From: a virus
Direction: 5' to 3' (one strand)
Length of the DNA: 64,000 bases
IMG/VR virus record: IMGVR_UViG_3300031772_000007
Coordinates: 29,826-93,825 of that record
Shown here: positions 1-64,000 of the stretch, piece after piece
Layout: each line of letters opens with the position of its first letter
Position numbering within the stretch: position 1 is the first letter of the stretch
Translations under genes and position numbers: made by a program
Notes under the pieces: generated by a model
The model's input: the letters and a program-made list of their open reading frames with translations, nothing else
Told to the model about the DNA's origin: nothing
Databases searched by the model: none

Positions 1-200
1 GGATTGACCTTCGCGGGAGCGGCGCCCGGTGCGCCTGGAGCTGCCGCCGGGGGGATGTGCGTCGCCGCTCCCGGAGGAGCCCCACCCGCGAGCTGCGGAG
101 CCGCCGGAGGGAAGCCCGGCTTCTTCAGCTTGGCGAGGGGAAGGTTCACCGGAGACTGCTTCTTCACCATCACGCCGAGCTTCCGCTTGTCGAGGTTCAT
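1..200 (-). CDS. Partial Pro/Ala-rich protein (MNLDKRKLGVMVKKK...), runs off the window; probably first gene of the head scaffold/capsid operon
   Basis: ATG at 200 with GGAGAA RBS; frame open to the window edge; TGTGGTATAGAAT -10-like element upstream. Confidence 0.6.
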   Translation of the reverse strand, partial: MNLDKRKLGVMVKKQSPVNLPLAKLKKPGFPPAAPQLAGGAPPGAATHIPPAAAPGAPGAAPAKVN

Positions 201-227
201 GGGTTCTCCAGAAGGGAATGGGGGATT

Positions 228-677
228 CTATACCACAGGAGGGGTTGGTAGGGGACCGCGAGCTTCGTAGAGGCGCTTGGCCTTCGCCAGCGCCTCCACC
301 TTCGGACGCTGATCCGGCGCGAGTCGCACCGTCTGCGAGTCGAGAGCCACGTCAGGGTTGAACGCCTTGAAGTCGTCCCCGTGTCCGATGCGAATGTGGC
401 ACTCGAACGCGCCCATGCAGAGCCCGATGAGGTTGCTCGGGTCCAGCTCTAGCGCCGGGAACAGGTGGAAGGGCTTGCGGTGGTGAACCTGGAGCCGTGT
501 CGATCCGCCGCATGCCGCGCAGGAGGGGTGCTCCTTGACGTAGGCGTGCTGCACCTCGTCCCAATGCGGACTGCGCGCCGTGCGCTTCCGGCGCTCGCGG
601 AGCAAGCTCTTGGCGACGCGGTAGGCGTGGCGTATCTTGTGGAACACCGACGGCTTCTTCTCTTCGGTCACTGCCAT
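228..677 (-). CDS. HNH endonuclease (packaging-associated type)
   Basis: CAAC...QVHH...NLIGLC...CHIRIGH; ATG at 677 with GGAGGAGG RBS. Confidence 0.85.
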   Translation of the reverse strand: MAVTEEKKPSVFHKIRHAYRVAKSLLRERRKRTARSPHWDEVQHAYVKEHPSCAACGGSTRLQVHHRKPFHLFPALELDPSNLIGLCMGAFECHIRIGHGDDFKAFNPDVALDSQTVRLAPDQRPKVEALAKAKRLYEARGPLPTPPVV

Positions 678-1660
678 ATCCTCCTCCCAGCTTCGTAGCG
701 CCATCCCGGCACGCCCCACGACTTCATCCACGGCGAGAGCGTGCTCCGGTCGTTCGGTCGGTTCGGCGGGAAGTCCCAGCTCCGCCCGACCAGCTTGTGG
801 TACACCGCCGTCTTGCCATCCTCCCCAGGGAACGGTGCGTGCGCGGGCATCGTGAAGTAGCCGCCCGCCGGAGCAACCTGAAGGTGCATGGCGATGGAGT
901 CGGTGCCCACCCGGTCGTCCAAGGGCATCCCATTCGGCAGGCAGTGCTCCACCCACTGCATCATCATCTCCGGCACCTCGTCCGCGATCTCCAGAATCCC
1001 GTTCCGGTGCGCGAGGTTGTACGCAAAATTCATCTCCGTGCGGACGATGCGCTCGCCCTGCCACCACTCCCCGCTGATGGTGTCGGCCACGTCGTCGATG
1101 ACCTCGCCCGTCGGCGTTCCCGCGAGCAGCGATACCGAGAGCTTCTGCTCCACGTCCCCGACGACGCGCGCCCCGTACCGCAACCACACCTTCCTCCGCG
1201 GCTGCGCCGTGGCGTCCTCGACGTTCGCGTACTCGCGCAGCAGGCTTCGCTTCCCCTTCTCGACAACACCCTGGAAGGTCGCCGCTTCCTCGATGGGCAG
1301 TGGTATCTCCGCCCCGGTGAAGTGGGTGTGCAGCCGCTGCACTTGATTGATGAGTCCCTTCAGCGCAGCCTCCTGCGCCTTGTGCGAGAGCGGTCCCATC
1401 TGTCCCGCCAGCGCCTGCGCCGCCGCCATCTGCCCGTGCCGCACCTGCGCCAGCACGATGCGCTGTTGATGCGCCGTGAAGGTGTCACCCTTCTGCGCCT
1501 TCAGCAGATGACTCAGCCGCCGGTTCACCTCGGCGTTCGCTTGGTCGTAGATGCGCTTGAGCCGCGCCGCGGAGGGTTTCGTCAGCACCTTCTCCAGCCG
1601 GTTGCGGTGCTCCGCGACCGCCTTCAGGAACTCCACCGGCACCTTGGGATGGCTCGCCAC
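668..1660 (-). CDS. Head morphogenesis/minor capsid protein (SPP1 gp7/Mu gpF-like)
   Basis: ERIVRTEMNFAYN, DDRV, PPNRPNDRS motifs; downstream of portal. Confidence 0.8.
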   Translation of the reverse strand: MASHPKVPVEFLKAVAEHRNRLEKVLTKPSAARLKRIYDQANAEVNRRLSHLLKAQKGDTFTAHQQRIVLAQVRHGQMAAAQALAGQMGPLSHKAQEAALKGLINQVQRLHTHFTGAEIPLPIEEAATFQGVVEKGKRSLLREYANVEDATAQPRRKVWLRYGARVVGDVEQKLSVSLLAGTPTGEVIDDVADTISGEWWQGERIVRTEMNFAYNLAHRNGILEIADEVPEMMMQWVEHCLPNGMPLDDRVGTDSIAMHLQVAPAGGYFTMPAHAPFPGEDGKTAVYHKLVGRSWDFPPNRPNDRSTLSPWMKSWGVPGWRYEAGRRIWQ

Positions 1661-1664
1661 GGGC

Positions 1665-1826
1665 TCACTTTGGAGGGGGTGGGACCTGCTTGCCCGCTGC
1701 CCGCGCCTTGGAGAGCTTGATGGCTGTCTCCTGCGCCTCCGCCTTCACGTTGGACTCATGGACGCCGAGCCGCTTGCTGCCGTCGGCGCTGTAGAGGACG
1801 AACTTGCCCTTCTGCTTGCGGATCAC
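1665..1826 (-). CDS. Small basic hypothetical protein (MIRKQKGKFVLYSADGSKRLGVH...)
   Basis: GTG start overlapping upstream stop; RBS. Confidence 0.6.
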   Translation of the reverse strand: MIRKQKGKFVLYSADGSKRLGVHESNVKAEAQETAIKLSKARAAGKQVPPPPK

Positions 1827-2041
1827 GTCGGCTTCTCCTTCCCGCTTGCCCCATTCGGAGGGGGTCCAAAGGTCGCACCATACTCCTTCATCGCAACCGT
1901 GAGGAAGTCCCTCGCGTCCGTCAACGCCTTCCTCGCCGATTTCGGCGTCTCGCCCGCCTCCACCCAACAGTTGAGCAAAGCGGAAGGAATCTCCGCCTCC
2001 CCGTGGTGCAGGTAGAGGTTCAACGTCAGCCTGATCCGCAC
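1823..2041 (-). CDS. Hypothetical protein
   Basis: Tightly packed ORF in the operon. Confidence 0.55.
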   Translation of the reverse strand: MRIRLTLNLYLHHGEAEIPSALLNCWVEAGETPKSARKALTDARDFLTVAMKEYGATFGPPPNGASGKEKPT

Positions 2042-2044
2042 TGG

Positions 2045-2479
2045 TCAGTTCACCGTGCCGGGAACCGCTGCCTGAATGGTGTCCTTGATGTTGCGCTCGA
2101 TCTCCACAAAGCACCTGTCGCTGTGCGGGCTTCGCGCCACAGTGACCTCTGCTTCCTTCTTGCAGAGCTTGCAGAAGCAGTTGTCCGAGATGCAGACCAT
2201 CTCTCGCACGCTCCCGCCGAACTTCATCTTGGCGCTCGGAACGTAGGGTCCGTTCGGGTTCGTGCCCTTGATGAGCGCGATGATGTCCGGGCACTCCTGC
2301 TCCAGCTCATCGAGCCGCCGCCACACCTTGATGCGAATCTCCGGCGGTCCCTTGCAGATGGTGCAGCGCTTCCCGAGCGCGAGAGCCGCGTGGACCTCAC
2401 TCGGCTTGAACTCGCCGTTCATGAACTTCTTGAGGTGGATGACCTCTCCCCCCTGCTTCAACCTGCCACGCTTCGACAT
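2045..2479 (-). CDS. Hypothetical Zn-binding protein
   Basis: CTIC and CKLC pairs; GGAGGAGGG RBS. Confidence 0.65.
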   Translation of the reverse strand: MSKRGRLKQGGEVIHLKKFMNGEFKPSEVHAALALGKRCTICKGPPEIRIKVWRRLDELEQECPDIIALIKGTNPNGPYVPSAKMKFGGSVREMVCISDNCFCKLCKKEAEVTVARSPHSDRCFVEIERNIKDTIQAAVPGTVN

Positions 2480-2532
2480 CGTTCCCCTCCTCCGGTTGCC
2501 CGCAGCCTAACCACTCTGCGCTCCAACTCTAG

Positions 2533-4236
2533 CTACCCCACTCCACCGAAGCCTGCGTCCGCCGTGTTGTGGACGTAGCCCCCCAGCGCCATCGACTCCA
2601 ATTCCGCCTGCTTCTTCGTCGTCTCCTGCTGAACCTTGAGGAGCATCGCCTGCACGTCCTCGACCTTGAAATAGGGTGCAACGAACTTCGCCCCACTCTC
2701 TTGGTCGATGAGCCCACCCGCGGTAGCACCTGCGGCAGCCTGGGCAGCCTGGAGGGAATCCTGAAGGGTCGGCTCGAAGTACGGGGGCCACTTCAACCGA
2801 ATGGTCCCGCCCGTACCCGGCTTCCTATCGACATGCTGGTAGGTGCCGTCCGGGTTCTTGACGTGCCGTGGAGGCAGAGTCAGCGTGCCGCGCAACATCC
2901 CCGGCTGTCCAGGCTCCGTCGCCTGCGGGTTCGGCTGCGCCTGCGTCATCTTCTGAACCACGTCGAACATCATCCCGAGGAGCTTCTTGACCCCGTTCTC
3001 CCCGTACTGCTCGCGGAGCATGTCGCTCTTCGACATCATCGAGCTGTAGGCACGCAGAATCTCCGTCGCCGTCTTCAGCGCGTCGCCCGTGTGCTCCAGA
3101 ACGCACTGTGCGCTCTCCAGCGCGTAGCGGCGCATCACCTCGATGAACTCCACCGCCGACTTCGGCGCGGACGCGCTCATTTCGAGGAAGGACGCGCTCC
3201 CCGTTTCGGTGAGCTTGATGCACTCCTCGTTGCCCTTGTGGACCTCGGAGAGATCGCTCTTGTCGGAAATGACCAACGTAGCCGAGCAATTGTGCAGCAG
3301 GGTCTTGTTCGCCTGCGCCAGCAGCGCGTCGATGGCCTTCACCGTGTCGTAGATGCCGTCGCAGTCCGAGCGCCCGTCGATGTCGTCCTGCACCGGGAGA
3401 TTCTGAATCCACACCACCGGGCAGAAGCCGAAGCCGTGGACGACTTCCTTCCTCTCCACCTCGTCCCAGTTGGGCTCCTCGCCCTTCCCGACAGGGCACG
3501 GTGCGAACAGGACATCCTTCTCCTGATCGATGATGCGCCTGTACCAGTACGACTCCTCCTTGATGACGCCCGTGATCTGGTCCATCACCTCCATCGGGTA
3601 CTGGTACCGCTTCTCGATGGACTCCAGGATGAGAGCGTGCCGGTCGATGAACTTCGGCGTCGTCCACAGCGGATCGTGAACCTCGATGACCGGCTTGCCG
3701 CCGAGGAACTGGAACCCAATGCAGGCGCTCCCGGTCGCCCCGCCGTACTGCCGCGCCAGAATCATCGCAGGCCAGAGCCGCGCCACGTCCGCTACGCAGT
3801 TGATGAAGTCCTCGGTGTCCGGGTCGCCGTCCACCTGAATCTGCGGCGACTGGCGCTCGCTGAACAACATCCCCGTGAAGCGGTCCACGATGACTTTGAC
3901 CAGCGGGTAGGGAGCCGTCGGCTTGCGGAACTTCAACGGGACGTTCTGCTTGCTGGCGTCGTAGAAGCCCGGCGGGATGATGCCGGAGGTGGCGATGTTC
4001 TCCGTCGCAATCGGATCCGCTTCCTCCTGCGCGTTCCAGTCCAGCTTCCGAGTAGCGTAGGCTTCGCAGTTGTACCAAGCCCACAGTCGGTTAAGGCGCT
4101 GCTGACGCGGGCTTATCCCCAGGCGCTTGACCTTATTCGTCGCTTGGTCAGGTCGGTCGCCCGAGCCCAGCTTCCCGACAACGCTTCCCAGCACCCGGCT
4201 GACGATGCTCGGGTTGGACGCCATGCCGCTTCCCAT
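2533..4236 (-). CDS. Portal protein (SPP1-like)
   Basis: 567 aa; HGFGFCPVVWIQN and GRSD motifs; position upstream of minor head gene. Confidence 0.85.
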   Translation of the reverse strand: MGSGMASNPSIVSRVLGSVVGKLGSGDRPDQATNKVKRLGISPRQQRLNRLWAWYNCEAYATRKLDWNAQEEADPIATENIATSGIIPPGFYDASKQNVPLKFRKPTAPYPLVKVIVDRFTGMLFSERQSPQIQVDGDPDTEDFINCVADVARLWPAMILARQYGGATGSACIGFQFLGGKPVIEVHDPLWTTPKFIDRHALILESIEKRYQYPMEVMDQITGVIKEESYWYRRIIDQEKDVLFAPCPVGKGEEPNWDEVERKEVVHGFGFCPVVWIQNLPVQDDIDGRSDCDGIYDTVKAIDALLAQANKTLLHNCSATLVISDKSDLSEVHKGNEECIKLTETGSASFLEMSASAPKSAVEFIEVMRRYALESAQCVLEHTGDALKTATEILRAYSSMMSKSDMLREQYGENGVKKLLGMMFDVVQKMTQAQPNPQATEPGQPGMLRGTLTLPPRHVKNPDGTYQHVDRKPGTGGTIRLKWPPYFEPTLQDSLQAAQAAAGATAGGLIDQESGAKFVAPYFKVEDVQAMLLKVQQETTKKQAELESMALGGYVHNTADAGFGGVG

Positions 4237-4260
4237 CCGAAGCTCCTTGGTTGAGGCGGC

Positions 4261-4290
4261 AGACTACACCGCTGGAGGCGGCTGCGTGAA
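4261..4290 (-). promoter_or_regulatory. Sigma70-like promoter upstream of portal
   Basis: TTCACG-18 bp-TAGTCT. Confidence 0.35.
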
Positions 4291-4845
4291 GTCCTTGGGC
4301 TCGGGGCGGTCGAAGTTGTACCGGAGCCCGCGCTTCTTCATCTTCACGTACTTCGCCTTCAGCATATCCCGCGCCACCGGCCCGAGACGGTCGCTGATGA
4401 GCTTCCCATCCAGGTGGTCGATCTCGTGTTGGAGCGCGAGCGCCAGCAGCCCGTCGCCCTCGACCTCGATGGGGTTGCCGTTTTCGTCCAGCGCCTTCAC
4501 CTTTACCCACTTCGCGCGCCCGACGACCTTCACCGCGGTTCCGGGGAAGGACAGACAGCCCTCACCGCCGGTCTGCTCTCCCTGCCGCTCGACGATCTCC
4601 GGGTTGACGAGCTTGATGACGGTCTTCTCGCCCTCCTTGCCGATGTCCTTCTGCTCCGCCAGCAGCACCACCAGTGGAAGAGGGTAGCCGAGCTGTGGAG
4701 CCGCGAGTCCCGCTCCCTTCGCCGCGAGCATCGCCTCCTCCATGTCGGCGAGGAGCCGCTTCACGTCCTCGGTGATCGCGATCTTCGTCGGTGGCACCGG
4801 ACGCGAGAGAATCGGGTCCGGCCAGATGATGATCTGTCGCTTCAT
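4264..4845 (-). CDS. def: Peptide deformylase
   Basis: All three PDF motifs: GAGLAAPQ, EGCLS, QHEIDHLDG. Confidence 0.95.
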   Translation of the reverse strand: MKRQIIIWPDPILSRPVPPTKIAITEDVKRLLADMEEAMLAAKGAGLAAPQLGYPLPLVVLLAEQKDIGKEGEKTVIKLVNPEIVERQGEQTGGEGCLSFPGTAVKVVGRAKWVKVKALDENGNPIEVEGDGLLALALQHEIDHLDGKLISDRLGPVARDMLKAKYVKMKKRGLRYNFDRPEPKDFTQPPPAV

Positions 4846-4867
4846 GGTGCTCTCCCCCTGCCTTTGC

Positions 4868-5368
4868 CTACTGCGTGTACGGCAGACCGGCCTTGTACGC
4901 CGTCTCCGCCTTGTCGAAGCCCCTCGCGGGCCAACTACCGTGGTCGGCATCCTCGTCACCGAGAACCAGCGCGCCGATGATGTGCTCCGGCTCGTGAACG
5001 AGGTTATGCAGCGCCGGGTCCACCCAGATGGTGCGGGTCGGAGCCCACGCACAGCCGGTCATCATCGTTCCGGTCCCAGCCACCGGGTCGGAGAAGGGTG
5101 AGGTCGGCATCACGATGACCGTCAACCCACGCAGAGCGCCGTCCACCTGCGCTTGTGTGCAGGAGGGGAGCGCGTGCAGCGCGTCCACTGCCGCATCCGC
5201 TGCCCGGAGAAGTTGGAACGGATTGCCCCCGCGGTACTTCCAGCCCAGGGTGTTGCCGAGCGGAATCGGCTCCGGCAGCGCCGGTCCCGGCTTGGTCTTG
5301 ACGTAGGCGTCCCAGATGGCCCAGGCGATGAGCCCCGCGATAGGAAGTGAGAGGAGGATGGCGAGCAT
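4868..5368 (-). CDS. Membrane-anchored protein with HExxH motif (putative metallopeptidase)
   Basis: N-terminal TM helix; LVHEPEH plus downstream H. Confidence 0.55.
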   Translation of the reverse strand: MLAILLSLPIAGLIAWAIWDAYVKTKPGPALPEPIPLGNTLGWKYRGGNPFQLLRAADAAVDALHALPSCTQAQVDGALRGLTVIVMPTSPFSDPVAGTGTMMTGCAWAPTRTIWVDPALHNLVHEPEHIIGALVLGDEDADHGSWPARGFDKAETAYKAGLPYTQ

Positions 5369-5769
5369 CAGACCTTCTCCCCGGCTGCGCGCCGCGCGTC
5401 CTTCTCGAAGATGTTGCCGCGATAGATGCCCTGCCCCAGCGCCCACGACACCAGCGAGGCAACGCCGTAGCAGATGAACCGGACAGGACCGAGCCACCAG
5501 CCCTGCCGGACGTGTCGCAGCTCGTGGACGACGAGTTGGCGCACCTGGATGTAGGTGCGCTCCTTGAGGAAGATGAACCCACCGCAGGTGATGCCCGCGA
5601 ACTGGAAGCGGTCGAACCACCAGTTGAGCAGCCCACCCTTGTTCGAGGAGTAGAAGGCGATGCCGTCATTCCAGCAGATGAAGCTCGGCTTGCCGAGCAG
5701 GAGAATCAACGCCCCGAACAGGCTCTCCGGCAGGGTCCACAGCAGGTAGAGCGGCCACCACCACTTCAC
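5368..5769 (-). CDS. Membrane HExxH protein (DUF4157-like zincin)
   Basis: VHELRHVRQ...NIFEKDA; hydrophobic segments. Confidence 0.65.
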   Translation of the reverse strand: MKWWWPLYLLWTLPESLFGALILLLGKPSFICWNDGIAFYSSNKGGLLNWWFDRFQFAGITCGGFIFLKERTYIQVRQLVVHELRHVRQGWWLGPVRFICYGVASLVSWALGQGIYRGNIFEKDARRAAGEKV

Positions 5770-6242
5770 GGCGTCACCTGGCCTTCGAGCGGGTTGCAGT
5801 CCGCGTCGGTGACCTGCGCTTCGTGAATGCGCCGCTCGTGCTCCGCCCGGCGCTGCGCGGAGTCCACTTCCTCCTTGGCCCGCTTCGCCATCTCCTCGTC
5901 GAGCTTCGCCATGATGGCGTCGGCATACTCGATGGAGAGGTCGGCCACCTGCCGCGCCTCCATGCGCTTGCCCACCGCGCCCTCGCCAATCCAGGCGGCT
6001 GCGACGCGCGAGATGAGGTCGTGCCGGAACCGGGTGCGCGAGTCCTCGACCTTCCACTTGTCGCGCTCCCGACGCTCCGCGTCCCACTTGAGCTGCATCC
6101 GGGCTTCGACCTTCTCCGCGGCGTCCTTCATCTGCCGGGAGACGTGCTCGACGAGCTGCCCAGGCAGGGCCAGCGCGGAGCCTGCGTCCACCGGCTGCGC
6201 TCCCTGCTCCAGCACCGCCTCGGTCGCCTTCTTCTTCGACAT
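5766..6242 (-). CDS. Hypothetical coiled-coil protein
   Basis: GGAGG RBS; helical charged sequence. Confidence 0.6.
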   Translation of the reverse strand: MSKKKATEAVLEQGAQPVDAGSALALPGQLVEHVSRQMKDAAEKVEARMQLKWDAERRERDKWKVEDSRTRFRHDLISRVAAAWIGEGAVGKRMEARQVADLSIEYADAIMAKLDEEMAKRAKEEVDSAQRRAEHERRIHEAQVTDADCNPLEGQVTP

Positions 6243-6269
6243 GCGTTCCTCCCCTGCGAAGCCGCAGTT

Positions 6270-6491
6270 CTACGCCCGGCGAGGCTTGGTGTCGAGCGCG
6301 GCTCGCGCGGCGCAGGCAGCGTCAAGGGCTGCCTCGTCCTTGACGCTGGTGTAGAAGTACCGCTGGTCGTACCGCCAGCAAGCCATCGCCGCCCGCACGA
6401 TAGCCTTGTCCGCGCGCCGGACGGCGTAGGCTCGCTCGGCGTGCAGCGCACAAGGACGGTTCGGTTCGCAGCAGCACGAGCGGGCTTTCAC
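6270..6491 (-). CDS. Hypothetical protein
   Basis: GTG start coupled to upstream stop. Confidence 0.45.
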   Translation of the reverse strand: MKARSCCCEPNRPCALHAERAYAVRRADKAIVRAAMACWRYDQRYFYTSVKDEAALDAACAARAALDTKPRRA

Positions 6492-6691
6492 GGCCCCTCC
6501 TTCCGAACGTACTTCGCCACGCGGTACTTCCAGATGCTCGCCGTCACGCGGCGCATCTCGTGCGCGAGGAACTGCGCCTTCGCCTTCTTCACCGACGCCT
6601 GGCGAGAGCAGGGGTTCCACTCTCGCAGCTCGGGCTCCTGCGCGCTCGGCATCTTGGCCTCGACAACGTACAGCACCGGGTTCTTCTTCAT
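6488..6691 (-). CDS. Hypothetical protein, paralog of 7250-7465
   Basis: LYxVE...RVxKYVR. Confidence 0.6.
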   Translation of the reverse strand: MKKNPVLYVVEAKMPSAQEPELREWNPCSRQASVKKAKAQFLAHEMRRVTASIWKYRVAKYVRKEGP

Positions 6692-6701
6692 GGCGTTCTC
6701 C

Positions 6702-7250
6702 TCAGTCCAGCGGCGTCGTCAACGGCCCGCCGTTCTCCATCTCGGCTTGGTGCATCCCCTTGCACCGCCGCACGCCTTCCTTGAAGTCCTCATTGTAGAG
6801 CGGCAGCTTGAGCAAGCACTCGCAGGTTCGGATGCACTTGGCGTAGGTCTTCCGTTGGATGGACGCCACCTCCGCCCGCGCCTCGTTGAACTGCCGCGCC
6901 AAGTCCTTCGCGCTCGCGTGCTGAAGCGCAGCGTCGGCACGAGCCTTGGCAAGCTCCCTTCCAAGCCAGCTCCACGGCGGACAGTTGACCTCCTCGCTCC
7001 AGCCTATCGCCAGCGCCTCCTGCTCGACACAGGTGTTGACGGTGGCGTAGGACTCCTGCGCCTTGGCAAGCCGCTCCCCCAAGCTCGCGCACTTCGCACC
7101 CAGCTCGCGGTAGCCGTCGAGCCGGTTGTTGGGCTGCTGCATCAGGAGGTCGCGCTCCCGTTCCGCCTCCGCCAGCTTCTTCCGCAGCCCCTCCGTCTCA
7201 ACCCCGACGGCCGAAGGCGGCGCTCGGTGAACCATGCCGGTGCCTTCCAT
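6702..7250 (-). CDS. Hypothetical coiled-coil protein
   Basis: Coupled ORF; heptad-like pattern. Confidence 0.55.
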   Translation of the reverse strand: MEGTGMVHRAPPSAVGVETEGLRKKLAEAERERDLLMQQPNNRLDGYRELGAKCASLGERLAKAQESYATVNTCVEQEALAIGWSEEVNCPPWSWLGRELAKARADAALQHASAKDLARQFNEARAEVASIQRKTYAKCIRTCECLLKLPLYNEDFKEGVRRCKGMHQAEMENGGPLTTPLD

Positions 7251-7465
7251 CACTTGCCCTCCCGAACGTAGCGAACCACGCGAGCTTGGACGTACTGGTC
7301 CCCGTCGTCCCGGCGAAGCTGCGCCGCCCACTCCCGCGCCTCTCGCAACGAGTAGCACGCCAAGTCCGTTTCGTCGTAGTGGGTGCTCCAATGGTGATAC
7401 TGCATCCCGCGCGCATCCGGCCTTCGCGTCTCGACCATGTAAAGATACTGCCGAGTCATCGCCAC
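7250..7465 (-). CDS. Hypothetical protein, paralog of 6488-6691
   Basis: LYxVE...RVxRYVR. Confidence 0.6.
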   Translation of the reverse strand: MAMTRQYLYMVETRRPDARGMQYHHWSTHYDETDLACYSLREAREWAAQLRRDDGDQYVQARVVRYVREGK

Positions 7466-7686
7466 TCCTCCAAAATCGACAGCGCGCCCATCAGCTCTTG
7501 CTCAGCCTCGAACTCCCACTTCGGCGGGTTCGTCCGCGCGAGGTCTTTGCCGATGAAGCTGCGCGCCTTCGCCACGCGCTCCCGCACCGTTCGCAGCGCC
7601 TTCTCCGCCCTTCGCAGCCGCGCCTCGGTCTTCGCTTCGCGGGCGCAGATGGCCTCGATGTCTTTGTTGTGCCAGTCGCTGCTCAC
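7456..7686 (-). CDS. Hypothetical protein
   Basis: GTGA overlap; GGAGGAAG RBS. Confidence 0.55.
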   Translation of the reverse strand: MSSDWHNKDIEAICAREAKTEARLRRAEKALRTVRERVAKARSFIGKDLARTNPPKWEFEAEQELMGALSILEEWR

Positions 7687-7904
7687 GGCTTCCTCCTGTG
7701 CTGCTCCCGAATTGCCCGAGCCCGAAGCTGCGCCGCCTCGCGGTCCATGTGCCCATCGTCTCCGTCGGTCTGCATCCAGTCCCCGCGCCCGTTGTAGATG
7801 TCGCAGACCCAATTCCCGTGCTTGCCGCCGTACTCCCTCTCCAAGCGGTCGGACGGGCGCACCCGGACCTCCAGCTTGATTGGCCTGCCGCGCGAGTCGT
7901 TCAT
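7683..7904 (-). CDS. Hypothetical protein
   Basis: ATG at 7904; GGAGGAGG RBS. Confidence 0.55.
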   Translation of the reverse strand: MNDSRGRPIKLEVRVRPSDRLEREYGGKHGNWVCDIYNGRGDWMQTDGDDGHMDREAAQLRARAIREQHRRKP

Positions 7905-7906
7905 CG

Positions 7907-8158
7907 TCAGTCCTCCTCCACCTCTACCTCGGGTCCTGCCGCCTCCAGAATCAGCTCTCCCGCGGCGAACAAGTCCTTGATGGCCTCGCGGAACGCCGTC
8001 AGGTCCAAGTCCGCCTTCGCCTTCTTCACCCGCTGCCCGACCTCCGCTCCCATCACCACCGCCTCGAAGAAGTTGCGGAGCTGCGGGTCCTTCACCGTCT
8101 TGAGCTTGGCCTTGGCCCGCTCCAGCTCCTCCAGCGTCAACGGCCCTTCGTCTGCCAT
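7907..8158 (-). CDS. Hypothetical acidic protein
   Basis: RBS; packed ORF. Confidence 0.55.
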   Translation of the reverse strand: MADEGPLTLEELERAKAKLKTVKDPQLRNFFEAVVMGAEVGQRVKKAKADLDLTAFREAIKDLFAAGELILEAAGPEVEVEED

Positions 8159-8565
8159 GCCTTCCTCCACCGCCGGTACTCCGCTTCCGCCGCCCGCCTC
8201 GCTCGGGATGCGCTGCTACGGCTCCCGCGGTACTCGCCCCCCACTGCGTCGATGAGGGTCCACTCCCACTTCCGGGTGTTGATCTGCTCAACCCAGGCGT
8301 GACAGAGCCCGAGTCGAACCTCATAGCCAAAGGGCTTCCACCTTGGCGCACTCACCGCTTTTCCGCCTTCCGCTTCGACGCTTCTTGGAGAATCAAACCC
8401 TCTATCTATCCACTCTAGGGCTTGTTGCGCTCCTCCGCAGCGCAAGGCGATGGTGTAGTTCTTCCCCGCGGCAGCGTCGTCCTCCATTCGCTTCCACTCC
8501 CTGCGCGCCTTCGCTACAAGCTTGGCGCACTCGACGAAGTGCTCCTGCCGCTTGGTCCGTCTCAT
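8137..8565 (-). CDS. Hypothetical protein
   Basis: ATG at 8565; fills the operon gap. Confidence 0.45.
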   Translation of the reverse strand: MRRTKRQEHFVECAKLVAKARREWKRMEDDAAAGKNYTIALRCGGAQQALEWIDRGFDSPRSVEAEGGKAVSAPRWKPFGYEVRLGLCHAWVEQINTRKWEWTLIDAVGGEYRGSRSSASRARRAAEAEYRRWRKAWQTKGR

Positions 8566-8567
8566 AA

Positions 8568-8867
8568 CTACCTTCCAACGTCTCCGAACCCACCAACCAC
8601 TCGCGCGTGCCCCCACCCGTCCCGCTCGGTGACGGTCCGTGCTTCTACTTTGCCCGGCAGGAGAGCTTTGTCCGCTTCCGCCAGCGCCTCCTCCATCACC
8701 CGCGCCGCGCGTTGGCAGAGGATGTGCTCCTTCCGATCCTCCTCGGCGATGTGCTTCTTCAGGCGGCACCGTTCGCAGACGAGCTTCCTGGCGTGGAGAG
8801 AGATGCGCCGGAGAGCCTGCTGAGTGCGATCCAGGTGCGCGCGTAGGAGATCGGCTTCCGGGTTCAC
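8568..8867 (-). CDS. Hypothetical protein (CxxC)
   Basis: Coupled ORF. Confidence 0.55.
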   Translation of the reverse strand: MNPEADLLRAHLDRTQQALRRISLHARKLVCERCRLKKHIAEEDRKEHILCQRAARVMEEALAEADKALLPGKVEARTVTERDGWGHARVVGGFGDVGR

Positions 8868-9424
8868 GACTTCCCCACCGCCTTCAGCAACCCGTCCGTC
8901 ACTTCCAACGCCTTCGTCACCGCCGCGTCGATGTCACTCGCGGACCAATCCCAGCAGCTCGGCTTGCCCAGCCTGGAGGGGTCGGCGGAGAGCCCGCACA
9001 TCGCGGCGAGGAGGTGGGAGGCGATGTCGGTGCGAAGCGCCTCCTTGCGCCGCTGGACAATCTGCTCGTCCGTCGGATGGCTCCCGTCACCCGGCCACTT
9101 CGGCTTCAACGGCTGCCGGTAGGCACCTGGCGGGAGCTTCGCTGCCTCCTCCGGCGTGATGAACTCGGGTGGCTCCCCGTAGATCGCCTGATGCCGTTCC
9201 TCTACCGCCTTCTGCTCCTCGACGGTCGGCGGGAGAACCACCGGCTTCAGTTTCGCGGGTGGCGGGACCGGCCTGGCAACCCGCTCCGGTACCGGAATCA
9301 TGGAAGAGGTCAGCAGCTCCTTCGCCGCTGCGAACTTCTCCTTGTGCATCTCCAGCGTGTTCGCTTCCGCCTTCTTCCGTGCCTCGTCGTCCTTCAACGC
9401 CTGCTCCAGCTCCATGTCGGTCAT
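8864..9424 (-). CDS. Hypothetical Pro-rich protein
   Basis: AAGGAG RBS; downstream of phage promoter motif. Confidence 0.65.
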   Translation of the reverse strand: MTDMELEQALKDDEARKKAEANTLEMHKEKFAAAKELLTSSMIPVPERVARPVPPPAKLKPVVLPPTVEEQKAVEERHQAIYGEPPEFITPEEAAKLPPGAYRQPLKPKWPGDGSHPTDEQIVQRRKEALRTDIASHLLAAMCGLSADPSRLGKPSCWDWSASDIDAAVTKALEVTDGLLKAVGKS

Positions 9425-9443
9425 GTCCCTCTCCTTGGAAAGC

Positions 9444-9473
9444 TACTTTGCCCGGGGCTTACCCGGTTGTCCC
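9444..9473 (-). promoter_or_regulatory. Putative phage-sigma promoter GGGAYAAYCG-N10-GGGCAAAGTA
   Basis: Same bipartite motif and spacing at 33543, 37841 and 53236. Confidence 0.65.
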
Positions 9474-9486
9474 CTTCGGTGTCCAA

Positions 9487-9846
9487 TCAGAAGCTCCCTG
9501 TGAGCCGTCGGGCCGCTTCCCGGGCTCGCATCACCTGCTCGACGTGCGCCAGCACGTCCCGGAAGCGCTTGAAGCACACGCCCACCCCGAGCGTGAGGGT
9601 GTTCCCCGGTGGCGAGCGGTCGTAGAAGACGTATTCCGTCCGCGTTCGGAACCGATGCCCCACCCACTCGTGCCGGGAGATGCGGTAGAAGAAGATCGCC
9701 TCCCCCGATGTCTCCCACGGGTTCTTCACCAGAAGAAAGGCGTTTCCCTTCTCGCGGGTGAGCGCCATCCCGTTCGACAGCCGGACGTGGCAGCCCACTC
9801 GGAGCTTGGAGGGAGCGCAACGAATCTCTTGGGTGAGGTTGCCCAT
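9487..9846 (-). CDS. Small orphan, RLxG-tag family (EAARRLTG)
   Basis: C-terminal motif in register with paralogs. Confidence 0.7.
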   Translation of the reverse strand: MGNLTQEIRCAPSKLRVGCHVRLSNGMALTREKGNAFLLVKNPWETSGEAIFFYRISRHEWVGHRFRTRTEYVFYDRSPPGNTLTLGVGVCFKRFRDVLAHVEQVMRAREAARRLTGSF

Positions 9847-10286
9847 CAGTAATACCCCACGGACTCAGGCTTCCCGCCCAGCCGCGTTACCGCATCCCAC
9901 CGGGTGAACAGCGCGTTAGCTTGGTCCAGACACGCCTCCGTGCTCCCCCGATAGAGCACCTTCCTCACTCGGCGCTTCCGAACCCTGTACCAGTGCGACG
10001 AGAGCCACCCGTCATGCAGCTCCGCTTCGTGGTAGTGGTAGTGCCACCTCGGGCGAACCCAGAGATCAAGCCTGTATCCCTCTGCCAAGACGACCCAAGT
10101 GTTCCTGATGTGGTTCGGCTCCACGGTGAGCCCGAGCTGCGTCCCCACAAAGCGCGTCGCCCCGCCCAACGCGCAGATTTCGAGAAAGCGCCTGCGCGCC
10201 GTGCTCGCTCCCTGCTCCTTGAGCAAGTCCTGCCGCGCCCGCTCGCGCATCACCTGCCACTTCCTGTGCCCCTGCCAGTCGCTCAC
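9846..10286 (-). CDS. Small orphan, RLxG-tag family (DAVTRLGG)
   Basis: GTG start coupled to upstream stop; motif. Confidence 0.65.
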   Translation of the reverse strand: MSDWQGHRKWQVMRERARQDLLKEQGASTARRRFLEICALGGATRFVGTQLGLTVEPNHIRNTWVVLAEGYRLDLWVRPRWHYHYHEAELHDGWLSSHWYRVRKRRVRKVLYRGSTEACLDQANALFTRWDAVTRLGGKPESVGYY

Positions 10287-10636
10287 ACCACGAACCTTGC
10301 CCCGAGGCGCTTCCGCTGTCCCGTCAGCCGTGCAACCGTCTCCGCAGCCTGAAGGCACTGCCTTCCCACCGCGAACGCTTCCTTCACCGTCAGGCAGGAC
10401 TGCTCCCACCTGACGTGGACGCTTGTGGCTGTCTTCTCGAACACCCGGACAAACCACAGGTGCGAAAGCAATGGCTCCAGCATCTTCTGCACAACCACGT
10501 GATGACGGTCGGTGGTGAGCCCCCGCCACCAAAGCACGTAGAACTCCTTGCAGTACGAAACCGTAACCTCCCCCCAGTAGCACTGGCGGTCGGGAATGCC
10601 CCGCCCGTGGACCGGATCCAGCGGAACTCGCTGCAT
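10283..10636 (-). CDS. Small orphan, RLxG-tag family (ETVARLTG)
   Basis: TGATG coupling; motif. Confidence 0.65.
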   Translation of the reverse strand: MQRVPLDPVHGRGIPDRQCYWGEVTVSYCKEFYVLWWRGLTTDRHHVVVQKMLEPLLSHLWFVRVFEKTATSVHVRWEQSCLTVKEAFAVGRQCLQAAETVARLTGQRKRLGARFVV

Positions 10637-10731
10637 CACGCCCCCAACCGAAGTGCCGCGTCCTCGATTGCCAGCCACACGAGCGCCACCGCCGCCCAGG
10701 CTGCCCAGAACGCTGCTTCGAGGTGGCTCAC
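10636..10731 (-). CDS. 31-aa membrane micro-protein MSHLEAAFWAAWAAVALVWLAIEDAALRLGA
   Basis: Read directly; translationally coupled at both ends; TM helix plus motif. Confidence 0.6.
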   Translation of the reverse strand: MSHLEAAFWAAWAAVALVWLAIEDAALRLGA

Positions 10732-10844
10732 GTTCCCCCCGGGGCTCCCACCTTCACGTCGTAGTCCTTCCTGTAGAAGTCAACCCACTTGACCCCGTTG
10801 GGGACGTACACTCCTCGTGCTCGCATGATGTCGTGCAGGCGCAT
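10728..10844 (-). CDS. 38-aa hypothetical peptide (MRLHDIMRARGV...)
   Basis: GGGGAGGAG RBS; fills the gap after terL. Confidence 0.5.
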   Translation of the reverse strand: MRLHDIMRARGVYVPNGVKWVDFYRKDYDVKVGAPGGT

Positions 10845-10892
10845 GTCTCTCTCCTCCCCAGAACCTTGCCCGCCGCGCCGCCGGTTGTCCCG

Positions 10893-12368
10893 CTACCGGC
10901 GCACCACGTCCAAGTGGGTCTGCACCGCCTTGAGCGCGCCGAGGCGCACGCCCTCCCGCGCGAACCAGCTCGCCATGAGGCGGTCCCCGGTGTGCGCCCG
11001 CGGGTCATAGAACAGCATCTCGTTCACCCACTCGTAGAGCTGCGGGTGGAGGCTGCCGTCCGTGTTGGGGATGATCCACTTCCGCCCCGCCATCTCCGCC
11101 GCGATGGACTCAATGCCGAATTCAGGGTGCGCCTTGTTCCTGCCCGTCGTGAACGCCCTGATCGGCACCGCGAAGTCCCGCCGTGCGAACTGGATGATGA
11201 AGTCCTGCGCCGCGTTGTTCTCCACGATGCAGATGGAGAAGTAGCGCCGATGGTGGTCGATGATCTTCAGGATGATTTCCGGCCCAGCCCAACGTCCCGC
11301 CTCGACGTTCAACACCTCGCGGTCGCCGTTCGGGTGCGCCGCGATGGTGAACAGGCAGGTGAGGTCCGCGCCGTCCTTCTGTTGCACCGCCAGGTCCACC
11401 CCGGTGTACGTCTTGATGCCGTTCGGTAGCGCCTGGAGCCCGTGGCAGAGCCGCTTCCCATTCCCGCGCTCCAAGCACCAGCCCACCCACTCCTTGCGGA
11501 AGCGCGCTTCCTCATCGCTTCGGGCGACGCAGAGCATCGTGCGCGCGAACTCCAACGGCCCCCGCTCCTCCTTCACCCGCTGGATGCGCTCCATCGGCCA
11601 CCGCTCGGGCCAACGCGGCTGCCCGTCGTCCCCCAGCACCGGGTAGCGCATCGCCACCCACCCTGGGAGCTTCGCCAGCCGGTGGAGGGCGTCATCTGGG
11701 TGGAAGGCGGTCCCAATCACCAGCACCCGCGCCTTCGCCGTGAGACGGGAGAAGAGGGACGCCTGAATCCACTGGAAGCAGTCCTCCCGCATCTTGGCGG
11801 AGCGGGTGTTCTCCGTGTCGAGGAGGTCGTCCACGATGAGGATGTCGATGCGGCTTCCCAGCACGTTGCCGTGGACGCCGAGGGTCTGCACGCTCGGGTC
11901 CTTGCTCTGGTAGGGGCGCGCAATCGTGATGGCACGGCTGGTCCACTGCTCCTTGCCAGGACGAAGCTCGGGGAAGACGGCGTGCAGCTCCGGGCTCGCC
12001 TCGATGTACCGCTTGATGGTGCGGAGGATCTTGTCCGCCTGCCCCGCAGTGTTACTGACAACGGCCACGCGGAGCGTCGGGTCCTGCCCAAGAAGCCAGA
12101 GCGTCCGGGCAATCGCCACCTGCCACGTCTTGCCCGACTCGACCGAACTCCAGATGATAAGCCGGTCGTGCAGCTCCGCCAGCTCGTGCCAGGCGACGTG
12201 GCAGGAGGCTTGGTCCAGCGGGAGCCCCGTCTTCTCGTCCCGCATGACCGCGGTGGAGAAGGCGTCGATGTCAATGCGCGCCGCTTCGACCAGCTCCCGG
12301 TTCAGGAAGGCGTCCGCCTCGGGGTCGAACTCCAGCTCGTCGGGGATGGCGGTCACGGTCGGAGGCAT
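10893..12368 (-). CDS. terL: Terminase large subunit
   Basis: Walker A VESGKT, Walker B ILIVDD, coupling IGT, nuclease GVDLA...D...HTGDRLMA; start uncertain. Confidence 0.92.
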   Translation of the reverse strand: MPPTVTAIPDELEFDPEADAFLNRELVEAARIDIDAFSTAVMRDEKTGLPLDQASCHVAWHELAELHDRLIIWSSVESGKTWQVAIARTLWLLGQDPTLRVAVVSNTAGQADKILRTIKRYIEASPELHAVFPELRPGKEQWTSRAITIARPYQSKDPSVQTLGVHGNVLGSRIDILIVDDLLDTENTRSAKMREDCFQWIQASLFSRLTAKARVLVIGTAFHPDDALHRLAKLPGWVAMRYPVLGDDGQPRWPERWPMERIQRVKEERGPLEFARTMLCVARSDEEARFRKEWVGWCLERGNGKRLCHGLQALPNGIKTYTGVDLAVQQKDGADLTCLFTIAAHPNGDREVLNVEAGRWAGPEIILKIIDHHRRYFSICIVENNAAQDFIIQFARRDFAVPIRAFTTGRNKAHPEFGIESIAAEMAGRKWIIPNTDGSLHPQLYEWVNEMLFYDPRAHTGDRLMASWFAREGVRLGALKAVQTHLDVVRR

Positions 12369-12390
12369 TCCAGCAGGCCAGCCCTGCGCG

Positions 12391-13362
12391 TCAGCTCTTC
12401 CCAGCCCCCGTTTGAGGATGTTGTTCAGCCCCAGATGTTGGACCAGCACCCGCCCCTCCTTGCACCAGAATCAATCCCTTGGCCTTCGCCCGCTCCAGCG
12501 CCCGCGCAACCGCTTTCAGCTTGATTTCCCGCTCCTCGATGCTGGAGTCCATGCTCTGCACCCCGATGACCTCGGTGGGCTGCCCCACCCGGAGCCGTTC
12601 CCCTTGGAGAGCCAGGATGATCGTCCGCTCCCCCATCTCCGCCAGGTGCATCATGTCCCTCGCCGTCTTGATGGCTTCCCGCGGAGACAGCTTGGACAGG
12701 TCCCCGAGCGCGGTGTGGAGCTGAGCAGCGATGGTCTGCGCGTCCTTCAGGAGCAGCGCCACGATGGCAGCGGCGGACAGCGCCGCCTTCCGCCCGAACT
12801 TCGCCGCGTTCGCCTCATCCGCCAGCGTCTCCGCGGCGTCCACCTTCGCCTTCACCAGCAGGTCCGCCAGCCGCCGCTTGGCCTCAATCTCCGCCCCCTG
12901 GAGGGTCGCCTGCGCCGCCTTCTGCGCGTCATCCACCTTGGACCGTGCCAGCTCCTCCACCTTGGCGAGCTGCGCCTGCGCGGCATCCAGGGTCGCCATC
13001 GCCTTGGCTTCCGCCACCCGGGCGTTCTCCGCCGCCTTCACCAGCATGTCGGTGGCGTCGATGGCCTCCGTTCGCGCCTGCGCCAACGAGGTGGATAGAA
13101 CGGACTCCACCACTTCCTTCTGCTCCTCAGTGGTGATACCCGCTCGCGCCGCCCGGGCGAGGAGACTGTCCATCTGGAGCTGATCGCGGACGGGAAGTGC
13201 GCCTTGAACGGTCGGCCAGCCCCGCTCGTACAACCGTTTCGCCGTGAGTCGGTCCATCTTGACCCTATCGGCGACCAGTTGGTGATGCACCCCCAGCTCG
13301 CGGTACGCTGCAAGCACCGCGTTGTAGCGTTGGATGGTCCGCGCTCGGTTGCCCCTCGCCAT
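12391..13362 (-). CDS. Putative terminase small subunit (N-terminal HTH, long coiled coil)
   Basis: Immediately upstream of terL; HTH-like N-terminus. Confidence 0.6.
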   Translation of the reverse strand: MARGNRARTIQRYNAVLAAYRELGVHHQLVADRVKMDRLTAKRLYERGWPTVQGALPVRDQLQMDSLLARAARAGITTEEQKEVVESVLSTSLAQARTEAIDATDMLVKAAENARVAEAKAMATLDAAQAQLAKVEELARSKVDDAQKAAQATLQGAEIEAKRRLADLLVKAKVDAAETLADEANAAKFGRKAALSAAAIVALLLKDAQTIAAQLHTALGDLSKLSPREAIKTARDMMHLAEMGERTIILALQGERLRVGQPTEVIGVQSMDSSIEEREIKLKAVARALERAKAKGLILVQGGAGAGPTSGAEQHPQTGAGKS

Positions 13363-13366
13363 GCTC

Positions 13367-13471
13367 AATACCCCCTCGCAACCCCTTCCGAATAGCACGA
13401 GGAGGCTCGCGCGGTCCAGCCTCCCTCGGGCAATACCCGGCGTCCGGTGCTCCCCGTGACCTAATACCCGG
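13367..13471 (-). repeat. GGGTATT direct repeats (3 copies, two as CCGGGTATT) upstream of terS
   Basis: aataccc at about 13367, 13432 and 13463. Confidence 0.5.
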
Positions 13472-13485
13472 TGAACCCCCGCGGG

Positions 13486-13821
13486 TTAATCCTCCGTGTT
13501 CCCGCGAAGACGCCCCGCCGCTTCTACTGCGCGCAGGTACACTTCCACGCCTTCCGCTGCTTCTCGAAGGTTCCGGTAGGGCGGGAGGGGGGATTCACCC
13601 TGGTTGAAGACCTCCAACCCTGACTGAACGAGCCACCAGCGTCGGACCCTCCTCTCGTTCCTCCCGGGAGGGTAATACTCCGCGTCCACCTGCGCCTTCC
13701 GGTAACGGGTGCCACTGCCCCAAGAACCCGGTTCCCCCTGGACACACACTGTAACGACCCACATGCCCCTGCCGCGCACGGTTAGGCTCAGCCCGGGGCG
13801 GATTCGTTGCCAGCACCTCAT
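13486..13821 (-). CDS. Small orphan, RLxG-tag family (EAAGRLRG)
   Basis: Tandem paralog of 13821-14153. Confidence 0.7.
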   Translation of the reverse strand: MRCWQRIRPGLSLTVRGRGMWVVTVCVQGEPGSWGSGTRYRKAQVDAEYYPPGRNERRVRRWWLVQSGLEVFNQGESPLPPYRNLREAAEGVEVYLRAVEAAGRLRGNTED

Positions 13822-14153
13822 CAGTCTTCCGTGTCCCCCTGGAGCATCCGTGCTGCCGCTCGGGCTCTCAGGTGCTCCTCTCCCTTCGCTGCCGCTACCT
13901 CCACCGTGCTAAACACCCCGAAGGGGAGATCCTGCCGATGGGTTCCTCGAAAGGCTCCGTTCGAGACGTACTCCATCAACCGCCACCCGTGGACCTTCTT
14001 GGTCGCCGTCACCTCGGGGACGATGTAGACCGCCTCGTGCCGAACGAAGCCTGTCTCCTCCATGCTCCCTGCGGTGCAGACCGTGAGGAACCAGAAACCG
14101 TTGGCCTGCCGGGTGAGGTTCACCCCGGGACGGATGCCCTCCCACTTACGCAT
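13821..14153 (-). CDS. Small orphan, RLxG-tag family (AAARMLQG)
   Basis: Tandem paralog of 13486-13821. Confidence 0.7.
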   Translation of the reverse strand: MRKWEGIRPGVNLTRQANGFWFLTVCTAGSMEETGFVRHEAVYIVPEVTATKKVHGWRLMEYVSNGAFRGTHRQDLPFGVFSTVEVAAAKGEEHLRARAAARMLQGDTED

Positions 14154-14469
14154 CCCCGCCCCCGAGCCGCCGGACGGCTTCCCTCACCCTCAACAGCTTC
14201 TTCGCGCCAGCCACGGCTTGCCGAAGGTAATGGTAGCGCGGTCGCGGGTCCACGAGCACCCGCAACCTCCAATCCAAGATGTCACCCCGCTCCCGTAGCT
14301 CATACACCTCGTAAACACGCCAGAACCTTAGTTCTTTGCGGAGAGTGCAGCTCAACCCGCCGCACCGGACTATCCACTCCCGGGGCTCGTCCTCGTGCCC
14401 CGTCTTGGCCGGATGAGAAGCGACAAAGAAGCCCTCTCCTTGGTCCCTGGTGACACCGCGGGCCATCAC
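14146..14469 (-). CDS. Small orphan, RLxG-tag family (EAVRRLGG)
   Basis: C-terminal motif. Confidence 0.7.
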   Translation of the reverse strand: MMARGVTRDQGEGFFVASHPAKTGHEDEPREWIVRCGGLSCTLRKELRFWRVYEVYELRERGDILDWRLRVLVDPRPRYHYLRQAVAGAKKLLRVREAVRRLGGGDA

Positions 14470-14765
14470 CCTACCCCTTTCAGCCGGTCCACCGCATCCA
14501 TCGCTCTCAGGGCAGCCTCCGCCGCCTGGAAGGCTTCCCGGACCGTGCCCGTGGCGATCCGCCGGATACCTGGCGGGAAGACGGCAATCCAGGTCCCACC
14601 CAGCGTCCGGTACACCTCGGCGTCCCGCGTGACGTAGGGCTCGAAGTCCGTATGTCTTTGTAGACCCACCCCTGTACCCAAGGACAGCAGGTAGTCGGGT
14701 GCGCCAACCTCGCTGGAAGGCGCGTTGTCGATGACCAGCCCGGTCTTGGTGACGACGCGCCTCAT
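14466..14765 (-). CDS. Small orphan, RLxG-tag family (DAVDRLKG)
   Basis: ATGA coupling; motif. Confidence 0.7.
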   Translation of the reverse strand: MRRVVTKTGLVIDNAPSSEVGAPDYLLSLGTGVGLQRHTDFEPYVTRDAEVYRTLGGTWIAVFPPGIRRIATGTVREAFQAAEAALRAMDAVDRLKGVG

Positions 14766-15124
14766 CGCCGCCGCTCCCCCGCCGTCAGCCGGTAGATGGC
14801 GTCCGTTCGCTCCGCCCACCGCAGCACCCCCTCCGGGTGCAAGAACTTCATGCTCCGAACCCGAAAGGCTCCCCAGCGCAGGTTCCGGCGGTCCTCGATG
14901 ATGGCGATCCGCCCCATCGCCGCTATCACCACCCGGAAGACGTAGTCCGGTCGCGTTCCGACGGACTCCGGGGTGTCCCCTCCGAACCGGATACCCAACG
15001 CCTCCACCCGCCATCTCCCGCTTTGCTCTACGAGCTGGTCGAACAGGGAATGGTAGACCTCCTGCATCGCCGACACGGGCATCACCTTCTCCCACCGAAG
15101 CCCGCGTTGCGCTTCCAGCCTCAC
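14762..15124 (-). CDS. Small orphan, RLxG-tag family (DAIYRLTA)
   Basis: GTGA coupling; motif variant. Confidence 0.65.
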   Translation of the reverse strand: MRLEAQRGLRWEKVMPVSAMQEVYHSLFDQLVEQSGRWRVEALGIRFGGDTPESVGTRPDYVFRVVIAAMGRIAIIEDRRNLRWGAFRVRSMKFLHPEGVLRWAERTDAIYRLTAGERRR

Positions 15125-15393
15125 ACTTTCCAACCCGCCTTCCTGATGTCGTCCCAACTGTAAACCGCGACCGATTCGTGCCCGTCCGGCTCGTGTCCAC
15201 CCACGCTGAGGAACCAGTTGCCGGTGAGCCGATGCACTGCGTCAACCAGCGAGGCGTACTCGGCGTCGTGATCTGCCGCCGTATGCGGGCTGTCGAACCG
15301 CCGCACCCGCCCGTGGTGTACCTGCTCGTCGAGCCATCCCCGGGGGAGCTTGTGCTTCCGCCAGAGCTGCCCGTAGGTCAGCCATTCGCCCAA
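15121..15393 (-). CDS. Xis/wHTH-like protein with tag (DAVHRLTG)
   Basis: WLTYGQLWRKHKLPRGWLDEQVHHGRVR; paralog of 18621-19154; TTG start inferred. Confidence 0.55.
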   Translation of the reverse strand: MGEWLTYGQLWRKHKLPRGWLDEQVHHGRVRRFDSPHTAADHDAEYASLVDAVHRLTGNWFLSVGGHEPDGHESVAVYSWDDIRKAGWKV

Positions 15394-15743
15394 GGGTCTG
15401 CCCTCCCTCCCAACCGCCGCTGCGCGTCCCAAATCCTGAAGGCTCGCACCGACCGCCGCTGTGCTTCCTCGAAGGTCGGGAACCAGTGCTGCACGCCCGA
15501 CGGTCCATCCACCCGCCACCGCACCTCCGCGAAGGTCGGCGGGAAGATGCTCATCTCGACCGGGTGGTAGAAGGCAATCTTCTCCGGGTTGCCGGGGTCC
15601 AGGTAGTCCCCTCCGACCGGAATGCTCAACCGGACGATGAAGTACGCCTGCCCCGACTTCCCCTTGTCGTCGAGTGGCATCACCCTCTGAAGGTCGATGC
15701 CTCCCCCCAGCTTCCGCTCCCACACGACGACCGGGACAGTCAT
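15378..15743 (-). CDS. Small orphan, RLxG-tag family (DAQRRLGG)
   Basis: C-terminal motif in register. Confidence 0.7.
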   Translation of the reverse strand: MTVPVVVWERKLGGGIDLQRVMPLDDKGKSGQAYFIVRLSIPVGGDYLDPGNPEKIAFYHPVEMSIFPPTFAEVRWRVDGPSGVQHWFPTFEEAQRRSVRAFRIWDAQRRLGGRADPWANG

Positions 15744-15967
15744 CAATGCCCCCCGGAGCGCCGAAGGTCCGCCCAAGCGGGCCAGACGTGGACCGTGCGC
15801 CCCTTTCCGGGGATGCCCGCCTCCCCCAGCTCCGCTCGACAGACGGCGCACTGCACCGCCGGTCCACACCGGCAGGTCTTGCTCTCCTCGTGCGCCGTGT
15901 CGAGCCCTTCCCGGTGGAGCACCACCAACCCATTCCGATGCCCACAGGTGTTCTTCGGCTGCGCCAT
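15743..15967 (-). CDS. Small Cys-rich hypothetical protein
   Basis: CGH, CRC and CAVC motifs. Confidence 0.5.
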   Translation of the reverse strand: MAQPKNTCGHRNGLVVLHREGLDTAHEESKTCRCGPAVQCAVCRAELGEAGIPGKGRTVHVWPAWADLRRSGGH

Positions 15968-15968
15968 C

Positions 15969-16259
15969 CTAAGCCCCCAACCTTTCCGCCGCTTCCTCTG
16001 CGCGGACGTGCTGCCGGACCAACCGAAAAACCGCGAGCGGGCTCGGGCAGTAGACGTGCGGGCGCACATCGACGTGCCGCCCGTCCCGGAACCCCGTCAG
16101 CAGCACGTCGTAGCCCGCCAAGTGCCGGGTGACGATGGCGCGAATCTTCCAGCTCCCGCGGAGCGCGAGCCAGCACACCCCGTACTTCTGCGGCATCACC
16201 ACGAGCCCGGCGACCTCGCGGACCTTCCGATTCCGCAGCCTGTCCCAAATCAACCGCAC
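15969..16259 (-). CDS. Small orphan, RLxG-tag family (EAAERLGA)
   Basis: C-terminal motif in register. Confidence 0.65.
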   Translation of the reverse strand: MRLIWDRLRNRKVREVAGLVVMPQKYGVCWLALRGSWKIRAIVTRHLAGYDVLLTGFRDGRHVDVRPHVYCPSPLAVFRLVRQHVRAEEAAERLGA

Positions 16260-16507
16260 GCCCCGAGCCTCCTCACCGCGTCCCACAGGGTAAGAGCCCT
16301 CTCCGCCGCTGCCTGCGCTTCCTCCTCCTGCTCGTGCAAGGTCGTCGCCCGAAAGGGATGAAACCCGCTGTAGTGGCACACCCAATCTCCACCCGGCTCT
16401 CCCTTTGTCGCCCGCTCCTCGACCCAGGCATGAGGACGCTGTTCTATCGGAACGCCGTCGTAGGTCCGCAGTTCCACCAGAACCATCCGGCGTTGATTGG
16501 GCTCCAT
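16250..16507 (-). CDS. Small orphan, RLxG-tag family (DAVRRLGA)
   Basis: C-terminal motif; start may be the GTG at 16585. Confidence 0.65.
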   Translation of the reverse strand: MEPNQRRMVLVELRTYDGVPIEQRPHAWVEERATKGEPGGDWVCHYSGFHPFRATTLHEQEEEAQAAAERALTLWDAVRRLGACG

Positions 16508-16581
16508 GCCCACCCGGCTCTCACCTCGGCGAAAGAGCCCTTCCTCCCCCCGAGGAGCCGTCGTTCTTGTCCTGCGCGGCT

Positions 16582-16827
16582 TCACGCCTTCTGCCACCGT
16601 GCCTTCTTCAGCACGCCCTTCTTCCGCCGCGGAATCATGTTCATGTAGAGCATGTCCTTCTCGTCGAAGCAGCCGGAGTGGGCCACCATCGCCCCAAGGG
16701 CGACGGACAGCGCCTCCTCGTGTTGCTCCTGCTCGAACGTCTGCGCCTTCCGCGACACGCACTGCATCAGCTCCAGCTTGCGCCGGAGGTTGTCGAATGC
16801 CCCTCGATACGTCAGCTTGCTTCTCAT
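16582..16827 (-). CDS. Hypothetical protein
   Basis: ATGA coupling; GGAGG RBS. Confidence 0.55.
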   Translation of the reverse strand: MRSKLTYRGAFDNLRRKLELMQCVSRKAQTFEQEQHEEALSVALGAMVAHSGCFDEKDMLYMNMIPRRKKGVLKKARWQKA

Positions 16828-18323
16828 GGCCCCTCCAAGTCGAACGCCTCGAACGTCTCCTTCAGCTTGCCCTTCTTCAGCGGACGGTACTGCTCCACGC
16901 GGCAGAACGAGGACGGCCCTACCTTCCCCGCCACCGCGTCCACGTACATCGAGAAGGCTCCGTCCTCGACAGTGTAGAACCACTTCGGAACGTGCGCTGC
17001 CTTCAGCGCCGACTCGCTCTCCCGAGCCAGCGCGGTGTCGATGCCGATGCTACGCGCCCGCGGATAGCCGCCGTCCAGCCGGTCCCCGGCGTCGAGCGCC
17101 AACACCTGCTTCACCCACTCGTCGTAGGAGTACGGCTGGAACGTCTCCGCCCGCCCCTGCCGCTTGAAGCCCAACAGCTTCACCTGCACCTTGCACCGCT
17201 CCGCTTCGGTGAGGATGTCCCCCAGCACCTCCAACGGCGTCGAGCCCATGACGTACTGCGCCGTAAGCCGCCCCTCTAAAAGCCAATCCTGCCCCTTCTC
17301 GTGATAGCCCGCCGCATGGGAGAGAGCTGTGACCTCGTCCGGGCTCGCAACCGTGTACGCGCAGGAGGAGTAGTACGCCATCGCCACTTTCATGTCCCCC
17401 GAGCCGAGATAGTGGATGTCCCGAGTGGTGAAGTTGGCGACCATGCCGTGCTCCCGGCACTCCCTCCCGATGTCGATGAACTTCGGATGCGAGGTGGGCT
17501 CCCCGCCACCCACCGCGATCTCCAGCACGCCCACCCCCGCCAGCTCCTTGATGATGCCCTTGAGCTTCGGGAACGATGCCGTCTCGCCGGTCGGGGTGCT
17601 CCCCTGGTAGCAGTAGGCGCACCCGTTCATGCAGCGGTCGGTGACCTTCAGGTCCACCAGCTCCGGCACCGATGCTCGCCACACCTTCGGGTGGCAGCCC
17701 TCGTCGGCGAACGAGAGGCGCGTCCGTGCGCCCGTCTCCCGGTTGAACAGGACCCAGTAGCCGTACTTAGGGTCCTTCCGCGCCACGATGTTCACCCCCC
17801 GTTGGAAGTCGCTGCCGAAGTCCACCGGAACCCTCTCAACACCCCCCGCCTCAAGGGTTGGGTGCGTGTCCCCGTTGTCGTTCCCCCCGAGAACGGCCAC
17901 CCTGTCGCTCAACACGAAGTCTCGCAGGTCCCGCGCGAACTCCAGATTGGGCTCCTTCTGCGTGCCCACCTGCGCCGGTAGCTTGTCCATCAGGCTTTGG
18001 TGGTCCACGTAGCCCTCGGGCTCCGGCCCGTCCGCCTTCTGCTTCCACTCCAGCACGCCCGGCAGCAAGTCCTCGACGAACCGCCGCGCCATTTCCCTGT
18101 CCGGGTGGAACTGCACCCTGAACACCTCCCAGAACTGGAGCGCCACGTACTTCGCCTTCTCCTCGCGCGACGTGAGCGTGAACATCTCCCACCCAAACTC
18201 GGGGCTGCACCACGCCTCCTCGCGCGCTTCGCCGGGGCGCAGGAAGATGAGGGTGTGATCCGAGCTGCTGTTGTTCGCAAAGCCCAGCCTGACGTTATGA
18301 ATCCTCGCGGTCCTCAAGCCCAC
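16824..18323 (-). CDS. Radical SAM protein fused to an N-terminal GFxNNSSSxH domain
   Basis: CMNGCAYC and GGGEPT; N-terminal RLGFANNSSSDH. Confidence 0.85.
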   Translation of the reverse strand: MGLRTARIHNVRLGFANNSSSDHTLIFLRPGEAREEAWCSPEFGWEMFTLTSREEKAKYVALQFWEVFRVQFHPDREMARRFVEDLLPGVLEWKQKADGPEPEGYVDHQSLMDKLPAQVGTQKEPNLEFARDLRDFVLSDRVAVLGGNDNGDTHPTLEAGGVERVPVDFGSDFQRGVNIVARKDPKYGYWVLFNRETGARTRLSFADEGCHPKVWRASVPELVDLKVTDRCMNGCAYCYQGSTPTGETASFPKLKGIIKELAGVGVLEIAVGGGEPTSHPKFIDIGRECREHGMVANFTTRDIHYLGSGDMKVAMAYYSSCAYTVASPDEVTALSHAAGYHEKGQDWLLEGRLTAQYVMGSTPLEVLGDILTEAERCKVQVKLLGFKRQGRAETFQPYSYDEWVKQVLALDAGDRLDGGYPRARSIGIDTALARESESALKAAHVPKWFYTVEDGAFSMYVDAVAGKVGPSSFCRVEQYRPLKKGKLKETFEAFDLEGP

Positions 18324-18624
18324 CTCCCAGCCGGTAGGTGGATTCCCACCGGGCCATGATTTCCTCTGCGTCGTAGAGCGCCTGCACCAACGTCGGACGC
18401 CAGCGCCCCGTCTCCAGTTGGGACGCCCTCTGGTACTGGAGCATCCCCTGTGGCGTCCGTCGCGTCTCCTGCATCTCCACCGAGGCGAACCAGCCCCCGG
18501 CTCCCTTCCGCAGCCATCCCGTCATGCACCTTTCCTCGGGAGCCAACCTGACCACCCTCACGTAGCTGCCACGGGATATGCTCCATCCCTTCTCGGTGAG
18601 TCCCGTGCCTTCCTCGTCCGTCAC
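18295..18624 (-). CDS. Small orphan, RLxG-tag family (ESTYRLGG)
   Basis: C-terminal motif in register. Confidence 0.65.
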   Translation of the reverse strand: MTDEEGTGLTEKGWSISRGSYVRVVRLAPEERCMTGWLRKGAGGWFASVEMQETRRTPQGMLQYQRASQLETGRWRPTLVQALYDAEEIMARWESTYRLGGGLEDREDS

Positions 18625-19154
18625 GGGCCACTCCCGAACGTCTCGTAGCGCCGTGGCGCGCAGATGATGCAGCCCCGCGGCGTCAGTTGCTCGGTGGGGA
18701 CCTCCGCGCCACAGTTGGGGCACCGGGACAGTTCCGCGTACAGCTTCACCTTCCCCGCTCCCGAGATGTTGACCCCCGACTGCTCGACCACCCGCTGCGC
18801 CGGAGATTCCTCCCCGGTGAGCCGCGCCGCCGCGTCGTTCACGATGAACTGCCCCACGTCGTAGTACGTCTCGCCGGGGCTCACCTTCGTCCCATCAGCC
18901 AACTCCGCCAAGACGATGCTGTTGTCCGGCTTGAACATCCACGCCTTCGAGCCGCCCGCCGGGAACTGCGCGATGTGCTTCAGCAGGCTCTCCCCCTGCA
19001 CCCACCGGACCTCGCCACTTCGCACCAGCACGTCGAGCCCGCCCCGCGTCATCTTCAGGTCCCGCCAGATGTCCGTGTACGTGCGCCACTGGCGGTCGGC
19101 GTCCCCCGGCTGGAGGACGTACTCGCTCGACCCGACGTAGCCCCAGCGGTTCAT
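18621..19154 (-). CDS. Xis/wHTH-like plus Zn-ribbon protein with tag (DAAARLTG)
   Basis: WRTYTDIWRDLKMTRGGLDVLVRSGEVR; CPNC...CIIC. Confidence 0.6.
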   Translation of the reverse strand: MNRWGYVGSSEYVLQPGDADRQWRTYTDIWRDLKMTRGGLDVLVRSGEVRWVQGESLLKHIAQFPAGGSKAWMFKPDNSIVLAELADGTKVSPGETYYDVGQFIVNDAAARLTGEESPAQRVVEQSGVNISGAGKVKLYAELSRCPNCGAEVPTEQLTPRGCIICAPRRYETFGSGP

Positions 19155-19387
19155 AGCTCCAGAGTTACCTCCAGCACGTCGTACAACCTGCTCCCGAGTG
19201 CCCTGATGGTTTCCAAGTCGCCGTCCACCACGAGAAGCGCCTGCGCTCGTATCGGCTTCCCCGCCAGGACGCGCTCCGCCTTCATCGCCATGATCGCCTG
19301 CGCGCACTGCGTCAGAGATTCCGCAAGGCACTCGCCCGTCTCATCCACCACCGTTGCAACCGGCGTTGCCTTCGCTCGGAGCTTCAT
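19151..19387 (-). CDS. Hypothetical protein
   Basis: Coupled ORF. Confidence 0.55.
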   Translation of the reverse strand: MKLRAKATPVATVVDETGECLAESLTQCAQAIMAMKAERVLAGKPIRAQALLVVDGDLETIRALGSRLYDVLEVTLEL

Positions 19388-19881
19388 AGGTGCCTCGGCT
19401 TCGGCGGTCGGGGCTCCCTCCCCTGAAGACGGTCCACCGATTCCCGAGAGGCCAACTCCATGCGCTTCGCCTCGTAGGCGTCGGCCAGCACCTTGCGACA
19501 GACCGGGTCCGCTACCCTGTAGACGTGCTCCCCCGCGGGGAACAGCTTGCCGAAGCGCCAAAGCTGCCCGTACTCCTCCACGAAGCCCGACCCGGCGAAG
19601 CGCTTCGTCTGCTCGAAGATGCCGAGCTGTAGGAGAGTCCGCTGGATGCGCCATCGGGCGGATCTGCCCTCCCGCGCCCCCGTCACCGGGATGAAGAACT
19701 CGTCAGGCTCCACCTTCTCGTCCACGAGGTTCACCGTCAGCTTGTCCAGCGCCTCCCCCGCGTCGGTGGTGACGTAGAGCGCCCCGTTCCCGTTGCTGTA
19801 ACGCCCCCCGTGAAGAACACAGGGATCCTCATCGAGATAGAAGCGGAACCCGTCCGCCGCCTTGAAGGGGTCCACCCTCAC
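19384..19881 (-). CDS. Hypothetical protein with C-terminal tag (ESVDRLQG)
   Basis: GTGA coupling; motif. Confidence 0.6.
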   Translation of the reverse strand: MRVDPFKAADGFRFYLDEDPCVLHGGRYSNGNGALYVTTDAGEALDKLTVNLVDEKVEPDEFFIPVTGAREGRSARWRIQRTLLQLGIFEQTKRFAGSGFVEEYGQLWRFGKLFPAGEHVYRVADPVCRKVLADAYEAKRMELASRESVDRLQGREPRPPKPRHL

Positions 19882-20372
19882 CGCCCGCCCCCGTACCAGA
19901 TAACGAGGACGCTCGGGAAGCTGGCGGAGTCCCGCTTCACTCCCTCGGGGTTCCCGGGGCACCCGAAGGTGATGCGCCCTGGGAGGAACCGCGTCGTCAC
20001 CGAATTCCACGGCTTGTCCCGCGAGTGCTCGATGTGCTCCTGCCACCACTTCCTGTCCGTCCAGCTCGGGAGCAACGCGACCACCAGACAGCAGTGCGCC
20101 ACAATCTCCTTCCGCGCCTTCTCCAGCCACGCCCCGATGTTGGAATAGGGCGGATTGAGGAACACCCGCGCACCCCTCCACGACTGGCGGAGCCCGTTCT
20201 TCTTCTTGGTGAAGTACCGGCGGCACTTCGCGCTCTCCCTGGAAGCGCACGGGTCCAGGGTGAAGTGGAACTCCGCGTCGAGCTTCTTGTAGAACTCCGT
20301 CGGCGTGAACTGATCGTCGAGCGACTTGGTAGGCGGAGCGTTCCGGCAGGCGTCCTCCGGCAGCCACCCCAT
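19878..20372 (-). CDS. Phage DNA N6-adenine methyltransferase (Dam-like)
   Basis: DQFTP, FTLDPCAS, GLRQSW, VFLNPPYS; start uncertain. Confidence 0.9.
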   Translation of the reverse strand: MGWLPEDACRNAPPTKSLDDQFTPTEFYKKLDAEFHFTLDPCASRESAKCRRYFTKKKNGLRQSWRGARVFLNPPYSNIGAWLEKARKEIVAHCCLVVALLPSWTDRKWWQEHIEHSRDKPWNSVTTRFLPGRITFGCPGNPEGVKRDSASFPSVLVIWYGGGR

Positions 20373-20388
20373 CTGCCCCGTCTCCGGG

Positions 20389-20607
20389 TCAACCGTCAAA
20401 GCCAAGCTGACGCGCCGCTTCGAGCGCAACCGCTTCTTCAACGTCCGCCGCTTCGTAACAGGCATAGAATTTCCCATCGCGTTTCCTCGCCGCGCAGATA
20501 GCTGCCCCGCCCCGCCGCCGGGCAAGAGCGCCCAGCGCCAGGGCCAACGTCTCCTCGTCGATGTCGTACATGATGGAGGCTTCCAAGAGGGTGAGCAGCT
20601 TCTTCAC
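20389..20607 (-). CDS. Small wHTH-like protein ending EAARQLGF
   Basis: GTG start; KLLTLLEAS... pattern; tag variant. Confidence 0.5.
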   Translation of the reverse strand: MKKLLTLLEASIMYDIDEETLALALGALARRRGGAAICAARKRDGKFYACYEAADVEEAVALEAARQLGFDG

Positions 20608-20632
20608 CTGGAAACCTTGCCCGGACGCAGGC

Positions 20633-22042
20633 TCATTTTCCCTTCGGCAGCTCCGCGCCACCCGGAAGGGCTCCGGCCATCTGCCGCCCGAACTCCTCCA
20701 ACCCACTCGCCGCAACCCCGAACTTCTCTAGCTCCGTGCGGGTTTCGTACAGTCCCCGCTTGTAGTCGAAGAAGTAGACGAGGTCGTTGTTGGAGTCCAC
20801 CGCCGCCGGAACGAGAACCCGGTCGAAGAAGTTGTAGACCCCCATCGCGCTCTTGGTCGGGATGTTCCACGCCCCGCGCACCCGGTCGAAGACCGACTCC
20901 TGCCGGAGCTTCCGCATCAGGCGGTCCTTCCCGCGCACCCCGTCGTCCTGCAACGGGTCCAACGTCACCCGCGCGTCACCGCTAATGTCCGCGAAGCGCA
21001 CGCTGCCCCGTCGGAAGGCGATTCGGATGGCCTCGGTGAATGTACCCCGCGTCACCTGCCCGCCCTCCAAGTCCTCCGGGGAAAGCCCACAGCAAGTGGA
21101 GGCGTTGGTCAGCTCCTTGTAGTCAGGGTCCGAGCAAGCGAACCGCACCCCGCGCTTCTCGCACTCCTCCCACATCCCGTAGACGTAAGGCTTCTTCCAG
21201 TGCCGCGACAGGCGAGGCTGCCCGCGAGCGTGCCGAGACATCGCCTTGTAGATGGCCGTGAAGTCGAAGTCCGCCGCCTTGCCCATCCGGTCGAAGTACC
21301 GCCTGGAGAACTCGAAGTCCGGGAAGGGGATGCACAGAAACTCGGTGGACAGCGCCTTCGCTCCGGCGTCCGCCGCCGCCGTCAACAGCTCCCGCCAGGT
21401 TCCGGTCGAGATGCCGGGGCAGAAGGGGCGGAAGCGCAGAATCGTCCTGATTCCCCGCTTCGACAGCGCCTCCACCGTTTTGATGCGGTCCTGCGGGCTC
21501 GGGGCGCTGACCTCGATCTTCCGCGCGATCTCCGGGTCGTAGGTGATGATGCTCGACTGGAAGCCCCATCTGCCCGCGTTCGCCGCGAACACCTCCAGAA
21601 GCTCCTCGTCCTGCCAGAACGCGCCCTTCGAGCTGAAAAGCACGGGCCATTTGATGTCGGTGAGGAAGCGGAGAACTTCCAGCGTCTTCTCTCGGTACTT
21701 CCCGAGCGCGTAGTGATCGAAGGCGTCCGCCAGCCCGCCCCAGTGGAGGATGAGATGCTGGTCAACAAACGCCTGCCGGTGCGCCTTCTGGTCCTTCGAC
21801 AAGTCCTCGGGCGCTCCCTGGAACAACCGCCTGAACCGGGGGATGTTGATGAACGACAGGTCCGGCAGCCCGCCGTAGTCCTGATCGTCCTCGCCGTGCG
21901 GAACGCGCGAGCTGTCCTTGATGGGTCCGGCAAAGCAGTAGAGGCACCCGTAGCTGCACCGGCTGATGGCGTCGAACGTGAAGGGCAGCCCGCACTCGTA
22001 ATACTCGCTGGAGAGGCGCGGGGAGTTGTAGCAATCAGCCAC
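20633..22042 (-). CDS. Radical SAM enzyme (SPL-like) of the DNA-modification cluster
   Basis: CSYGCLYC; adjacent to ParB, kinase and transferase genes. Confidence 0.85.
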   Translation of the reverse strand: MADCYNSPRLSSEYYECGLPFTFDAISRCSYGCLYCFAGPIKDSSRVPHGEDDQDYGGLPDLSFINIPRFRRLFQGAPEDLSKDQKAHRQAFVDQHLILHWGGLADAFDHYALGKYREKTLEVLRFLTDIKWPVLFSSKGAFWQDEELLEVFAANAGRWGFQSSIITYDPEIARKIEVSAPSPQDRIKTVEALSKRGIRTILRFRPFCPGISTGTWRELLTAAADAGAKALSTEFLCIPFPDFEFSRRYFDRMGKAADFDFTAIYKAMSRHARGQPRLSRHWKKPYVYGMWEECEKRGVRFACSDPDYKELTNASTCCGLSPEDLEGGQVTRGTFTEAIRIAFRRGSVRFADISGDARVTLDPLQDDGVRGKDRLMRKLRQESVFDRVRGAWNIPTKSAMGVYNFFDRVLVPAAVDSNNDLVYFFDYKRGLYETRTELEKFGVAASGLEEFGRQMAGALPGGAELPKGK

Positions 22043-22682
22043 CGAGCACCACCCGCGCGAGCGCGCTGCCATCCAAGGTGGGCTCCTTCGCCGCCGCGTT
22101 GTCCAGCCGGTACTTCCCCAGCACCTCCAGCGCCGCCGTCGCCGTCGGGAAGACGACCGGAACGTTCAGCGGATCCGGGGCTGCCTCGGGCTCCGCTGGC
22201 GACAACCCCGCGCCCACCGCCTCCTCGACCCGCCCGAGCGATGTCTTGAGCACTTCGATCTCATCCGCAGAGAAGCCCGTCACCCCCTGGAACCACTTGC
22301 CGTCGTCCCCGTTCTCCGCCAGCCACGAGCTGACGTAGGAGGACAGAGCTTGCTGGTCCCAATCCGCGCTGATCTGATTCAGCGCGAGGACGAGAGCCCT
22401 CGCCTTCTGGTCGTCGGGGAGGTCCACGACAACAACCTCCGCCTTGGGCAGCCCAGCTTCCTTCATCACGTCGTAACGGTGGTGCCCGTTGATGATCTCG
22501 TAGCGGTCCGGCGCTCCCGGGGATTCCCGAACGATGATGGGCTGCACCACCCCCAGCTCCTCCATCGAGGTACGCAGGTGCGCCCGCATCGCATCGCCCA
22601 TGACCCTCGGGTTGCCGAACTTGAACGGGTCCAGGCTCGACACCGGGACCGTCTTCAACGCCTTCAGCCGTGACTGAATCAT
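22035..22682 (-). CDS. ParB/Srx-domain protein
   Basis: NPR, GVVQPIIVR, YEIINGHHRY. Confidence 0.85.
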   Translation of the reverse strand: MIQSRLKALKTVPVSSLDPFKFGNPRVMGDAMRAHLRTSMEELGVVQPIIVRESPGAPDRYEIINGHHRYDVMKEAGLPKAEVVVVDLPDDQKARALVLALNQISADWDQQALSSYVSSWLAENGDDGKWFQGVTGFSADEIEVLKTSLGRVEEAVGAGLSPAEPEAAPDPLNVPVVFPTATAALEVLGKYRLDNAAAKEPTLDGSALARVVLGG

Positions 22683-23371
22683 TGCCCCTCCAGGAACTTC
22701 GCCAGAGCCCCGCCGTCGATGGCGTCCGCCCTCAGAGTCCCGAAGCGGGTGCCCAGCCTGAACTTCCCCAGCACCGCGTCCGCCTCCTCCCGGGTGGCGA
22801 ACTGCGCCTTCAACACCTTCGGCTGGTTCGCGGCGACAGCCTCCTCCGCCATCTTCGCCACGAGATCGCTCGGGTCCTTCTCCGGTGCCTCCGAGAGCTG
22901 TTGATTCGTGGCGTCGATGGTCCCCGCCGACAGCACCTCGATCTCGTCCCCCGAGAAGCCTGTTACCCCCTTGAACCACTCCCCGCCCGCCGTGTTGTCG
23001 TTGAGCCACGCCGAGACGTAGTTCGACAGCGCGCTGTAATCCCACTCCGCGCCGATCTGGTTCAGGGCCAGCACGAGCGCCCGTGCCTTCCGGTCGTCCG
23101 GCAGGTCCACCACCACCGCCTCGATCTCCGTCGCCCCCGAGTCCTTCAGCACCCCGTAGCGATGGTGCCCGTTCAGAATCTCGTAGCGCCCCTTCGTCCG
23201 GGGGCTCGGTCGGACGACGATGGGCTCCACCACCCCCATCTCGGTGAGAGACTGCTTCAGCGTCTCCGTCATCCGGTCCGTCATCTTGCGCGGGTTCCCG
23301 AACGCGAACGGGTCCACCGCGCCGATGGCGATGCGCTTCAACGCCTTCAGCTTCGACTCGATGTTGCTCAT
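22679..23371 (-). CDS. ParB/Srx-domain protein (tandem paralog)
   Basis: NPR, GVVEPIVVR, YEILNGHHRY. Confidence 0.85.
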   Translation of the reverse strand: MSNIESKLKALKRIAIGAVDPFAFGNPRKMTDRMTETLKQSLTEMGVVEPIVVRPSPRTKGRYEILNGHHRYGVLKDSGATEIEAVVVDLPDDRKARALVLALNQIGAEWDYSALSNYVSAWLNDNTAGGEWFKGVTGFSGDEIEVLSAGTIDATNQQLSEAPEKDPSDLVAKMAEEAVAANQPKVLKAQFATREEADAVLGKFRLGTRFGTLRADAIDGGALAKFLEGQ

Positions 23372-23910
23372 GTCCCCTCCTGCCTCAGAAACTCCCTGAG
23401 CGACCGCTCCAGAACCTCGGGCACTCGCCGGGCATCCAGCTCGACCCTATCCCCTTCCGGGAAGGTTTCCCAGAAACGGCGAGACTTCGTCTCCCGCCCC
23501 TTCACCCACGAGGCGTTCTGCTTGCTCCCACGGGTGTCCCTGCGCGCCTGCGCCTCCTCCGGTGGGAGCGTCAACAGCGCGCACACCAGCCGGATGTTCG
23601 GGGCGTAGGGCAGCGAACGGAAGAAGCTCACCGGGAGCGCGTTGCTGAACCTGTCCCCGTCGAACAGCGTCAGCTCCGCGCGCATCGCCAGGTGCGTCGT
23701 CCAGAAGTTCAGCGCCTCCGCCGCCCCGTTGTAGGGCACGGTGTCCGCCCCATCGAACGGCCCGCCCGCGTAGTGCCCCGCGGCAACGATGCGCTGCCCG
23801 ATGGTCCACTTCGGCTTCGGGTTGAGGCGACTGAGCGGTTCGAGGAGCCTCCGCGCCAGCGTCGTCTTGCCCACCCCCGGCGTCCCCACCAACCAAAGTA
23901 CGGTCTTCAC
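23368..23910 (-). CDS. P-loop kinase, putative 5-hmdU DNA kinase
   Basis: GTPGVGKTT; GHY...FDGADTV; FDGDRF; next to transferase. Confidence 0.75.
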   Translation of the reverse strand: MKTVLWLVGTPGVGKTTLARRLLEPLSRLNPKPKWTIGQRIVAAGHYAGGPFDGADTVPYNGAAEALNFWTTHLAMRAELTLFDGDRFSNALPVSFFRSLPYAPNIRLVCALLTLPPEEAQARRDTRGSKQNASWVKGRETKSRRFWETFPEGDRVELDARRVPEVLERSLREFLRQEGT

Positions 23911-25037
23911 TTCTGCGCCCTCCTCACCTCATCGTTGAAGTCGTTGGCAAAGCAGCCCCACTCCTTGTCCATCATGATCACCTGTCCGGTCAGCCGGTAG
24001 TGGTTCATCTTGCGAGGACAGAGCCCCGGGTCCTTGGGGTTGTCCTCCAGCCGCAGGTGCTCCGGCAGGCATTCCTTCCGCGCGTCCCAGAACAGATGCA
24101 ACCGTTCCCCCCATGCCTCCTCGGTCTTCTTCAGCCGGAGGTAGAGCATGTCGTTGTAGACGTTCGGGTAGCGTCGGTTGACCCGGTGCCAGCCCTTGTA
24201 CGTACAGAGGGTGCTCTCCATCGTGAAGTAGCCCACGTCCCGGTAGAAGCTCTCCCCCGCCGCGCGGACCTTCATCTCCTCCAACAGCTCCGCCGCCTCC
24301 TTCTCCAGCCAGCGCAGGACCGCGGGGCTGTAGGTGCCGTCAAAGCTCGTATTGTCGTCGTGCCAGTCCAGGTCGTCCCGGCCCAACACCTTGCAGAGCC
24401 CATTCCGGTGACTCTTGCTGCCCTGCATGTCGTCGAGAAAGAGCTGATCGCAGTCGATCCTCACCCCGTTGATGCGTAGGTACTCCGCGTAGCTGAACGA
24501 ACTCAACCGCCCGAAGTAGACGAAGAAGGTGTTGATCGCCTGCCAGAGCTGTCGGAAGTTGGTGCGCTCGTCCGCCGGGGTCAGCCGATTGAAGAACTCC
24601 TCTTGCGAGCGCCCGCCCAACAGCGTGACGTAGTTCTGAACGCAGGTGAGGAACTTGGTCTTAAAGTACCGCCGGTCGGTGTCGAACTCCAACCGCGTGT
24701 AGTTCTCCGCGAACCACCGCTTCATCCGGTCGAAGTCCACCCCCACGAGAGGGAATTCCCGGAAGATGAGCCAGCTCGTCGGCGGGTGCTGCGTGTTCCC
24801 GTTGATGAAGGCGAACCACAGCCGTTGCTCCGTGCTCCACCCCAGCCGGTCTGCCAGGTAGGGAAGAACGTAATACACCCCCCCTGGATGAGAACGGTAG
24901 CGAAGGTGAAACTCCCAGAACCGAAGGAAGACCTCCCGGCGGTAGCGGGACTCACGGAAGTCCGTGCCCACGCGGAGCGCCGTCTCCTCTGTCTGCCTGT
25001 GGAGGGCGCAGTAGCGCCCCGGTTCCGCCGTCTTCAT
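23907..25037 (-). CDS. Amino acid:DNA transferase (aGPT-Pplase, HhH-glycosylase fold)
   Basis: FGRLSSFSYAEYL, ESTLCTYK, YPNVY; flanked by kinase and PLP enzyme. Confidence 0.75.
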   Translation of the reverse strand: MKTAEPGRYCALHRQTEETALRVGTDFRESRYRREVFLRFWEFHLRYRSHPGGVYYVLPYLADRLGWSTEQRLWFAFINGNTQHPPTSWLIFREFPLVGVDFDRMKRWFAENYTRLEFDTDRRYFKTKFLTCVQNYVTLLGGRSQEEFFNRLTPADERTNFRQLWQAINTFFVYFGRLSSFSYAEYLRINGVRIDCDQLFLDDMQGSKSHRNGLCKVLGRDDLDWHDDNTSFDGTYSPAVLRWLEKEAAELLEEMKVRAAGESFYRDVGYFTMESTLCTYKGWHRVNRRYPNVYNDMLYLRLKKTEEAWGERLHLFWDARKECLPEHLRLEDNPKDPGLCPRKMNHYRLTGQVIMMDKEWGCFANDFNDEVRRAQK

Positions 25038-26077
25038 GGTTCCCCCAAGGCTCCTCGCATCGCGGCGAGCGTCGGGCGCGACCCGACAATCCAGAACAGC
25101 GCCTTCCCGCTCCCCCAGAAGTGGACGAACTCCTTGGCGTGCTTCCGCAGGTACGTCATCACCTTGCCCTCGTAGGTGGGGTGGAAGTCGATGCCGCCGT
25201 AGGTGAAGGGCATCTCGTCCTGATAGCTGGCGAAGTGCGTCGCATGCAAGTCGTAGTGAACCAGCCGGTAGGGAGCGCGCTTCGTCGGTTGGAAGCTCGC
25301 CGCCTGATCCGGGTCGTTCTTGTAGTCCCGGTTGAACAACGCCCGAATCTGGATGCCCGAGAACTGCTCGATGGCGCGAAGCCGGTCCTCAATCCAGACC
25401 AGCTTCGTCGGCCCTACTCCAAACAGGACGACCTCCCGAAGCCGCGGGGGCAGCCTGCGCGCGATGCCGTACAGCACCGAGACACAGCTATTGCAGCTCC
25501 CCGCGGGCATGTAGATGGCCTCCACGTCATCCGGGATGTTGAGAACCTGCTCGCTTCCGAGTCGGTGGAAGGCGTCAATCTCCGCAGGGTCGTCGTCCAC
25601 CGTGATGCCGTACTTCAAGACGTAGTGCCCGGGGTGCTCCTTAGCCAGCTCCGCCACCGCCCGTTGCAGCGCCGGATTGTAGGCCACCGGGTTGTACCTA
25701 AAGCGGGCTCCGAGCGCCCGAGCGATGGCGACGTTCTCATGCTTCCCCGCCGCCTTTTCCGTCGTCGCACCGATGACCAACAGCGTCTCCAACCCAAAGT
25801 GCCGAGCAACCGCGGTGCCCATGCAGAGTTGCGGGCTCTTGACGCTCGCCCCGGAGAGCAACCCCTTCGCCCCCGCCGCCGCTGCCCGGCTCACAAGCCA
25901 GATGCACTGGCGGAGCTTCGCCCCGTTGATGCCTCCGTACCCGAGAGGCGCGAAGCGGTCCTCCCGCTTGAACCGGATCGCCCCCATTTCCTCCACCGGG
26001 GTCCGGGTAAGCAGGTGCTTCTCCCACCGCGACTGCTCCCGGTCCAAGCTCAACGTGTCGAAGACGGACCCTCTCAC
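25034..26077 (-). CDS. PLP-dependent enzyme (fold II, ACC-deaminase-like), putative DNA amino-acid decarboxylase
   Basis: FKRED...GGINGAKLRQ, PAGSCNS, PTYEGK. Confidence 0.8.
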   Translation of the reverse strand: MRGSVFDTLSLDREQSRWEKHLLTRTPVEEMGAIRFKREDRFAPLGYGGINGAKLRQCIWLVSRAAAAGAKGLLSGASVKSPQLCMGTAVARHFGLETLLVIGATTEKAAGKHENVAIARALGARFRYNPVAYNPALQRAVAELAKEHPGHYVLKYGITVDDDPAEIDAFHRLGSEQVLNIPDDVEAIYMPAGSCNSCVSVLYGIARRLPPRLREVVLFGVGPTKLVWIEDRLRAIEQFSGIQIRALFNRDYKNDPDQAASFQPTKRAPYRLVHYDLHATHFASYQDEMPFTYGGIDFHPTYEGKVMTYLRKHAKEFVHFWGSGKALFWIVGSRPTLAAMRGALGEP

Positions 26078-26346
26078 TTTCGCAGCTCCGCGTCGCGCAC
26101 TCCACGAACCCCCAAGGACAGCAACGCCCTCCACACCTTCATCCTGCCCCACCGCTCCTCGTTGGTGATGGCGTACCAGGCACCCCCACGGGGACCGAGG
26201 GGCTTGTAGGTGATCGCCCCGATGGAGAGCCCCTTCTTGATCATCGTGTACGAGAGACAGGGAACGTCATACCACTCCTGCGCGGGGCGGTAGTTCCCCA
26301 CCCCGAACTGCTTCAGAATGGCGTCGAAGTCGGGCTCGTACTCCAT
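26074..26346 (-). CDS. Hypothetical protein
   Basis: Coupled ORF. Confidence 0.55.
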   Translation of the reverse strand: MEYEPDFDAILKQFGVGNYRPAQEWYDVPCLSYTMIKKGLSIGAITYKPLGPRGGAWYAITNEERWGRMKVWRALLSLGVRGVRDAELRK

Positions 26347-27962
26347 CAGGCCACTTCCACCCGTCCTTCAGCCACCTTCCACCGCTGCACGCACGGAACC
26401 CGCGCCGCCAGCTCCTCGTTGTGCGTGATGATGACGACCGCTCGTTCCCGGGCCAGATCGTCGAGCACACCCACAACCGCCTCGATTCCAGCCGAGTCGA
26501 GCCCGTCCAGAATTTCGTCAAGGAACAGGGTTCCCCGCCCCGCGAAGGCAAGAAGTAGGGCCAGGTCTATCCTCCTCCGCTCCCCCGCAGAAGTGGCCTT
26601 GTAGCCGTAGCCACCGCCAGCTCCCTGCACCTGCAAACTGATGGCGTCCGACACCCCGCCAGTCTTCTTCTCGGAGTACGGCTTCAGCTCCAGCTTGAGC
26701 CCCTTCCCCGCGAGCCGCGGGAGCCAGGCGTTCGCCGCCGCCTCCAGCCCCCCAAGCAGCTTCGCCAGGATGCCAGCCCGCGCCCCGCGGAGCCCCAACA
26801 CCATCTCCGCCGCCTTCAACACCTCAACCTCGTGCTCCTGCTTCGCCCGCGCTGCTTCCGCCTTGGCGATGTTGTCGGCGCAGACCTCCTCCGCCTTAGC
26901 CGCCAGCACCCGTACCTTCTCGGTGTTCGCCCTGAGAGCCGCCGAACGTTCGATGTTCCCCAGCTCCGCGTCGAGCGCCGTGGCCTTCTCCCGGAGCTTG
27001 CGGAGGGCTTCCTGTACGTCCCGCGCCTCGTCCCGGGTGTCCGACACCGCCTCGTTCGCCTGCGCCTGCTCTGCGCGGGTGTCGGTCTGAATCTTCTGGA
27101 TCTGCTCCTTCAGCCCCTTCCGCAGTTCCTCCGGCACAGCCTGCCCGCAAGAGTCGCAGATGCCTGACTCCCCCAGCCGGTTGAGCCGCCGGGTCAACGC
27201 CGCCAGCTCCCGCTCCGCGCCGCCCGTGTTGACGCTGTGCTTGGCGATCTCGTCTTGGAGCGACGCCAGCTCGGTGTCCCCCTTCCTGATGTGCTCCCGT
27301 AGGTGGTCCCGCCGCTGCTTCAGCGCCCCCACCGCTTCCTCGGTCCCCATCGGCATCCCCGCGAGCGCCTGCTTCGCATCTTGCTGCCGCTGCCGCGCGT
27401 GCTCGATCTCCACCTCCGCTATGCGCTTTCGGTTCGCCGCGTCACCCAACTCCCGCTCCGCGGTGTGGAGCTGCGCCCGGCATTTCTCCAGCGCGGCATC
27501 AAAGCGACCAAGCCCCAACATCGACTCCAAGAACAGCTTGCGCTCCTTGTCGGTGGCCTGCGTGAAGTGCGCCGCGTCCGCCGAGCTGAAGACGTGAGTG
27601 CGCCTCCAAATCTCGAACGAGCCGATGATCTCCTCCAGCGCCTCCTGCGCCTTGGTCGTCGTCTCGTAGTCGCGCCCCTTCCCTTCGTAGGTGAAGGTCA
27701 GCGCGGTCTTGGCTCCCTTGCGCTCCCGCCGAGCCACCAGAGCCCCCGCGGTGAACTCCGCAAAGCCCTTCAGCGAGTCGATGGCGAACGGGAGGACGCC
27801 CCGAAGCGTCTCACCCCATCCTGGGTACGCCACCCCCTCGATGATGCTCGACTTGCCCGAGCCATTCGGCCCCACAACCAAAACAACTCCTCTCTTGGGA
27901 AAGGCCAGCTCCGTCTTCTCGTGCGTCGTGAAATTCACCAGCTTGAGTGTCCCGAGATCCAT
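26346..27962 (-). CDS. SbcC/Rad50/gp46-like ATPase
   Basis: GPNGSGKS, coiled coil with CDSC hook, SAGERRR signature, FLDE, ITH. Confidence 0.92.
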   Translation of the reverse strand: MDLGTLKLVNFTTHEKTELAFPKRGVVLVVGPNGSGKSSIIEGVAYPGWGETLRGVLPFAIDSLKGFAEFTAGALVARRERKGAKTALTFTYEGKGRDYETTTKAQEALEEIIGSFEIWRRTHVFSSADAAHFTQATDKERKLFLESMLGLGRFDAALEKCRAQLHTAERELGDAANRKRIAEVEIEHARQRQQDAKQALAGMPMGTEEAVGALKQRRDHLREHIRKGDTELASLQDEIAKHSVNTGGAERELAALTRRLNRLGESGICDSCGQAVPEELRKGLKEQIQKIQTDTRAEQAQANEAVSDTRDEARDVQEALRKLREKATALDAELGNIERSAALRANTEKVRVLAAKAEEVCADNIAKAEAARAKQEHEVEVLKAAEMVLGLRGARAGILAKLLGGLEAAANAWLPRLAGKGLKLELKPYSEKKTGGVSDAISLQVQGAGGGYGYKATSAGERRRIDLALLLAFAGRGTLFLDEILDGLDSAGIEAVVGVLDDLARERAVVIITHNEELAARVPCVQRWKVAEGRVEVA

Positions 27963-28175
27963 CTACTCGCCCTCCCCGAGCATCTGCTCCAGCGCCAACG
28001 CAACCTCCGCATGGGCATCCGCCCCTGTGTATTCAACAGAGCGCAATTGCTTTACTGCGTCCCAAGCTGTATCCAGCATCTCCGGCAAATGCCGCCTGAC
28101 ATTTCGATTCGCCGCTGCGAACGCCGCCGCCCAGACCATCTGCTCGCCCCTCGACATCTTCTTCCATGCACTCAT
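27963..28175 (-). CDS. Hypothetical protein
   Basis: ATGA coupling. Confidence 0.5.
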   Translation of the reverse strand: MSAWKKMSRGEQMVWAAAFAAANRNVRRHLPEMLDTAWDAVKQLRSVEYTGADAHAEVALALEQMLGEGE

Positions 28176-28399
28176 GGCCGGTCCCACCCCACTCGCTTGC
28201 TCGCTGCCGCCGGGTTGTCCGCGGGACCTCCCAGCCGTTCCGTCGCATCCATCGCCTGCTCCTTCTCGCGCATCCGCTTCAGGTAGTAGTCCCCGACCCC
28301 GCCTTGAAAGAGGGGATCTCCCATCGGCGCGAACCTCCAGCGCCGAAGCAGCTCCTCGTAGGAAGCGTTATCGATCCACTGCTTCGTCGCGGCATCCAT
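28172..28399 (-). CDS. Small protein with tag (DATERLGG)
   Basis: RBS; motif near C-terminus. Confidence 0.65.
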   Translation of the reverse strand: MDAATKQWIDNASYEELLRRWRFAPMGDPLFQGGVGDYYLKRMREKEQAMDATERLGGPADNPAAASKRVGWDRP

Positions 28400-29057
28400 C
28401 GTTCCAGACCTCCTCCTCCACCGGGGGTGCCGGTGGGAAGCCCTCCCTCTGAATCCAGATCAGCTTGAAGCCCTGCTCCCGAAGCCGCCCCAGCAACTTC
28501 GAGTAGGCGTGCTCCGCGTAAATCCACCAGACCTTCGCCTCCGGCCACCAGCCCGTGCGGACCAGAGACTCCTTCGCCGGGGTGTGCCCCCAGATGGCGT
28601 TGAACTGCTCCTTGAGCCTGTCCTTCATGTCGAAGTGCGTGCGGAAGGCCAGCGCCAGCCCCGGACACGAACGGTCCGGGACGAACGCCCAGAAGGCGTA
28701 GGCGGTCCGCTTCAACGGCTTCACGAAGGGAAGGTCCGCAGGGCTGTCCTCCGCCCCGAGCGCGACAGCCCCCACCCGCGCGCTGTTCTCCTGCGCGTGG
28801 TCCAGCACCGCCCGGTAGATGCGCTCCATCAGCCTGCGCGCTTCTCGGTGCTCCAGGGGTTGCGCCAGCTCCAGGTACACCGTGTACGCGCTCTTGCCCG
28901 CCGCCGGGTAGTTCGTCCCCGCCGCGCACACCGCGCCACCAGGAAGACCATCGACCTTCAGCGCGTACATCGGAACCCCAAGCTCCCAGCGAGCGATGCG
29001 CTTCTCCCTCGGGTCCTTGCGATTCCCGCGCGGGATGTCGCCGATGTCGTAAGGCAT
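28368..29057 (-). CDS. Hypothetical protein
   Basis: GGAG RBS; 229 aa. Confidence 0.6.
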   Translation of the reverse strand: MPYDIGDIPRGNRKDPREKRIARWELGVPMYALKVDGLPGGAVCAAGTNYPAAGKSAYTVYLELAQPLEHREARRLMERIYRAVLDHAQENSARVGAVALGAEDSPADLPFVKPLKRTAYAFWAFVPDRSCPGLALAFRTHFDMKDRLKEQFNAIWGHTPAKESLVRTGWWPEAKVWWIYAEHAYSKLLGRLREQGFKLIWIQREGFPPAPPVEEEVWNDGCRDEAVDR

Positions 29058-29062
29058 GGCTC

Positions 29063-29701
29063 CTACCCCGCCCGGTGCTCACGAGCCGCCGCCACCGCTG
29101 CGTTGATCTGCGCCGCCGTCTCCTCCTGCGTCCCCCGGGCGTTCACCACCACCCATCGAGTGGGCTCCACCGCACGCTGCCGGTCCCACAGCTCCCGATA
29201 GAACCCAGCCACTTGCGGCATGAAGCTCGCCGCCTTCTCGTAACGGTCCCGGCGGTCCGGTCGGCGCTCCGCAGAGTCCTTCTCGTCCACGTCGAGCAGG
29301 ATGAACAAGTCCGGCTGCGGGAGCCATCGGTGCAACCCGATCAGGTAATCCCCGTCGAGCCCGTCCGCCCGCCCGTAGGCATAGCCGCTCGGCCAGTAGC
29401 GATCCAGCACCACGTTCCCGCGAGATGCCACCTCGAACAGCTCGGTGGCGACCTCCATCCGATTGGCGACCTGGAGAGCCTGAAACACGAGAGGGTCCAG
29501 CAGATTTCCGTACTGCGCCGACCACTCCCCCAATTTCGCCGGTTGCGCCCGCCAAAGCCTATCGAGGTGCGCGTAGATGAGCTTCCCAGTGATGGTTTCC
29601 TTGTTCGGGAACTTCCAGACCCGCGCGCCCATGCGCTTCGCCAGCAGCTCGGTGTGCGTCCCCTTGCCGCAGGCGTCGATGCCCTCAAGACAGATGATCA
29701 C
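29063..29701 (-). CDS. tmk: Thymidylate (dTMP) kinase
   Basis: LEGIDACGKGT, VLDRYWPSGYAY, PQPDL. Confidence 0.92.
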   Translation of the reverse strand: MIICLEGIDACGKGTHTELLAKRMGARVWKFPNKETITGKLIYAHLDRLWRAQPAKLGEWSAQYGNLLDPLVFQALQVANRMEVATELFEVASRGNVVLDRYWPSGYAYGRADGLDGDYLIGLHRWLPQPDLFILLDVDEKDSAERRPDRRDRYEKAASFMPQVAGFYRELWDRQRAVEPTRWVVVNARGTQEETAAQINAAVAAAREHRAG

Positions 29702-29718
29702 CTTCCCACCCTCCCCCT

Positions 29719-30033
29719 CTACGAGCGAAGCTCGCGTAAGTCGAATACCCCTGCCAAGTCCTTCTCCTGCTTCATGATGAGGCGCGCGTACCGGCTCGGG
29801 TAGTTGTTGCACAGCTTGAACTCGCTGCCGTCGTCGGTCGTCTCCAACCACACGTTCCAGCGCAAGACCTCCCAGAGCATCTTGATACCGACCTTCCTCT
29901 TGCCCTTGCACACCGCCGCCCGGGCGAGCCTCACCAGCTCGTCGTAGACGTTTGGGTTCTCCCCGTGGAACTTCAGGAACGATCTCTGGATCTTCGAGGT
30001 GGGCTCCTCGAACAGTGGCAGTTGCGTCGTCAT
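29719..30033 (-). CDS. Phage protein with N-terminal QLPLF (clamp-binding-like) motif
   Basis: MTTQLPLF; FHGENPNVY...EVLRW...NNYPSRYAR. Confidence 0.65.
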   Translation of the reverse strand: MTTQLPLFEEPTSKIQRSFLKFHGENPNVYDELVRLARAAVCKGKRKVGIKMLWEVLRWNVWLETTDDGSEFKLCNNYPSRYARLIMKQEKDLAGVFDLRELRS

Positions 30034-31139
30034 GCCGCCCCCCCAAGTAGCTGCGTCACCCGCTCCTTGACCTCTGGGCGCAGAGCCTCGTTCTCCAGGG
30101 GCATCTGCGCGATGTAGTCGGACACCGCCTGCTCCGCCGTCTCCGCACTCCGCGTCACCCCCGCCGCCGTCCGCAGAGCCACCTCCGCCTCGGTCGTGTC
30201 CGGCACCACCTCGCCCACCACCCCCAACCGCTCCGCCAGCGCCTCCAGCTTCCCCTGCGCCGCCGCCACCGCCGTCGGCGTTCCGTCTGCCTTCAGCCGG
30301 AGGAACAGCTTGCACCCCTCGGGTGCCTTCAACACCTCCTCCTCGGTGGTGACGAACCGCGGACCGGAGATGGCCTTCTTCGTCCAGTTCCCCCTCTTGG
30401 AGTCCCAAACGAGAATGGTCCCGTATCCCTCCAACCCCGGGTTGCGCCAGTCGGTCGGCACGAGCGCCCCGATCTGCACGAGGTCCACCCCCTGCACCCC
30501 GTCGTGCCCCGACCAGCTCCGGTGAGGGTGCCAGTGCCCCGCCACCACCAGAGCGATGCCCAAAGAGGAACACTGCCCCGCTACGCTGTCCAGCGTCACC
30601 GCGTCCGAGGAACCCTTCAACCAAGGTGGCGTCGCCCCGTCTTGAAGACCAAGGTGTAGCGCAAGAACTCTCGGCGTAGGAGCCCCGTCCGTCGTGCCCC
30701 GAAGATCGTTCACAACCCGCGGGAGCCAGTCCTCCGCCTTCCCCGTGCGAAACGGAACCGCCCAGACCTCCCCGCCATCGACGTAGTACCGAAGCGGCTG
30801 GTCGAGAACGTGCGCCACCGGCACCAACGGTCCCAGTGCGTTGTCCCCCTCGGCGTCGCTCGTCATGTCGTGATTGCCCGAGAGGATGTACGTCGTCACC
30901 TTCTCCGCGTACCGGGCGATGATCTCCTGCACCGCCCGGATGACCTGCGGCTCGGGACGGGAGGAGTCGAACAGGTCCCCGCAGATGAACAGCGCGCCGC
31001 AGTCCTTGCTGATCTCCTCGTAGGCGCGCTTCAGGGCATCGAGCGTTAGGCGGCAACGGTCGTTGATGCCCGCCTTCGTCTGCCCGCCGTAGAGCTTCGA
31101 GTTCCCGATGTGACAGTCCGCTATGAAGGCAACGCGCAT
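30030..31139 (-). CDS. SbcD/Mre11/gp47-like nuclease
   Basis: ADCH, GDLFD, GNHD, GHWH. Confidence 0.9.
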   Translation of the reverse strand: MRVAFIADCHIGNSKLYGGQTKAGINDRCRLTLDALKRAYEEISKDCGALFICGDLFDSSRPEPQVIRAVQEIIARYAEKVTTYILSGNHDMTSDAEGDNALGPLVPVAHVLDQPLRYYVDGGEVWAVPFRTGKAEDWLPRVVNDLRGTTDGAPTPRVLALHLGLQDGATPPWLKGSSDAVTLDSVAGQCSSLGIALVVAGHWHPHRSWSGHDGVQGVDLVQIGALVPTDWRNPGLEGYGTILVWDSKRGNWTKKAISGPRFVTTEEEVLKAPEGCKLFLRLKADGTPTAVAAAQGKLEALAERLGVVGEVVPDTTEAEVALRTAAGVTRSAETAEQAVSDYIAQMPLENEALRPEVKERVTQLLGGAA

Positions 31140-32116
31140 GGTTCCTTCTCCTTCTTGCCGGTGATCTTCCCTTCCATCACCGAGTCCTCCCCCTTCGGAT
31201 CGGTGTCCGCCCACCCCAGCGCCTTCAGAGCCTCGGCGTGCCCCTTGTCGGTCGCCTTCGTACCCGCAGGTATCAGCTCGCGGTCCTTGGCGTGGTTCAC
31301 CGTCGTCCAGCGGTCGTCCCACCCGCCCGCAACATGGAGGCGAGTGTCCAACTCGTGCTGCGCCTCCGCCACCTTGTTCTTCACGCACTTCATGTGAACC
31401 CCGATGAAGCTCCCATCCCTCTTGTCCGGGCGCATCCTCACGCGGACCGAGGAGTAGAACTTGATGGCGTTGCCCCCGGGGGTCGTCTCCGGGTTCCCGT
31501 AGACCACCCCGATCTTCATCCGTGTCTGGTTCACGAACATCATGTGCGCCCGCTTCTTCGGAAGGATCTTCACGAGGTACGTGCAGAGCTTCGAGTAGAA
31601 CCTTGCCCGGATGCCCATGTATTCGTCTCCGGGGTCGCCCTCCAGCTCCTCCCTCGTTGGCAGAGCAGGTACCGAGTCGAGAACGATGAGCGTCGGAGGT
31701 CCATCGTCCGGCAACGACTTCAAGAACTGGATGAGCATGTTGCCTCCTTCCTGGAGATTCGGCGGGTCCAGCGCCAGCACCTCGTCCGGATCCACCCCGA
31801 AGGTCCGCGCCCGCGTCTCCGTGAAGGCGTGCTCCGCGTCGATGAGCGCGAAGATGCCCTTCATCTTCTGCACCGCCGCCCCTGCCGAAGCGACCAGACT
31901 GCTCTTGCCCGAGGACTCCGGCCCGAACCACTCGCTCATTCGACCGATGGGGAGCCCACCGACCCCGAGCAGGTGATGGTCCACCGCCACAATGCCTGTG
32001 GGGATGGCCTCCTTCACGTCCGCGCCGCCGCCCCCCGAGAGGGTTGCGATGGAGCCCGCCCCATACTTCTTCTCGATGCCCGCCTGAATCTTCGCCAGCA
32101 GTTGCAGCCTGTCCAT
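31121..32116 (-). CDS. recA: RecA/UvsX recombinase
   Basis: GPESSGKS, IDAEHA, NQTRMKIGVVYGNPETTPGGNAIKFYSSVR. Confidence 0.95.
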   Translation of the reverse strand: MDRLQLLAKIQAGIEKKYGAGSIATLSGGGGADVKEAIPTGIVAVDHHLLGVGGLPIGRMSEWFGPESSGKSSLVASAGAAVQKMKGIFALIDAEHAFTETRARTFGVDPDEVLALDPPNLQEGGNMLIQFLKSLPDDGPPTLIVLDSVPALPTREELEGDPGDEYMGIRARFYSKLCTYLVKILPKKRAHMMFVNQTRMKIGVVYGNPETTPGGNAIKFYSSVRVRMRPDKRDGSFIGVHMKCVKNKVAEAQHELDTRLHVAGGWDDRWTTVNHAKDRELIPAGTKATDKGHAEALKALGWADTDPKGEDSVMEGKITGKKEKEPCALPS

Positions 32117-32186
32117 GCGCTCCCCTCCGGTGGAAAAACCGGAGATCGGCCAGCTTCGACCGATCTCCGGTACTACCCCCCTGCAC

Positions 32187-32972
32187 CTAGTAGTCGAAGT
32201 CCCCACCAGCCTCGCCGGACTTCGCCTTCCCACCACCCCGCGGCGTCACATCCTTCTCTCGCCGCTTCCCGCCGCCCGTCTTGTCCTCCCACTCGCCCTC
32301 CAGAGCCGCATCCTGATCCTCATCCGAGGGCGGTCCCTCCACCGCTTCCAGGTCCATCTGCGTCGGCATCAACTCCACCGCGCCCGGCAACGGCGACGGC
32401 TGCCGCGCCACCGCCACAGGGTCGTACTCGGTGTCGTTCGGTCCGGTCCCAGTGCGGTTGAACACGATGTTGTAGCCGCTCTGCGGATCGGTGAACACCT
32501 TGCCCACCTCGGCGATGTCGATGGCCTTGCGGACCTTCTTGAACAACCCCTGCGGAATGGTCCAGAGCTGAACCCCCTTCTCCGGGTTCTGCATGTCCAC
32601 GATGTTCGCGTAGACGTGCGCGCTCGGCTCGAACGCCCGAGCCTTCTTCAAGTCCAGCTTGTTCCCCGAAGACCGGAGCCGAGCTGCCCGCTCGCAGATG
32701 GGGCAATGCTCGTTATACTGGTACTTGACGCAGACGATGTTCTTCTTCTCCCCGCCCGCGGAGAAGAAGTGCTTGTACCAGATTTTCACCGGGGGCTTGC
32801 CCGCGATGGGGGGCATGAACCGGACGACGTTCTTGCCCTCCTTGGGCTTGAAGAAGTTGCCACCGCCCGCGGGGAGAGCCTTCTCCGCCTCCTCCATCAT
32901 CGTGAGGTCGAACTCCCCGTACTGCACCATGCCCTGCTGTCCTACCTTCTCGATCTCATTGCCAGTTGCCAT
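32187..32972 (-). CDS. Single-stranded DNA-binding protein (gp32-like)
   Basis: NVVRFMPP, CPIC, TDPQSGY, acidic tail ending DFDY. Confidence 0.8.
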   Translation of the reverse strand: MATGNEIEKVGQQGMVQYGEFDLTMMEEAEKALPAGGGNFFKPKEGKNVVRFMPPIAGKPPVKIWYKHFFSAGGEKKNIVCVKYQYNEHCPICERAARLRSSGNKLDLKKARAFEPSAHVYANIVDMQNPEKGVQLWTIPQGLFKKVRKAIDIAEVGKVFTDPQSGYNIVFNRTGTGPNDTEYDPVAVARQPSPLPGAVELMPTQMDLEAVEGPPSDEDQDAALEGEWEDKTGGGKRREKDVTPRGGGKAKSGEAGGDFDY

Positions 32973-33050
32973 CTGTCTTCTTCCTTCTGTCGTTGTGAGT
33001 GCCCCCGAACAGCGCCGGGGCTCGCGCCTGCTCGTCCACCGAGCAGAAGT

Positions 33051-33515
33051 CTAGAAGCCTTCGCGCGCCACCCGGTCCGTGTTCACCCGATCCCGGATGA
33101 GAGGGTCGCCCTTCATCTCCTCACGAAGCTGTGCGCCCGCACTGACCAGCATCTCACGCTTCGTCCGCAGCGTTTCGAGGATGCCCTTCAGGTAGTCCCG
33201 CTCCGCCTGAAGCGAAATGACATCCAGGTGCGCCTGCTCATAGGCAGGGTCCGTCTTCACCATCGCGTCTACCGCCGCCTCGGTCGGCGGCTTCTTCCCC
33301 TCGGGCGCTTCCTTCTTCGCCAGGTAGAGCTGCGCCTGCACCTTCTCCTCGCGCCACTCCGCCTGGAGGAGCCCCCGGTTGGCCGCAGAGAACTTCTCGT
33401 TCCAGTAGGCGAAGTCCCCCGACATCCGCCCGTACTCCTCGTTGATGAACTCCGGCTTCAGGTCCACACAGTCCTTCAGGTAGTCGTCGATCTCCAAGTC
33501 CTTGAGCTTTGCCAC
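33051..33515 (-). CDS. UvsY-like recombination mediator
   Basis: Helical 154-aa protein, PTEAAVDAMVKTDPAY; beside SSB and RecA. Confidence 0.6.
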   Translation of the reverse strand: MAKLKDLEIDDYLKDCVDLKPEFINEEYGRMSGDFAYWNEKFSAANRGLLQAEWREEKVQAQLYLAKKEAPEGKKPPTEAAVDAMVKTDPAYEQAHLDVISLQAERDYLKGILETLRTKREMLVSAGAQLREEMKGDPLIRDRVNTDRVAREGF

Positions 33516-33542
33516 GGTTCAACCTCCCTTTCGTGAGTCCCT

Positions 33543-33572
33543 TACTTTGCCCCGCCCTTCCCCGGTTATCCC
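33543..33572 (-). promoter_or_regulatory. Putative phage-sigma promoter
   Basis: GGGATAACCG-N10-GGGCAAAGTA, intergenic. Confidence 0.65.
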
Positions 33573-33581
33573 CTCCCCCTC

Positions 33582-36500
33582 CTAATTCAGCTCCACCGTC
33601 TCCATGCTGCCCCACCGCGTACCCGCCTTGCAGTCCACTTCCAGAGGCACGAAACTTGTAGCCCACGGGTATGACACCATCTGCTCGCGCGCCGCTTGTG
33701 CCGTCTCCTTCCAAGTCTTCTCGGGACACAGCAGCATGATGGAGTCGTGAATCGGCAGGATGACCTCGGCGTCCATCTTGCCCGCCTCAATCAGATTGAC
33801 CAGACGCACGATACTCGACACGCAGAAGTCGCTCGCCGTGCCCTGAATGGGGCTGTTGATGGAACCGTTGCGCGCCGTGGATGCCGCGTGCGAGCCCTCC
33901 TCCGACTCGTCCGCGATCCTCCACAGAGGACGCCACCGCGCTCGCTGCCCTTCCCACTCGGTCCAACAGCCCCCGTTCGCCTTGGCGTAGGAGAGAGCCG
34001 TCTTGCTCCACCTGCCGAAGTTGATGAACGCGCCGAAGATGGCTGCCCGGATGGCTGCCGCCGCCTCGACCGGAATGCCCAGCTCCCGAGCCAGAGTACG
34101 ATCCGTCTTACCGTAAGCGAGCCCGAAGTTGAACGCCTTGGCTCCAGTCCGGTGAACCTTCGTGACCTGCTCCGGCGGGATGCCCCAGGCGAGCTTGCAG
34201 ATGAGCTTCGCCGTGCCCAGGTGGAAGTCCACCCCCGAGCGGAACAGGTCTGCCATCGCCCGGTCCTGCGAGAGCAACGCCGCGATCCGCAGCTCCAGTT
34301 GGGAGTAGTCCAGCTCGATGAGTACCTTGCCGTGCGGCGCAACGAAGCAGTCCCGGGCTCGCTTGCCGTCCTCGGTGTCTGCCCGCGGGATGTTCTGAAG
34401 GTTCGGGTCGCTACAGTTGTGGACCAGTAGCTCCCCGGCGATGAAGCACTCCTCACCCTCCACAGTGAGATCGTAAACGTCATCTCGCTCGGTCAAGTGC
34501 TCTACCGCCACTACTTCGTGATTATTCGACAACCGCGCTGTCCTAGCGTGTGCCGCCCCTTCAAGAATCTGCTCCCGCCGCCCTTCTCGGTTCCAACGCT
34601 TCAGCTCCTCCAAGTCAAAGCCTGCCCGTTCGACATGCCCCTTGAAAGAGTTGAAGTCGTACCCCCCCGCCTTTGCCGCCTTCGAGACAGCCCACGCATT
34701 CTCCCGAAGTAGCCACTCAACGTAAGATGCAGGAAGCCCCAGCCACCGCCCATTGCTAGATCCCACACGAGCCGAAAGGCACCCTTCCCGCCACATCCGC
34801 TGCATGCTCTCCGAGCGCGCCGCCCGCACTTCGGCGGAGGTCTGCTCCCCGTGCAAGCGTAGGTGTTCAGAAGCCCCAAGACCTGCAAGGTTTTCAGGTC
34901 GGTTGTCTAGCTTGTTACCGTTAATGTGGTGAACGTGCTCCGGCGCTTTTCCGTACATCTGCTCGTAGATGAAACGGTGCTCACGCGAGATTTCTTCAGC
35001 CCCCGTGGGCCACAACCGCGCGTACCCATCCACTTCGCCCCTGGCTAAAGCGTAAACGCGGTCGCCCGGCTGAAGATCCCCCGCCTCCCTCCATTTCCCA
35101 GTGGTAAGCCGTACCCGATGCTCAGGCGTGAGGTCAAGATACCCCTCGTGACGATGGCCCTGCCCCCGCCATTTAACCCGAACCAGCGCGCACTTCCTAC
35201 CAGCCCGCCATGCGCGCAAAACACGCCGCAGCACAAGGCGTCCCCCGGAGTCGTAGCAGTACGCCAAATCACCAAACCGCACCTGCTCAATAGGTACCCC
35301 TTTGGGAAAGCGCGACACATCCCGCGCGACATCCACAAGGGTGCCCTTCCGAATGCAAGAAGTCCTGCCACTCCGCGCGCCATCGGTGTGGATGCTTGGA
35401 TGCACCCTTCCGTCCGACCGGACGCAGCCCTCCCACTCCGCGACGTACTCGACCAGCTTCTTGTAGTGCCGGTACTCCAAGATGAAGCCGGGGAGGGAGT
35501 GTTCCGACTTGAGCTGAAGAAGCGCATCCTCCTCCGTGCTCGGCTGCCCCGTCTCCGTCTTGTAGGGAGCGTCCAGCTTGAGCTGATCGTACAGGAGCCG
35601 AGCGATCTGCTGTGGGCTGTCCGGGTTCAGCTCCCCGTACTTCTGGCACTGCGCCATCGCCCCATCCAACCCCTGCTGTGCAAGCTGTTGAAACAGAGAG
35701 CCCGCCTGCACGTCGTAGGGGACGCCCCACTCCTCGACCCGCTGGATGGCAACCGCCCCCGGCAACACCACCTTGTCCCAGATGCGCTGCCGCTCGGGGC
35801 TCCGGTGAAGCTGGAGACTGTAGAGCGAAGCCAGCCGCGCGGTCGTCAGCGCGTCGCGGCAGACGTACCGGAGCAGCTTGTCCCGGTCCATGAAGGCGTA
35901 GGCAATCGCCTTCGGGTTGCCCGCGTACTTCTCCACGTCGAACCCGAGCCGAGCCGAGGTATCCACCCGGTCCGCGAAGTCGAAGCCACCCTGCTTCGAT
36001 TGCCTCCGCTGGCGTTCCTTTTCCGCCATCTCCTTGATGCGCCGCTCGATGAGGACCAACGCCTGCTTCGCCTCCCCCTTGTGCTCCCCCATCCCCACCA
36101 GCTCGGCCATGTCCTCCAGGTTCCCCCGCGCGTCCGGGTCCAGGAGCTTGCGCTCAAGGCGGGTGTCGAACTTGATGCCGCGAACGCGGACCTTCTTCGT
36201 CCACCACATGCAGTGTTGATCGTACTTGACGTTGGAGCCGCCCTTCGGAACCTCCGCATCCTCTAGCACCCGCGCAAAGGGCTCGAACCTCGCCGGGTCG
36301 TTCATCCCCTCCTCGTCCCAAACCCACACCACGTCACGCCCGAGGGGTGCCGCCGCCGTCGTGAGGATGCGAAAGCCTGGGTTCCACAAGTGCCCTGCCG
36401 TCTCGCAGTCGAAGGCGAACCCCTCACCCCCGCACAAGTCCTGCACCGCCTGCGCCACGTCCGCTGGGGTCGTCACCACGCTGGCGAAGTAGTCCGGGCG

Positions 36501-37148
36501 GAGGTGCTTCGGCTTCGGGATGTGCGCGGTAAGCGCCCACCGAATGTCCTCCTCGAAGAACTTCCAGAGGAAGCGATTACGTAGCCCCGCCGAGGGGTGC
36601 AAGACGAAGATGACCGGCACCGGCTCGCCGTCGTTCCAGAGCCATGTGTACCCCCGACGGCTGTTGAGCGGACTGACGTTCCTGCCGGTGAGCGCGTAGA
36701 TCGCCGCTGCCCCGAAGGCCACGATGCGATCCGGCTTCGCGTCCTTCACCGTCTGCGCGAGATACGGACGACAGGCTTCCAGATAGGTTTCGGTGATCTC
36801 CTTCTTGGCCTCGCCACTGCCCGGGTAGCACTTCGTCCCGTTGTCCAAGACGATGGTGCCCTTCCACCACTTCCGCAGGAGGGGGCGGACCTTCGCCCCC
36901 GTCCTGCCACAGAAGGGACGCTTCTGCGCGTCCTCGTGCTCCCCAGGACCCTCTCCCACCACCAACAGGGTCGAAGCCTCGCCTAGGGCAATCTCGGGAC
37001 GGACGACGTTAGCCTGGACGGTGGTGCCGTCCTCCTTCTGCCGAACGGTCCGCAGACCGCACTTCTTGCAGTCGTCGCAGTAGCCCTCCGGGCTCGTGCG
37101 CTCGACCACCAGCTTCTGCGGCGTCGGGTAGAGGACGAACTGTTCCAC
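33582..37148 (-). CDS. polA: Family A DNA polymerase with N-terminal family-4 UDG-like domain, 3'-5' exonuclease and an intein
   Basis: VGEGPG...PFCGRTG and HPS (UDG); FDCET (exo); DYSQLELR, KAFNFGLAYG, IHDS (pol motifs A-C). Confidence 0.95.
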   Translation of the reverse strand: MEQFVLYPTPQKLVVERTSPEGYCDDCKKCGLRTVRQKEDGTTVQANVVRPEIALGEASTLLVVGEGPGEHEDAQKRPFCGRTGAKVRPLLRKWWKGTIVLDNGTKCYPGSGEAKKEITETYLEACRPYLAQTVKDAKPDRIVAFGAAAIYALTGRNVSPLNSRRGYTWLWNDGEPVPVIFVLHPSAGLRNRFLWKFFEEDIRWALTAHIPKPKHLRPDYFASVVTTPADVAQAVQDLCGGEGFAFDCETAGHLWNPGFRILTTAAAPLGRDVVWVWDEEGMNDPARFEPFARVLEDAEVPKGGSNVKYDQHCMWWTKKVRVRGIKFDTRLERKLLDPDARGNLEDMAELVGMGEHKGEAKQALVLIERRIKEMAEKERQRRQSKQGGFDFADRVDTSARLGFDVEKYAGNPKAIAYAFMDRDKLLRYVCRDALTTARLASLYSLQLHRSPERQRIWDKVVLPGAVAIQRVEEWGVPYDVQAGSLFQQLAQQGLDGAMAQCQKYGELNPDSPQQIARLLYDQLKLDAPYKTETGQPSTEEDALLQLKSEHSLPGFILEYRHYKKLVEYVAEWEGCVRSDGRVHPSIHTDGARSGRTSCIRKGTLVDVARDVSRFPKGVPIEQVRFGDLAYCYDSGGRLVLRRVLRAWRAGRKCALVRVKWRGQGHRHEGYLDLTPEHRVRLTTGKWREAGDLQPGDRVYALARGEVDGYARLWPTGAEEISREHRFIYEQMYGKAPEHVHHINGNKLDNRPENLAGLGASEHLRLHGEQTSAEVRAARSESMQRMWREGCLSARVGSSNGRWLGLPASYVEWLLRENAWAVSKAAKAGGYDFNSFKGHVERAGFDLEELKRWNREGRREQILEGAAHARTARLSNNHEVVAVEHLTERDDVYDLTVEGEECFIAGELLVHNCSDPNLQNIPRADTEDGKRARDCFVAPHGKVLIELDYSQLELRIAALLSQDRAMADLFRSGVDFHLGTAKLICKLAWGIPPEQVTKVHRTGAKAFNFGLAYGKTDRTLARELGIPVEAAAAIRAAIFGAFINFGRWSKTALSYAKANGGCWTEWEGQRARWRPLWRIADESEEGSHAASTARNGSINSPIQGTASDFCVSSIVRLVNLIEAGKMDAEVILPIHDSIMLLCPEKTWKETAQAAREQMVSYPWATSFVPLEVDCKAGTRWGSMETVELN
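34416..35357 (-). mobile_element. 314-aa intein with HNH homing endonuclease in polA
   Basis: SGRTS|CIRKGT...TPEH...VYDLTVE...LVHN|CSDPNLQNIP; HVHHINGNKLDNRPENL; visibly lower GC. Confidence 0.93.
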
Positions 37149-37816
37149 TAGGCCGGAACCTCGCCCGCTTCCTTGTACGCTGCCAGGTTGCTCTCCACCT
37201 TCTCCCTGATGTCCCGCACCCGTGCGATGACAGGAACCGCTGCCTTCAGCTTCTCGCACTCCGAGACGAGCTGATCCACCGCGTCCGGCTTGAGCCCCCG
37301 CGCCTTCATCACCCAGTCCAGAACCTCGATGAAGCGCTTGCTCTTGGCGATGTTCTCCGGGATGCCGTCCGCGTTCGGTGCGGTGGAGGGTGGAGGCGCT
37401 GCCGCCGCCTCCTTCGCGGGCTTGGAGGTCGGTCGGCTCGCGGGCTCCTCGGCGAGCCGCTGGATCTCCGACTTCTCCAACATCTCCTTCGCCGCCGCGC
37501 TCTGCGGAACACCCGCCACCGCTGCATGAACCAGCGCCGCCTTCGACACCTCCGCTGGCGCGGCTTCCTTCGCGGGAACCGCCGTCCCCGCGTGGCTCGG
37601 GAACTTGTCCGGCTGTGCGGGCTTCACGTTCTCCTCCACCGGAGCACGAACCCTCACCGCCTCGATCTTCCCCGCCGATGCGTGGTCCAGCACCGCGTAG
37701 GCTTCATCCACCGAGACGCCAAAGATCGTCAGGGTGTTGTTGTCCCAAACCACCCCCTTCAGCGCGCCGAAGACCTCTGCTTCTCCCTTGAACCCTTGCA
37801 GCTTCGTGATGCTCAT
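37148..37816 (-). CDS. Hypothetical protein with Ala/Pro-rich linker
   Basis: GGAGG RBS; downstream of promoter motif. Confidence 0.65.
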   Translation of the reverse strand: MSITKLQGFKGEAEVFGALKGVVWDNNTLTIFGVSVDEAYAVLDHASAGKIEAVRVRAPVEENVKPAQPDKFPSHAGTAVPAKEAAPAEVSKAALVHAAVAGVPQSAAAKEMLEKSEIQRLAEEPASRPTSKPAKEAAAAPPPSTAPNADGIPENIAKSKRFIEVLDWVMKARGLKPDAVDQLVSECEKLKAAVPVIARVRDIREKVESNLAAYKEAGEVPA

Positions 37817-37840
37817 GTCCTGCCTCCTGTTGGTGAGCCC

Positions 37841-37871
37841 TACCTTTGCCCCCGAGGGGGTCGATTGTCCC
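37841..37871 (-). promoter_or_regulatory. Putative phage-sigma promoter
   Basis: GGGACAATCG-N10-GGGCAAAGGTA. Confidence 0.6.
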
Positions 37872-38071
37872 TACAGCCAGCCTTGCTTCTCCGCGAGCCA
37901 CGCGGTCACGACGAGGGTGCCCTCGCTGTGCTCCTCCGCGTCGAAGACTTCCGAATCCTCATGAACCTGAGACTTCGGCAACCAGACCTCCTCCCCTTCA
38001 ATCTCACAGAGGAGCGCCTTCTCCGTCTCACGTAGGCACCGCACGTCGTCTATCGAGAACGGTTCCGCCAC
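37871..38071 (-). CDS. Small acidic phage protein
   Basis: ETEKALL...WLPKSQV...WLAEKQG. Confidence 0.65.
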   Translation of the reverse strand: MAEPFSIDDVRCLRETEKALLCEIEGEEVWLPKSQVHEDSEVFDAEEHSEGTLVVTAWLAEKQGWL

Positions 38072-38223
38072 TTGCGCTTCACCTCCTCCCAGCCCAGCCG
38101 CCGCGCCGCCGATTCAACCACCGCCCGCTTCAACCGCCGCGCAAACCATCGCTCCATCAGGAACCGCCCGGCAAAGTAGGCCAGCACCCCGTCGAGAATG
38201 CCGTGGAACACCATCCAGATCAT
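38050..38223 (-). CDS. 57-aa membrane micro-protein with tag variant (ESAARRLG)
   Basis: Read directly: MIWMVFHGILDGVLAYFAGRFL...VVESAARRLGWEE; ATGA coupling. Confidence 0.55.
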   Translation of the reverse strand: MIWMVFHGILDGVLAYFAGRFLMERWFARRLKRAVVESAARRLGWEEVKRKWRNRSR

Positions 38224-38570
38224 TCAGCGGTCTGCTCCCCGCGCAAGCGCCGCGCGGCGTCGTCCGCCATCCTCACCTCATCGAACACAACAACCCGCCA
38301 CCGAATGTCGATGCAGTCCGGGTTCGCTCCTTCGACGTACTCCCCCAAGTACCACTCCGGTCCGACCCTCGGACGCCCGTAGGCGCGCGCGTTCCTCATC
38401 CATCGCTTCCCGGCGGTCGTCCCCGTTGGGAGCGAGCAGCTATACTCCCCGTAGTGGCTTACCAGCCGAGGGAGGTGCTGCGGAAGGATGGACACCTCCT
38501 TCTCGGTGACATGCACCATCCCGACGTTGGGCACGTTCTCCCAAATGCCGTCCTGCGTCACCCAAGACAT
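38220..38570 (-). CDS. Small protein with C-terminal tag (DAARRLRG)
   Basis: RBS; motif. Confidence 0.65.
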   Translation of the reverse strand: MSWVTQDGIWENVPNVGMVHVTEKEVSILPQHLPRLVSHYGEYSCSLPTGTTAGKRWMRNARAYGRPRVGPEWYLGEYVEGANPDCIDIRWRVVVFDEVRMADDAARRLRGEQTAE

Positions 38571-39412
38571 AGCCGCGCCTCCTCGTCCAGCCACTCCCGC
38601 GGCATCTCGTCCGGGTCCTTCCCCGGGGGCAACCTGACGAAGCCCGCCTCCTGCCCCTCAAGCTGAAGCGTCATCGCCAGCGTTCGTCCTTCCTCCCAGG
38701 CATCCCCGTCCAGGCACGCGACAATCGGTCGGGGTGCGTCCGCAAGCGCAAAGACTTGGGGGTCGCTCGGCTTGCCCAGCACAGCGACCGCATCCGGCCA
38801 GAGCGCGAGGGCGTCCATGACTCCCTCAACCACGAAGCACGGGCGGTCCGTCCGCTTCAGCAGCGCCGCATGGTTGTAGAGCAGTTCCCGCCGGTTCATC
38901 CCCTTCGGGTACAGGTAGGGCACCTGTGCCTTCTTCTCCCACGCTCGCGCGACGAACCCCCGCCACTGCCCCTCCGGGTCCAACACCGGAACGATGACAC
39001 GCCCGCGGTAGTACCCCTCGAAGCATCCGCCGATGTGAGCCTCCCGCCACAGCACCTCGTCGGTGAGCCCGCGTTTGATGAGGTGCTGTCGGTGGGGCTC
39101 CAAGCACTCCGCCGTCCGCCCGTCACCTCGCCCCAGCTCGTAGAAGCTCTCGGGCGGGTCGATGTAGAGGGTTTCCGGTTCCTCCCCCTGGAGGCGGTCC
39201 ACCGCGTCCGCGTAGTCCCCATCCAGCCGCCCCACCAATCCGCACTTGAAGCAGCGATACCACCCCGTACCCGCGTTGAAGCTGAAACTCCCGCGCCGGT
39301 CCGGCTTCCCAGTCCGCAGGTCGCACGCGAGACAGATGCCCCGCCGCCACTCGCCGCTCCCGCGGCAGTCGTGCGTGCTCCGCTCCGCGAGTGCTCTGAT
39401 CTCCGCCTTCAC
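38558..39412 (-). CDS. DNA primase (Zn finger plus TOPRIM)
   Basis: CLAC/CFKC; VVEGVMDAL; LDGD; KDPDE. Confidence 0.9.
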   Translation of the reverse strand: MKAEIRALAERSTHDCRGSGEWRRGICLACDLRTGKPDRRGSFSFNAGTGWYRCFKCGLVGRLDGDYADAVDRLQGEEPETLYIDPPESFYELGRGDGRTAECLEPHRQHLIKRGLTDEVLWREAHIGGCFEGYYRGRVIVPVLDPEGQWRGFVARAWEKKAQVPYLYPKGMNRRELLYNHAALLKRTDRPCFVVEGVMDALALWPDAVAVLGKPSDPQVFALADAPRPIVACLDGDAWEEGRTLAMTLQLEGQEAGFVRLPPGKDPDEMPREWLDEEARLCLG

Positions 39413-39675
39413 TTCTTGTCCCTCACGCAAATTTCCAGGTGCAACGTCTCCGGCATGGGATCGCCCGACACGTACTTGCTCGACACCTCCCGAAGAATTC
39501 CCCGGAATGCTGTGTGCCCCCCGAAGTAGGTCCCGCTCGAAAGAATGACTATCGCGGCATTCTCAAGCGCACGGTGCCCCTGCACCCCCGTCAACCGGAG
39601 CGCCGCTTCGACGCCCAAAGGCACTTCCTCGTCGGGCGCGACCGCCATGCCCCAGATGAGATCCCGGACACGCAT
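39409..39675 (-). CDS. Hypothetical protein with tag (EAALRLTG)
   Basis: TGATG coupling; motif. Confidence 0.55.
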   Translation of the reverse strand: MRVRDLIWGMAVAPDEEVPLGVEAALRLTGVQGHRALENAAIVILSSGTYFGGHTAFRGILREVSSKYVSGDPMPETLHLEICVRDKK

Positions 39676-41234
39676 CAGAACGGCGCTTCCGGTAGATCGT
39701 CCGTCGGCTTCGCCGGTTGTTCTTGCAACACCTGCGAGAACGCCTCGCGCGCCGCATCCTGAGAGTCCGCTCCCAGGCGCTCCGCCGTCTCCGCGATCTT
39801 CCCCGCGGCTTCCGCCGCCGCCTTCACATTCGGGTCGTTCGACAACGACGAGACGAGCCGCAGGTGACTCGCCTTCCCCTCCCGCCGAATCAGCGGAGCC
39901 CGGCTCACCGGAGCCACCATCCCGCAAGCGAAGTTGACCGGCACCGGCCCGGAGGACTTCCGCCCCGGTCCGTAGCGATTCTTCGCCGTGAAGTAGTCCA
40001 TCTCCCCCGCCTCTTCGTCGAAGTTGAGGGTGATGAGCTGGTCTACGATGCGCCCCTTCTGCGAGCTATCCGCGAGGTGTTGGATGTCCAGCCGCTTCGC
40101 CCCGCGATCCTCCCGCCCCCGGCTTTGGCTCGCCGTGATGCCCTGGAGCTTCAGACCCCCGAGGCGCGAGACGGCGTCGCAAAAGATGCGGAGCTTTTCG
40201 TAGACGATCCGCATCTCCTCGTACATCCCCTTCTCGTTGATCTTCCCGCTCGCGGTGAGCTTGTCGGCGTAGTCCACCACCAGGATGTCCACCCCCTTCC
40301 CGGTTCGCGCCTCGATGTTCTTTACCCACTCCTCGATGATCTCGACGGTGGTGACGTGCGGCGTGAAGTCCTGCACCACAGGCGGCTTCCACTCCACCTG
40401 CGCCAGCCTCGCGTGAATCTCCGCCCAGGAGTTGCCCTCCAGCACCTCGTTGATGGGCACCCCGGTCGCGTTGGCGACGATTCGAGCTATGACCTGCTCC
40501 GACGGCAGCTCCAGCGTGGCGTAGACTGCCTGGAGCCCCCGGGATGCCGCCTGCCCGACGATGTGGCTCATCGTCATCGACTTCGCGCCGCCCGCTCCGG
40601 CCATGAAGCACGTCAGCGTCCCCCGCGGCACGCCCCCCTCCAGCGCGTCGTCGAGCGCGTCGATGTAGAACGGCTGCCGCGTGATGCCCCGAAGCCGCGC
40701 CATCGCCGCTTCGATGTTGTCCGGCGTCGCGATCACGCCGATGCCCGCCTCCCCCCGACCCAGGTTCTCCTCCCGGCGCATCAGGTCGCGGACGTTGCCC
40801 CACTCCTCGGAGGAGGAGTGCTCATCCACCGCCGCCTGCGCGATGGCGTGCCGAAGCCGAACCCGGAGGACCCGGATGGCCTCCTGCTCGATGTCCTCCA
40901 GCCGCGGGGGCTCCTTGCCGTCGTAAATGTCGAACAGCCCGGCGACGGCCCGCACATCCTCGTCGGTCAGCTTGCCCTTCTCCCGCCGGAACGCGGTGTG
41001 CTGGATGACTGCCTGCGGAGACTGCGGACCGACCCCGCGCTCGCGGAAGATCGCCTGCGCCGCCTCCATGGCAAGACGGCATTCCGGTTGGAGAAGAAGG
41101 TCTGGCCGAAGCTCGTGTCCCACCCGAGCCATGAACCGCGGAGTCGTACAGGCCAGGTAGACCGCCGCACGCTCGAAACTCTCCTCGAAGTTGTACGGTT
41201 GTTCCTGCCTGCCGCCCTTCTTCGCGCCAGCCAT
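39675..41234 (-). CDS. DnaB-like replicative helicase
   Basis: AGAGGAKS (variant Walker A), TLEL, VVDYAD, TASQ, AKNRYG. Confidence 0.88.
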   Translation of the reverse strand: MAGAKKGGRQEQPYNFEESFERAAVYLACTTPRFMARVGHELRPDLLLQPECRLAMEAAQAIFRERGVGPQSPQAVIQHTAFRREKGKLTDEDVRAVAGLFDIYDGKEPPRLEDIEQEAIRVLRVRLRHAIAQAAVDEHSSSEEWGNVRDLMRREENLGRGEAGIGVIATPDNIEAAMARLRGITRQPFYIDALDDALEGGVPRGTLTCFMAGAGGAKSMTMSHIVGQAASRGLQAVYATLELPSEQVIARIVANATGVPINEVLEGNSWAEIHARLAQVEWKPPVVQDFTPHVTTVEIIEEWVKNIEARTGKGVDILVVDYADKLTASGKINEKGMYEEMRIVYEKLRIFCDAVSRLGGLKLQGITASQSRGREDRGAKRLDIQHLADSSQKGRIVDQLITLNFDEEAGEMDYFTAKNRYGPGRKSSGPVPVNFACGMVAPVSRAPLIRREGKASHLRLVSSLSNDPNVKAAAEAAGKIAETAERLGADSQDAAREAFSQVLQEQPAKPTDDLPEAPF

Positions 41235-42685
41235 CAAGCTGCCCCTCTGAGTTGCCGCGGCACCTTCCACAGCCACCCCCCAAGTTGCAATCGTGCCCGC
41301 AAACCTTGCCCCTCGGACTCGGTTTTAGCCCGGCACTCGCGCCGCGCCGCCAGGTAGCCCTCTGGGAAGATCCGCTCAACCGCCCGGCGAACGTCCGCCT
41401 CCGTCCAGCCAGGGATGGCCCGAACCTCCCACTCGACGCTGCGAAAGCGCCGCATGAACTCCTCCCCCGCCGCCGTCTTCTGGTACACCGTCGTCGTGTA
41501 GTCCGCCTCCTCCTCGCGGAACATCCACCGCTTCTCCGTCAGGAGCTTCGGAGACAGCAGCACCTTCACCTGCGGGTGGAACCGGGTGCGCGCCTTCGGC
41601 GGGAGCTTCAGGAGGATGCGGTCCAGCGCCCAGGCGACCCACGCCCCGGGTCGAATGTCCTTCTCCACCCAGATGTCCAGCGCGTCCTCGAAGAAGCCCT
41701 TGACCGGCCCGGACAGGCTGATGGGGTGGCACTTCCCCAGTCGGCTCTCCACCGCCGCCCGATACCACTTCACGCAGAAGGCGATCTGGTCCTCCCGGCT
41801 CCGCCCGGTCGGCACCCGCGGTGGCGGAGGGATGGTGATGTGGGTGTCGATGACCGCGGGGTAGGTGGGTGCGCCATCCTGTCCCCAGAAGAACGGCTTG
41901 GTGTTCTTCCCGGGCTGGATGTCGAAGAGGTCACGTAGATGCGCTGGAAGACCCGGCGGAGCGACGTTGATGACCTTCGGGGTGGCAGCAACCGGAGGGA
42001 GGGTGTCGCGCGGCTTCTCGACAGAACTGGAAGGTCTGGGCGCGGCGTCAGCCGCGCACCCCTCTGAGCGAAGCGAAGAGGGATCCCACATAGGTATCTC
42101 CCCTTCCTGCTTAGAGTGATCAGTTGCTACTACATAGGCGGGTCGCTTGAATGCCCCCCCTGAGAGGTCGCTTGAATGGGGGGGTAGCAGGTCGCTTGAA
42201 TGCCCCGTACCCCCATTCAAGCGACCCGATGGTTCCTTATGTGTGCTAGTGTGGTCTTGTGGGTCGCTTGAATGCTTCTTACGGGGGTACTTTCCGGTCC
42301 CCGGTCGTGCTCCTCCGTGCTTCCCGCCCTTCAACGCCATGATCTCTCCCCACACCCCAAAAGGCACCTGCACGTCGTCCCGCCCCAGGTAGCACCCGTA
42401 CACCCGGCGGACGTAGACCTTCTGCGGGAGCTTCCCGGCGTCGTTGGTCCAGCGATAGCCCACGTCCTCGACGAGCCCCGTCTGCCGTAGCCGCTCCAGC
42501 GCCCGCTTCACGGACTCCGGGTGCAGGCTCGTCTTGCGGCTGATGCCGCCGATGGTCGGGTGGACCCGCCCGTAGTGGTCGCGGAGCTGCCGCAGGAACC
42601 CCCAGACGGAGAGCGCGTTGGTGCCCAGCTTCTCGACGAACACCTTGCGCGGGACCTTGGCGACGCCCGGGATTACGGGAGGCAT
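41234..42685 (-). CDS. Replication initiator (N-terminal wHTH, internal iterons)
   Basis: PTIGGISRKTSLHPESVKRALERL; upstream of helicase. Confidence 0.7.
   Translation of the reverse strand: MPPVIPGVAKVPRKVFVEKLGTNALSVWGFLRQLRDHYGRVHPTIGGISRKTSLHPESVKRALERLRQTGLVEDVGYRWTNDAGKLPQKVYVRRVYGCYLGRDDVQVPFGVWGEIMALKGGKHGGARPGTGKYPRKKHSSDPQDHTSTHKEPSGRLNGGTGHSSDLLPPHSSDLSGGAFKRPAYVVATDHSKQEGEIPMWDPSSLRSEGCAADAAPRPSSSVEKPRDTLPPVAATPKVINVAPPGLPAHLRDLFDIQPGKNTKPFFWGQDGAPTYPAVIDTHITIPPPPRVPTGRSREDQIAFCVKWYRAAVESRLGKCHPISLSGPVKGFFEDALDIWVEKDIRPGAWVAWALDRILLKLPPKARTRFHPQVKVLLSPKLLTEKRWMFREEEADYTTTVYQKTAAGEEFMRRFRSVEWEVRAIPGWTEADVRRAVERIFPEGYLAARRECRAKTESEGQGLRARLQLGGWLWKVPRQLRGAA
42141..42274. repeat. Five 13-bp iterons GGTCGCTTGAATG, putative replication origin
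   Basis: Direct copies at 42141, 42166, 42190 and 42262; inverted copy at 42214. Confidence 0.8.
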
Positions 42686-42890
42686 GGATTCCCTCCAGCG
42701 CACCAAGAGCCCGGGCTGCGGTTGCAGGGTCGTTCGGTGGGCGGAACGGAGGGATGCTTCCCCAACGCCCTCCGGTGACCTTCCACAGACCGCGCTCTCG
42801 CTACGCTGGAAAGAACCTGAAGCACTTTAGCATCCCCTTCCGTTCGCTGCACCAACGAGCGCTGCAAACGCTCGCTGAAGCAGGCGTGCC

Positions 42891-44405
42891 TTATGCCTGA
42901 TCGCCTGCTGAAAGCAAAGCCATTTGTGTGCCCGCGCCGCCGCCTCCCTCTGAAGAAATCACCAGCGGAACCACCGTCACCGGGTACTTTTCCCGTTGGT
43001 AGGCGTGCCGCCGCCGCTTCGCGTGCCGCCGCAGCCAGGCGTTGCCGTCGTCGGCCACGTCCCACACCTCGAAGGTGCTCTTGCCCGCCGCTGTTCGCAT
43101 CCCGCGTCCGATGCGCTGGAGCGCCGCAATGAGGGACTTCCCGCCAGAGGCGATCACCACGGACTGAAGCTCCGGGATGTCCACCCCCTCTTGGAAGATG
43201 ACCGAGGTGACGAGCACTTCGATGTCGGCCCTCACCAGCCGCTTCACCGCCGCCTGCCGGGTGCGGAGGCTCGCGTCCCCCCAGACGAACTCGCTCTTGA
43301 TGCCCCGCTTCGTCAGCGCCCGCTGGAACGCCTTGCCGTGCGCGATCTCCTTCACGAACACCAGGCACGGCTTCACCGCCTTCGCCGTGGCTGCGAGCAG
43401 CGCCCGGTTCCGCGGCAGCGACCGGACGACCCCCTCGTTGTAGACCTTCTGCCAGGGCCACCGCTTCAGGAGCCCGTCCTTGTCCACCTCGACGAAGTCC
43501 TGCCGCACCGGGACCATCCTGATGATGGGCAGCGCCAGCCGCCCCTCATCGATGAGCGTCTTGCTCTGGATGTCGTAGATGATGGGTCCAAGCGCCGCGA
43601 CCGCGTAGACGCTCCGCTGGTCCTCCCGGTCCAGGGGGGTGCCGCTGATGCCGATGCGCCAGTAGGCGTTCACCAGCAGCATCGCCACTTTCCAGAAGCT
43701 GTCCGCGGGGAGGACGTGGCACTCGTCGATGATGACCCCCTGGAACCCGGCGAGGAAGGCCGAGAGCCGCGCCCGCGCGCCCGGGTCCTTGTTCCGCGCC
43801 GCGGTAGCGAGGGTCTGGAACGTGGCGACCGTGAACCGCTCCCGCGGCTTCCACCGGCCTTCTCCCACCCGCCCGGCTTCCTCGTCGGGGCACCGCAACT
43901 CGTATCGCTGCGCCGCCTGCTCCATCAGGGTCTTGCGGTGGACGAGGAACAGCCACCGGCAGGGGATCTGCTTCACCAGCCCGATGGCGATCTCCGTCTT
44001 GCCACCGCCGGTTGGCACCCGGATGATGCCCCGCGCCTTCGTGTACGCCGCGACCACCGCCGCCTGTTGGTAGTCCCGAAGCCAGCTCGACCCCGTGAGT
44101 CGAGCAACCGCCTCCTCCACCTTCAGGTCTACGGGCAGAGGTGGCGCTCCCGGAGGCGTGCGCGCGTCGATCAGCTCCACCTTCAGCCCGGCGTCCGTCG
44201 CCCGCTTCAGCACCGTCGGCAGGAATCCCGAGGGGAAGTGCGATTCGAGGAGGTCGAAGAACCGGACCTTCTCCACTTCCCCGGAGGAGAACAGCGTCTT
44301 CTTGTTCGCGTAGGTCAGCCCCGCGTCCTTGGAGCGCAACCACTCAACCTCGGCGTCCGTCGCCCGCTGCACCTTCGTGTAGAGATTCCCTTGCGTGAGC
44401 CACAT
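42891..44405 (-). CDS. SF2 DExH helicase (UvsW-like)
   Basis: LRDYQ, PTGGGKT, DECH, SGT, QRIGRGMR. Confidence 0.93.
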   Translation of the reverse strand: MWLTQGNLYTKVQRATDAEVEWLRSKDAGLTYANKKTLFSSGEVEKVRFFDLLESHFPSGFLPTVLKRATDAGLKVELIDARTPPGAPPLPVDLKVEEAVARLTGSSWLRDYQQAAVVAAYTKARGIIRVPTGGGKTEIAIGLVKQIPCRWLFLVHRKTLMEQAAQRYELRCPDEEAGRVGEGRWKPRERFTVATFQTLATAARNKDPGARARLSAFLAGFQGVIIDECHVLPADSFWKVAMLLVNAYWRIGISGTPLDREDQRSVYAVAALGPIIYDIQSKTLIDEGRLALPIIRMVPVRQDFVEVDKDGLLKRWPWQKVYNEGVVRSLPRNRALLAATAKAVKPCLVFVKEIAHGKAFQRALTKRGIKSEFVWGDASLRTRQAAVKRLVRADIEVLVTSVIFQEGVDIPELQSVVIASGGKSLIAALQRIGRGMRTAAGKSTFEVWDVADDGNAWLRRHAKRRRHAYQREKYPVTVVPLVISSEGGGGAGTQMALLSAGDQA

Positions 44406-44408
44406 GCC

Positions 44409-44900
44409 CTACCCCCCTCCCTTCATCAGCGACCGCCCGCGATTCAGCATCTCGTCGTAGCTCTCCCCCGGCAGCCGGGTGATGCCGAACACCGCCGCTA
44501 GAATCTTCTCCCACGCGGGGTCGTAGGTGCCTGCCAGCCGCGCCGCTGCCTCCGCGACTTCTGACATCCTGGGGGCACCCCGAAGGATGCCTGCCGCCAC
44601 CCGGGTTTCCAGCTCGGCGAAGTCGATGTTGCTCACTATCGACTCAAACACCTGTCGGGGGTCACTTGCCACCGAGCTTCCCCCCCCCCCCGCCTTGATC
44701 GCCTCGTTGAGCACCCGCGCCATCGCCTCACCGACCTTCTGCTGTGCCTGGAGGGACGAGGAGATCCTGCCGCTCGTCATCTTGAGAAACCAAGCGCTCT
44801 CCTTGGAGGTGAGCCCGTGCGTATCGACGCCCTGGAGCCGCTGGACGGCTTCATCTATCAGCTTGCGTCGGTGCCACCGCTTGCTTCGCTTGGAGCGCAT
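44409..44900 (-). CDS. Hypothetical protein with two tags (EAVQRLQG, EAAARLAG) and a G12 tract
   Basis: Motifs; homopolymer at 44680-44691. Confidence 0.6.
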   Translation of the reverse strand: MRSKRSKRWHRRKLIDEAVQRLQGVDTHGLTSKESAWFLKMTSGRISSSLQAQQKVGEAMARVLNEAIKAGGGGSSVASDPRQVFESIVSNIDFAELETRVAAGILRGAPRMSEVAEAAARLAGTYDPAWEKILAAVFGITRLPGESYDEMLNRGRSLMKGGG

Positions 44901-45066
44901 CAAACGGACCCTCCGTGTCGTAGAAGACCTCGATTTTCGGCGCGGGAACGACTCGCGTGAACTCCCACGTCCCAAGGTCCGGCTCCCGTGGCGGGTTCAG
45001 CCGCCGAACCGCCTCCCCCACCTCCCGGTCCCTCTTCCTGCGCGCCTGCTGTCGGCGACTGCTCAC
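44851..45066 (-). CDS. Small protein with tag variant (EAVRRLNP)
   Basis: GTGA coupling. Confidence 0.45.
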   Translation of the reverse strand: MSSRRQQARRKRDREVGEAVRRLNPPREPDLGTWEFTRVVPAPKIEVFYDTEGPFDALQAKQAVAPTQADR

Positions 45067-45362
45067 GATTTCTTCTCCCCGTAGAGGAGCTTCGGAAAGA
45101 GCGCGGTGTGGAACGCTCGGTTCATCAGATTCTTCTGCACCAGCGTCCTGGCCTCGTCGCTCAGATCCCAGATGCTCCCGCCCTTCAACCGCCGCGCCGC
45201 GTCGTTGACCATCCAGTCCTTGCACCGCCGACACGTCACCTTCGCCGGGTTCTGCGTGATCTGGATGCCCTTCGCCTTCGCCCCGGGCGAGCAGACGATG
45301 TACCGGCAGGGCTCCCCGGGGTAACTGGCAGTGTCGGCCCGAAGGTGAACGATGCGCGGCAT
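45063..45362 (-). CDS. Small Zn-binding protein with tag (DAARRLKG)
   Basis: VTCRRC followed by motif. Confidence 0.6.
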   Translation of the reverse strand: MPRIVHLRADTASYPGEPCRYIVCSPGAKAKGIQITQNPAKVTCRRCKDWMVNDAARRLKGGSIWDLSDEARTLVQKNLMNRAFHTALFPKLLYGEKKS

Positions 45363-45610
45363 CACACCAGCCCGGCGAGCTTTGCCGCCTCTGGCGACGC
45401 CTTCTTGAAGTACGCAATCACGCTCGCCCACTCCACCCAGCGCCCCTTGCTCAAGCGGACTTCGTGGATGAGCTTCGCATCCGCCCAGTTGTAGAGGCAC
45501 TGCGTCGTGTAGCCCAGCCGTTCCGCTGCCTCCGTCACCGGCAGGTAACCCCGCGATCTGAGCTGCGCCTTAGCGCCTGACTCCGTCACTTCCTCTTGTT
45601 CCTTCTTCAT
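45362..45610 (-). CDS. Xis/MerR-like HTH DNA-binding protein
   Basis: YLPVTEAAERLGYTTQCLYNW. Confidence 0.75.
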   Translation of the reverse strand: MKKEQEEVTESGAKAQLRSRGYLPVTEAAERLGYTTQCLYNWADAKLIHEVRLSKGRWVEWASVIAYFKKASPEAAKLAGLV

Positions 45611-46257
45611 GGCTCCTCCGCCCCCCCGCCCAACAGCCTCAACAGCCCGTCCGAAAGCGGGTTGCCCTTCCCCGCCGCCCGCTTCAACCCCTTCTTCGCC
45701 CGCTGGTACTCCTCCCGGCTCGTGAACTCGATCTCCAACACGTAGGGTTTGGTGTCCCCGCTGTCCTCAACGTCGTAGTCCGCCGGGGGTGCCTCCATGT
45801 CCTTCGGGAGCGCCGCATCCACGCTCTGACTGACGCTGGCGAGCAGGTCCGTGACCTCCCCCACATTGAACCCGGTGATGGTCAAATCCTCCACCTGCCA
45901 GCCCTGCCCGACCAAGTCCTTCAGTGCTCGGCCCACGCTCGTCAGGTCCAGCTCTCCGCGGAGCCGGTTCATCCCGATTCGGATGGCGATGGCGTGCGCC
46001 TCCTCCACGTCGGCGACGATGACCGCGGGTACCTCGACCATCCCCACCTCGCGCGCCGCCTTCACCCGATGGTGCCCGTCCACGATGCGGTACTCCCCCG
46101 GGGTGCCGAGCGGGTACGCCAGCACCGGCTGGAGGAAGCCCTCTTTGCGGATCGCCTCGACCAGCAATCCGTACCGTTCGGGCTCCATGACGTTCGGGTT
46201 CTCCGGTGCCTCCTTTAAGGCGTCGATGGGCACGTTGGCGATGGTGACTTTCCTCAC
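45607..46257 (-). CDS. ParB/Srx-domain protein
   Basis: NPN, GFLQPVL, YRIVDGHHRV. Confidence 0.85.
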   Translation of the reverse strand: MRKVTIANVPIDALKEAPENPNVMEPERYGLLVEAIRKEGFLQPVLAYPLGTPGEYRIVDGHHRVKAAREVGMVEVPAVIVADVEEAHAIAIRIGMNRLRGELDLTSVGRALKDLVGQGWQVEDLTITGFNVGEVTDLLASVSQSVDAALPKDMEAPPADYDVEDSGDTKPYVLEIEFTSREEYQRAKKGLKRAAGKGNPLSDGLLRLLGGGAEEP

Positions 46258-46805
46258 GTCCGTATCTCCTCGTAGAGCGAGCGGAGCACCGGGCTCCGCT
46301 TCGCGTTGCGCCGCAGGTTCTTCGCCGCGTGGTACACCTGCTCCACCGGCACGCCCTCTATCCGCGCGACCTCCGCGGGCTGGAGCCCATCAAGGCTGAC
46401 TCGAATGCCGAGCTTCTTCCGGCTCGTGTCGCAGGCGCGGAAGGCGGCTCGCGCCCGGGTGCGGATCTCCGCGTCTGCCAGAACATCCACCGGCAAACCC
46501 TCCAACACCTCGCCCCCGGTCATCTCCAACGGGACCGCGAAGGTGAGCTGTCCCCCGTGGTACGGCTGTGGGGTTGAGACGGGGTTCTGCGTTCGCCAAG
46601 TGTACCGCCGGAGGGCGTACAGCGCCGCGCAGTAGGCGTAGGTCCAGAAGCTGGTCCCGCGCTTCCGTTGGTACGTCGCCCTGGCTCGGAGGACGGCCAG
46701 CGCCGCCTCCTGTACCAGCTCCGCCGGTTCCGACCACCGGAGGGCTCGGACGTAGTACGACGCCGCCGCCTGAGCTATCTGTTGTATTTCTTCTAGCCCT
46801 TGCAT
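46254..46805 (-). CDS. Phage sigma70-family sigma factor
   Basis: Region 2 ELVQEAALAVL...GTSFWTYA; region 4 GLQPAEVARIEGVPVEQVY. Confidence 0.8.
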   Translation of the reverse strand: MQGLEEIQQIAQAAASYYVRALRWSEPAELVQEAALAVLRARATYQRKRGTSFWTYAYCAALYALRRYTWRTQNPVSTPQPYHGGQLTFAVPLEMTGGEVLEGLPVDVLADAEIRTRARAAFRACDTSRKKLGIRVSLDGLQPAEVARIEGVPVEQVYHAAKNLRRNAKRSPVLRSLYEEIRT

Positions 46806-46815
46806 TCTGTGGACT

Positions 46816-46844
46816 CCTATACTCTGTTGGCTTCGTTGTGTCTA
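46816..46844 (-). promoter_or_regulatory. Host sigma70-like promoter for the sigma gene
   Basis: TAGACA-17 bp-TATAGG. Confidence 0.5.
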
Positions 46845-47321
46845 CGGGGCTCCCAACCGCTTCGCGGCGAGCAGCGCCTTCCGTGCTGCCGTGTCGTGCT
46901 TCCCCCGCCGCAGCAGGTTCGAGTACGGCCCTATCTCAGCGACCCAGTCCGGCACCCGTGTCTCCTGGAGCACCCCGTCCTTGCTGTAGCGCGTTCGGAT
47001 GGCGACGCACGCCTCCGCGCACGCCTGCGTGAACACGTCCGTCTGATACCCCGCGCCCAAGCGAATCCATCCTCGCGCCTCCCACCGCCGGAAGCGGATC
47101 GCCCGCCGCTGGTACGCCGTGAGCCGCCTGCCGGTCCCTTCTTCCTTCTTTGGCTCCGCCTTGGCGATGGACGGGTACACCTCGTCCACTGTCCGCTTCA
47201 GCCGGGAGACTCCCAGGAGCACCGCCCGCCGCGCGTTGCGGCGAGAGATGCGACCCTGTTCGGGATTGAGACGGCGGACGGCTCGGGTGATGCCCTTCAA
47301 CGCCTGCTCCAACGGTGTCAT
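46842..47321 (-). CDS. Basic hypothetical protein (tag variants RAVRRLNP, AAKRLGA)
   Basis: CTCCCAAGGAG RBS element. Confidence 0.6.
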   Translation of the reverse strand: MTPLEQALKGITRAVRRLNPEQGRISRRNARRAVLLGVSRLKRTVDEVYPSIAKAEPKKEEGTGRRLTAYQRRAIRFRRWEARGWIRLGAGYQTDVFTQACAEACVAIRTRYSKDGVLQETRVPDWVAEIGPYSNLLRRGKHDTAARKALLAAKRLGAP

Positions 47322-47389
47322 GCCTTCCTCCTTGGGAGTTGTAGCACTCCATCGGAGCCCCGGTTCCCCCGGGGCTCCTGTGCAGCGCC

Positions 47390-47647
47390 TCAACCGTCCT
47401 TTTTCTCCTCCATCTCCGCCTTGCGGAGCCGACTCGCCCAGATCCGCAGCTTCCGAGCCTGCGCTACCAGCTCGATGTGTGCCTGATGCTCCGTCCAGTT
47501 CTCCTTCCGGGTCGCTCCGCAGCAGCCGCACTTGCTCTCCCGGATGTCCATCTCCGCGGCGACCTCCTCGATGATGGTCGCCGCCTTCACCAGCCGGAGC
47601 GCCGCCCGAGGCTTCTTCGGTGCCGGAACTTCCACCAGCGCGCTCAC
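47390..47647 (-). CDS. Hypothetical protein (CGCC)
   Basis: Coupled ORF. Confidence 0.55.
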   Translation of the reverse strand: MSALVEVPAPKKPRAALRLVKAATIIEEVAAEMDIRESKCGCCGATRKENWTEHQAHIELVAQARKLRIWASRLRKAEMEEKKDG

Positions 47648-48549
47648 GCCGCCTCCACGCTGTGCGCGATGAGCGCCGCCGCTGCCAGGTTCGCTCGGAG
47701 CCCTTCCAGCCGGGACCGAAGCTCATCGAGGCTCACCCCAGCCAGCCGCTCGTAGACCTCCAGCTTCTCCGCCATCGCCTCGCACTTGCCCACGCGCGTC
47801 TTGATGGCTCGTCCGCCGAGCGAGGCAACCGCCGCCTCCTTCAGCTCCTCCTCCATCCCGGCCATCTGCTGTGCCGCCTCGCGTGAGAGGCTGTCCAGGA
47901 TGGCACCGATGGCCTCGGTGGACCGCAGCGCCGGAATCTCTGCCACGTAGGTAGCCGATGCCGTCTTGAGCGCGGCGACCAGCTTCCTCCAGAGGGGCAA
48001 CGTCTCCCGCGGGACGAAGTAGACACCCCCGGTGTCCCGGAGCGGGACCGCGCTGACCCCGCGGACCATCGCCGAGAGCCAGCTCGCCGTGTCCTCGGCG
48101 GTCAGCTTGGTGAGGTTCAGTTGGTAGTCCGCCACCACCTTGTTGAACTCCGCCAGCGCCGTGTTGCTGCACTCCAGGGTGGGTTCCGCCTGTCCCTCCA
48201 CGCTCACCAGCCGCGTGGTGAAGCGCACCCGGTACCGCAGGGGAGTGCCCTCGCTGGCCTCCTGCTCCGTGGCTTCGTACTCGTCCACCAGCGCGAAGCC
48301 CGCCCGTCGGCCCGGCAGGGTACGCAGCAAGGTCCGCTTGCTCACGTGTTCACGCATCGCCCGCTGCAACGCCTCCTGCGGGCTCGGGAGGTCGGGGAGC
48401 AGCTTCTCCTCCACCCCCTGCGCCACGAAGGCTGCCTTCAGATGCCCGTAGTTCGTCTCCCCCGACAGCCGCCACAGGACGATTGCGCCCGCGGTGTCCG
48501 GGGTGAGGTCGCTGATCGCTACCACGTCCGCCGTCTTGTCCAGTGTCAT
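47644..48549 (-). CDS. Hypothetical protein co-located with the AAA/vWA pair
   Basis: GGVYFVP motif; helical C-terminus. Confidence 0.65.
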   Translation of the reverse strand: MTLDKTADVVAISDLTPDTAGAIVLWRLSGETNYGHLKAAFVAQGVEEKLLPDLPSPQEALQRAMREHVSKRTLLRTLPGRRAGFALVDEYEATEQEASEGTPLRYRVRFTTRLVSVEGQAEPTLECSNTALAEFNKVVADYQLNLTKLTAEDTASWLSAMVRGVSAVPLRDTGGVYFVPRETLPLWRKLVAALKTASATYVAEIPALRSTEAIGAILDSLSREAAQQMAGMEEELKEAAVASLGGRAIKTRVGKCEAMAEKLEVYERLAGVSLDELRSRLEGLRANLAAAALIAHSVEAA

Positions 48550-48622
48550 GTGCTTCTCCTTGGGAGCCTGAGTGCTCCATCGAGGAGCTGATCCTCAGAG
48601 GATCAGCCCCTCTGTGCAGCCG

Positions 48623-50053
48623 TCAGGCAACGCGCTTCCGTTGGTACTCCTCCGGCTCTGAGTCGATGGTGACGACCTCGCCCCAAATCGCCGGTCGCTC
48701 GTTCCGGTACCGCCCGCACACCACCCAGATGACGTTCATGTAGGCGGGTGCCGGTCCCGGGTCGCCGATCTGGCCGTCCGTCACCACCACCACCACCTCG
48801 GGTCGTCGCGGGAGCTTCTGAACCGCTGCGAAGGCGGGTCGCATGTCCGTTCCGCCTCCGCCCTTCAGCGCCTTCACCGCGTCCGCGATGTTCTGAATCT
48901 TGCGGATCTCGTGAACGTCGGCGTCGCAGGCCAGCAGGTCAACCTGCGCCCCTACCGCGGCGAGGATGCCCTTCGTCTCCTCCAAGGCGACCTTCAGCTC
49001 CTTGTCACCCATGCTGCCGGAGGTGTCGATGATGACCGCCACCGAGGGAACCGGCATTCGGAGCGCCGGGAACACCGGGCTGCCGCTGCCGTATCCGAAC
49101 GCGCTCTGTCGCCGGGAAGGTCGGTCGTAGCGGTAGTCGCCCGCGCCCGGTCGGTAGGCGACAGCGCGCCTGCACAGCCGAGCCAGCTTCTGCCGCCAGG
49201 GGATCTTCGATGGGCCAAGCACCTCCTCGGCCCACCGCACCAACCCCGCGGGCACGGTACCGCGCCCCTTCTCCGCGTGCCTACGAACCGACTCGGCGAC
49301 CTCCCGCTGCATCCGCTTCTGCTCGGTCGGGCTCTTACCGAGGTGCGTCGGGATGGTGGCTTCCACCGGGTCCGGCTCGGAACCGCTACCCGAGCCGCAC
49401 CCCTTCTTCCCGGCTTGTCCCATCACGATCTCGATGTCCCCCGAGCCGTGCCCTTGGCCTTGGCCTTGTCCCTGCCCTTGGCCTTGGCCTTGCCCCCGCC
49501 CTTGGCCTTGCCCCTGCCCGCGTCCCTTCTTGCCACCCCCGGCACCCTTGCCCTTGATGGCGACGCCGATCTTCATCACCTTGGCGTGCTTGCGGAGGTG
49601 CGCGTAGTATTCCTCGCAGAGCTTGCCGTCGTCGCACCCGATGCGCTCCGGAGTGACGCCGGACACCGCGTTCTTCCCGGTGTCCGGGTCCACCTCCTCC
49701 AACAGAGGGAACTTCGCGTTCGCGGCAACGAGGTCATCGTTGATCTCCGCGTCGCCCGCGAGGTTCCAGAGCTGATGCTCCGCGGCGCACTGCTTCCGGC
49801 GACCAGCATGGTCCCGGAGCCAGTGCCCTGCCTCGTGCAAGAGGACCCAGGCCAACTGCTCCACCGTCCACTTCTGCGCCAGCTCTGGATCCCAGATGAG
49901 CACCGCCCGGTCGGTGACGCCGAGCGTACCGAACCCCGGCACAGGGTAGGGGACCAACCCCATCACCGCCGAGCTGAAGTACGGCATGAGCTGCGTGGAC
50001 TTGATGCGCCCCGCCGCGAACCAGTCCTGCGGGGTCTTGAGCTGCACGTTCAT
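48623..50053 (-). CDS. HExxH metallopeptidase plus vWA domain protein (DUF2201-like)
   Basis: LLHEAGH, DAEIND, DTSGSM, GGGGTD, VTDG; (GQ)n linker. Confidence 0.88.
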   Translation of the reverse strand: MNVQLKTPQDWFAAGRIKSTQLMPYFSSAVMGLVPYPVPGFGTLGVTDRAVLIWDPELAQKWTVEQLAWVLLHEAGHWLRDHAGRRKQCAAEHQLWNLAGDAEINDDLVAANAKFPLLEEVDPDTGKNAVSGVTPERIGCDDGKLCEEYYAHLRKHAKVMKIGVAIKGKGAGGGKKGRGQGQGQGRGQGQGQGQGQGQGQGHGSGDIEIVMGQAGKKGCGSGSGSEPDPVEATIPTHLGKSPTEQKRMQREVAESVRRHAEKGRGTVPAGLVRWAEEVLGPSKIPWRQKLARLCRRAVAYRPGAGDYRYDRPSRRQSAFGYGSGSPVFPALRMPVPSVAVIIDTSGSMGDKELKVALEETKGILAAVGAQVDLLACDADVHEIRKIQNIADAVKALKGGGGTDMRPAFAAVQKLPRRPEVVVVVTDGQIGDPGPAPAYMNVIWVVCGRYRNERPAIWGEVVTIDSEPEEYQRKRVA

Positions 50054-51211
50054 CTATCTCTCCTTTGGGGCAACAAACCCAGCCGCGGTCAGGATAGGTT
50101 GAAGCTGTCCCAGCGCGGAGTAGGCGTCCTTGCCCGAGATGAACCCGCGCTGCGCCAGCACCATCGCTGCCTGCACCGTCACGTCCGCCGCATCCTTGCT
50201 GACCTCGGCGATGATCCTCCAGAGCACGTCGGACCGCTCCTTGCGCTTCGGAGCCTTGTCTGGAGCGATGATCGCCGCACAGGAGGAGAGGACCGCAGTG
50301 GTCCGGTCCAGCCGTTGCGGGTCGTGCTTGAACTTCACCTTCTCGTCCAGCACGTCAGTAGGGTCCGGGAGGTCGGACTTCTGTTGGTACTCCAACAGCT
50401 CCGCCGCAGGTCCGATGCCGATGAAAGCCGCCATCAGCTCCTCGCGGTCTGCGTCCTCCAGCCCGTGGACCTCGGCTCCGGCCATAGCGCGGACTTCCAT
50501 CTCCCAGGTGCGAGGGGACGGCCACGCCCTGCTCGCCTCGGGGCTGCCCATCGGCGGCATCTTGTGGAGGAGTCCCGGCTTCGCCTTGAGGAAGCCTGCC
50601 ACGAGCCCCTTCGCCTTGGCGAACGGCTCGTCGAACGCCTTGAGAACGCGCGCCTCGATGTCCGCCGCCTTCTCCGGCTTCTCCTCGTCGGCGATTCCAC
50701 CGAGCAGCCAGTTGGCCCACTCGCCCACGCCCGGAGGATCCCACGGCATGTGACCAAAGCGGTTCGCCAGCGGGGGGGTCAAGTCCCAGCCGCCCGCTGC
50801 CTCCTCCTGCCGGTTCATCATGGCGATGATGCGGACGGTCGGCGGCATCAGGTACTCACCCACCGCTCCGTCAGTGGCGAGGCGGAGCAGCGCCGCCTGC
50901 ATCGCCGGGACGTTCGTGTTCAGCTCGTCCAACACCACCAACCCGTGCTTCTTCTCGCCCAGCGTGATCGCCCACGCCGCGGGCACCAGCCGGAAGCGGT
51001 CGTCTTCCAACCGCGCCAGCCCACCCACGTCCGTCGGCTCACGGATACTGCCGATGATGACTTCGGAGGCGAGCCCGAGCTGCTTCGCAACCGTCTCCAC
51101 CCGCTGCGTCTTGCCGGTGCCCGGAGGTCCGATGAAGATGAGCGGAAGTCCCCACCTGCCCTTGCAGCCGGGGGTGAACAACACTGCGCGCATGATCGAA
51201 TTGAAGTTCAT
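50054..51211 (-). CDS. MoxR-like AAA+ ATPase
   Basis: GPPGTGKT, LDELN, PPLANRF, PSPRTWE. Confidence 0.9.
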   Translation of the reverse strand: MNFNSIMRAVLFTPGCKGRWGLPLIFIGPPGTGKTQRVETVAKQLGLASEVIIGSIREPTDVGGLARLEDDRFRLVPAAWAITLGEKKHGLVVLDELNTNVPAMQAALLRLATDGAVGEYLMPPTVRIIAMMNRQEEAAGGWDLTPPLANRFGHMPWDPPGVGEWANWLLGGIADEEKPEKAADIEARVLKAFDEPFAKAKGLVAGFLKAKPGLLHKMPPMGSPEASRAWPSPRTWEMEVRAMAGAEVHGLEDADREELMAAFIGIGPAAELLEYQQKSDLPDPTDVLDEKVKFKHDPQRLDRTTAVLSSCAAIIAPDKAPKRKERSDVLWRIIAEVSKDAADVTVQAAMVLAQRGFISGKDAYSALGQLQPILTAAGFVAPKER

Positions 51212-51307
51212 TTTCAGCCTCTTGGACTGCGTTGGTTGAACTGCCCTTCGGTGCTCCAGTGCCGAGGCGAGTGGATGCTCGCCCCTTCCTGCAACCACGA
51301 AGGTGCT

Positions 51308-51505
51308 TCAGCTCACGTCGAAGTGCTTGCAGGCGGTCGCGAGCAGGTTGTCGTAGTCGCCCGCGGTCATCTGCCCGATGACCTCCTTTATCTTCTCCGG
51401 GGTCCAGCCCGCCTTCTCCGCTGCCCGGCGGCATCGCCCCAAGATGGCGAAAGCGTTTCCGTCGTTCCCTACCAGGACCACCTTCGGCTTCTTCTCGCTC
51501 GGCAT
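51308..51505 (-). CDS. Small early phage protein (DGNAF motif)
   Basis: GNDGNAFAILG...GDYDNLL. Confidence 0.7.
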   Translation of the reverse strand: MPSEKKPKVVLVGNDGNAFAILGRCRRAAEKAGWTPEKIKEVIGQMTAGDYDNLLATACKHFDVS

Positions 51506-51597
51506 GATCGTTCTCCTTGGGAGCTTCATTGCTCCCGTGAGGCTCCGAACTTCCTCGGGGCTCCACGGGAGCAGGCGGCTCGCGCCGCCGGTCCCAA

Positions 51598-51855
51598 CTA
51601 CTCCGCGATAGCGTCGTACAGCTCCCGGACTTCCTTCAGTACCGTGTCCACCGCCTTCAGCCGCGCAACATGCTCCCGCTGCGCCGCGTAGATCGCTGTG
51701 TCTCCCTGCGGGTAGTAGTCACGCCCGTTCGGTGCTGCCTCCATCAGCGCCGTGAGTGCTGCCTGGAGCGCGTGCCCGGCTTCCTCGTACTGCCGCTCCA
51801 ACTCCCCGCGGCTGGTCCCGTTCAGGTGGATGGTTGGCTTCGTCAGCGTCGTCAT
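51598..51855 (-). CDS. Early hypothetical protein
   Basis: GGAGGAG RBS; PTIHLNGT...PNGRDYY. Confidence 0.65.
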   Translation of the reverse strand: MTTLTKPTIHLNGTSRGELERQYEEAGHALQAALTALMEAAPNGRDYYPQGDTAIYAAQREHVARLKAVDTVLKEVRELYDAIAE

Positions 51856-51869
51856 GGTTGCTCCTCCGG

Positions 51870-52097
51870 TTACTTCGCGCTCCAGTCGATGTAGCACTCG
51901 TCCGTCTGCTCTCCGCAGCTCGTGCAGCAGTACGTCGGCTCCCGCTCGTCTCCGTTGCTGTCGTGAGGTCCCATCGAGCCGCACTCGGGACAGCGGAAGA
52001 TCCCACGGTCCCGGTTGGACAACTGAATCGCGAGCCGCTTGATGCCTGCGTGGTCGCCTTTGATGAGCATCTGCATTGCCATCTGGTCTGCCGTCAT
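51870..52097 (-). CDS. Early Zn-ribbon protein
   Basis: CPEC...CTSC. Confidence 0.6.
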   Translation of the reverse strand: MTADQMAMQMLIKGDHAGIKRLAIQLSNRDRGIFRCPECGSMGPHDSNGDEREPTYCCTSCGEQTDECYIDWSAK

Positions 52098-52100
52098 GGG

Positions 52101-52313
52101 TCACGCTCCCTTCGGAAGAATGAAACCGCCCTCAATCTCACAGGCCAGCGCCACCGCCGCGTGCTCCCGGCAGGTGTCCACGTACCCCTCGTACCCCTCC
52201 GCGGCGTAGGGGTGGGCAACCCCACAGCAGTCGCCGATGCCGCACTCGCCCTCGTCCACCGAAGAGAGCCGGACGACTTTCAGAGTGGCTGGATCAACAT
52301 GCTTGCTCGACAT
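52101..52313 (-). CDS. Early Cys-rich hypothetical protein
   Basis: AAGGAG RBS. Confidence 0.6.
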   Translation of the reverse strand: MSSKHVDPATLKVVRLSSVDEGECGIGDCCGVAHPYAAEGYEGYVDTCREHAAVALACEIEGGFILPKGA

Positions 52314-52409
52314 GGTTTGTCTCCTTGGGAGCGTGATCGCTCCGACGGACCCCCGGTTCCCCGGGAGCCCGTCGGAACGGGCGAGCCGCGCTCGCCGTTC
52401 CTTCCTGCT

Positions 52410-52619
52410 TCACCACGGGTACTTCGTGGACAGGTCCGATTCGTAGACGTACACCTTGGTGCCCGACTTCTTGACGAGGTAGCGCGTCTCGCTGCCCCGC
52501 TCCGAGTAAGACTCGATGATCGTCACCTCGTCACCGATGCAGATTTCACCCCAGGCCACTCCGCCCGGGATGGCTCGCGTGAGGTACAGCGTTTGCCCGT
52601 CCACGTAGGTCGCTTTCAT
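52410..52619 (-). CDS. Early hypothetical protein
   Basis: ATGA coupling; GGAGG RBS. Confidence 0.55.
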   Translation of the reverse strand: MKATYVDGQTLYLTRAIPGGVAWGEICIGDEVTIIESYSERGSETRYLVKKSGTKVYVYESDLSTKYPW

Positions 52620-52801
52620 GCTGCCTCCGTGTACCGGCAGGTACCGCCGAAGACACTCCAGGTTGCCGCGACGACGCCGCTGTTGCTCGCCAGCACCGCG
52701 AACTCGAAGCCCCTGCTCTTGCCGTAAGCAAGCGCCGCTTCGACCGTGCTGAAGTCCGTGTCCGCGAAGTAGTTGAAGTTGGTGTAGTGGATTCGGTACA
52801 T
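52616..52801 (-). CDS. First early hypothetical protein
   Basis: AAGGAG RBS. Confidence 0.6.
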   Translation of the reverse strand: MYRIHYTNFNYFADTDFSTVEAALAYGKSRGFEFAVLASNSGVVAATWSVFGGTCRYTEAA

Positions 52802-53049
52802 GGTGCTTCTCCTTGGGAGCTTTTCGCTCCGTGGTTTTGGGTGTTGCACTCCTCGGCGCGGCGGAGCGATCCGCCGCACTGAGGGATGGGCAACGTCGTT
52901 GCTCCGTTCGTTGCCGTCCCCGTCTCAACCCCAAGAATCCTTCCGACCCTTGACGCCGTTCGCGGTCACCTCTGGACTCGCGCCAGCGGGAGGGAATCAC
53001 CCTCCTTCGGGCTCAATTGGGTATTCGGTTTTCAGTCCTGCCCTACTAC

Positions 53050-53172
53050 ACCACCATTATGCGCCTTCTGGAAAAAGAAACCAACAAATTAAAGAAAAAA
53101 AAGAGGGGCAAAAAGGGCAAATGGGGCAAGGAGTTACAGAGAATCGCCCGAGCAGGTGCTTTTTTTTTCTCT
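53050..53172 (-). promoter_or_regulatory. AT-rich early promoter region
   Basis: TTGGTT-17 bp-CATAAT with A/T tracts; the most AT-rich stretch in the window. Confidence 0.6.
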
Positions 53173-53235
53173 TGGGGCTCCGTTCCTGCCGTTCCTGAAT
53201 CCTGTGGGGAGCGTATAGGTACGCCTCCTCTGGAC

Positions 53236-53265
53236 GGGCCAATCGGCAGCCCTCGGGGTAAGGTT
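53236..53265 (+). promoter_or_regulatory. Putative phage-sigma promoter for the resolvase
   Basis: GGGCCAATCG-N10-GGGTAAGGTT. Confidence 0.5.
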
Positions 53266-53283
53266 CTCCGCGGGAGGCTGCAC

Positions 53284-53757
53284 ATGGCAACGAGGTCAAA
53301 GGCGAGCGCGGTCCGAATCGGGAAGCTCTCCCGTCGGAAGGGGAAGGTGTTCGAGCAGTTCGTCTCCCGGGAGCTGCGCGCGATCTTCGGAGGAGGCATC
53401 AAGCGCGGGTGGCAGGCTCGTGAGGGGGCGGACGCCCCCGACGTGGACGGCTCTCCGTACTGGGTGGAGTGCAAGCACCACCAGCGGGTCAACATCCAGG
53501 CAGCGGTCCTTCAGGCAGCCCAGGCTGTCGCCGACGCGCACGACTCGCGCCCGGTCGTCGTCGTCTCCAAGGACAACCGCACCGAGCCGCTGGTCACGAT
53601 GCTCCTCCCTGCATGGCTCGATCTCGTCCGCGCGACGCAAGCACCTCGTCCCGTGCTCCCGGTCCCCGCCGCGGAAGCGGAGCCCGTCGTGTTCCTGCGT
53701 TCGACCTCCGAAGCGCTCCCCACCAGCTTCCAGCTCGCCCAGCCGCCGGAGAGCTGA
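53284..53757 (+). CDS. Holliday junction resolvase (Hjc-like PD-(D/E)xK)
   Basis: SRRKGKVFE, PDV, WVECK; GGGAGG RBS; only credible plus-strand gene. Confidence 0.8.
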   Translation: MATRSKASAVRIGKLSRRKGKVFEQFVSRELRAIFGGGIKRGWQAREGADAPDVDGSPYWVECKHHQRVNIQAAVLQAAQAVADAHDSRPVVVVSKDNRTEPLVTMLLPAWLDLVRATQAPRPVLPVPAAEAEPVVFLRSTSEALPTSFQLAQPPES

Positions 53758-53867
53758 CCTCGCTCGTCCCAGGTGGACGGGTGTGATAGAACCTGCGCGC
53801 GGCTCGGGCGGTCAATGCCCCTGAGAGCAACCCCCCTGCGCTCAGATCAGCGCGCCCGAGCCGTAGT

Positions 53868-54194
53868 TCAACGCCCCGCGTCAGAGGTCCCCGCGTCGAT
53901 TCCTGCGTCCACCGGGGGTCCGCACCGCTTCCAGGCTTCGTCTATCCAGCGCTGGGAAGCCCGTAGGCGCGTTTCGAGCACCAACCCTGCGTCAACGGTC
54001 AGGCAGCCCGCGAACATCGCAGGGCAGCCCGCGTCGGCCCGCACGAGCCGTGTTCTTTCAAGGGGTGGGGGCGGATCCAGGCGGCACGCCGCCGCCTCGG
54101 GGGTCGGTGCCGTAGGCTCCGGGCACAGGCACTTCTGGAGGGTCGAGCAGCCGGTCGAGGCGGTCAGCAACAGCATCGGGAGTAGAGCACGCAT
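53868..54194 (-). CDS. o-spanin (Rz1-like lipoprotein)
   Basis: Lipobox LTASTGC; Pro-rich; overlaps the i-spanin. Confidence 0.75.
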   Translation of the reverse strand: MRALLPMLLLTASTGCSTLQKCLCPEPTAPTPEAAACRLDPPPPLERTRLVRADAGCPAMFAGCLTVDAGLVLETRLRASQRWIDEAWKRCGPPVDAGIDAGTSDAGR

Positions 54195-54453
54195 GTAGGT
54201 CCGCCTCCAGGTTGGAGATTTCCGCCTTGAGCCCTGCGATGACCGCCTCCAGGCGGCTCTGCGCGTCGTCCTCGGTGACCCGGATCTTCGCGAGCTGCTG
54301 CGCGGCGTCCGCCAGCTTGGCCTTCAGCACGTCCACCTGCGCCAGCGCCGCGCCCGTCTCTGCGCGAGCCGCCACCAGGAGCCCCCAAAGGACGGCAGAG
54401 GCGACGACCGCGCCCGCGAGCAGCAGGATGAGGGCTGCAAGAACCCAGGTCAT
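54058..54453 (-). CDS. i-spanin (Rz-like)
   Basis: N-terminal TM plus coiled coil. Confidence 0.75.
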   Translation of the reverse strand: MTWVLAALILLLAGAVVASAVLWGLLVAARAETGAALAQVDVLKAKLADAAQQLAKIRVTEDDAQSRLEAVIAGLKAEISNLEADLHACSTPDAVADRLDRLLDPPEVPVPGAYGTDPRGGGVPPGSAPTP

Positions 54454-54559
54454 CTACGCCTCCAGATGAACCGGCGCAGAACCTTGATGCCGGTGCGGTG
54501 GCAGAGCCACGGCGCGCAGTGGAACGCGCGCTTGTAGCGCATCCTGTACCGCCGGGTGA

Positions 54560-55099
54560 TCACGGCTTGGGCGGGTCGGCCGGGGCGGGCGCGGGCAGCG
54601 CCGGAGCCTTCCGGGAGGTCCACCAGTCGTACAAGTCCTTCGCCAGCTCCCAAAGGGCTGCGCCGGAGAGCGACACCACCAGCACCGGCTTCGCCAGGCT
54701 CCAGTCGATCTTCTCGCCCGCGAGCAGCGCGCCGGAGAGCCCCGCGGCGACGGTCGTTGCGAAGTTGAGCACCCAGCCGCCGATCTTCGTGCCGAAGAGG
54801 AAGGCCAGCGCCTTGTCGAGCGGGTTGGTGTCGGCCAGGGCTGCCCGAATCTTCGCTCCGTAGACCCGGATGATGCCCACCAGCACGACGAGGACTGCCG
54901 CCGCCACCGTGCCCCACGCGCCGTCCTTGACGGCGTGGAAGGCGATCTTGATGAACGCGGTGAGCCCGCTCGGGTCGGTTGGGACCGCGGGAGCGGTCTG
55001 CGCGAGCGCAGTCGCGGCGCAGAAGCAGACGAGGAACATCAGGGAGCTGACGATGCCGGTGAGGAACAGCTTTCGGTGCTGCCGGTACAGGTCGAGCAT
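54560..55099 (-). CDS. Putative holin
   Basis: Several TM segments; between endolysin and spanins. Confidence 0.65.
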   Translation of the reverse strand: MLDLYRQHRKLFLTGIVSSLMFLVCFCAATALAQTAPAVPTDPSGLTAFIKIAFHAVKDGAWGTVAAAVLVVLVGIIRVYGAKIRAALADTNPLDKALAFLFGTKIGGWVLNFATTVAAGLSGALLAGEKIDWSLAKPVLVVSLSGAALWELAKDLYDWWTSRKAPALPAPAPADPPKP

Positions 55100-55195
55100 G
55101 GGTGCGTCCTCCAGTTGCGCGCCCCCGAGTCGAACAGGGTCCTCCGGCTTATGAGGCCAGCGGGGTGCCGTTCCCCCAGCGCACGGGACGGAAAG

Positions 55196-55888
55196 CTACC
55201 CTGCGCCGAACACGCTGTCCAGCGCACCCGGCAGGTGGACCTGGAGCCATAGGTCGCCGGGGTCGTCTCGCCGGGTCGGGTCGAACTGATGGTGCCCGTA
55301 GGAGCACTCCAAGCGCGGCCACTGGAGCTTTGCCACCAGCGCTTCGAGCAACCGGGTCGCTGAAGCCACCTGCGCCGGAGGAAATTCGTCGTACCAGACG
55401 CCGTTCTGCTGTCGGGCTCGGCCTGCGTCGATGAGGTACTTGGGGTCGGGCTTCTTCGTTCCTGAGTCCACCCACGGCCAGCAGTAGAACTGCCCGCCGA
55501 CCTGCCTCAAGATGCCTGCGTTCTCCAGCTCGACTCCCACCGTGCCCCGGTTGATGTTCCCGAACAGGTGCCCGCCGATGCGCCCCGGTCGCCCGACGTG
55601 CCAGGAGCCCTTGTTGAAGGGCACGCTCTGGTAGATGCGTCCGTCCTTGCCGATGAGGCAGGTCCAGCTCGCGGCCACGTCGATGCCCTTGCGGTACTTC
55701 TGGATGCTGGTCGCCAGGTTCAGCCCGTAGTCGGGGTTCGTGCAGACGCCGCTGGTCCAGTGCCAGACGATGCCCAGTGGGAACGGTACGTCAAGAGTGC
55801 AGGTGCGCGTAGAGGGCAGCTTGACCAGCGCTGGTAGCCCGGCGTCAGCCGCCTGTGCCTGGAGCCACCAGTCCTTGCCGACCTGCAC
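55196..55888 (-). CDS. Endolysin, N-acetylmuramoyl-L-alanine amidase (Amidase_2)
   Basis: IVWHWT, SWHVG, GVELEN, GHH...DPG. Confidence 0.88.
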   Translation of the reverse strand: MQVGKDWWLQAQAADAGLPALVKLPSTRTCTLDVPFPLGIVWHWTSGVCTNPDYGLNLATSIQKYRKGIDVAASWTCLIGKDGRIYQSVPFNKGSWHVGRPGRIGGHLFGNINRGTVGVELENAGILRQVGGQFYCWPWVDSGTKKPDPKYLIDAGRARQQNGVWYDEFPPAQVASATRLLEALVAKLQWPRLECSYGHHQFDPTRRDDPGDLWLQVHLPGALDSVFGAG

Positions 55889-55909
55889 GGTGTCCCCCTG
55901 CGCTTGGTC

Positions 55910-56158
55910 CTACTTCTTGCACTTGCTCCGGTCGATGCCCAGATGCGCCGAGCAGGCGTTGTAGCAGTGCTTCTGCGCCACCGGGTCGTCGCCCAGCATG
56001 GTGCAGCCCTTCATGCAGCCCTCCTGCTTGTCCTGCGCGGCTTGCAGGCACGGGTCGAGCTTGACCACCGCGGCCACCGGAGCCTTCTTGACCGGCTTGG
56101 CCTCCGCGCAGCAGGTGGCGAGGGCAGCGAGAATCGAAACTGCGAGCATCGTCCTCAT
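55910..56158 (-). CDS. Secreted 6-Cys mini-protein
   Basis: Signal peptide; C-x10-C-x3-C-x12-C-x3-C-x10-C. Confidence 0.65.
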   Translation of the reverse strand: MRTMLAVSILAALATCCAEAKPVKKAPVAAVVKLDPCLQAAQDKQEGCMKGCTMLGDDPVAQKHCYNACSAHLGIDRSKCKK

Positions 56159-56379
56159 GGCGTTCCTCCGTCAGTCGTCCAGCAGAGCTTCTTCGCCGCC
56201 TCGAAGGCGACGTTGCACCTATCGAGGCACCTTGACGGGTCCGAGTGCCCGGCGTCTGCGTAGCACCCGCGCCAGCAGGCGTCCTTCGCGGTCGCAGCCG
56301 CCTTCATGCACGTCGGGTCGTAGCCCGCGAGAGCGACGACCGCCGCGACCAGTACCGCCCCTGCAATCAGCTTTTTCAT
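56155..56379 (-). CDS. Secreted 6-Cys mini-protein (paralog)
   Basis: Signal peptide; C-x10-C-x3-C-x11-C-x3-C-x10-C. Confidence 0.65.
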   Translation of the reverse strand: MKKLIAGAVLVAAVVALAGYDPTCMKAAATAKDACWRGCYADAGHSDPSRCLDRCNVAFEAAKKLCWTTDGGTP

Positions 56380-56390
56380 GGTGGTTCTCC

Positions 56391-57863
56391 TCACTCAATC
56401 CGAGCAACGCTCAGGTCCGCCCCGATGAGAATGTAGCCAGCGTCGTACACTTCCCAGAAGTAGTGGTACTGCCCGTCGATGTAGAGGGTCGTGCCGTCGC
56501 AGCTCGTCGAGTTGGGGTTGGCGTAGCCGCAGTAAGAAATACGCGCGCTGCTCGGACCGAACGGCGTGAAGTGGGTGAGGCAGTCCGCCATATCGTGACG
56601 GCAGAGGTGGAATGTCGAGCCGTTCGACGGGGCGTAGTTCGCGTAGCAATCCTGGCTCGAAACCCAGTCGAGGGTGACTACGTTGCCCGGTTGGTCGGCG
56701 CTGAACGCTCGGTAGGGGGGAGTCGTGGAGCAGACGACCGCAACCCCAATCACGTTGGCCTGCTTCGGAGCGCCACCGAACGAGAACACGTCCGAGCCCG
56801 CCGTGGTGTGCGCGAAGGAGTTGTAGACGTTGGTCTTGACCGCGCCAAGGTTATAGACGGCTGCCCCGTTTCCCAAGAAGGCCGTGTTGGTGACGGACAG
56901 GTAGCCCTTCGAGGTGTCCTCGATGTAGATGCTGGAGTACCCCGCCGGGTTGAAGAGGTCGCGGTACAGGGAGATGTTGGTGTTGAACTCGGAGTAGAGG
57001 AGGTTGTTGTACGCAGGGTCCACCCTGAACGTGTCGTTGACGAACTGGACGCGGTTCGGCGTGTTGACGTAGACGCCCGCGTTCGACCCAGCGAACGCGA
57101 TGTCAATCCACGCCCCACCTGCCGTGATGTACGCCCCGTACCCGGTGCCTGCGCCCGCGTCGATGACGGTGCCCGGCTCCTTGATGGTGAAGGTCGTGCC
57201 GGAGTTGACGCCCCAGTAGCCCGCCACCCAGACCTGGCTCGCGTTGTTGCCGATGATGGGGTAGCCGTCCGGGTCGCCGTCGATGGCGAGGAACTTCCCG
57301 ACCAGCGAATCGTCGGACCAGCCGCCGTCAGCAATCATCCAGCCGCCATCCCAACCGCCGCCGGGGTCCGCCGAGACGACATCACCTGTCGCTGCGCCGG
57401 AGCCAAGCGTGGAGGTGATTGGGGTGCCGTAGACGTTGATGACGCTGTTGAGGTGGGAGCACTGGTTGAACCCGTCCATGACGACCGGAGGGTACTCGCC
57501 CACGTCCACGTCGATGTTGACGTTGTGGCAGACGTTGGTGGGAATCTTCATCACCGCTCCCTGAATGGTCGCGCACGGGGTTCCCCAGCCCGCGCAGTCG
57601 TTGGCGTCGGAGCCGCCGTCCGCGCTGACGAAGTAGGTGACGCCTCCGCCGGTCTGCTCGGACACCGCGCTCCAGCGCCCTGCACGGTACGTCTGCGCGT
57701 AGTTCTGGTCGAGGTCGTAGTAGAGCCCGCCGCTCTTGTCGTTGGTCCCGCCCGGCGGTCCGTGCCGCTTGTCGAGGACGAGCACCTTGCCCTGCTGTGA
57801 CGCCGCGAGCGCTCCTGCGGCGAGGAGGCAGGCGACGACGGCTGCAATTTGAGTGGTCTTCAT
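56391..57863 (-). CDS. Signal-peptide-bearing beta-helix/tailspike-like protein
   Basis: Sec signal; YFVSADGGSDANDC...CATIQGA motif. Confidence 0.65.
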   Translation of the reverse strand: MKTTQIAAVVACLLAAGALAASQQGKVLVLDKRHGPPGGTNDKSGGLYYDLDQNYAQTYRAGRWSAVSEQTGGGVTYFVSADGGSDANDCAGWGTPCATIQGAVMKIPTNVCHNVNIDVDVGEYPPVVMDGFNQCSHLNSVINVYGTPITSTLGSGAATGDVVSADPGGGWDGGWMIADGGWSDDSLVGKFLAIDGDPDGYPIIGNNASQVWVAGYWGVNSGTTFTIKEPGTVIDAGAGTGYGAYITAGGAWIDIAFAGSNAGVYVNTPNRVQFVNDTFRVDPAYNNLLYSEFNTNISLYRDLFNPAGYSSIYIEDTSKGYLSVTNTAFLGNGAAVYNLGAVKTNVYNSFAHTTAGSDVFSFGGAPKQANVIGVAVVCSTTPPYRAFSADQPGNVVTLDWVSSQDCYANYAPSNGSTFHLCRHDMADCLTHFTPFGPSSARISYCGYANPNSTSCDGTTLYIDGQYHYFWEVYDAGYILIGADLSVARIE

Positions 57864-57874
57864 GGCTCTCCTCG

Positions 57875-60517
57875 CTACTGCTGGTAGATGCGGCTACCCG
57901 TCTCCAAGTCGAAGATGCTGATGTCCTCGATGGAGCGCAGGTACGCGATGGTGTAGTTCTCGTAGCCCAGGACAATCTCGTTCCCGGTCGCGGTGATGGT
58001 GCTGTTCCCGCTGAGCGCCACCGTGCCGCCTTGGAAGACCCGCATCCCGAGCCCGTTGCCGGAGCCCTGGAGCGCGCTGGCGGTGACGGTCGAGTGCCCC
58101 CAGACATCCAGCGCGAGGGCGCAGTTGTTCATCTCATCGCTCCCGAGGTTCAGCGTTCCGAGCGCGCTCTCCCCGCCGTAGCTGAGCCCACCCTTCATGT
58201 TGAGGCACGTCCCGCCCGCGCCCTGGAAGAAGGTGTTGAAGATGGCGGAGTCCACCATCGAGCCGAGGTCCACGCTGTCGTAGGTCGTCGGGGAAATCCA
58301 GTTCGTGAACATCCCAAGCTGCCCGGCGTTCAGGGAGAGCGCGGTCGCCGTGCCGGTGAACAGCGAGTTGGTGACGTAGAGCGCCAAGCTGGGGCCAGAT
58401 GCCAGGATGCCGTAGTACCCGGTATTGTTGAGCACCGACCCGGTGAGCGACATGGTGTGGTTGCTCGTGTCGTAGACCTGGAAGTAGTTGATGGCCGACC
58501 CGAACGCGCAGTTGGTGCAGCTCGCCGAAGCGCCATTCTCGATGACCAGCCCGTAGTTGGCGCTCGCATTGAACTTGATGCCGGTGACGATGAAGTTGTC
58601 CATCCCTGACACCAGTGCGTTCCAGCCGGGGTTCACCGGGGTCGAGTTGATGACGACGCCCCAGTCCTGGATGGCGTAGGTCGAAGTCCCGTCCGGCGCT
58701 CCGCCGTAGAAGATGGTAGCGACGGTCACGCTGGTCGCGTCGTTTGCCACGATGGGGAAGCTGAAGTAGGAGTGCCCGGCTCCGGCGGTGATGTTCAGGA
58801 CGTACCCGACCAGCTCTCCCGGCGTCCAGGTCTGCGTGGCGTCCACCAGCGTTCCGAACAGGAGCGGGTTGCTGCCGCCCGTCGTGCCGCCCGAGGCAGT
58901 CCCGGTAGCTGAGCCGGTCGAGAGGGTCGCGTCCACCATCGCCCCGTTGAGGAAGACGCCGCCGACTCCCTGCCCTCCGCCGGAGCCCGGCTTGGCCTGC
59001 GTGCGCGAGAGCGCGCGGAAGTTGCCGTAGTTCCCCGCCGCGACGTTGATGGCGACGTTGTGCTGAATTCGCACCGGCAGCTTGTCGATGGCTCCTTGGA
59101 TGGTCGCGCACGCCCCGGTCCCGACTGCCGTGCAGCTTCCGAGGTCGTTGCCGGTCGGGTCAACGTAGAGCTGCACGTCGGCGGAGGTCGCGGCGAGCTT
59201 TCGGTTGAAGGCGGTCCAGTCGGGAACGCTCAGGATGCCTGCGTCGTTCGCTCCCGCGTAGTCGCTGGAGATGTTAGGGGTGGTGCCGCCTGAGCTGTGC
59301 ATCGGCCCGGTGGCAGTCACGCCCGTCACGCCGAACGGTCCCGCGTCCTCCGCGCCGACCAGGAAGTTGTACCAGGCGCTCCCGTTGGAGCCCTGGAAGG
59401 TGCCGGTCGTGAGGTTGGCGAAGGTTGCTCCGGTGGTGGCAGTCCCTGCGTCGGGGCGCTGCGCCGCCGTGCCTACGGGGAACCGGGTCATGTTGCCGAC
59501 TTCGGCTCCGGGGGCCAGGACGCTCATCGCCACGCCCGGCTCGTAGATGCGTGAGGTGGTCGTCCGGTCGAGGTAGTTCCTCGGGGTCAGCGTCCGAAGG
59601 GTCGCCATCGAGAGGGTGAACCCGTCCACGTTCAGCTCGTTCGGCGTGGAGAGCATCAGGTCCCCGGCGAGCTGCACGACGCCGCCCTGCACGACGTTGA
59701 TGGCCCGCGGGACGGTGGAGAAGATGCTCTGCTGAACCAGCGCCCGGCTCCCGTAGCCGACCTGCACCTGCGCGGTGGAGTTGGAGGAGTCGAACCGGCA
59801 GCCGGTGATGGCCGCCTGCTGATTGGGCACGATGTTGTAGACGCTGATGCCGGTGGCGACGGAGTTGGCCGAGAAGCGAATCCGCTCGATGGTCAGCGGC
59901 ACCGTGGCGGAGAGCATCGTCGCGCCGGTCGCCGCCGAGCCAATGACGTTCGCGCTCCAGTCCTGAATGGCGTAGGTCGAGGTGCTGTTCGGGGCGGTCC
60001 ACGGTCCTTGGATGGTGATGGTCGTCGCGGTGTTGGAGACGATGGCCCCGAGCTGCCCGACGCCCGTGCCCTTCAGAATCTCGACCACCTTGCCTGCGAG
60101 GGCGTTGGTGCCCCAGCCGCCGCCCGTGTCAATGAGGGTGCCGTTCACGGTCACGCTGCCCGCGGTTCCGCCGGTCGCCGTGCCGGTGTTCCGCCCGGTG
60201 ACGGTCGCCTTCAGGTAGTAGCCGCGCAGCCGCAGCGAGCCACCCGAGTTGACGTTGAACCCGCCCACGTTCGCGCCGTCCCGGTAGGTGCCGGGCATCA
60301 GGTTCACGATGACGTTGTGGTCGATGGTCTGCGGGACGTGCCCGAGGGCTCCCTGGATGGTCTTGCAGGGCGTCTCCAGGTGGACGCAGTTGTACCCGTC
60401 CGTGCCCTTCGCGGGGTCAATCCAGAACTCCAAGTCCTGCGTCGTGCTCGTGCCGGGGACTTGCGCCAGCGCCGAAACCGAGGCGAGCAGCGCCAGCAAG
60501 GGGATGAGCTTCTTCAT
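57875..60517 (-). CDS. Signal-peptide-bearing tail fibre/tailspike-like protein with a duplicated module
   Basis: MKKLIPLLALLASVSALAQ; two copies of CxTIQGA...HNV...GxY...STYAIQDW. Confidence 0.7.
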   Translation of the reverse strand: MKKLIPLLALLASVSALAQVPGTSTTQDLEFWIDPAKGTDGYNCVHLETPCKTIQGALGHVPQTIDHNVIVNLMPGTYRDGANVGGFNVNSGGSLRLRGYYLKATVTGRNTGTATGGTAGSVTVNGTLIDTGGGWGTNALAGKVVEILKGTGVGQLGAIVSNTATTITIQGPWTAPNSTSTYAIQDWSANVIGSAATGATMLSATVPLTIERIRFSANSVATGISVYNIVPNQQAAITGCRFDSSNSTAQVQVGYGSRALVQQSIFSTVPRAINVVQGGVVQLAGDLMLSTPNELNVDGFTLSMATLRTLTPRNYLDRTTTSRIYEPGVAMSVLAPGAEVGNMTRFPVGTAAQRPDAGTATTGATFANLTTGTFQGSNGSAWYNFLVGAEDAGPFGVTGVTATGPMHSSGGTTPNISSDYAGANDAGILSVPDWTAFNRKLAATSADVQLYVDPTGNDLGSCTAVGTGACATIQGAIDKLPVRIQHNVAINVAAGNYGNFRALSRTQAKPGSGGGQGVGGVFLNGAMVDATLSTGSATGTASGGTTGGSNPLLFGTLVDATQTWTPGELVGYVLNITAGAGHSYFSFPIVANDATSVTVATIFYGGAPDGTSTYAIQDWGVVINSTPVNPGWNALVSGMDNFIVTGIKFNASANYGLVIENGASASCTNCAFGSAINYFQVYDTSNHTMSLTGSVLNNTGYYGILASGPSLALYVTNSLFTGTATALSLNAGQLGMFTNWISPTTYDSVDLGSMVDSAIFNTFFQGAGGTCLNMKGGLSYGGESALGTLNLGSDEMNNCALALDVWGHSTVTASALQGSGNGLGMRVFQGGTVALSGNSTITATGNEIVLGYENYTIAYLRSIEDISIFDLETGSRIYQQ

Positions 60518-60542
60518 GTTTCCTCCGAGGGGGTAGGGCATA

Positions 60543-60971
60543 TCACGGGACCGGGGTGGAAGTGGGCTCCAAGAGCAGAGTCGAGAGGGGCACCACCGGC
60601 CAGCGCTTGTGGCCCACGTCGGTGTACCAGATGTCGAAGACGTACCGGCGCGGGTCGAGCCTCTTGGTCGTCGCCGGGGTGCCGGTAAAGGTGGCACAGA
60701 CGCCCGCGAACTCCGCGACGAGGGAGAACGCCGCCTGCGAGTCGAGGCTGGAGGTCTTGGCGGTCATCACCAGGGAGCCGCCGGACAGCGTGACGAGGTG
60801 CCGCGCCGGGTCGAACACGGTCAGCCGGATGGTGAAGTCCTCGCCCTTGGTAATTCGGATGGTGGTGCGCGCGTTGGTCGGCGCTCCCGCGCGCTGCGCT
60901 GCGCCGTCCTCCAGCAGCCCGATGAGGTCGATGACCACGCTTCGCTCCTTGACCCCCTCGCCTTCTAGCAC
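60543..60971 (-). CDS. Virion protein, BppU N-terminal-like
   Basis: KGEDFTIRLTV...LSG...YVFDIW pattern. Confidence 0.55.
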   Translation of the reverse strand: MLEGEGVKERSVVIDLIGLLEDGAAQRAGAPTNARTTIRITKGEDFTIRLTVFDPARHLVTLSGGSLVMTAKTSSLDSQAAFSLVAEFAGVCATFTGTPATTKRLDPRRYVFDIWYTDVGHKRWPVVPLSTLLLEPTSTPVP

Positions 60972-60979
60972 ACCTCGGG

Positions 60980-61198
60980 CTACTGCGCTCCTACCACCGT
61001 GTCGATGATGCCGCCCTCTCCTTCGGTCAGGTCGTCGAAGCAGTGGACGGTAACGTGATGGGCGTCGTTGTCGATGCAGGAGACGCCGTAGAACCGCGCC
61101 CCGTCGTTCGGGTACTGAGGCAGCCCCACCCCCACGATTGCGAGCGTCAGCACCCCGGCGTCAACCGCGTGGTCCTTCTCGTAGGGTCGGTTCGTCAT
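60980..61198 (-). CDS. Hypothetical tail-associated protein
   Basis: Coupled ORF. Confidence 0.5.
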   Translation of the reverse strand: MTNRPYEKDHAVDAGVLTLAIVGVGLPQYPNDGARFYGVSCIDNDAHHVTVHCFDDLTEGEGGIIDTVVGAQ

Positions 61199-61773
61199 GC
61201 GCCAACCTCCTTGACCACCAGCGAGGCGTAGTCACTGTTCGGAGCCGTGACGGGCCGGATGCGACCCGTGCCTGCGCTCACGAGCCACTGGAGTTTGACG
61301 GTGTGCGCCCCCGCGGCCACCGCGTACTTCTTCATCAGCGCAGCGGTGTTCCAGATGGAAGCCCCAGATTGCACCGCCGCCGCCGCAACCTGAACGCCAT
61401 CGACGGTGAGCCGGTACTTGGTGATGGCGGTCGAGGCGTTGTCCCCGCTCGCCGCCGCCTCGATGACCAACGAGCCGTTCGCGGTCGTGGTGATGGCCAC
61501 GGTCAGCAGGTCCACGAAGGACGTGGAGGTCGTCGTCGTGTCGGCAATGATTTCCGCGAAGTCCGTCTTCCGGTACTGCCCCGTCAGTTGCAGCCACGTC
61601 GGAGTCACGTCGTAGGTCAGCAGCCAGAGGGAGTTGTCGTCTACCTGCCTGGCAATCTTCCCCACGTCCGCCGAGACGAAGCCCGTCGCGGCGTTCCTGA
61701 TTCCAGCGTTGGCGTAGCCCCAAGCGTAGGGCTGGTGGATGTCGTAGAGGATGAGCGCGTTGTGGAAACCCAT
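61195..61773 (-). CDS. Tail fibre-like virion protein
   Basis: DVGKIARQVDDNSLW; Thr-rich beta-sandwich-like C-terminus. Confidence 0.6.
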   Translation of the reverse strand: MGFHNALILYDIHQPYAWGYANAGIRNAATGFVSADVGKIARQVDDNSLWLLTYDVTPTWLQLTGQYRKTDFAEIIADTTTTSTSFVDLLTVAITTTANGSLVIEAAASGDNASTAITKYRLTVDGVQVAAAAVQSGASIWNTAALMKKYAVAAGAHTVKLQWLVSAGTGRIRPVTAPNSDYASLVVKEVGA

Positions 61774-61782
61774 GCGGTTCTC

Positions 61783-62304
61783 CTAGAGCTGGTACACGAG
61801 GTCACCCGTGGTGGTGACGACGAAGCTGCCGTTGCGCTGAATGACGACCCGAACGAACGTCCCACCAATGGCCGCGTCGAGGTCTGCGAGCGCTCCTTGA
61901 ACGGTGGTGCTCGACGAGTGCGCGAAGCCCGCCGTGTTCACCCCCACGTCCAGCGCCCCCGCGTCGAACTTGAACGACGCCGCGCCGCCGGTCGAGGTGC
62001 CGATGGTTTCGACCACGGTGAAGGTCGTGTTGCCCACCACCGAGGCGACGTGGAAGGTGCCGTCCCCAAGCCCGCCGCTCGTGCCGGAGAGCACCACGAG
62101 GTCGCCCGCCTCGACGGGGTGGTCCATGCTGTCGCGGATTCCTCCCCCGTCCGCGGCGAGGTTCACCACCACCGTCTGCGTTCCCGATGTCGTCGAGACG
62201 ACGGTGGTGGTGAAGTTGACGGTCGCACCCGCGCCGCCGGGAGACTTCAGCTCGGGCGCATCTACGAAGTCCACGTCAACGATGTCGGACTTCGAGATGC
62301 CCAC
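61783..62304 (-). CDS. Virion structural protein
   Basis: Thr/Gly-rich; TTVQGALADLD. Confidence 0.6.
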   Translation of the reverse strand: MGISKSDIVDVDFVDAPELKSPGGAGATVNFTTTVVSTTSGTQTVVVNLAADGGGIRDSMDHPVEAGDLVVLSGTSGGLGDGTFHVASVVGNTTFTVVETIGTSTGGAASFKFDAGALDVGVNTAGFAHSSSTTVQGALADLDAAIGGTFVRVVIQRNGSFVVTTTGDLVYQL

Positions 62305-62307
62305 GGG

Positions 62308-62718
62308 CTACTCCTTCTTGGCTCGCGGCTTCCGCCCTTTGGTCGTCTCGACGGACACGACAGGCTGCGCCGCCTCACCCTGCGGCTGCCCGGCGACCCT
62401 GGCGGCTTCCTCGCGCTCCTTGGCGCGCTCCGCCGACTCGATGGCCGCTCGCTCCGCCTGCACCACGAAGCCGTTGATGGTGTTGTAGACGATGGAGCTG
62501 ACCGCCGCGAACCCGTTGGCCTGCCCCTCGGCCATCTTCGCCTGCGCCCTGAAGCTGTCCGCCTGGTTCATGCACGCCTGCCGCTGCCGCTCGCAGTCGT
62601 TGTAGAGCTGCATCAGCACGCTCTGGAGGACGCCGTGCCCCTTCTCGTCCACAACGCCCATCCGGAGGAGGTCCGTCATCCGCTGCCGCAGCTTGACCTG
62701 AGATTCACCCGCTTCCAT
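62308..62718 (-). CDS. Hypothetical coiled-coil protein
   Basis: Packed ORF. Confidence 0.55.
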   Translation of the reverse strand: MEAGESQVKLRQRMTDLLRMGVVDEKGHGVLQSVLMQLYNDCERQRQACMNQADSFRAQAKMAEGQANGFAAVSSIVYNTINGFVVQAERAAIESAERAKEREEAARVAGQPQGEAAQPVVSVETTKGRKPRAKKE

Positions 62719-62947
62719 GCTGTACCCCCTGCTTTCGCGCGAGATACCCCGCCAGGATGAGGCAGGGCTCGCAGTAGATGCCTTCCACGCTCACGTCCTT
62801 GTCGCTCTCGACGCGGAAGAACCGCGTCGGGGTCGGCTCCCTGCCGTCCAGCCGAAACAGCTCTGGGGCTCGATGCCCGGACCGGCACCACCGCATCAGA
62901 GGGGAAGGCACCTCGGAGACGGTGGTGTCGGCCTTGGGGGGCATCAT
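62705..62947 (-). CDS. Hypothetical protein
   Basis: Preceded by GTGACA-17 bp-TAGAGT. Confidence 0.5.
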   Translation of the reverse strand: MMPPKADTTVSEVPSPLMRWCRSGHRAPELFRLDGREPTPTRFFRVESDKDVSVEGIYCEPCLILAGYLARKQGVQHGSG

Positions 62948-62982
62948 GGGCGGTCAGACTCTACCGCCCCACCCGGCTACTG

Positions 62983-63999
62983 TCACTGAAGCGCGAAGAA
63001 GTCGAAGATTTCCTTGTTCTTCACTTCGCTGTACGGGGTGATGTGGGTGGTGTCCGTCTCGGCGTACTCGTTCCCGGCGAAGCTCGCCAGGGTGCCGGGG
63101 TGCCGGAGGACGCCGCGCCAGTAGACCCACAGGTTCTTCCCGTTGTCGGTGCCGTCGAGAGTGTAGCTGATGCCGCCCGGCAGCAGGTGGCTGACGCCCG
63201 CCGGGGCGGTGATGGACAGCCGCTCGATGGTGCGGACCACGTTGGACGCCGCGATGGCGTCCGCGAGCTTCTGGATGCTGGCGGTGATGACCTCGCCAGG
63301 CACCAGACCCACGTTCGTCTTGCCGGGGTCGATGTAGGCTCGGTCGCCAATCTGCGCGTTCAGGGTGTTGAACGCTTCGACGACGCTCGGGGTCGCGTCG
63401 GGCAGGTTGACGAACGGGAAGTAGTTGGTCAGGTTGGTCAGGTAGCCGTTCAGCGAGGTGTCGCCGTCCACCGTCCCAACGGTGGTCCTGATGTCCTCCA
63501 CGTCCTGCCGCAAGTCCGCGTCGGTGGCGAGCCCCTGGCTCATCGTCACGCGGAGGTCGGTGTCCCCGAAGTTGTCGAGGCGCTTGCGGTAGCCGTAGGC
63601 GAGGTCCACCGCACCCGCGTTGAGCGCTTCCCAGGTGTACGCAACGGAGGTGGACAGGTCCGCGCCGATGGCGACCGAGTAGAACTTCACGTCCACGGAG
63701 TCCGGCGAGAAGCCGCCTGCGCCTCCCAACATGCCCGCGAGGGTCAGCCCGGTGGTGCCGGTTTGGGTGAGGAGGATGTTGCCCTGCGCGCCCACGTTGT
63801 CGTTGGTCAGACCGACCAGCGCAACAACCGGAGCAGCCGCAGTCACCTTCAGAGCCGCACCGACTCCGTTGATGGCGGTCTGGATGAGCGCAGCCATCGC
63901 CGCCGCCGTCTCGACGCCCGTGTAGACGACCGCGACGTTCCCAGGAGTGACGCCGCCACCATTGATGTCGAACTCGAAGATGGTGGGCGGGTTGATGGT
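62983..63999 (-). CDS. Partial virion structural protein (starts beyond the window)
   Basis: Frame open to the edge (TINPPTIFEFDINGGG...). Confidence 0.7.
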   Translation of the reverse strand, partial: TINPPTIFEFDINGGGVTPGNVAVVYTGVETAAAMAALIQTAINGVGAALKVTAAAPVVALVGLTNDNVGAQGNILLTQTGTTGLTLAGMLGGAGGFSPDSVDVKFYSVAIGADLSTSVAYTWEALNAGAVDLAYGYRKRLDNFGDTDLRVTMSQGLATDADLRQDVEDIRTTVGTVDGDTSLNGYLTNLTNYFPFVNLPDATPSVVEAFNTLNAQIGDRAYIDPGKTNVGLVPGEVITASIQKLADAIAASNVVRTIERLSITAPAGVSHLLPGGISYTLDGTDNGKNLWVYWRGVLRHPGTLASFAGNEYAETDTTHITPYSEVKNKEIFDFFALQ

Positions 64000-64000
64000 G

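Follow-up and report, generated by a model that had tools for sequence, protein, structure and literature searches.

The window analysed here, a stretch of 64 000 nucleotides (positions 29 826–93 825 of the 93 825 bp record IMGVR_UViG_3300031772_000007) from an uncultured phage, carries tandem arrays of genes for small proteins on both sides of the terminase gene, and further along the genes for a primase, a DnaB-like helicase and an SF2 helicase. Proteins from all of these groups contain an eight-residue peptide tag with the pattern [DE]-A-[AV]-x-R-L-x-G, which occurs in approximately 25–30 otherwise unrelated, non-structural proteins. The strict pattern [DE]A[AVT]xRLxG and a looser version of it were searched for in all six frames of the window and of the entire 93 825 bp record, and 16 strict and 24 loose tags were found. 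All strict tags are on the minus (coding) strand, with none in any of the three plus frames, and the copies in the whole record are confined to positions 9496–45203 of the window. The initial annotation had listed 15 strict copies, all of which are present, and had missed DAVSRLGG in the DnaB-like helicase; its coordinates were mostly the low ends of ORFs rather than of motifs (EAARRLTG is at 9496–9519, not at 9487). Its near-matches ETVARLTG, DAALRLGA, AAARMLQG, DAIYRLTA, DAQRRLGG, EAAERLGA, DAVRRLGA, ESTYRLGG, ESVDRLQG and ETAERLGA were recovered at the positions in Table 1, as were EAARQLGF (20398) and SAARRLGW (ORF 38050–38223). Most copies had been placed at or near C-termini, and 15 of the 24 loose copies indeed lie within 20 residues of the stop codon, the other nine being away from gene ends.

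Table 1. Tag-bearing features and the terminase landmark, in window coordinates.
Feature	Coordinates	Strand	Tag and remarks
Array protein A, 119 aa	9487..9846	-	EAARRLTG 9496-9519, 2 aa before stop
Array protein B, 146 aa	9846..10286	-	DAVTRLGG 9873-9896
Array protein C, 118 aa	10283..10639	-	near-tag ETVARLTG 10319-10342
Possible micro-ORF D, 31 aa	10636..10731	-	predicted hydrophobic helix, then DAALRLGA 10639-10662, then stop
Terminase large subunit (TerL)	10893..12449	-	untagged here; landmark between tag arrays in all tag-rich phages
Array protein E, 111 aa	13486..13821	-	EAAGRLRG 13501-13524
Array protein F, 110 aa	13821..14153	-	degenerate tag AAARMLQG 13836-13859
Array protein G, 106-107 aa	14146..14469	-	EAVRRLGG 14158-14181; independent gene model P0134
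Array protein H, 99 aa	14466..14765	-	DAVDRLKG 14475-14498; P0133
Array protein I, 120 aa	14762..15124	-	near-tag DAIYRLTA 14780-14803
Protein J, about 90 aa	15121..15393	-	DAVHRLTG 15220-15243, 32 aa before stop
Array protein K, 121 aa	15378..15743	-	near-tag DAQRRLGG 15405-15428; P0124
Array protein L, about 96 aa	15969..16259	-	near-tag EAAERLGA 15972-15995, stop immediately after
Array protein M, start uncertain	16250..16762	-	near-tag DAVRRLGA 16259-16282
Protein N, 109 aa	18295..18624	-	near-tag ESTYRLGG 18322-18345; P0130
Protein O, 177 aa	18621..19154	-	DAAARLTG 18813-18836, then Zn-ribbon tail
Protein P, 163 aa	19384..19875	-	near-tag ESVDRLQG 19420-19443
Protein Q, 75 aa	28172..28399	-	DATERLGG 28226-28249
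Protein R, 113 aa	38220..38561	-	DAARRLRG 38238-38261, 5 aa before stop
Primase (Toprim)	38558..39412	-	DAVDRLQG 39185-39208, variable linker after Zn finger
Protein T, 88 aa	39409..39675	-	EAALRLTG 39586-39609, near N-terminus
DnaB-like helicase	39675..41234	-	DAVSRLGG 40155-40178; ETAERLGA 39768-39791 in C-terminal tail
SF2 helicase	42891..44405	-	EAVARLTG 44091-44114
Protein W, two tags	44409..44975	-	EAAARLAG 44529-44552; EAVQRLQG 44829-44852
Protein X	45063..45500	-	DAARRLKG 45180-45203, immediately after CxxC motif
156-aa protein	46842..47312	-	tag-like C-terminus LAAKRLGA-P 46848-46871, 15 bits (other-genome matrix)

About 15 of the tags cap a roughly 24-residue C-terminal amphipathic helix of the small (75–160 aa) proteins of the tandem arrays. 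Apart from this helix the proteins are highly diverse: 52 N-terminal bodies of tagged proteins from eight phage sequences fall into 46 BLAST clusters, and the ten array proteins tested match no Pfam or PHROGs family above threshold. Array proteins E and F are paralogs with 30–33% identity. The smallest carriers are the possible micro-ORF D, in which a hydrophobic helix and the tag make up 31 residues, and a 44-residue ORF of the related phage G008. The remaining tags are in other proteins, among them the primase and the DnaB-like and SF2 helicases, where they occupy linkers, loops and tails, and here the common part is the 8–12-residue core alone, without the long helix. In the SF2 helicase the tag is contained in a 12-residue insertion, LKVEEAVARLTG (44091–44126), which directly precedes the Q motif and is missing from nine orthologs, while DAVSRLGG of the DnaB-like helicase arises together with a six-residue insertion found in this genome alone.

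The tag is far more frequent than expected by chance. Shuffling of residues within the 133 called proteins produced a mean of 0.046 strict tags (maximum 2), compared with 14 observed, and extrapolation from 889 kb of high-GC relatives that are poor in tags leads to an expectation of 1.16 strict and 2.5 loose copies in a genome, against which the enrichment has P values of about 2 × 10−13 and 7 × 10−16, respectively. A scoring matrix trained on the tags of other genomes alone gives 32 matches of at least 10 bits in the minus frames and none in the plus frames. The estimate of close to 30 proteins in the initial annotation fits the 32 matrix matches. The codon variation noted there also holds: the fraction of identical codons at shared residues is 0.399, compared with 0.413 expected from codon usage, and no two tag sites exceed 63% nucleotide identity. 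As synonymous sites show no extra identity, the signal resides in the protein. In the consensus an acidic residue precedes two small ones, Arg-Leu and a Gly cap, and the polar positions (the acidic residue and Arg) are the most conserved, although the invariance of Arg and Leu is partly a product of the search pattern, which required both.

A search of related phages showed that the arrays recur in five or six uncultured relatives; they flank TerL in G001, G006, G008, L112 and L114 (56–67% GC), and the peptide is conserved across phages of 56–70% GC. The absence of tags from portal, head, tail and lysis genes claimed by the initial annotation is correct for this genome and fails in relatives, in which the portal tail (G006) and the inter-domain linker of TerL (G007 and G008) have gained a tag, as has the RecA tail (G001). 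Orthologs keep the tag while their bodies are only 26–51% identical. In seven of seven ortholog pairs the pattern is kept, with 64% identity in the tag and 39% elsewhere, a comparison biased by the choice of pairs from tag-bearing ORFs only. Array protein B has tagged orthologs in G006, L112 and P0132, the G006 ortholog of protein N retains ESALRLGG, the G001 ortholog of protein P retains EATRRLQG and the position in G001 corresponding to EAAARLAG of protein W reads DAARRLAG. We define the array family by a length of 75–170 residues, an S/T-capped amphipathic C-terminal helix, a TerL-adjacent gene and an ending of the form [DE][AS][AVTI]xRLx[GA] within 20 residues of the stop; 54 ORFs in eight phage sequences fall within this definition. 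A profile search of 1.84 billion proteins returned only small proteins of this clade and three long repetitive proteins, each with several matched stretches. Degenerate tags grade into ordinary helices in G009, L112 and L114, and across 11 genomes no phage gene strictly co-occurs with the tag.

AlphaFold2 models of two array proteins with unrelated bodies agree in placing a β-sheet body before a C-terminal helix that ends in the tag. The model of protein B contains a helix, seven strands and a C-terminal helix (residues 116–135), and that of protein E contains six strands followed by a helix (residues 85–105; pLDDT of 78). The tag forms, in about half of the copies, the last two turns of a 24-residue helix, which follows the β-sheet body, such that in the array proteins it is part of the structural element that defines the family. 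Similarity also covers approximately 16 residues that precede the motif, including an S/T N-cap and Ala or Leu at positions −12, −11, −8 and −4, none of which was demanded by the search pattern. The hydrophobic residues lie on one face of the helix, and conservation of the Ala, Ala/Val and Leu positions may thus be partly structural; small and hydrophobic residues recur in it with a regular spacing of 3–4 (Ala at −12, −8, −2 and +1; Leu at −11, −4 and +5). After the Gly, the chains continue for a variable 0–17 residues (0–8 in most array proteins). A sequence-profile search of the PDB gave a best E value of 0.096 and Foldseek found no match at E ≤ 0.001 in the PDB or BFVD. Structure alignment of the protein E model gave best Z scores of 7.4 (FrpD) and 6.5 (capping protein), both of them binding modules of the sheet-plus-helix type, a range that is also reported for matchless models. 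The model also aligns over 79 residues (Z = 4.5) with T7 Gp1.2 (PDB entry 7u65, chain G), a small inhibitor comprising a β-sheet and a C-terminal helix; protein E has no sequence similarity to these three proteins, and we know of no motif shared with them.

Several known systems resemble the tag in part. As in the case of the T4 capsid-targeting sequence (CTS), which is carried by the polymorphic T-even internal proteins, one short conserved peptide is common to highly diverse small accessory proteins, the genes of which lie in a hyper-variable locus beside the head and packaging genes. The CTS, however, is an N-terminal peptide that the prohead protease cuts off and that directs proteins into the scaffolding core. 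The tag lies at the end of a helix; 15 of the 24 loose copies are C-terminal and most of the others internal, which excludes a T4-type leader (the tag of protein T and one of those of protein W are near the N-terminus but are not leaders). Its carriers, unlike those of the CTS, include helicases, primase, RecA and TerL, enzymes that one would not expect to find in a capsid. Replisome hubs are recognized through motifs such as the β-clamp QL[SD]LF, the PIP box and the clamp-binding tails of T4 gp43, gp33 and gp55. Like the tag, these occupy termini and linkers of many unrelated DNA-metabolism proteins and are gained and lost by lineage, and they are read by one hub; the tag has a different, helical consensus, in which the acidic residue, Arg and the Gly cap are obligatory, and its carriers are mostly small proteins without annotated function rather than replisome parts. 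A β-clamp-binding motif (QL[SD]LF or QxxLxxF) is excluded by the lack of Gln and aromatic positions in the consensus, and no clamp gene is present among the annotated genes of the window. A ClpX/ssrA-type degron (e.g. LAA-COOH) is incompatible with the 0–17 residues after the Gly and the nine internal copies. The letters also resemble the first helix and turn of an HTH (xxEAAxxLG[VI]S…), and the tag matrix gives 13 bits to a true HTH in the window (VTEAAERLGYTTQ, at approximately 45509); the tag differs in having one extra residue between Leu and Gly and no recognition helix afterwards, and an HTH domain is excluded by the chain end 0–8 residues later in most array proteins and by the lack of a Pfam HTH match in ten proteins. 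Ubiquitin-like proteins have a β-grasp fold, with RLRGG in a flexible tail behind the last strand; such a tail is excluded as RLxG ends a 20-residue α-helix in both models.

The tag is thus enriched, conserved at the protein level only, attached to unrelated bodies, gained repeatedly and independently, retained in orthologs and restricted to one clade, all of which we regard as established. Together these properties suggest an undescribed protein-addressing signal. We tentatively favour, as the best of the explanations considered, a portable docking epitope that is recognized in trans by one common partner; both the reading in trans and the singleness of the reader are inferred. The epitope would be the exposed end of a short amphipathic helix, and its reader might be a hub protein, of phage or host origin, or a machine at the site of phage DNA replication and packaging. 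In the arrays the tag is the constant C-terminal element of numerous small, fast-diverging β-sheet-plus-helix proteins, whose variable bodies probably have different binding targets. Elsewhere an insertion or a local change has placed these eight to twelve residues alone in flexible parts (linkers, loops and tails) of enzymes for replication, recombination and packaging, and all tagged proteins would thereby be brought to one place or partner. The initial annotation had proposed an address label read by one common partner. Its portability agrees with the protein-level conservation, the unrelated bodies, the lineage-specific insertions and the retention in divergent orthologs, but a free peptide does not describe the half of the copies that end a long helix after a β-sheet body, and the lack of a strictly co-occurring phage gene among the 11 genomes speaks against the single partner. 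The combination of an acidic residue, an Arg four positions later and a Gly cap is moreover a generic helix-stabilizing pattern, which also counts against an epitope.

It is somewhat unlikely that the tag has no common partner and is only that end of a structural C-terminal helix which has been conserved best in a hyper-divergent paralog family of β-sheet-plus-helix proteins. Tandem duplication and fast divergence would then have erased all similarity except the helix, as the arrays with their clear recent duplicate pair E/F, the two unrelated bodies both modelled as several strands and then a helix, the upstream similarity outside the search pattern and the gradation into ordinary helices all suggest, and the tags of helicase, primase, DnaB, portal and TerL would be unrelated short helices that have converged on a stable Glu/Arg salt bridge and a Gly cap. 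This leaves unexplained the same six defined residues in lineage-specific insertions of five different conserved enzymes, the greatest conservation at the acidic residue and Arg, and the nearly tag-only micro-ORFs, and it has to contend with a background of about one strict copy per genome in related phage DNA. A less probable proposal is a self-association handle, in which the Ala-rich amphipathic helices would pair with one another or with the β-sheet bodies; tagged proteins would thereby form homo- or hetero-oligomers, and the small array proteins would be tethered to the tagged enzymes. The small/hydrophobic spacing resembles that of tightly packed antiparallel helix pairs, no separate receptor gene emerged from the 11 genomes, and in proteins J and O and in a G001 protein the tag follows winged-helix-like segments, a context in which C-terminal dimerization helices are common; the internal copies of 8–12 residues are, however, too short for a stable coiled coil, and the modelled helix already follows the β-sheet body that is its expected packing surface.

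An enzyme recognition site, for timed proteolysis (as a degron or by cleavage after RLxG) or for Arg modification, is improbable. The phage does encode a protein in which an intact HExxH peptidase is joined to a VWA domain whose MIDAS motif is complete, adjoining a MoxR AAA+ ATPase, and these or a host protease would be the candidate enzymes. VWA MIDAS sites typically bind the acidic residue of a short ligand motif, and the short variable tails after the Gly would suit cleavage; but the trio is as frequent in tag-poor relatives, known C-terminal degrons need the extreme chain end, and cuts within the linkers of the helicase, DnaB or TerL would ruin essential enzymes. A nucleic-acid signal to which the peptide is incidental is very improbable; it would be an element for ribosome binding or coupling, a recombination joint or a small mobile insertion located at gene ends. 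Many copies are closely followed by overlapping stop/start junctions, the GGN GGN codons are Shine–Dalgarno-like and the tag Glu is GAA in 8 of 12 cases, compared with 15–21% genome-wide; this reading is largely refuted by the codon comparison above, and the nine copies far from gene ends, the lack of copies in other frames or on the other strand and the retention of the peptide at 56–70% GC also oppose it.

A more specific form of the docking epitope, possible though doubtful, is that a clade of uncultured phages of approximately 90–110 kb uses a dedicated code, a single eight-residue helix end, by which hyper-variable small effectors and the enzymes of replication, recombination and packaging would all be recruited to one hub, for example a viral DNA factory scaffold or remodelling machine, with a 12-residue insertion sufficing to add the code to any protein. 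If one partner reads the tag, it would give phage proteins an address label that is both compact and transferable; few such labels are known to us, the T4 CTS being the classic case. It would provide a direct handle on some two dozen proteins per genome that lack annotated function and a view of how phage replication and packaging proteins are organized within the cell, and would indicate that short linear motifs can arise in phage enzymes through small in-frame insertions. A tag of eight to twelve residues could likewise serve as a tool, provided that it functions when inserted in a loop. As hyper-variable bodies on a constant end resemble an arms-race repertoire, the arrays may hold new anti-defence or host-takeover proteins.

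The viral record, of which the window covers bases 29,826–93,825, is 93,825 bp long, is rated complete by CheckV and has a G+C content of 66%, with nearly all of the genes on the minus strand. Pfam matches identify the terminase large subunit (TerL), an intein-bearing family-A DNA polymerase, helicases of the SF2 and DnaB-like types, a Toprim primase, SbcCD-like proteins, RecA, a gp32-like SSB, a sigma-like factor, an endolysin and a peptide deformylase. A cluster of the thymidine-hypermodification type contains a Dam methylase, a radical SAM protein, two ParB-like proteins, a P-loop kinase, an amino acid:DNA transferase and a PLP enzyme (Pfam); related genome G001 has orthologs of the kinase and Dam only. 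The polymerase combines a UDG-like N-terminal domain with an intein that carries an HNH endonuclease (Intein_splicing 642–911, HNH_3 724–763), and inteins are also present in TerL of several relatives (a 903-residue open frame in G001 and Hint/LAGLIDADG Pfam matches in proteins P0011, P0021, P0024 and P0027). TerL has 1,072 relatives among the retrieved sequences, the closest of them 70–72% identical; those numbered P0008, P0009, P0012, P0029 and P0031 lie on contigs of roughly 95–104 kb. No cultured relative was found in the phage collection, where TerL is matched at 26% identity at best. The best cellular homologs of the deformylase (Persicimonas, Rokubacteria and Acidobacteria MAGs) are 46–47% identical at most and come from mixed phyla, and with no cultured phage relative a host assignment was dropped. 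Features are collected in the table.

Features of the genome and locations of the tag (window coordinates unless the genome or a related locus is named)
Feature	Coordinates	Strand	Remarks
Two adjacent small proteins just upstream of the window	genome 28409–28777 and 28790–29032 (L002:766–1134)		Both end in GPKGGR[YF]YV..TGEKVY
Peptide deformylase	4264–4845		Between portal and small unknown genes
Tagged proteins A–D	9487–10731		Array of head-to-tail ORFs
Terminase large subunit	10893–12449	−	Pfam; arrays on both sides
Tagged proteins E–M	13486–16762		Array of head-to-tail ORFs
Tagged proteins N–P	18295–19875		Array of head-to-tail ORFs
Protein O	18621–19154		Further carrier; Zn-ribbon/CxxC follows tag
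Hypermodification-type cluster	19878–26077		
gp32-like SSB	32187–32972		C-terminus ...GGDFDY
Family-A DNA polymerase	33582–37148		
Primase	38558–39412		Tag in variable linker, directly after Zn finger
DnaB-like helicase	39675–41234		Copy 1 in a loop, together with a six-residue insertion unique to this genome; copy 2 in C-terminal tail
SF2 helicase			Tag is core of 12-residue insertion LKVEEAVARLTG, just before Q motif; insertion absent from 9/9 orthologs
Protein X	45063–45500		Further carrier; tag directly after Zn-ribbon/CxxC
ParB-like protein	45607–46257		C-terminal DGLLRLLGG
DUF6744 protein, HExxH metallopeptidase–VWA fusion, MoxR-type AAA+ ATPase	47644–51211		Trio
Gene flagged by profiling	54560–55099		Adjoins endolysin
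tRNA-Met (CAT), single	55114–55185	−	Between putative lysis genes
Proteins W, T, J, Q, R			Further carriers; two copies in W
Portal of related genome G006			DAATRLQG at start of variable C-terminal extension
TerL of relatives G007, G008, L158, L160			Tag within inserted segment of ATPase–nuclease linker
RecA of related genome G001			SEAAERLGG in tail
Two proteins of related locus L112	7773–8078 and 13245–13460		Zn-ribbon/CxxC follows tag
Protein P0131 (search listing)			Zn-ribbon/CxxC follows tag

A six-frame scan found 16 copies of the strict eight-residue tag, [DE]A[AVT]xRLxG, and 24 of its relaxed (loose) form, all on the coding strand between 9496 and 45203, with no copy in any plus frame. 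When the residues of each of the 133 called proteins were shuffled, the mean was 0.046 strict copies and the maximum 2. An empirical background of 889 kb from relatives poor in the tag (G+C of at least 62%, all frames counted) contained 11 strict and 24 loose copies, which scales to 1.16 and 2.5 for a genome as long as the present one; relative to this background the observed counts have P values of ∼2e-13 (strict) and ∼7e-16 (loose). A position matrix derived only from the tags of other phages yielded 32 sites of at least 10 bits in the three minus frames and 0 in the plus frames, which bears out the initial annotation's figure of close to 30 carriers. The shuffle, background and matrix controls agree, and the tag as originally observed is confirmed as robust.

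In about 15 cases the copy is at most 20 residues from the stop, in small ORFs of 75–160 residues that form the arrays flanking the terminase gene. These ORFs look real, because their third-position G+C is of the coding type, adjacent ORFs share a few bases where stop and start codons meet, independent gene calls gave the same lengths for K, N and H (G is one residue shorter) and several of the proteins have orthologs. A motif-anchored alignment of 53 array-type proteins from eight phage sequences extends the similarity upstream of the tag, at positions outside the requirements of the search pattern, with an S/T cap at −16, Leu/Phe at −15, Ala at −12, Leu at −11, Ala at −8, Leu at −4 and Ala at −2. 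The consensus is that of a 24-residue amphipathic helix with a glycine at its end. The 52 bodies preceding the helix fall into 46 BLAST clusters, and the ten that were compared with Pfam and PHROGs gave no family above threshold; E and F stem from a recent duplication. The AlphaFold model of B contains a helix, seven strands and a C-terminal helix (residues 116–135; pLDDT 70), and that of E contains six strands followed by a helix (residues 85–105; pLDDT 78, pTM 0.74), so that these two unrelated members are predicted to share one plan of strands followed by a C-terminal helix. Neither model has a convincing match in the PDB or BFVD, the nearest folds being generic sheet-plus-helix binding modules, including T7 Gp1.2 with a Z score of 4.5, and a search of the protein atlas gave no feature-based match and only weak structural neighbors. 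Based on the shared helix and the common plan of the two models, the tag within the arrays forms the terminus of a structural helix that defines the family, and the arrays are most simply explained as a rapidly diverging paralog family.

Among relatives fetched by TerL, tag-rich arrays flank TerL in G001 (11 loose copies), G006 (11), G008 (12, mostly of the form [DE]S[IV]xRLGG), L112 (13 in 21.5 kb) and L114 (9 in 11.6 kb). A few copies occur in G007 and L126; background levels are seen in about fifty further related loci and in the complete genomes of G002, G009 and G010. Degenerate versions of the helix are found in small ORFs of G009, which indicates that the tag family grades out with no sharp stop. 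A profile of the helix compared with 1.84 billion representative proteins gave 13 matches at E ≤ 0.001. In ten of these a small protein is matched at its C-terminus, and each of the ten comes from this clade or is itself a query; the remaining three proteins are long and repetitive, with matches to several stretches. All seven ortholog pairs keep the pattern, with 64% identity in the tag versus 39% elsewhere, the pairs being biased since they were drawn from tag-bearing ORFs. A word-based homolog search with B returned B alone, and searches of related loci retrieved only G006 with the B family and no relatives with the HTH_36 protein.

The copies outside the arrays have only a core of 8–12 residues in common and are located in flexible sites. 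That the same six defined residues were gained repeatedly, through short insertions into various conserved proteins, is difficult to ascribe to chance or a shared fold, and is the best reason for regarding the core as a portable unit with a function. The tag often adjoins a Zn-ribbon or CxxC motif. The C-terminal DGLLRLLGG of a ParB-like protein was rejected as a tag, since it belongs to a separate motif, [DS]xG[LV]Lx[LI][LI]G, in which the ParB-like proteins of all relatives end.

The two adjacent small proteins upstream of the window end in a second portable C-terminal module, which matches the PBCV basic adaptor domain weakly (E = 0.006); one of them is 71% identical to its G006 ortholog. 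The acidic tail of the DnaB-like helicase ends in Phe (...DDLPEAPF), a residue kept in G001, G007 and G010, and this tail and that of the SSB resemble the acidic tails through which T7 gp4 and gp2.5 dock onto the polymerase.

The selected signal is in the protein and not in the nucleic acid. Codons at shared amino acids match between tag regions in 39.9% of cases, compared with 41.3% predicted from genome codon usage, pairwise nucleotide identity of tag sites is at most 63% over 60 nt, and the tag is kept in relatives spanning 56–70% G+C; we consider a nucleic-acid signal highly improbable. DGR variable repeats and mobile mini-elements were dropped, as DNA-level identity is absent among the tag sites, and a Shine–Dalgarno constraint would have at most a minor influence, on Gly codons. 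A ribosome-arrest peptide was discarded because the distance from tag to stop ranges from 0 to 63 residues. At the first position of the tag (sites within 9496–45203), 8 of 12 Glu residues have the rare codon GAA compared with 15–21% genome-wide, an excess that is partly explained by a general rise of GAA before codons starting with G.

Our tentative preference, held at a little short of even confidence, is that a single partner reads the tag in trans as a docking epitope. In a comparison of 11 genomes, no gene of the present phage is both present in all tag-rich and absent from all tag-poor relatives; the one gene flagged by this profiling is probably a lysis or membrane protein. The lack of strict co-occurrence implies that the reader would be a protein of the host or a conserved one of the phage, unless the tagged proteins read each other. 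The HExxH peptidase–VWA protein was taken as a candidate partner; its MIDAS is intact (DTSGS...T...D), and MIDAS sites bind acidic ligand residues. It also has a Gly/Gln-rich linker, and its trio is conserved in tag-rich and tag-poor relatives alike. Self-association, with the tagged proteins serving as their own readers, appears distinctly unlikely. A purely structural family helix accompanied by convergent look-alikes would account for the array copies and leaves the repeated insertions as the difficulty; we regard it as rather doubtful, though likelier than self-association. Below both we place an enzyme recognition site for processing, degradation (a degron) or Arg modification. Degron, ubiquitin-like and double-glycine readings each lack a defining feature, and ubiquitin-like or double-glycine leader processing was dropped owing to the wrong fold and the wrong register.

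The tag matches no described family or motif, and a search of the literature for C-terminal motifs common to small phage proteins turned up nothing of relevance. In replisome proteins it behaves like clamp-binding and PIP-type motifs, but the consensus differs; no clamp gene was seen among the annotated genes of the window. Its letters are similar to those with which an HTH begins (helix 1 and the turn), but the chain does not go on to a recognition helix. Conceptually, the nearest precedent is the T4 capsid targeting sequence, a short addressing peptide that alone is common to diverse internal proteins (PMC3012670); however, the T4 signal is N-terminal and cleaved, and the tag does not belong to that type. 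The common address label proposed in the initial annotation is plausible and is supported by the insertions, but it is unproven, and a structural role in a paralog family is needed for half of the copies. The carriers include proteins of replication, recombination and packaging as well as small proteins of DNA-binding-like character; in this genome no protein of the head, the tail or lysis bears a tag. Given these carriers, recruitment to a site of phage DNA metabolism would fit better than capsid loading.

What the first reader, a model, noticed from the sequence alone, without database searches (positions are those of the whole stretch)
9487..18624. Hypervariable family of about 10-12 small paralogs with a 26-residue C-terminal helix in exact register (possible adaptor array)
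Ten ORFs of about 95-145 aa align without gaps at their ends: FKRFRDVLAHVEQVMRAREAARRLTG, RGSTEACLDQANALFTRWDAVTRLGG, CLTVKEAFAVGRQCLQAAETVARLTG, YRNLREAAEGVEVYLRAVEAAGRLRG, FSTVEVAAAKGEEHLRARAAARMLQG, YHYLRQAVAGAKKLLRVREAVRRLGG, TGTVREAFQAAEAALRAMDAVDRLKG, FPTFEEAQRRSVRAFRIWDAQRRLGG, CPSPLAVFRLVRQHVRAEEAAERLGA, RPTLVQALYDAEEIMARWESTYRLGG. Their N-terminal parts are highly divergent and rich in Trp/Val/Arg, consistent with beta strands. The F-x-T-x-x-E-A helix cap recalls AP2/integrase-arm or dsRBD-like beta-sheet-plus-helix folds. They form two translationally coupled arrays on either side of the terminase genes. Inference: variable target-binding heads on a constant docking tail, like F-box adaptors, possibly an expandable anti-defence or host-takeover repertoire.
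Basis: partly seen in the sequence, partly recalled or inferred. Interest (0 to 1): 0.86.

Follow-up and report, generated by a model that had tools for sequence, protein, structure and literature searches.

The report
Shared helix tag on phage proteins
An uncultured sediment phage encodes two chains of fast-evolving small proteins that share little beyond one C-terminal helix ending in D/E-A-A/V-x-R-L-x-G, and the same eight residues are also grafted into its helicases and primase, so the motif looks like a portable label whose reader is still unknown.

Summary
All ten quoted C-termini are in the sequence and align without gaps. At least 16 genes between 9487 and 19881 carry the motif [DE]-A-[AV]-x-R-L-x-G, and the 94-kb genome has 27 matches against 0.56 expected from shuffles. 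All are on the coding strand and none is in a virion gene.

Selection acts on the peptide, not the DNA: synonymous positions vary, and 13 of 14 DNA-pattern hits inside genes are in frame.

Two members are modelled (pLDDT about 73) as six beta strands plus one long C-terminal helix. No known fold matches, and an AP2 or dsRBD fold is not supported. Once the helix is removed, only M4 and M5 still look like paralogs.

The motif also sits in linkers and tails of the primase, a DnaB-like helicase and an SF2 helicase. In the SF2 helicase it is an exact 8-residue insertion.

Related uncultured phages carry [DE]-A-x-x-R-L tails with their own flavours. No cultured relative exists, and the host is possibly Myxococcota.

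Best reading (about 0.4): variable heads on a constant, portable docking label. No reader was found.

Other first readers noted this tag on this genome. The scan has also met different shared tails in other phages.

The parts
9487..9846 (-). M1, 119 aa, ends EAARRLTG + 2 residues
   Evidence: frame supported by GC3
9846..10250 (-). M2, 134 aa, ends DAVTRLGG + 8 residues. It is the only member with a detectable ortholog in relative G001.
10283..10636 (-). M3, 117 aa, ETVARLTG + 11 residues
10636..10731 (-). 31-aa hydrophobic helix plus tag (DAALRLGA, then stop), coupled on both sides
10893..12449 (-). Large terminase subunit, which separates the two arrays. It has no tag in this genome.
12391..13362 (-). 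323-aa protein upstream of TerL, rich in Ala, Glu and Lys over a long central stretch. I guess it is the small terminase subunit. No tag.
13486..13821 (-). M4, 111 aa, EAAGRLRG + 4 residues; clear paralog of M5
13821..14153 (-). M5, 110 aa, AAARMLQG + 4 residues. AF2 model: six strands plus helix 84-105.
14146..14466 (-). M6, 106 aa, EAVRRLGG + 3 residues
14466..14765 (-). M7, 99 aa, DAVDRLKG + 2 residues
14762..15124 (-).
15121..15393 (-). M7c, 90 aa, tag DAVHRLTG in mid-protein. Its N-terminus resembles that of M12.
15378..15743 (-). M8, 121 aa, DAQRRLGG + 8 residues. AF2 model: six strands plus helix 91-110.
15743..15967 (-). 74-aa Cys/His-rich small protein inside the array, no tag
15969..16259 (-). 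M9, 96 aa, ends EAAERLGA, then stop
16250..16585 (-).
16582..16827 (-). 81-aa small protein inside the array, no tag
16824..18323 (-). 499-aa radical SAM protein embedded in the array. It is absent from the relatives compared, so it is not the tag's reader.
18295..18624 (-). M11, 109 aa, ESTYRLGG + 8 residues
18621..19154 (-). M12, 177 aa, internal tag DAAARLTG followed by a CxxC...CxxC tail
19151..19387 (-). 78-aa small protein inside the array, no tag
19384..19881 (-). M13, 165 aa, ESVDRLQG + 11 residues
28172..28399 (-). 75-aa protein with DATERLGG (outside the finding)
38220..38570 (-). 116-aa protein ending DAARRLRG + 5 residues
38558..39412 (-). Primase-like protein, named from its Cys motifs and the first-stage note. 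Tag DAVDRLQG (39185-39208) lies in a linker that varies against the G002 ortholog.
   Evidence: note e1-6071589
39409..39675 (-). 88-aa protein with EAALRLTG near its N-terminus
39675..41234 (-). DnaB-like helicase, named from its alignment and the first-stage note. It has DAVSRLGG (40155-40178) and ETAERLGA (39768-39791). The second lies in a tail that runs beyond the aligned core of the shorter G002 ortholog (519 against 439 aa).
   Evidence: note e1-6071589
42891..44405 (-). SF2 helicase. EAVARLTG (44091-44114) is an exact 8-residue insertion against the G002 ortholog, just before the LRDYQ motif.
44409..44900 (-). 163-aa protein with two tags (EAVQRLQG, EAAARLAG)
45063..45365 (-). 100-aa protein with a CxxC motif followed by DAARRLKG

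Best explanation
The region holds two translationally coupled chains of rapidly turning-over small proteins. Each is built as a variable beta-sheet body plus one long amphipathic C-terminal helix.

The hydrophobic stripe of the helix probably packs on the sheet (inferred). Its last two turns carry an invariant signature, D/E-A-A/V-x-R-L-x-G.

The same eight residues also occur by themselves in linkers and tails of the replication proteins. So the signature is a portable peptide label kept by selection on the protein.

The most likely use is as a common docking handle. One partner, from the phage or the host and not yet identified, would bind the helix end. It would thereby gather or handle about a quarter of the non-structural proteome. 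On this reading the small proteins are interchangeable clients or adaptors with different heads.

Shown: the motif, its statistics, peptide-level selection, portability, lineage-specific flavours and the predicted architecture. Inferred: binding, a single reader and any biological role.
For: - Statistics: 27 relaxed and 15 strict matches against 0.56 and 0.048 in shuffles; reversed control 1 and 0. All are on the coding strand.
- Peptide-level selection: third codon positions inside the motif carry no more information than flanking ones, and Leu, Arg, Ala and Gly codons vary. The degenerate DNA pattern has 16 minus-strand and 0 plus-strand hits. Thirteen are in frame, one is out of frame, and two lie in genes my caller missed.
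- Portability: strict matches occur in proteins outside the small beta-plus-helix set, including primase, DnaB-like helicase, SF2 helicase and several other small replication-region proteins. In the SF2 helicase the tag is an exact 8-residue insertion against an ortholog 45% identical. In primase it lies in a variable linker. In the DnaB-like helicase one copy lies in a tail beyond the core aligned to the shorter ortholog. Of the 11 tags more than 15 residues from a stop codon that lie in a chosen coding frame, 10 keep Gly at +7 and one has Ala, although no start codon follows. So the Gly is not merely a ribosome-binding-site by-product.
- Architecture: both AF2 models give six strands plus a 20-22-residue C-terminal helix, with pLDDT 72.6 and 74.0. 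They share weak structural neighbours: 5edj, 3epu, 6d7k_H, 8q8o and 4akr.
- Heptad-like hydrophobic positions at about -22, -19/-18, -15, -11, -8, -6/-5 and -2 run along 36 aligned tails.
- Clade conservation with flavours: C-terminal [DE]A..RL occurs 13 times in this genome, 15 in G001 and 22 in G005. The reversed pattern occurs 3, 1 and 0 times. Position +2 is A or V in this genome and G001, but R in G005. G002 and G006 use E-A-x-W-R-L-G-G.
- Distribution: there are no tags in virion genes. They are concentrated at 9.5-19.9 kb and 38.2-45.4 kb.
Against: - No reader was identified. Every gene that this genome shares with tag-bearing G002 also has a homolog in genomes with few tags.
- In the small proteins the conserved Ala, Val and Leu continue the hydrophobic stripe of the helix. 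There the motif may be partly structural rather than a free docking peptide.
- About nine of 16 tags in the region overlap the G-rich ribosome-binding site of the next gene. This adds a second constraint on the L-x-G codons.
- The structure models rest on one and four sequences.
- No expression or protein data exist for this uncultured phage.
Confidence: 0.4

Rival explanations
1. The motif is only the structural signature of one divergent paralog family. That signature would be helix packing, a D/E-to-R salt bridge at i and i+4, and a Gly C-cap. The family would have expanded by tandem duplication. Copies in other proteins would be left-overs of recombination with family genes and would have no function of their own.
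For: - Tandem arrays exist, with proven duplicates: M4-M5 at 51 bits, and a G-S-L-x-W-A-K-R-R subfamily in G001.
- Two members have the same predicted architecture.
- The conserved A, V and L lie on the hydrophobic stripe of the helix.
- A related, looser C-terminal helix (A-R-x-A-L-x-x-G) is seen in the arrays of relative G004.
Against: - Strict matches lie in proteins of other kinds, against 0.048 expected by chance for the whole proteome.
- The helicase tag is a clean 8-residue insertion in a linker, with no family body attached.
- With the helix removed, no similarity is left apart from M4-M5.
- In G005, position +2 is Arg, which is hard to bury.
Confidence: 0.2
2. The tag is a degradation or processing signal. 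A protease would recognise it to remove or trim early and middle proteins on schedule. Candidates are the phage VWA-metallopeptidase with its MoxR-type ATPase, or a host AAA+ protease.
For: - Tags are mostly within 0-11 residues of the C-terminus and are absent from virion proteins.
- The phage encodes a protein with conserved HExxH and MIDAS DxSxS motifs next to a MoxR-like ATPase.
- VWA domains are proposed to capture peptides of substrate proteins for MoxR ATPases (PMC7159879).
- In G005, two tagged genes directly follow the VWA-metallopeptidase gene.
Against: - The VWA-metallopeptidase is equally present in relatives with few tags: G003, G004 and G006.
- Several tags are internal in essential replication enzymes, 139-399 residues from the end.
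- The tag is never at a fixed distance from the free C-terminus.
Confidence: 0.15
3. The tag is a capsid-loading peptide. It would work like the capsid-targeting sequence of the T4 internal proteins, or like encapsulin cargo peptides. The small proteins would be packed into the head and injected with the DNA.
For: - The arrays flank the terminase, close to the portal and head genes.
- Hypervariable small proteins sharing one short peptide recall the T4 internal-protein loci (my own knowledge, not tested).
- The phage has hypermodified-DNA genes, as T4 does.
Against: - The primase, two helicases and other replication-region proteins carry the tag too. Packing them into heads is unlikely.
- About 27 different cargoes is many.
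- The tag is helical and often internal.
Confidence: 0.08
4. The motif serves translation, not the finished protein. The G-rich codons would be the ribosome-binding site of the next gene. The nascent helix would modulate termination and re-initiation in the coupled chain.
For: - In nine of 16 junctions the L-x-G(-G) codons lie from 2 nt inside to 14 nt upstream of the next start and supply runs such as GGGGG or GGAGG.
- Nearly all of these genes are coupled by overlapping stop and start codons.
Against: - Seven tagged genes in the region have the tag 26-188 nt from the next start.
- Eleven tags lie deep inside or well before the end of their genes with no start nearby, and ten of them keep the Gly.
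- The upstream D/E-A-A/V-x-R part has no ribosome-binding role.
- Synonymous positions are free.
Confidence: 0.07
5. The small proteins are a family of DNA-binding domains of the AP2 or integrase-arm type (beta sheet plus helix).
For: - The start of the helix follows F/Y-x-S/T-hydrophobic-x-E-A, and the preceding strands are rich in Arg and Trp.
- An arm-type integrase domain (3jtz) appears at Z 4.4 for M5.
Against: - There is no Pfam AP2 or arm-domain hit at E <= 0.1 for ten members.
- Z 4.4 is inside the noise, and the best hits of other kinds reach only 5.7-6.1.
- The models have six strands, not three.
- The L-to-G spacing differs by one residue from the A-A-x-x-L-x-G of the AP2-like ORF seen in G004.
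Confidence: 0.05

Closest known systems
Capsid-targeting sequence of the phage T4 internal proteins (IPI-IPIII loci); recalled from my own knowledge, not tested here
   Same: Clusters of hypervariable small phage proteins have unrelated bodies but share one short peptide that gives them a common fate. The phage has modified DNA.
   Different: The T4 peptide is N-terminal, about 10 residues long, and is cleaved off by the prohead protease. Here the peptide is the end of a C-terminal helix. It also sits inside replication enzymes, and neither cleavage nor packaging is shown.
Shared docking tails of phage replisome proteins: T7 gp2.5 and gp4 acidic C-termini on the polymerase, and T4 clamp-binding C-termini. 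Named as nearest in print in earlier scan notes; not re-read here.
   Same: One short motif shared by several DNA-handling proteins lets them dock on one hub.
   Different: Those tails are acidic or hydrophobic, extended, at the very C-terminus, and found on a handful of proteins. This motif is helical, contains an invariant Arg-Leu, may be internal, and marks about 27 proteins, most of unknown function.
Peptide capture by VWA domains working with MoxR AAA+ ATPases (Kaur, Burroughs, Iyer and Aravind 2020, PMC7159879)
   Same: The phage encodes a MoxR-like ATPase and a VWA protein with an intact MIDAS motif. The tag has an invariant acidic residue of the kind MIDAS sites bind.
   Different: No link was shown. 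The pair is also present in relatives with few tags, and the co-fold gave no verdict.
Start-associated sequences of Cluster K mycobacteriophages: conserved DNA or RNA motifs just upstream of start codons. Recalled from my own knowledge.
   Same: A conserved element recurs at the 3' end of many small genes and overlaps the ribosome-binding site of the next gene.
   Different: Those are nucleotide motifs. Here synonymous positions vary, the hits are in frame, and many copies are far from any start.
F-box and similar adaptor families
   Same: A constant short module is combined with variable target-binding bodies.
   Different: The F-box is a 40-50-residue, usually N-terminal, domain with a known partner (Skp1). 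Here only an 8-26-residue helix end is constant and no partner is known. There is no homology.

Membership tests
AP2 / integrase arm-type DNA-binding domain | Sequence match to the Pfam AP2 or arm-domain models | tested here: not met
   hmmscan of ten members against Pfam-A at E <= 0.1 gave only one unrelated weak PilX hit.
AP2 / integrase arm-type DNA-binding domain | Three-stranded antiparallel sheet packed by one C-terminal helix | tested here: inconclusive
   The models have six strands plus a helix. 3jtz scores Z 4.4 for M5, inside the noise. The models are only moderately confident.
dsRBD | Alpha-beta-beta-beta-alpha topology | tested here: not met
   Neither AF2 model has an N-terminal helix. 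Both give six strands and then one helix.
Single paralog family (common descent of all members) | Detectable similarity outside the shared helix | tested here: not met
   With the tag or the whole helix removed, only M4-M5 remain similar: E 3e-5 by BLASTP and 4e-6 by phmmer. Profile searches recover only their own seeds. A shared architecture is predicted for two members only.
Nucleotide-level repeat (start-associated sequence, recombination linker) | Conservation at synonymous positions and independence of reading frame | tested here: not met
   Third positions carry 0.2-0.45 bit, like the flanks. The DNA pattern is in frame 13 times and out of frame once, with 0 hits on the other strand.
Short linear docking motif (portable peptide label) | The same short peptide occurs in unrelated proteins, in linkers or tails, and is gained by insertion | tested here: met
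   The tag is in the primase linker, in the DnaB-like helicase, and as an 8-residue insertion in the SF2 helicase against its ortholog. Further strict matches lie in other non-family proteins.
Short linear docking motif (portable peptide label) | A defined binding partner | not testable with these tools
   No partner was identified, and no gene is exclusive to tag-rich genomes. Binding experiments are needed.
Ubiquitin-like or double-glycine processing site | A terminal G-G with a dedicated protease or E1-like enzyme encoded nearby | tested here: inconclusive
   Only part of the tags end in G-G; others end T-G, K-G, R-G, Q-G or G-A. Pfam scans of 40 larger proteins found no E1, JAB or C39 peptidase, but not all genes were scanned.
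T4-type capsid-targeting sequence / encapsulin cargo peptide | Tagged proteins are present in the virion or shell | not testable with these tools
   Virion proteomics is needed. Tags on the primase and helicases argue against it.

The most novel reading that the evidence does not exclude
The motif is an address label read by one partner, from the host or a conserved phage protein. That partner would organise about a quarter of the non-structural proteome, meaning the replisome enzymes plus a fast-evolving set of small accessory proteins. Together with the different shared tails the scan has met in other phages, this would point to a general, undescribed way for phages to wire their proteomes.
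Probability: 0.3. Interest if true: 0.8.

Novelty: new variant of a known kind. Interest (0 to 1): 0.6.

Why it matters
If one reader binds this label, a single short peptide would link the phage's replication enzymes with about 16 rapidly evolving proteins of unknown function. That would give a direct biochemical handle (peptide pull-down) on a large block of viral dark matter. It would also give a portable tag for directing proteins to the same place in infected cells.

Similar but unrelated shared tails in other phage lineages suggest a general principle that has not been described.

If the motif is instead only a family fold signature, the finding reduces to a new orphan family of small phage proteins.

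Tried and rejected
- Chance or composition: rejected by shuffles, the reversed control and GC-matched relatives.
- DNA-level repeat, recombination linker or start-associated sequence: rejected.
- Pfam and PHROGs on ten members gave nothing usable.
- A word-index search of 5.8 billion proteins with M5 found only itself.
- A profile of 36 helix tails against 1.84 billion representatives found only seed proteins and two spurious repeat proteins. The 34-position profile has little power.
- The ESM Atlas search for M8 gave no named neighbours above chance.
- Foldseek against PDB (M8 model) and BFVD (M5 model), and VIA-align wide for both models, gave no match above noise.
- Radical SAM protein 16824-18323 as a peptide maturase reading the tag: only its CxxxCxxC region resembles PqqE, SPASM, MoaA or viperin enzymes. 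There is no Cys-rich C-terminal (SPASM-type) cluster by my reading of the sequence. The gene is absent from G001, G002 and G004-G006, which have tags.
- Comparative search for a reader gene exclusive to tag-rich genomes: none found.
- VWA-metallopeptidase as reader: its distribution does not follow the tag. A co-fold of it with the 34-residue tail gave 'no answer', so it is neither support nor evidence against.
- Internal starts downstream of the internal tags in the helicase and primase: none within ribosome-binding-site distance, by reading the flanks.
- Megablast against the phage collection gave no match. The TerL protein search gave a best hit of 26% identity. A scan of genome contigs gave one distant Planctomycetota hit.
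- Sequencing runs: only the probable source sediment metagenome holds the stretch, and no RNA holder is listed.
- My first conclusion that relatives G004-G006 lack tags was too strict. A looser core pattern shows G005 is tag-rich and G002, G004 and G006 have a few.

Full report
**Setting.** The window is bases 29826-93825 of a 93.8-kb IMG/VR virus record judged complete.
- GC is about 66% and nearly all genes are on the minus strand.
- No cultured phage is close. The best TerL match in GenBank phages is 26% identical, and megablast finds nothing.
- The only public run holding the stretch is a sediment metagenome, probably its source.
- The phage's peptide deformylase has its nearest named cellular relatives in Anaeromyxobacteraceae, Sandaracinaceae, Polyangium, Persicimonas and Desulfuromonas. 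A Myxococcota host is therefore plausible but unproven.

**Observation.** GC3 frame plots support the reading frames. With the most likely starts the proteins are 96-134 aa.
- The set is larger than reported. M10, M7b, M13 and a 31-aa hydrophobic peptide (10636-10731) end in the same motif.
- M7c and M12 carry the motif internally.
- That makes 16 of about 21 genes between 9487 and 19881.
- The exceptions are three small genes, a radical SAM gene and the two terminase genes.
- Stop and start codons overlap by 1, 4 or more bases at most junctions, so the genes form two coupled chains around the terminase.

**Is it more than chance?** A relaxed pattern, [DE][AST][AVSTQGI]xR[LM]x[GA], occurs 27 times in minus-strand frames of the whole genome and never in plus-strand frames.
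- In the called proteome there are 27 relaxed and 15 strict matches. Shuffles give 0.56 and 0.048, and reversed sequences give 1 and 0.
- About 55 related terminase-bearing fragments, with GC up to 0.72, have 0-2 relaxed hits on the terminase strand. Three other loci (L003, L040, L039) stand above that.
- Ten related whole records searched with the degenerate DNA pattern have 0-3 hits each.

**Peptide or DNA?** The constraint is on the peptide.
- Third codon positions inside the motif carry 0.2-0.45 bit, like flanking codons. CTG, CTC, TTG and CTT, and CGG, CGC, CGT, CGA and AGG, are all used.
- The degenerate DNA pattern has 16 minus-strand and 0 plus-strand hits. Thirteen are in frame, one is out of frame, and two lie in genes my caller missed.

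**Family or tag?**
- Pairwise searches link M4-M5 clearly (51 bits) and several others weakly, mostly through the helix.
- With the tag or the whole 26-residue helix removed, only M4-M5 stay similar. Profiles recover only their own seeds.
- AF2 models of M8 (single sequence, pLDDT 72.6) and M5 (four-sequence alignment, pLDDT 74.0, pTM 0.69) both show six beta strands followed by one 20-22-residue C-terminal helix.
- Their structural neighbours are weak, with best Z of 5.7 and 6.1, below the 7-8 typical of unrelated best hits. The two lists overlap in 5edj, 3epu, 6d7k_H, 8q8o and 4akr.
- Foldseek against PDB and BFVD gives nothing significant.
- So a common sheet-plus-helix architecture is plausible. 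Common descent of all members is unproven, and the AP2, arm-type or dsRBD idea is not supported.
- Across 36 aligned tails the helix shows an S/T N-cap. Hydrophobic or Ala positions fall at about -22, -19/-18, -15, -11, -8, -6/-5 and -2. It ends in D/E(-7), A(-6), A/V(-5), R(-3), L(-2) and G(0).

**Portability.** The last eight residues also occur alone.
- They are found in the primase linker, twice in the DnaB-like helicase, in the SF2 helicase, and in five other small proteins of the replication region and at 28.2 kb.
- Against the G002 ortholog (45% identical), the SF2 helicase tag is an exact 8-residue insertion just before the LRDYQ motif.
- The primase tag lies in a linker that differs completely between the two phages.
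- One DnaB-like tag lies in a tail that runs beyond the core aligned to the shorter G002 ortholog.
- Eleven tags in chosen coding frames lie more than 15 residues from a stop codon. Ten of them keep Gly and one has Ala, although no start codon follows.
- No tag lies in virion genes. None lies in the 45.6-53 kb block, which holds the sigma factor, a ParB-like protein, the MoxR ATPase and the VWA protein.

**Relatives.**
- G001 is the closest (TerL 66%, a partial record). It has long runs of small genes on both sides of its terminase, nearly all ending in A-x-x-R-L-x-G-like tails.
- Only M2 has a recognisable ortholog there, although structural proteins are 35-65% identical. Turnover of the bodies is therefore very fast while the tail stays.
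- Counting the core [DE]A..RL within 18 residues of ORF ends gives 13 (this genome), 15 (G001) and 22 (G005). The reversed pattern gives 3, 1 and 0. G002, G004 and G006 have 3-4 each, and about 50 other fragments have 0-1.
- Flavours are uniform within a genome and differ between genomes. Position +2 is A or V with G at +7 here and in G001. In G005, +2 is R with a looser end. G002 and G006 use E-A-x-W-R-L-G-G.
- G004 also has arrays with a looser A-R-x-A-L-x-x-G helix end.
- A profile of the 34-residue tail finds nothing beyond the seeds in 1.84 billion proteins, but its power is low.

**A second constraint.** In nine of 16 junctions the L-x-G(-G) codons supply the G-rich ribosome-binding site of the next gene. 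This may help explain why the tag sits so near the stop. It cannot explain the D/E-A-A/V-x-R part, nor the copies far from any start.

**Search for a reader.**
- Pfam annotation shows these proteins:
  - SbcCD-like nuclease;
  - RecA;
  - gp32-like SSB;
  - family A polymerase;
  - thymidylate kinase;
  - ParB-like proteins;
  - a sigma factor;
  - MoxR-like ATPase;
  - a VWA-metallopeptidase with intact HExxH and MIDAS motifs;
  - peptide deformylase;
  - a thymidine-hypermodification set.
- Every gene shared with tag-bearing G002 is also present in genomes with few tags.
- The VWA-metallopeptidase occurs in G002-G006 irrespective of tag load.
- The radical SAM gene inside the array is unique to this genome.
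- A dedicated phage-encoded reader is therefore not evident.

**Verdict.** The fold guess does not, and 'one family of paralogs' is only partly true.
- The most economical reading is a portable helical label under protein-level selection, probably a docking handle (confidence about 0.4).
- Rivals are a purely structural family signature (0.2), a degradation or processing signal (0.15), a capsid-loading peptide (0.08), a translation-level role (0.07) and an AP2-like DNA-binding family (0.05).
- Other first-stage readers flagged the same tag on this genome.
- The scan has met different shared tails in several other phage lineages. I found no paper describing this one.

Noticed in passing
window 33582-37148 (-): This 1188-aa family A DNA polymerase has an N-terminal uracil-DNA-glycosylase-like domain, a 3'-5' exonuclease, and an intein with an HNH endonuclease inserted in the polymerase domain.
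   Followed up: no
window 4264-4845 (-): A phage-encoded peptide deformylase lies next to a 567-aa protein that I take to be the portal. It is shared with G001 but not G004. Its nearest named cellular relatives are in Myxococcota and Desulfuromonas.
   Followed up: partly
window 16824-18323 (-): A 499-aa radical SAM protein is embedded in the small-gene array. Only residues about 218-303 resemble PqqE, SPASM maturases, MoaA or viperin. It has long unknown N- and C-terminal parts and no homolog in the relatives compared.
   Followed up: partly
window 47644-51211 (-): A conserved trio is present in relatives G002 and G004-G006: DUF6744 protein, VWA-metallopeptidase (HExxH and MIDAS intact) and MoxR-like AAA+ ATPase. 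The VWA-metallopeptidase is also in G003. Its role in a phage is unknown.
   Followed up: partly
window 19878-26077 (-): This is a DNA-modification cluster. It holds a Dam methylase, a radical SAM protein (PA0069/Rv2578c-like), two ParB_N proteins, a P-loop kinase and an amino acid:DNA transferase (PF18724). It agrees with the first-stage note on thymidine hypermodification.
   Followed up: partly
G004 (L074-L078), about 53.8-58.4 kb and 80.0-81.4 kb of that record: This relative, which has few strict tags, has arrays of small genes ending in a looser helix, A-[RH]-x-A-L-x-x-G. It may be an older or diverged form of the same tail.
   Followed up: partly
G001 (L063), 7937-8944 and 14095-14424: Five small paralogs share G-S-L-x-W-A-K-R-R before the tag. 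This shows tandem duplication inside the arrays of the closest relative.
   Followed up: no
window 15121-15393 and 18621-19154 (-): M7c and M12 share a 29-residue N-terminal segment (33 bits) that looks like a helix-turn-helix. Both carry the tag internally rather than at the end.
   Followed up: no
window 46254-46805 (-): A phage sigma-70-family factor (region 2 match) lies next to a ParB_N protein and an HTH_17 protein. The block is shared with G001, G004 and G005.
   Followed up: no
G002 record, 83448-85049 (-): In relative G002 the large terminase itself carries D-A-V-A-R-L-G-G at residue 337. The terminase of this window has no tag.
   Followed up: no

Follow-up and report, generated by a model that had tools for sequence, protein, structure and literature searches.

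The window analysed here comprises 64,000 nt and corresponds to bases 29826-93825 of an IMG/VR record of 93,825 bp, which is 100% complete according to CheckV. The large terminase of this phage shares at most 26% identity with that of any cultured phage. The minus strand of the window carries genes for a PLP-dependent enzyme, an amino acid:DNA transferase (ADDT), a P-loop kinase, two ParB proteins, a radical SAM enzyme resembling spore photoproduct lyase (SPL; rSAM-A) and a Dam-type methyltransferase (Table 1), and Pfam searches bore out the gene content and positions given in a preliminary description of this DNA for seven of seven genes. All of them had been described as coupled, which holds for the run from the PLP gene to rSAM-A with its overlapping stop and start codons, but not for the Dam gene, the likely start of which (ATG 20480) follows the rSAM-A stop after a gap of about 150 nt. 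The order of the coupled run is SbcC-like gene, orf90, PLP enzyme, ADDT, kinase, ParB1, ParB2 and rSAM-A; its first six stop/start overlaps are, in order, TGATG, GTGA, ATGA, GTGA, ATGA and ATGA, and the junction between ParB2 and rSAM-A is an 8-nt overlap at GTG 22042. The likely start codon of the PLP gene, GTG 26077, overlaps the stop codon of orf90, for which no match was obtained in Pfam, PHROG or NCBIfam. The Dam protein was assigned with 91.8 bits to PF05869 (cut-off 28.1) and with 150 bits to phrog_111. The operon is located about 7.5 kb from the terminase gene, whereas in most relatives the cassette lies directly beside it. A second radical SAM gene is present at 16824-18323, and several further ORFs of the genome carry no annotation.

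Table 1. Features of the operon, with positions in the window
Feature	Position	Strand	Basis
Dam-type N6-adenine DNA methyltransferase	19878..20480 (ORF to 20525)	-	PF05869, phrog_111
rSAM-A, SPL-like radical SAM enzyme	20633..22042 (ORF to 22072)	-	CxxxCxxC, AF2 fold
ParB2, tandem paralog of ParB1	22035..22682	-	PF02195, 47.3 bits
ParB1, ParB/KorB/Noc-like	22679..23371	-	PF02195, 46.7 bits
P-loop kinase, predicted 5-hmdU DNA kinase	23368..23910	-	phrog_800
ADDT, formerly aGPT-Pplase2	23907..25037	-	PF18724, phrog_3271
PLP-dependent enzyme, fold type II (PALP), ViI gp226-type	25034..26077 (ORF to 26152)	-	Pfam, PHROG, blastp
orf90, small coupled ORF	26074..26346	-	between SbcC-like and PLP genes; overlapping codons on both sides

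The PLP enzyme matches Pfam PALP (E 2.3e-7) and phrog_3650 (326 bits), and blastp aligned residues 29-371 of its 372 residues, about 92% of the length, with gp226 of Salmonella phage ViI at 38% identity (E 8.8e-87). All 347 records matched by tblastn were covered to at least 80%, and 346 of them are Ackermannviridae-type phages or Vibrio-phage relatives. The region surrounding the PLP lysine is ACC-deaminase-like. The enzyme is predicted to be a decarboxylase of a thymine-attached amino acid. The ADDT reaches 78.3 bits with PF18724, for which the curated cut-off is 26.2, and 277 bits with phrog_3271; its best identity, 46%, is to gp3 of Coopervirus, from the mycobacteriophage cassettes composed of ParB, TET/JBP, ADDT and kinase. 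It belongs to the same Pfam family as the serine:DNA transferase gp247 of ViI (30% identity, E 9.5e-28), and no significant BLAST match to gp51 of Pseudomonas phage M6 was obtained (best E 5.9). The kinase falls into phrog_800 (E 3.9e-9), the PHROG that also holds M6 gp54 and Coopervirus gp4, to the latter of which it is 28% identical (E 1.3e-10). Among cultured phages, the nearest relatives of both the ADDT and the kinase are thus encoded in cassettes with ParB and TET/JBP. Its score with Pfam Ploopntkinase3, 23.6 bits, is under the cut-off of 27; PF18748 was not matched in the Pfam search, nor ViI gp243 by BLAST.

Both ParB_N genes belong to one coupled run with the kinase gene and adjoin the kinase and ADDT genes. 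The two proteins are 55% identical in alignment and are sisters in a tree (100/91) whose outgroup is the only ParB encoded by L164, the closest relative. For ParB1, an AF2 model was obtained with a pLDDT of 84, the best PDB matches of which are KorB, ParB and Noc (E about 2e-7), and 58 bits were scored against an HMM of the rSAM-associated ParB family. ParB1 is predicted to be an activator of rSAM-A.

Read from GTG 22042, rSAM-A has 469 aa, compared with 479 aa for the full ORF; in the numbering of the 479-aa ORF, the CxxxCxxC motif is formed by C39, C43 and C46, and further conserved cysteines are C27, C304, C327 and C328. The radical SAM Pfam score of 26.1 bits is under the cut-off, but an AF2 model with a pLDDT of 87.5 confirmed the fold. 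The top structural match is SPL (Z 18.0-18.6, rmsd 3.4-3.6, 262-266 of 338-340 residues aligned), and a C-terminal region of about 160 extra residues extends beyond the SPL-like part. Searched against PDB sequences, the family profile found nothing at E<=1. Of 30 family members, 28 have Phe directly behind the third cluster cysteine, where SPL has tyrosine. The only PHROG found for rSAM-A is phrog_13321 (E 2.9e-7), whereas gp53-type enzymes belong to phrog_9252; with M6 gp53 itself, blastp aligned only 76 residues, at 30% identity (E 1e-4), and gp53 is likewise SPL-like and shares one cysteine before the cluster motif. Orthology of rSAM-A to gp53 was rejected, given this weak similarity, the different and much larger family to which rSAM-A belongs, and a contig (L006) in which both types occur.

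The rSAM-A family comprises at least 402 clusters, and strict anaerobes are by far the commonest source of the genomes that carry it. Among 158 loci, ParB was the most constant neighbour (139 loci), and two ParB genes were present in 55; the ParB genes, called interposed duplicates in the preliminary description, are not incidental. The kinase was counted in 80 loci, the TET-associated glycosyltransferase (TAGT) in 49 and ADDT in 45, with the kinase/ADDT and TAGT branches co-occurring in a single locus, and in 14 loci ParB was the sole counted pathway gene alongside rSAM-A. Neighbours identified by Pfam include TAGT (PF20691), GNAT, an APH-like kinase, an FkbM methyltransferase and a SAM synthetase-like protein, and fusions were found in the arrangements TAGT+rSAM-A, rSAM-A+TAGT, kinase+rSAM-A+TAGT and rSAM-A+FkbM methyltransferase. 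A PLP enzyme accompanies rSAM-A only in the present locus and in L006, the latter of which combines an M6-type PLP enzyme, a gp53-like rSAM, ADDT and kinase with an rSAM-A.

The complete 94-kb genome was searched for a source of 5-hmdU, and no thymidylate-synthase homolog, ThyX, TET/JBP, dUTPase, dCMP deaminase or C5-methylase was found in it. PF00303, PF12851, PF02511, PF00692, PF00383 and PF00145 gave no match at E<=1. With tblastn and phmmer --max against all ORFs, the M6 thymidylate-synthase homolog gp58 reached at best E 0.74 and the Coopervirus TET/JBP E 0.39, and two neighbouring ORFs without annotation showed nothing dioxygenase-like. As positive controls, TET_JBP of Lolalove (Coopervirus) and the M6 thymidylate synthase were detected with E 5e-8 and E 5.5e-20, respectively. 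A first-look search had missed the ADDT of this genome, so that this particular search can give false negatives. Thymidylate synthase and TET/JBP were also absent from all 47 other viral records with rSAM-A, of which 30 are at least 90% complete.

The earlier assignment of the locus as a thymidine-hypermodification cluster with a transferase of the aGPT-Pplase/ADDT family is upheld by the family match of the ADDT, the 5-HMUDK-like kinase and the PLP enzyme, and since these three are present together, a thymine derivative that bears an amine can reasonably be predicted. The enzyme logic of M6 and ViI had been invoked; the PLP enzyme and ADDT are of ViI/Coopervirus type, and neither falls into an M6-type clade: the suggested comparison with M6 gp51 and gp52 led to phrog_3271 and phrog_3650 here versus phrog_6364 and phrog_7093 in M6, with no BLAST match at E<0.8. 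The analogy drawn for the radical SAM enzyme is likewise unsupported, in view of its short, weak alignment with gp53 and of the contig that carries both families, and the 5-hmdU assumed to be in the DNA is without any known source in this genome.

The presence of the decorating enzymes, the lack of a known 5-hmdU maker and the position of rSAM-A and ParB in the place of an oxidase together suggest an oxygen-free start of the pathway. rSAM-A is predicted to be the first enzyme, acting on thymine in DNA. It is considered probable, with ample room for doubt, that the operon hypermodifies thymine in DNA already replicated, begun by rSAM-A and not by a known 5-hydroxymethyl-uracil source; with similarly modest confidence, ParB and rSAM-A are proposed to oxidise thymine in DNA without O2 and so to supply a ViI-like pathway that ends in an aminoalkoxy base. 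An even chance is given to the more specific proposal that they constitute an O2-independent hydroxylase of the thymine C5-methyl group in DNA, the radical-SAM counterpart of TET/JBP, coupled here to a ViI-type route towards a 5-NeOmdU-like base. SPL handles a thymine-methyl radical in DNA. In the proposed route, rSAM-A together with ParB1 and ParB2 would take a hydrogen from the C5-methyl group of thymine in double-stranded phage DNA, leaving a hydroxymethyl or equivalent oxygen-bearing group whose oxygen would stem from water and not from O2. By analogy with the ParB-dependent thymine dioxygenases, the two ParB paralogs probably form a dimer through which rSAM-A gains access to duplex DNA. 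The kinase, judged by its 5-HMUDK-type homology, would phosphorylate the new group, and the ADDT, of established family membership, would exchange the phosphate for an amino acid, most likely bound via a side-chain oxygen in the way that ViI gp247 uses serine. Decarboxylation of the attached amino acid by the gp226-type PLP enzyme would then yield a 5-(aminoalkoxy)methyl-uracil, for instance 5-NeOmdU or a base much like it, and Dam would add m6A independently of this pathway. No precedent for radical-SAM hydroxylation of a DNA base was found in the literature. Further points against the proposal are the second radical SAM gene, which carries no assignment, the ORFs without annotation, the distance between operon and terminase gene, the false negative of the first-look search and the restriction of the pairing of rSAM-A with a PLP enzyme to two loci. 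If the proposal is true, phages of anoxic environments could obtain 5-hmU in this way for glycosylation or for hypermodification with amino acids, and in the present phage a 5-NeOmdU-like base could arise without nucleotide-level synthesis of 5-hmdU.

The set of ADDT, PLP enzyme, rSAM and kinase parallels M6 gp51-54, and rSAM-A might accordingly isomerise the adduct before PLP decarboxylation, with 5-hmdU provided by a cryptic phage enzyme or the host and ParB merely recruiting. The distant relationship of rSAM-A to gp53 means that a tailoring role in this phage may remain, and the phage dTMP kinase encoded in ORF 29063-30046 is also compatible with a nucleotide-level route and counts against rSAM-A acting first. 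Such an M6-like course is nevertheless quite unlikely in view of the missing thymidylate-synthase homolog, ThyX, TET/JBP, dUTPase and dCMP deaminase. In the 49 loci with TAGT, ADDT is missing in all but one, and an adduct isomerase would be without substrate in such settings; the loci with ParB as sole counted partner and the fusions of rSAM-A to TAGT and to kinase speak against it as well. L006, moreover, retains a true gp53-like rSAM besides rSAM-A, and the PLP enzyme and ADDT are of ViI type, the ViI pathway having no need of an isomerase (PMC8989533).

Somewhat less improbable, though still unlikely, is that rSAM-A and ParB start the pathway with a product other than 5-hmU, the radical on the thymine-methyl group or on another base being trapped differently, possibly by direct attachment of phosphate, thiol or carbon or by oxidation at a different position. 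The four conserved cysteines outside the SAM-cluster motif, the additional C-terminal residues and the loci that consist of ParB and rSAM-A only are in line with this, but the recurrent partners (5-HMUDK-PHROG kinase, TAGT, FkbM-type methyltransferase and APH-like kinase) all act on hydroxyl groups and parallel those listed for phage 5mYOX pathways. It is very improbable that rSAM-A and ParB serve in DNA repair, for instance as an SPL-like lyase, or in connection with packaging, and lie beside hypermodification genes by chance: SPL is the best structural match, homologs are annotated 'DNA repair photolyase' in the sources, the cassette usually adjoins the terminase, and SbcCD-like and RecA genes are close to the operon here, but translational coupling ties rSAM-A to the genes for kinase, ADDT and PLP enzyme, and it is fused elsewhere to TAGT, kinase or methyltransferase, with partners switching systematically between loci. 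The replacement of the SPL tyrosine by Phe and the failure of the family profile to reach any PDB sequence argue against it too.

Compared with SPL (PDB 4FHC, 4FHF), rSAM-A has the same radical SAM fold, the alignment taking in almost all of the SPL chain, an implied DNA substrate and a conserved tyrosine preceding the third cluster cysteine, but it is only 11-13% identical, and its genomic context is biosynthetic and not one of repair; for the SPL H-donor cysteine (Cys140, of the catalytic Cys140/Tyr98 relay), compared at fold level, no counterpart was identified. The M6 pathway leads to 5-NedU via gp51-gp54 (PMC8989533) and has in common with the present operon the four classes ADDT, PALP-fold PLP enzyme, SPL-like radical SAM and phrog_800 kinase. 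Three of the four enzymes, however, belong to other PHROGs, gp51, gp52 and gp54 are not matched by BLAST, the rSAM motif lies at residue 39 here (479-aa ORF) versus 125 in gp53, and M6, which lacks ParB, encodes a thymidylate-synthase homolog (gp58) and a putative dCMP deaminase (gp65). The 5-NeOmdU pathway of ViI is formed by the kinase gp243, the serine:DNA transferase gp247 and the PLP decarboxylase gp226 (PMC8989533): the PLP enzyme and ADDT are in the PHROGs of the matching enzymes of ViI-like phages, and the predicted order of phosphorylation, amino acid transfer and decarboxylation is the same. In ViI, in contrast, a thymidylate-synthase homolog that has no counterpart in the present phage provides 5-hmdU ahead of replication, and the genes are scattered, while here a single coupled operon includes ParB and rSAM. 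Known ParB-dependent 5mYOX (TET/JBP) cassettes are those of Coopervirus, Rhodococcus phage Tonitrus and 5mYOX176/ParB176 (PMC13229309, PMC11955845), and the ParB dependence of phage thymine dioxygenases has been established experimentally (PMC13229309). As in the present operon, ParB, P-loop kinase and ADDT are grouped near packaging genes in these cassettes, which also share with the rSAM-A family the partners TAGT, kinases, ADDT, GNAT, APH-like kinases, O-methyltransferases and terminase. The present operon differs by two ParB paralogs instead of one, by the added ViI-type PLP enzyme, by the mostly anaerobic carriers of its rSAM-A family and by the lack of TET/JBP, which leaves the SPL-like radical SAM enzyme as the sole candidate oxidant; related phages have an oxygen-dependent oxidase in the place held here by rSAM-A and the two ParB proteins.

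The source record of 93,825 bp, of which the window covers bases 29826-93825, is rated 100% complete by CheckV, has a GC content of 66% and carries nearly all of its genes on the minus strand. Pfam annotation confirmed the gene content that the preliminary description had listed for the cluster. Reading of the gene junctions showed an unbroken series of overlapping stop and start codons, which leads from an SbcC/Rad50-like gene through a 90-codon ORF to the genes for the PLP enzyme, the amino acid:DNA transferase (ADDT), the P-loop kinase, ParB1, ParB2 and rSAM-A, a radical SAM protein resembling spore photoproduct lyase (SPL). Translation of rSAM-A from its GTG start yields 469 aa, the same length as the database copy (P0001). 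The Dam gene is uncoupled and follows the rSAM-A gene after a gap of about 150 nt. A scan for promoters and terminators between positions 18300 and 29300 gave a result no better than shuffled sequence, and no close cultured relatives of the phage were found.

Features of the modification operon and other loci in the window
Feature	Position	Strand	Remarks
tRNA-Met (CAT)	55114-55185	-	sole tRNA gene
DUF2201 metallopeptidase/VWA protein and adjoining MoxR-like AAA_5 ATPase	48623-51298	-	conserved pair
Third ParB_N protein	45607-46257	-	216 aa; immediately downstream of the gene for a sigma-70 region 2 protein, pair spans 45607-46805
Family A DNA polymerase	33582-37259	-	1225 aa; N-terminal UDG domain, 3'-5' exonuclease, intein with HNH endonuclease
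SbcD/Mre11-like phosphoesterase, dTMP kinase, RecA	30030-32236 (dTMP kinase: ORF 29063-30046)	-	just upstream
Flanking ORF	28368-29057
SbcC/Rad50-like ATPase	26346-27962	-	translationally coupled to the head of the operon
PALP-fold PLP enzyme	25034-26152	-	Pfam; start GTG 26077 from junction reading
ADDT	23907-25037	-	PF18724, 78 bits
P-loop kinase	23368-23910	-	Pfam
ParB1, ParB_N protein	22679-23371	-	Pfam
ParB2, ParB_N protein	22035-22682	-	Pfam
Radical SAM protein rSAM-A	20633-22072	-	Pfam; start GTG 22042
Dam methylase	19878-20525	-	PF05869, 92 bits
Flanking ORF	18621-19331
Second radical SAM protein	16824-18323	-	499 aa; 2.3 kb downstream of the cluster

The second radical SAM protein is unrelated to both rSAM-A and gp53 of Pseudomonas phage M6. 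It has an N-terminal region of about 215 aa, and its cluster-binding segment is covered only by generic SPASM/MoaA-type matches (phrog_16999).

All characterised thymidine hypermodification pathways begin with 5-hmdU, which is supplied either before replication by a thymidylate synthase (TS) homolog or after replication by an O2-dependent TET/JBP dioxygenase acting on DNA (PMC8989533, PMC13229309). These two routes leave the hypermodification genes unexplained in phages that lack both enzymes. Since a genome search with PF18724 had overlooked the phage's ADDT, every absence was backed by positive controls and by exhaustive tblastn and phmmer searches. Profile searches of this genome for Thymidylat_synt, Thy1, Tet_JBP, dUTPase, dCMP deaminase and C5 DNA methylase returned no match at E<=1, while the controls recovered the dioxygenase of mycobacteriophage Lolalove (E 5e-8) and the TS homolog of M6 (E 5.5e-20). 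When all ORFs of at least 50 codons were searched with the TS homolog of M6 and the dioxygenase of Coopervirus (tblastn and phmmer --max), no E value was better than 0.39. Nothing dioxygenase-like was detected in the two unannotated ORFs on either side of the cluster, for which an ESM Atlas search was uninformative. TS homologs and TET/JBP proteins were likewise found in none of 47 viral records with rSAM-A, 30 of which are at least 90% complete. Fusions of UDG with PolA have recently been reported from phages whose T-modified genomes also code for a TS homolog, a dCTP deaminase and an enzyme that degrades dUTP (PMC13697223); the phage analyzed here carries such a fusion but lacks a TS homolog as well as a dUTPase and a dCMP-type deaminase.

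The cluster is a thymidine hypermodification locus whose predicted first enzyme, rSAM-A, probably carries out new chemistry. The AlphaFold model of rSAM-A (pLDDT 87.5, pTM 0.88) found its best PDB match in SPL (Foldseek E 3e-6), with a Z score of 18.0-18.6 and an rmsd of 3.4-3.6 Å over 262-266 aligned residues in VIA-align; the radical SAM enzyme ranked next scored about 2 Z units lower. The match came from fold comparison alone, as the family profile gave none against PDB sequences. Compared with SPL, rSAM-A has about 160 extra C-terminal residues, and the family keeps four cysteines outside the SAM-cluster motif together with many Arg and Lys residues. In many homologs (P0041, P0046, P0048, P0051, P0056, P0081, P0087, P0090, P0095, P0105, P0127 and P0154) the sequence shortly behind the cluster motif is interrupted by about 320 inserted residues; those scanned with Pfam contain intein splicing or LAGLIDADG domains.

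A first search yielded 45 homologs, and further searches gave more than 535 relatives in IMG/VR and 83 in GTDB species genomes; an exhaustive profile search (E<=1e-30) gave 402 clusters at 50% identity. Single-protein scans of viral and metagenome contigs had returned no relatives, which were recovered by alignment-based scans. The closest relative (52-53% identical) lies on a metagenome contig of 66.7% GC, whose name suggests a groundwater sample and which encodes a single ParB (45-49% identical to ParB1) directly upstream of rSAM-A. According to GTDB the bacterial carriers are overwhelmingly strict anaerobes, among them Segatella, Prevotella, Lachnospiraceae, Oscillospiraceae, Selenomonas, Victivallales and Patescibacteria. 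Dioxygenases of the TET/JBP type are inactive without oxygen. One new feature of the window's cassette is its carrier, a high-GC phage of 94 kb outside the gut clades.

For a census of gene neighbourhoods, ORFs were called in 158 loci within ±6 kb of rSAM-A, neighbours were clustered, HMMs were built and representatives were annotated with Pfam. ParB was present in 139 of the 158 loci (two ParB genes in 55) and a P-loop kinase in 80. ADDT was a neighbour in 45 loci, the TET-associated glycosyltransferase (TAGT, PF20691) in 49 and GNAT in 34, and 100 loci had a large terminase gene, mostly just downstream. The kinase/ADDT branch and the TAGT branch occurred together in a single locus. Fusions were found in both orders of TAGT and rSAM-A, as kinase+rSAM-A+TAGT (P0085) and as rSAM-A with an FkbM methyltransferase (P0071). 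A truncated S-adenosylmethionine synthetase-like gene of about 280 aa stands beside rSAM-A in 29 loci (L029, 3860-4702, and 28 others), and its product may serve as a local SAM supply. One viral contig (L006, 4251-11296; record only 55% complete) encodes a ParB, an M6 gp52-like PLP enzyme, a gp53-like radical SAM protein, ADDT and kinase, followed by a DUF7239 protein and rSAM-A. This would be an M6-type pathway, apparently fed by rSAM-A as the starter, and because both radical SAM proteins are present they are not interchangeable.

ParB1 and ParB2 are 55% identical, and the ParB1 model (pLDDT 84) matches KorB, ParB and Noc, all of which are CTP-binding proteins. A phylogenetic tree of the ParBs that accompany rSAM places tandem copies together by locus for the window (support 100/91), L047 (100/99), L008 (99/90), L031 and, with weaker support, L016 (90/62). 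Therefore, several independent duplications have occurred, which points to selection for two distinct subunits; ParB1 and ParB2 possibly form a heterodimer. The duplication in the window is recent and a new feature of this cassette. The idea that the two proteins lack a DNA-binding domain like the ParBs associated with phage thymine dioxygenases of the TET/JBP type (5mYOX) was rejected, as the model aligns with KorB/ParB fragments that include this domain (TM ~0.5). Outside the operon, the third ParB_N protein scores highest of the window's three against the family HMM of rSAM-associated ParBs (65 bits). Some phage thymine dioxygenases require their cognate ParB for action on dsDNA (PMC13229309), and by analogy ParB1 and ParB2 most likely activate rSAM-A on duplex DNA.

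In the simplest account, ParB and rSAM-A would furnish thymine with an oxygen-bearing group once the DNA is complete, and this group would then be phosphorylated, glycosylated or methylated by other enzymes. A plausible chemistry for rSAM-A comprises four steps, in which a 5'-deoxyadenosyl radical would take a hydrogen atom from the thymine methyl, the allylic radical would give up one electron, perhaps to an auxiliary cluster on the conserved cysteines, a methylene intermediate would be left, and water would be added to it. In the window phage the route onward would run via the kinase, ADDT and a gp226-type decarboxylase to a predicted aminoalkoxy-methyl-uracil, for example 5-NeOmdU or a variant built with a different amino acid. 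Family assignments, the fold, coupling of the genes, their co-occurrence, the fusions and the lack of known 5-hmU sources are observations, while all catalytic steps, the amino acid used and the part played by ParB are inferred. If true, the radical SAM superfamily would gain a new reaction, the oxidation of thymine in duplex DNA, as only its third DNA-directed activity after SPL and M6 gp53, the role of ParB as enzyme activator would extend beyond dioxygenases, and an O2-independent tool for writing 5-hmU would become available. Full-text searches, which did not cover the 2013 survey of Iyer et al., turned up no publication connecting a radical SAM enzyme to ParB, to TAGT or to the initial step of thymine hypermodification.

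PHROG, Pfam and BLAST served to compare the encoded proteins with those of M6, Salmonella phage ViI and two mycobacteriophages, Lolalove and Vincenzo. The preliminary interpretation of the cluster was supported in part: the transferase belongs to the aGPT-Pplase/ADDT family as proposed, but the likeness to M6 did not hold for the PLP enzyme and ADDT, which fall into other PHROGs than gp52 (phrog_7093) and gp51 and have no BLAST match to them. Nor did it hold for the radical SAM protein, as gp53 matches rSAM-A over 76 residues only (E 1e-4) and has its CxxxCxxC motif at residue 125 instead of residue 39 of the 479-aa rSAM-A ORF. The kinase falls into phrog_800, as do M6 gp54 and Coopervirus gp4. 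The PLP enzyme has 38% identity with ViI gp226 across some 92% of its length (E 8.8e-87) and belongs to phrog_3650 together with hundreds of ViI-like phages. For ADDT, identity is 46% with Coopervirus gp3 and 30% with gp247, the serine:DNA transferase of ViI; comparison with PDB sequences gave nothing useful. From these comparisons of the PLP enzyme, ADDT, kinase and radical SAM protein, the downstream chemistry looks ViI-like and not M6-like. An isomerase is not needed in the ViI pathway (PMC8989533).

The gene order of rSAM-A loci mirrors the Coopervirus cassette ParB–TET/JBP–ADDT–kinase–terminase. Another unexplained cassette variant lies at the left end of the Coopervirus Vincenzo (1-5796). 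It encodes, in this order, a ParB-like protein of 479 aa, a PALP enzyme (31% identity to that of the window), the product of a small ORF, a kinase of the phrog_800 type that bears the annotation small terminase, and the large terminase, with no TET/JBP or ADDT among the annotations. The rSAM-A neighbour list matches the reported partners of phage 5mYOX, namely glycosyltransferases, ParB, terminases, kinases, amino-acid transferases, O-methyltransferases, APH-like kinases and GNAT (PMC13229309). Among the sampled cassettes only that of the window adds a ViI-type PLP enzyme, which makes the pathway complete and testable. The locus is a useful test case because the candidate starter is joined to enzymes whose ViI homologs have been characterised biochemically, and the predicted end product can therefore be checked by mass spectrometry.
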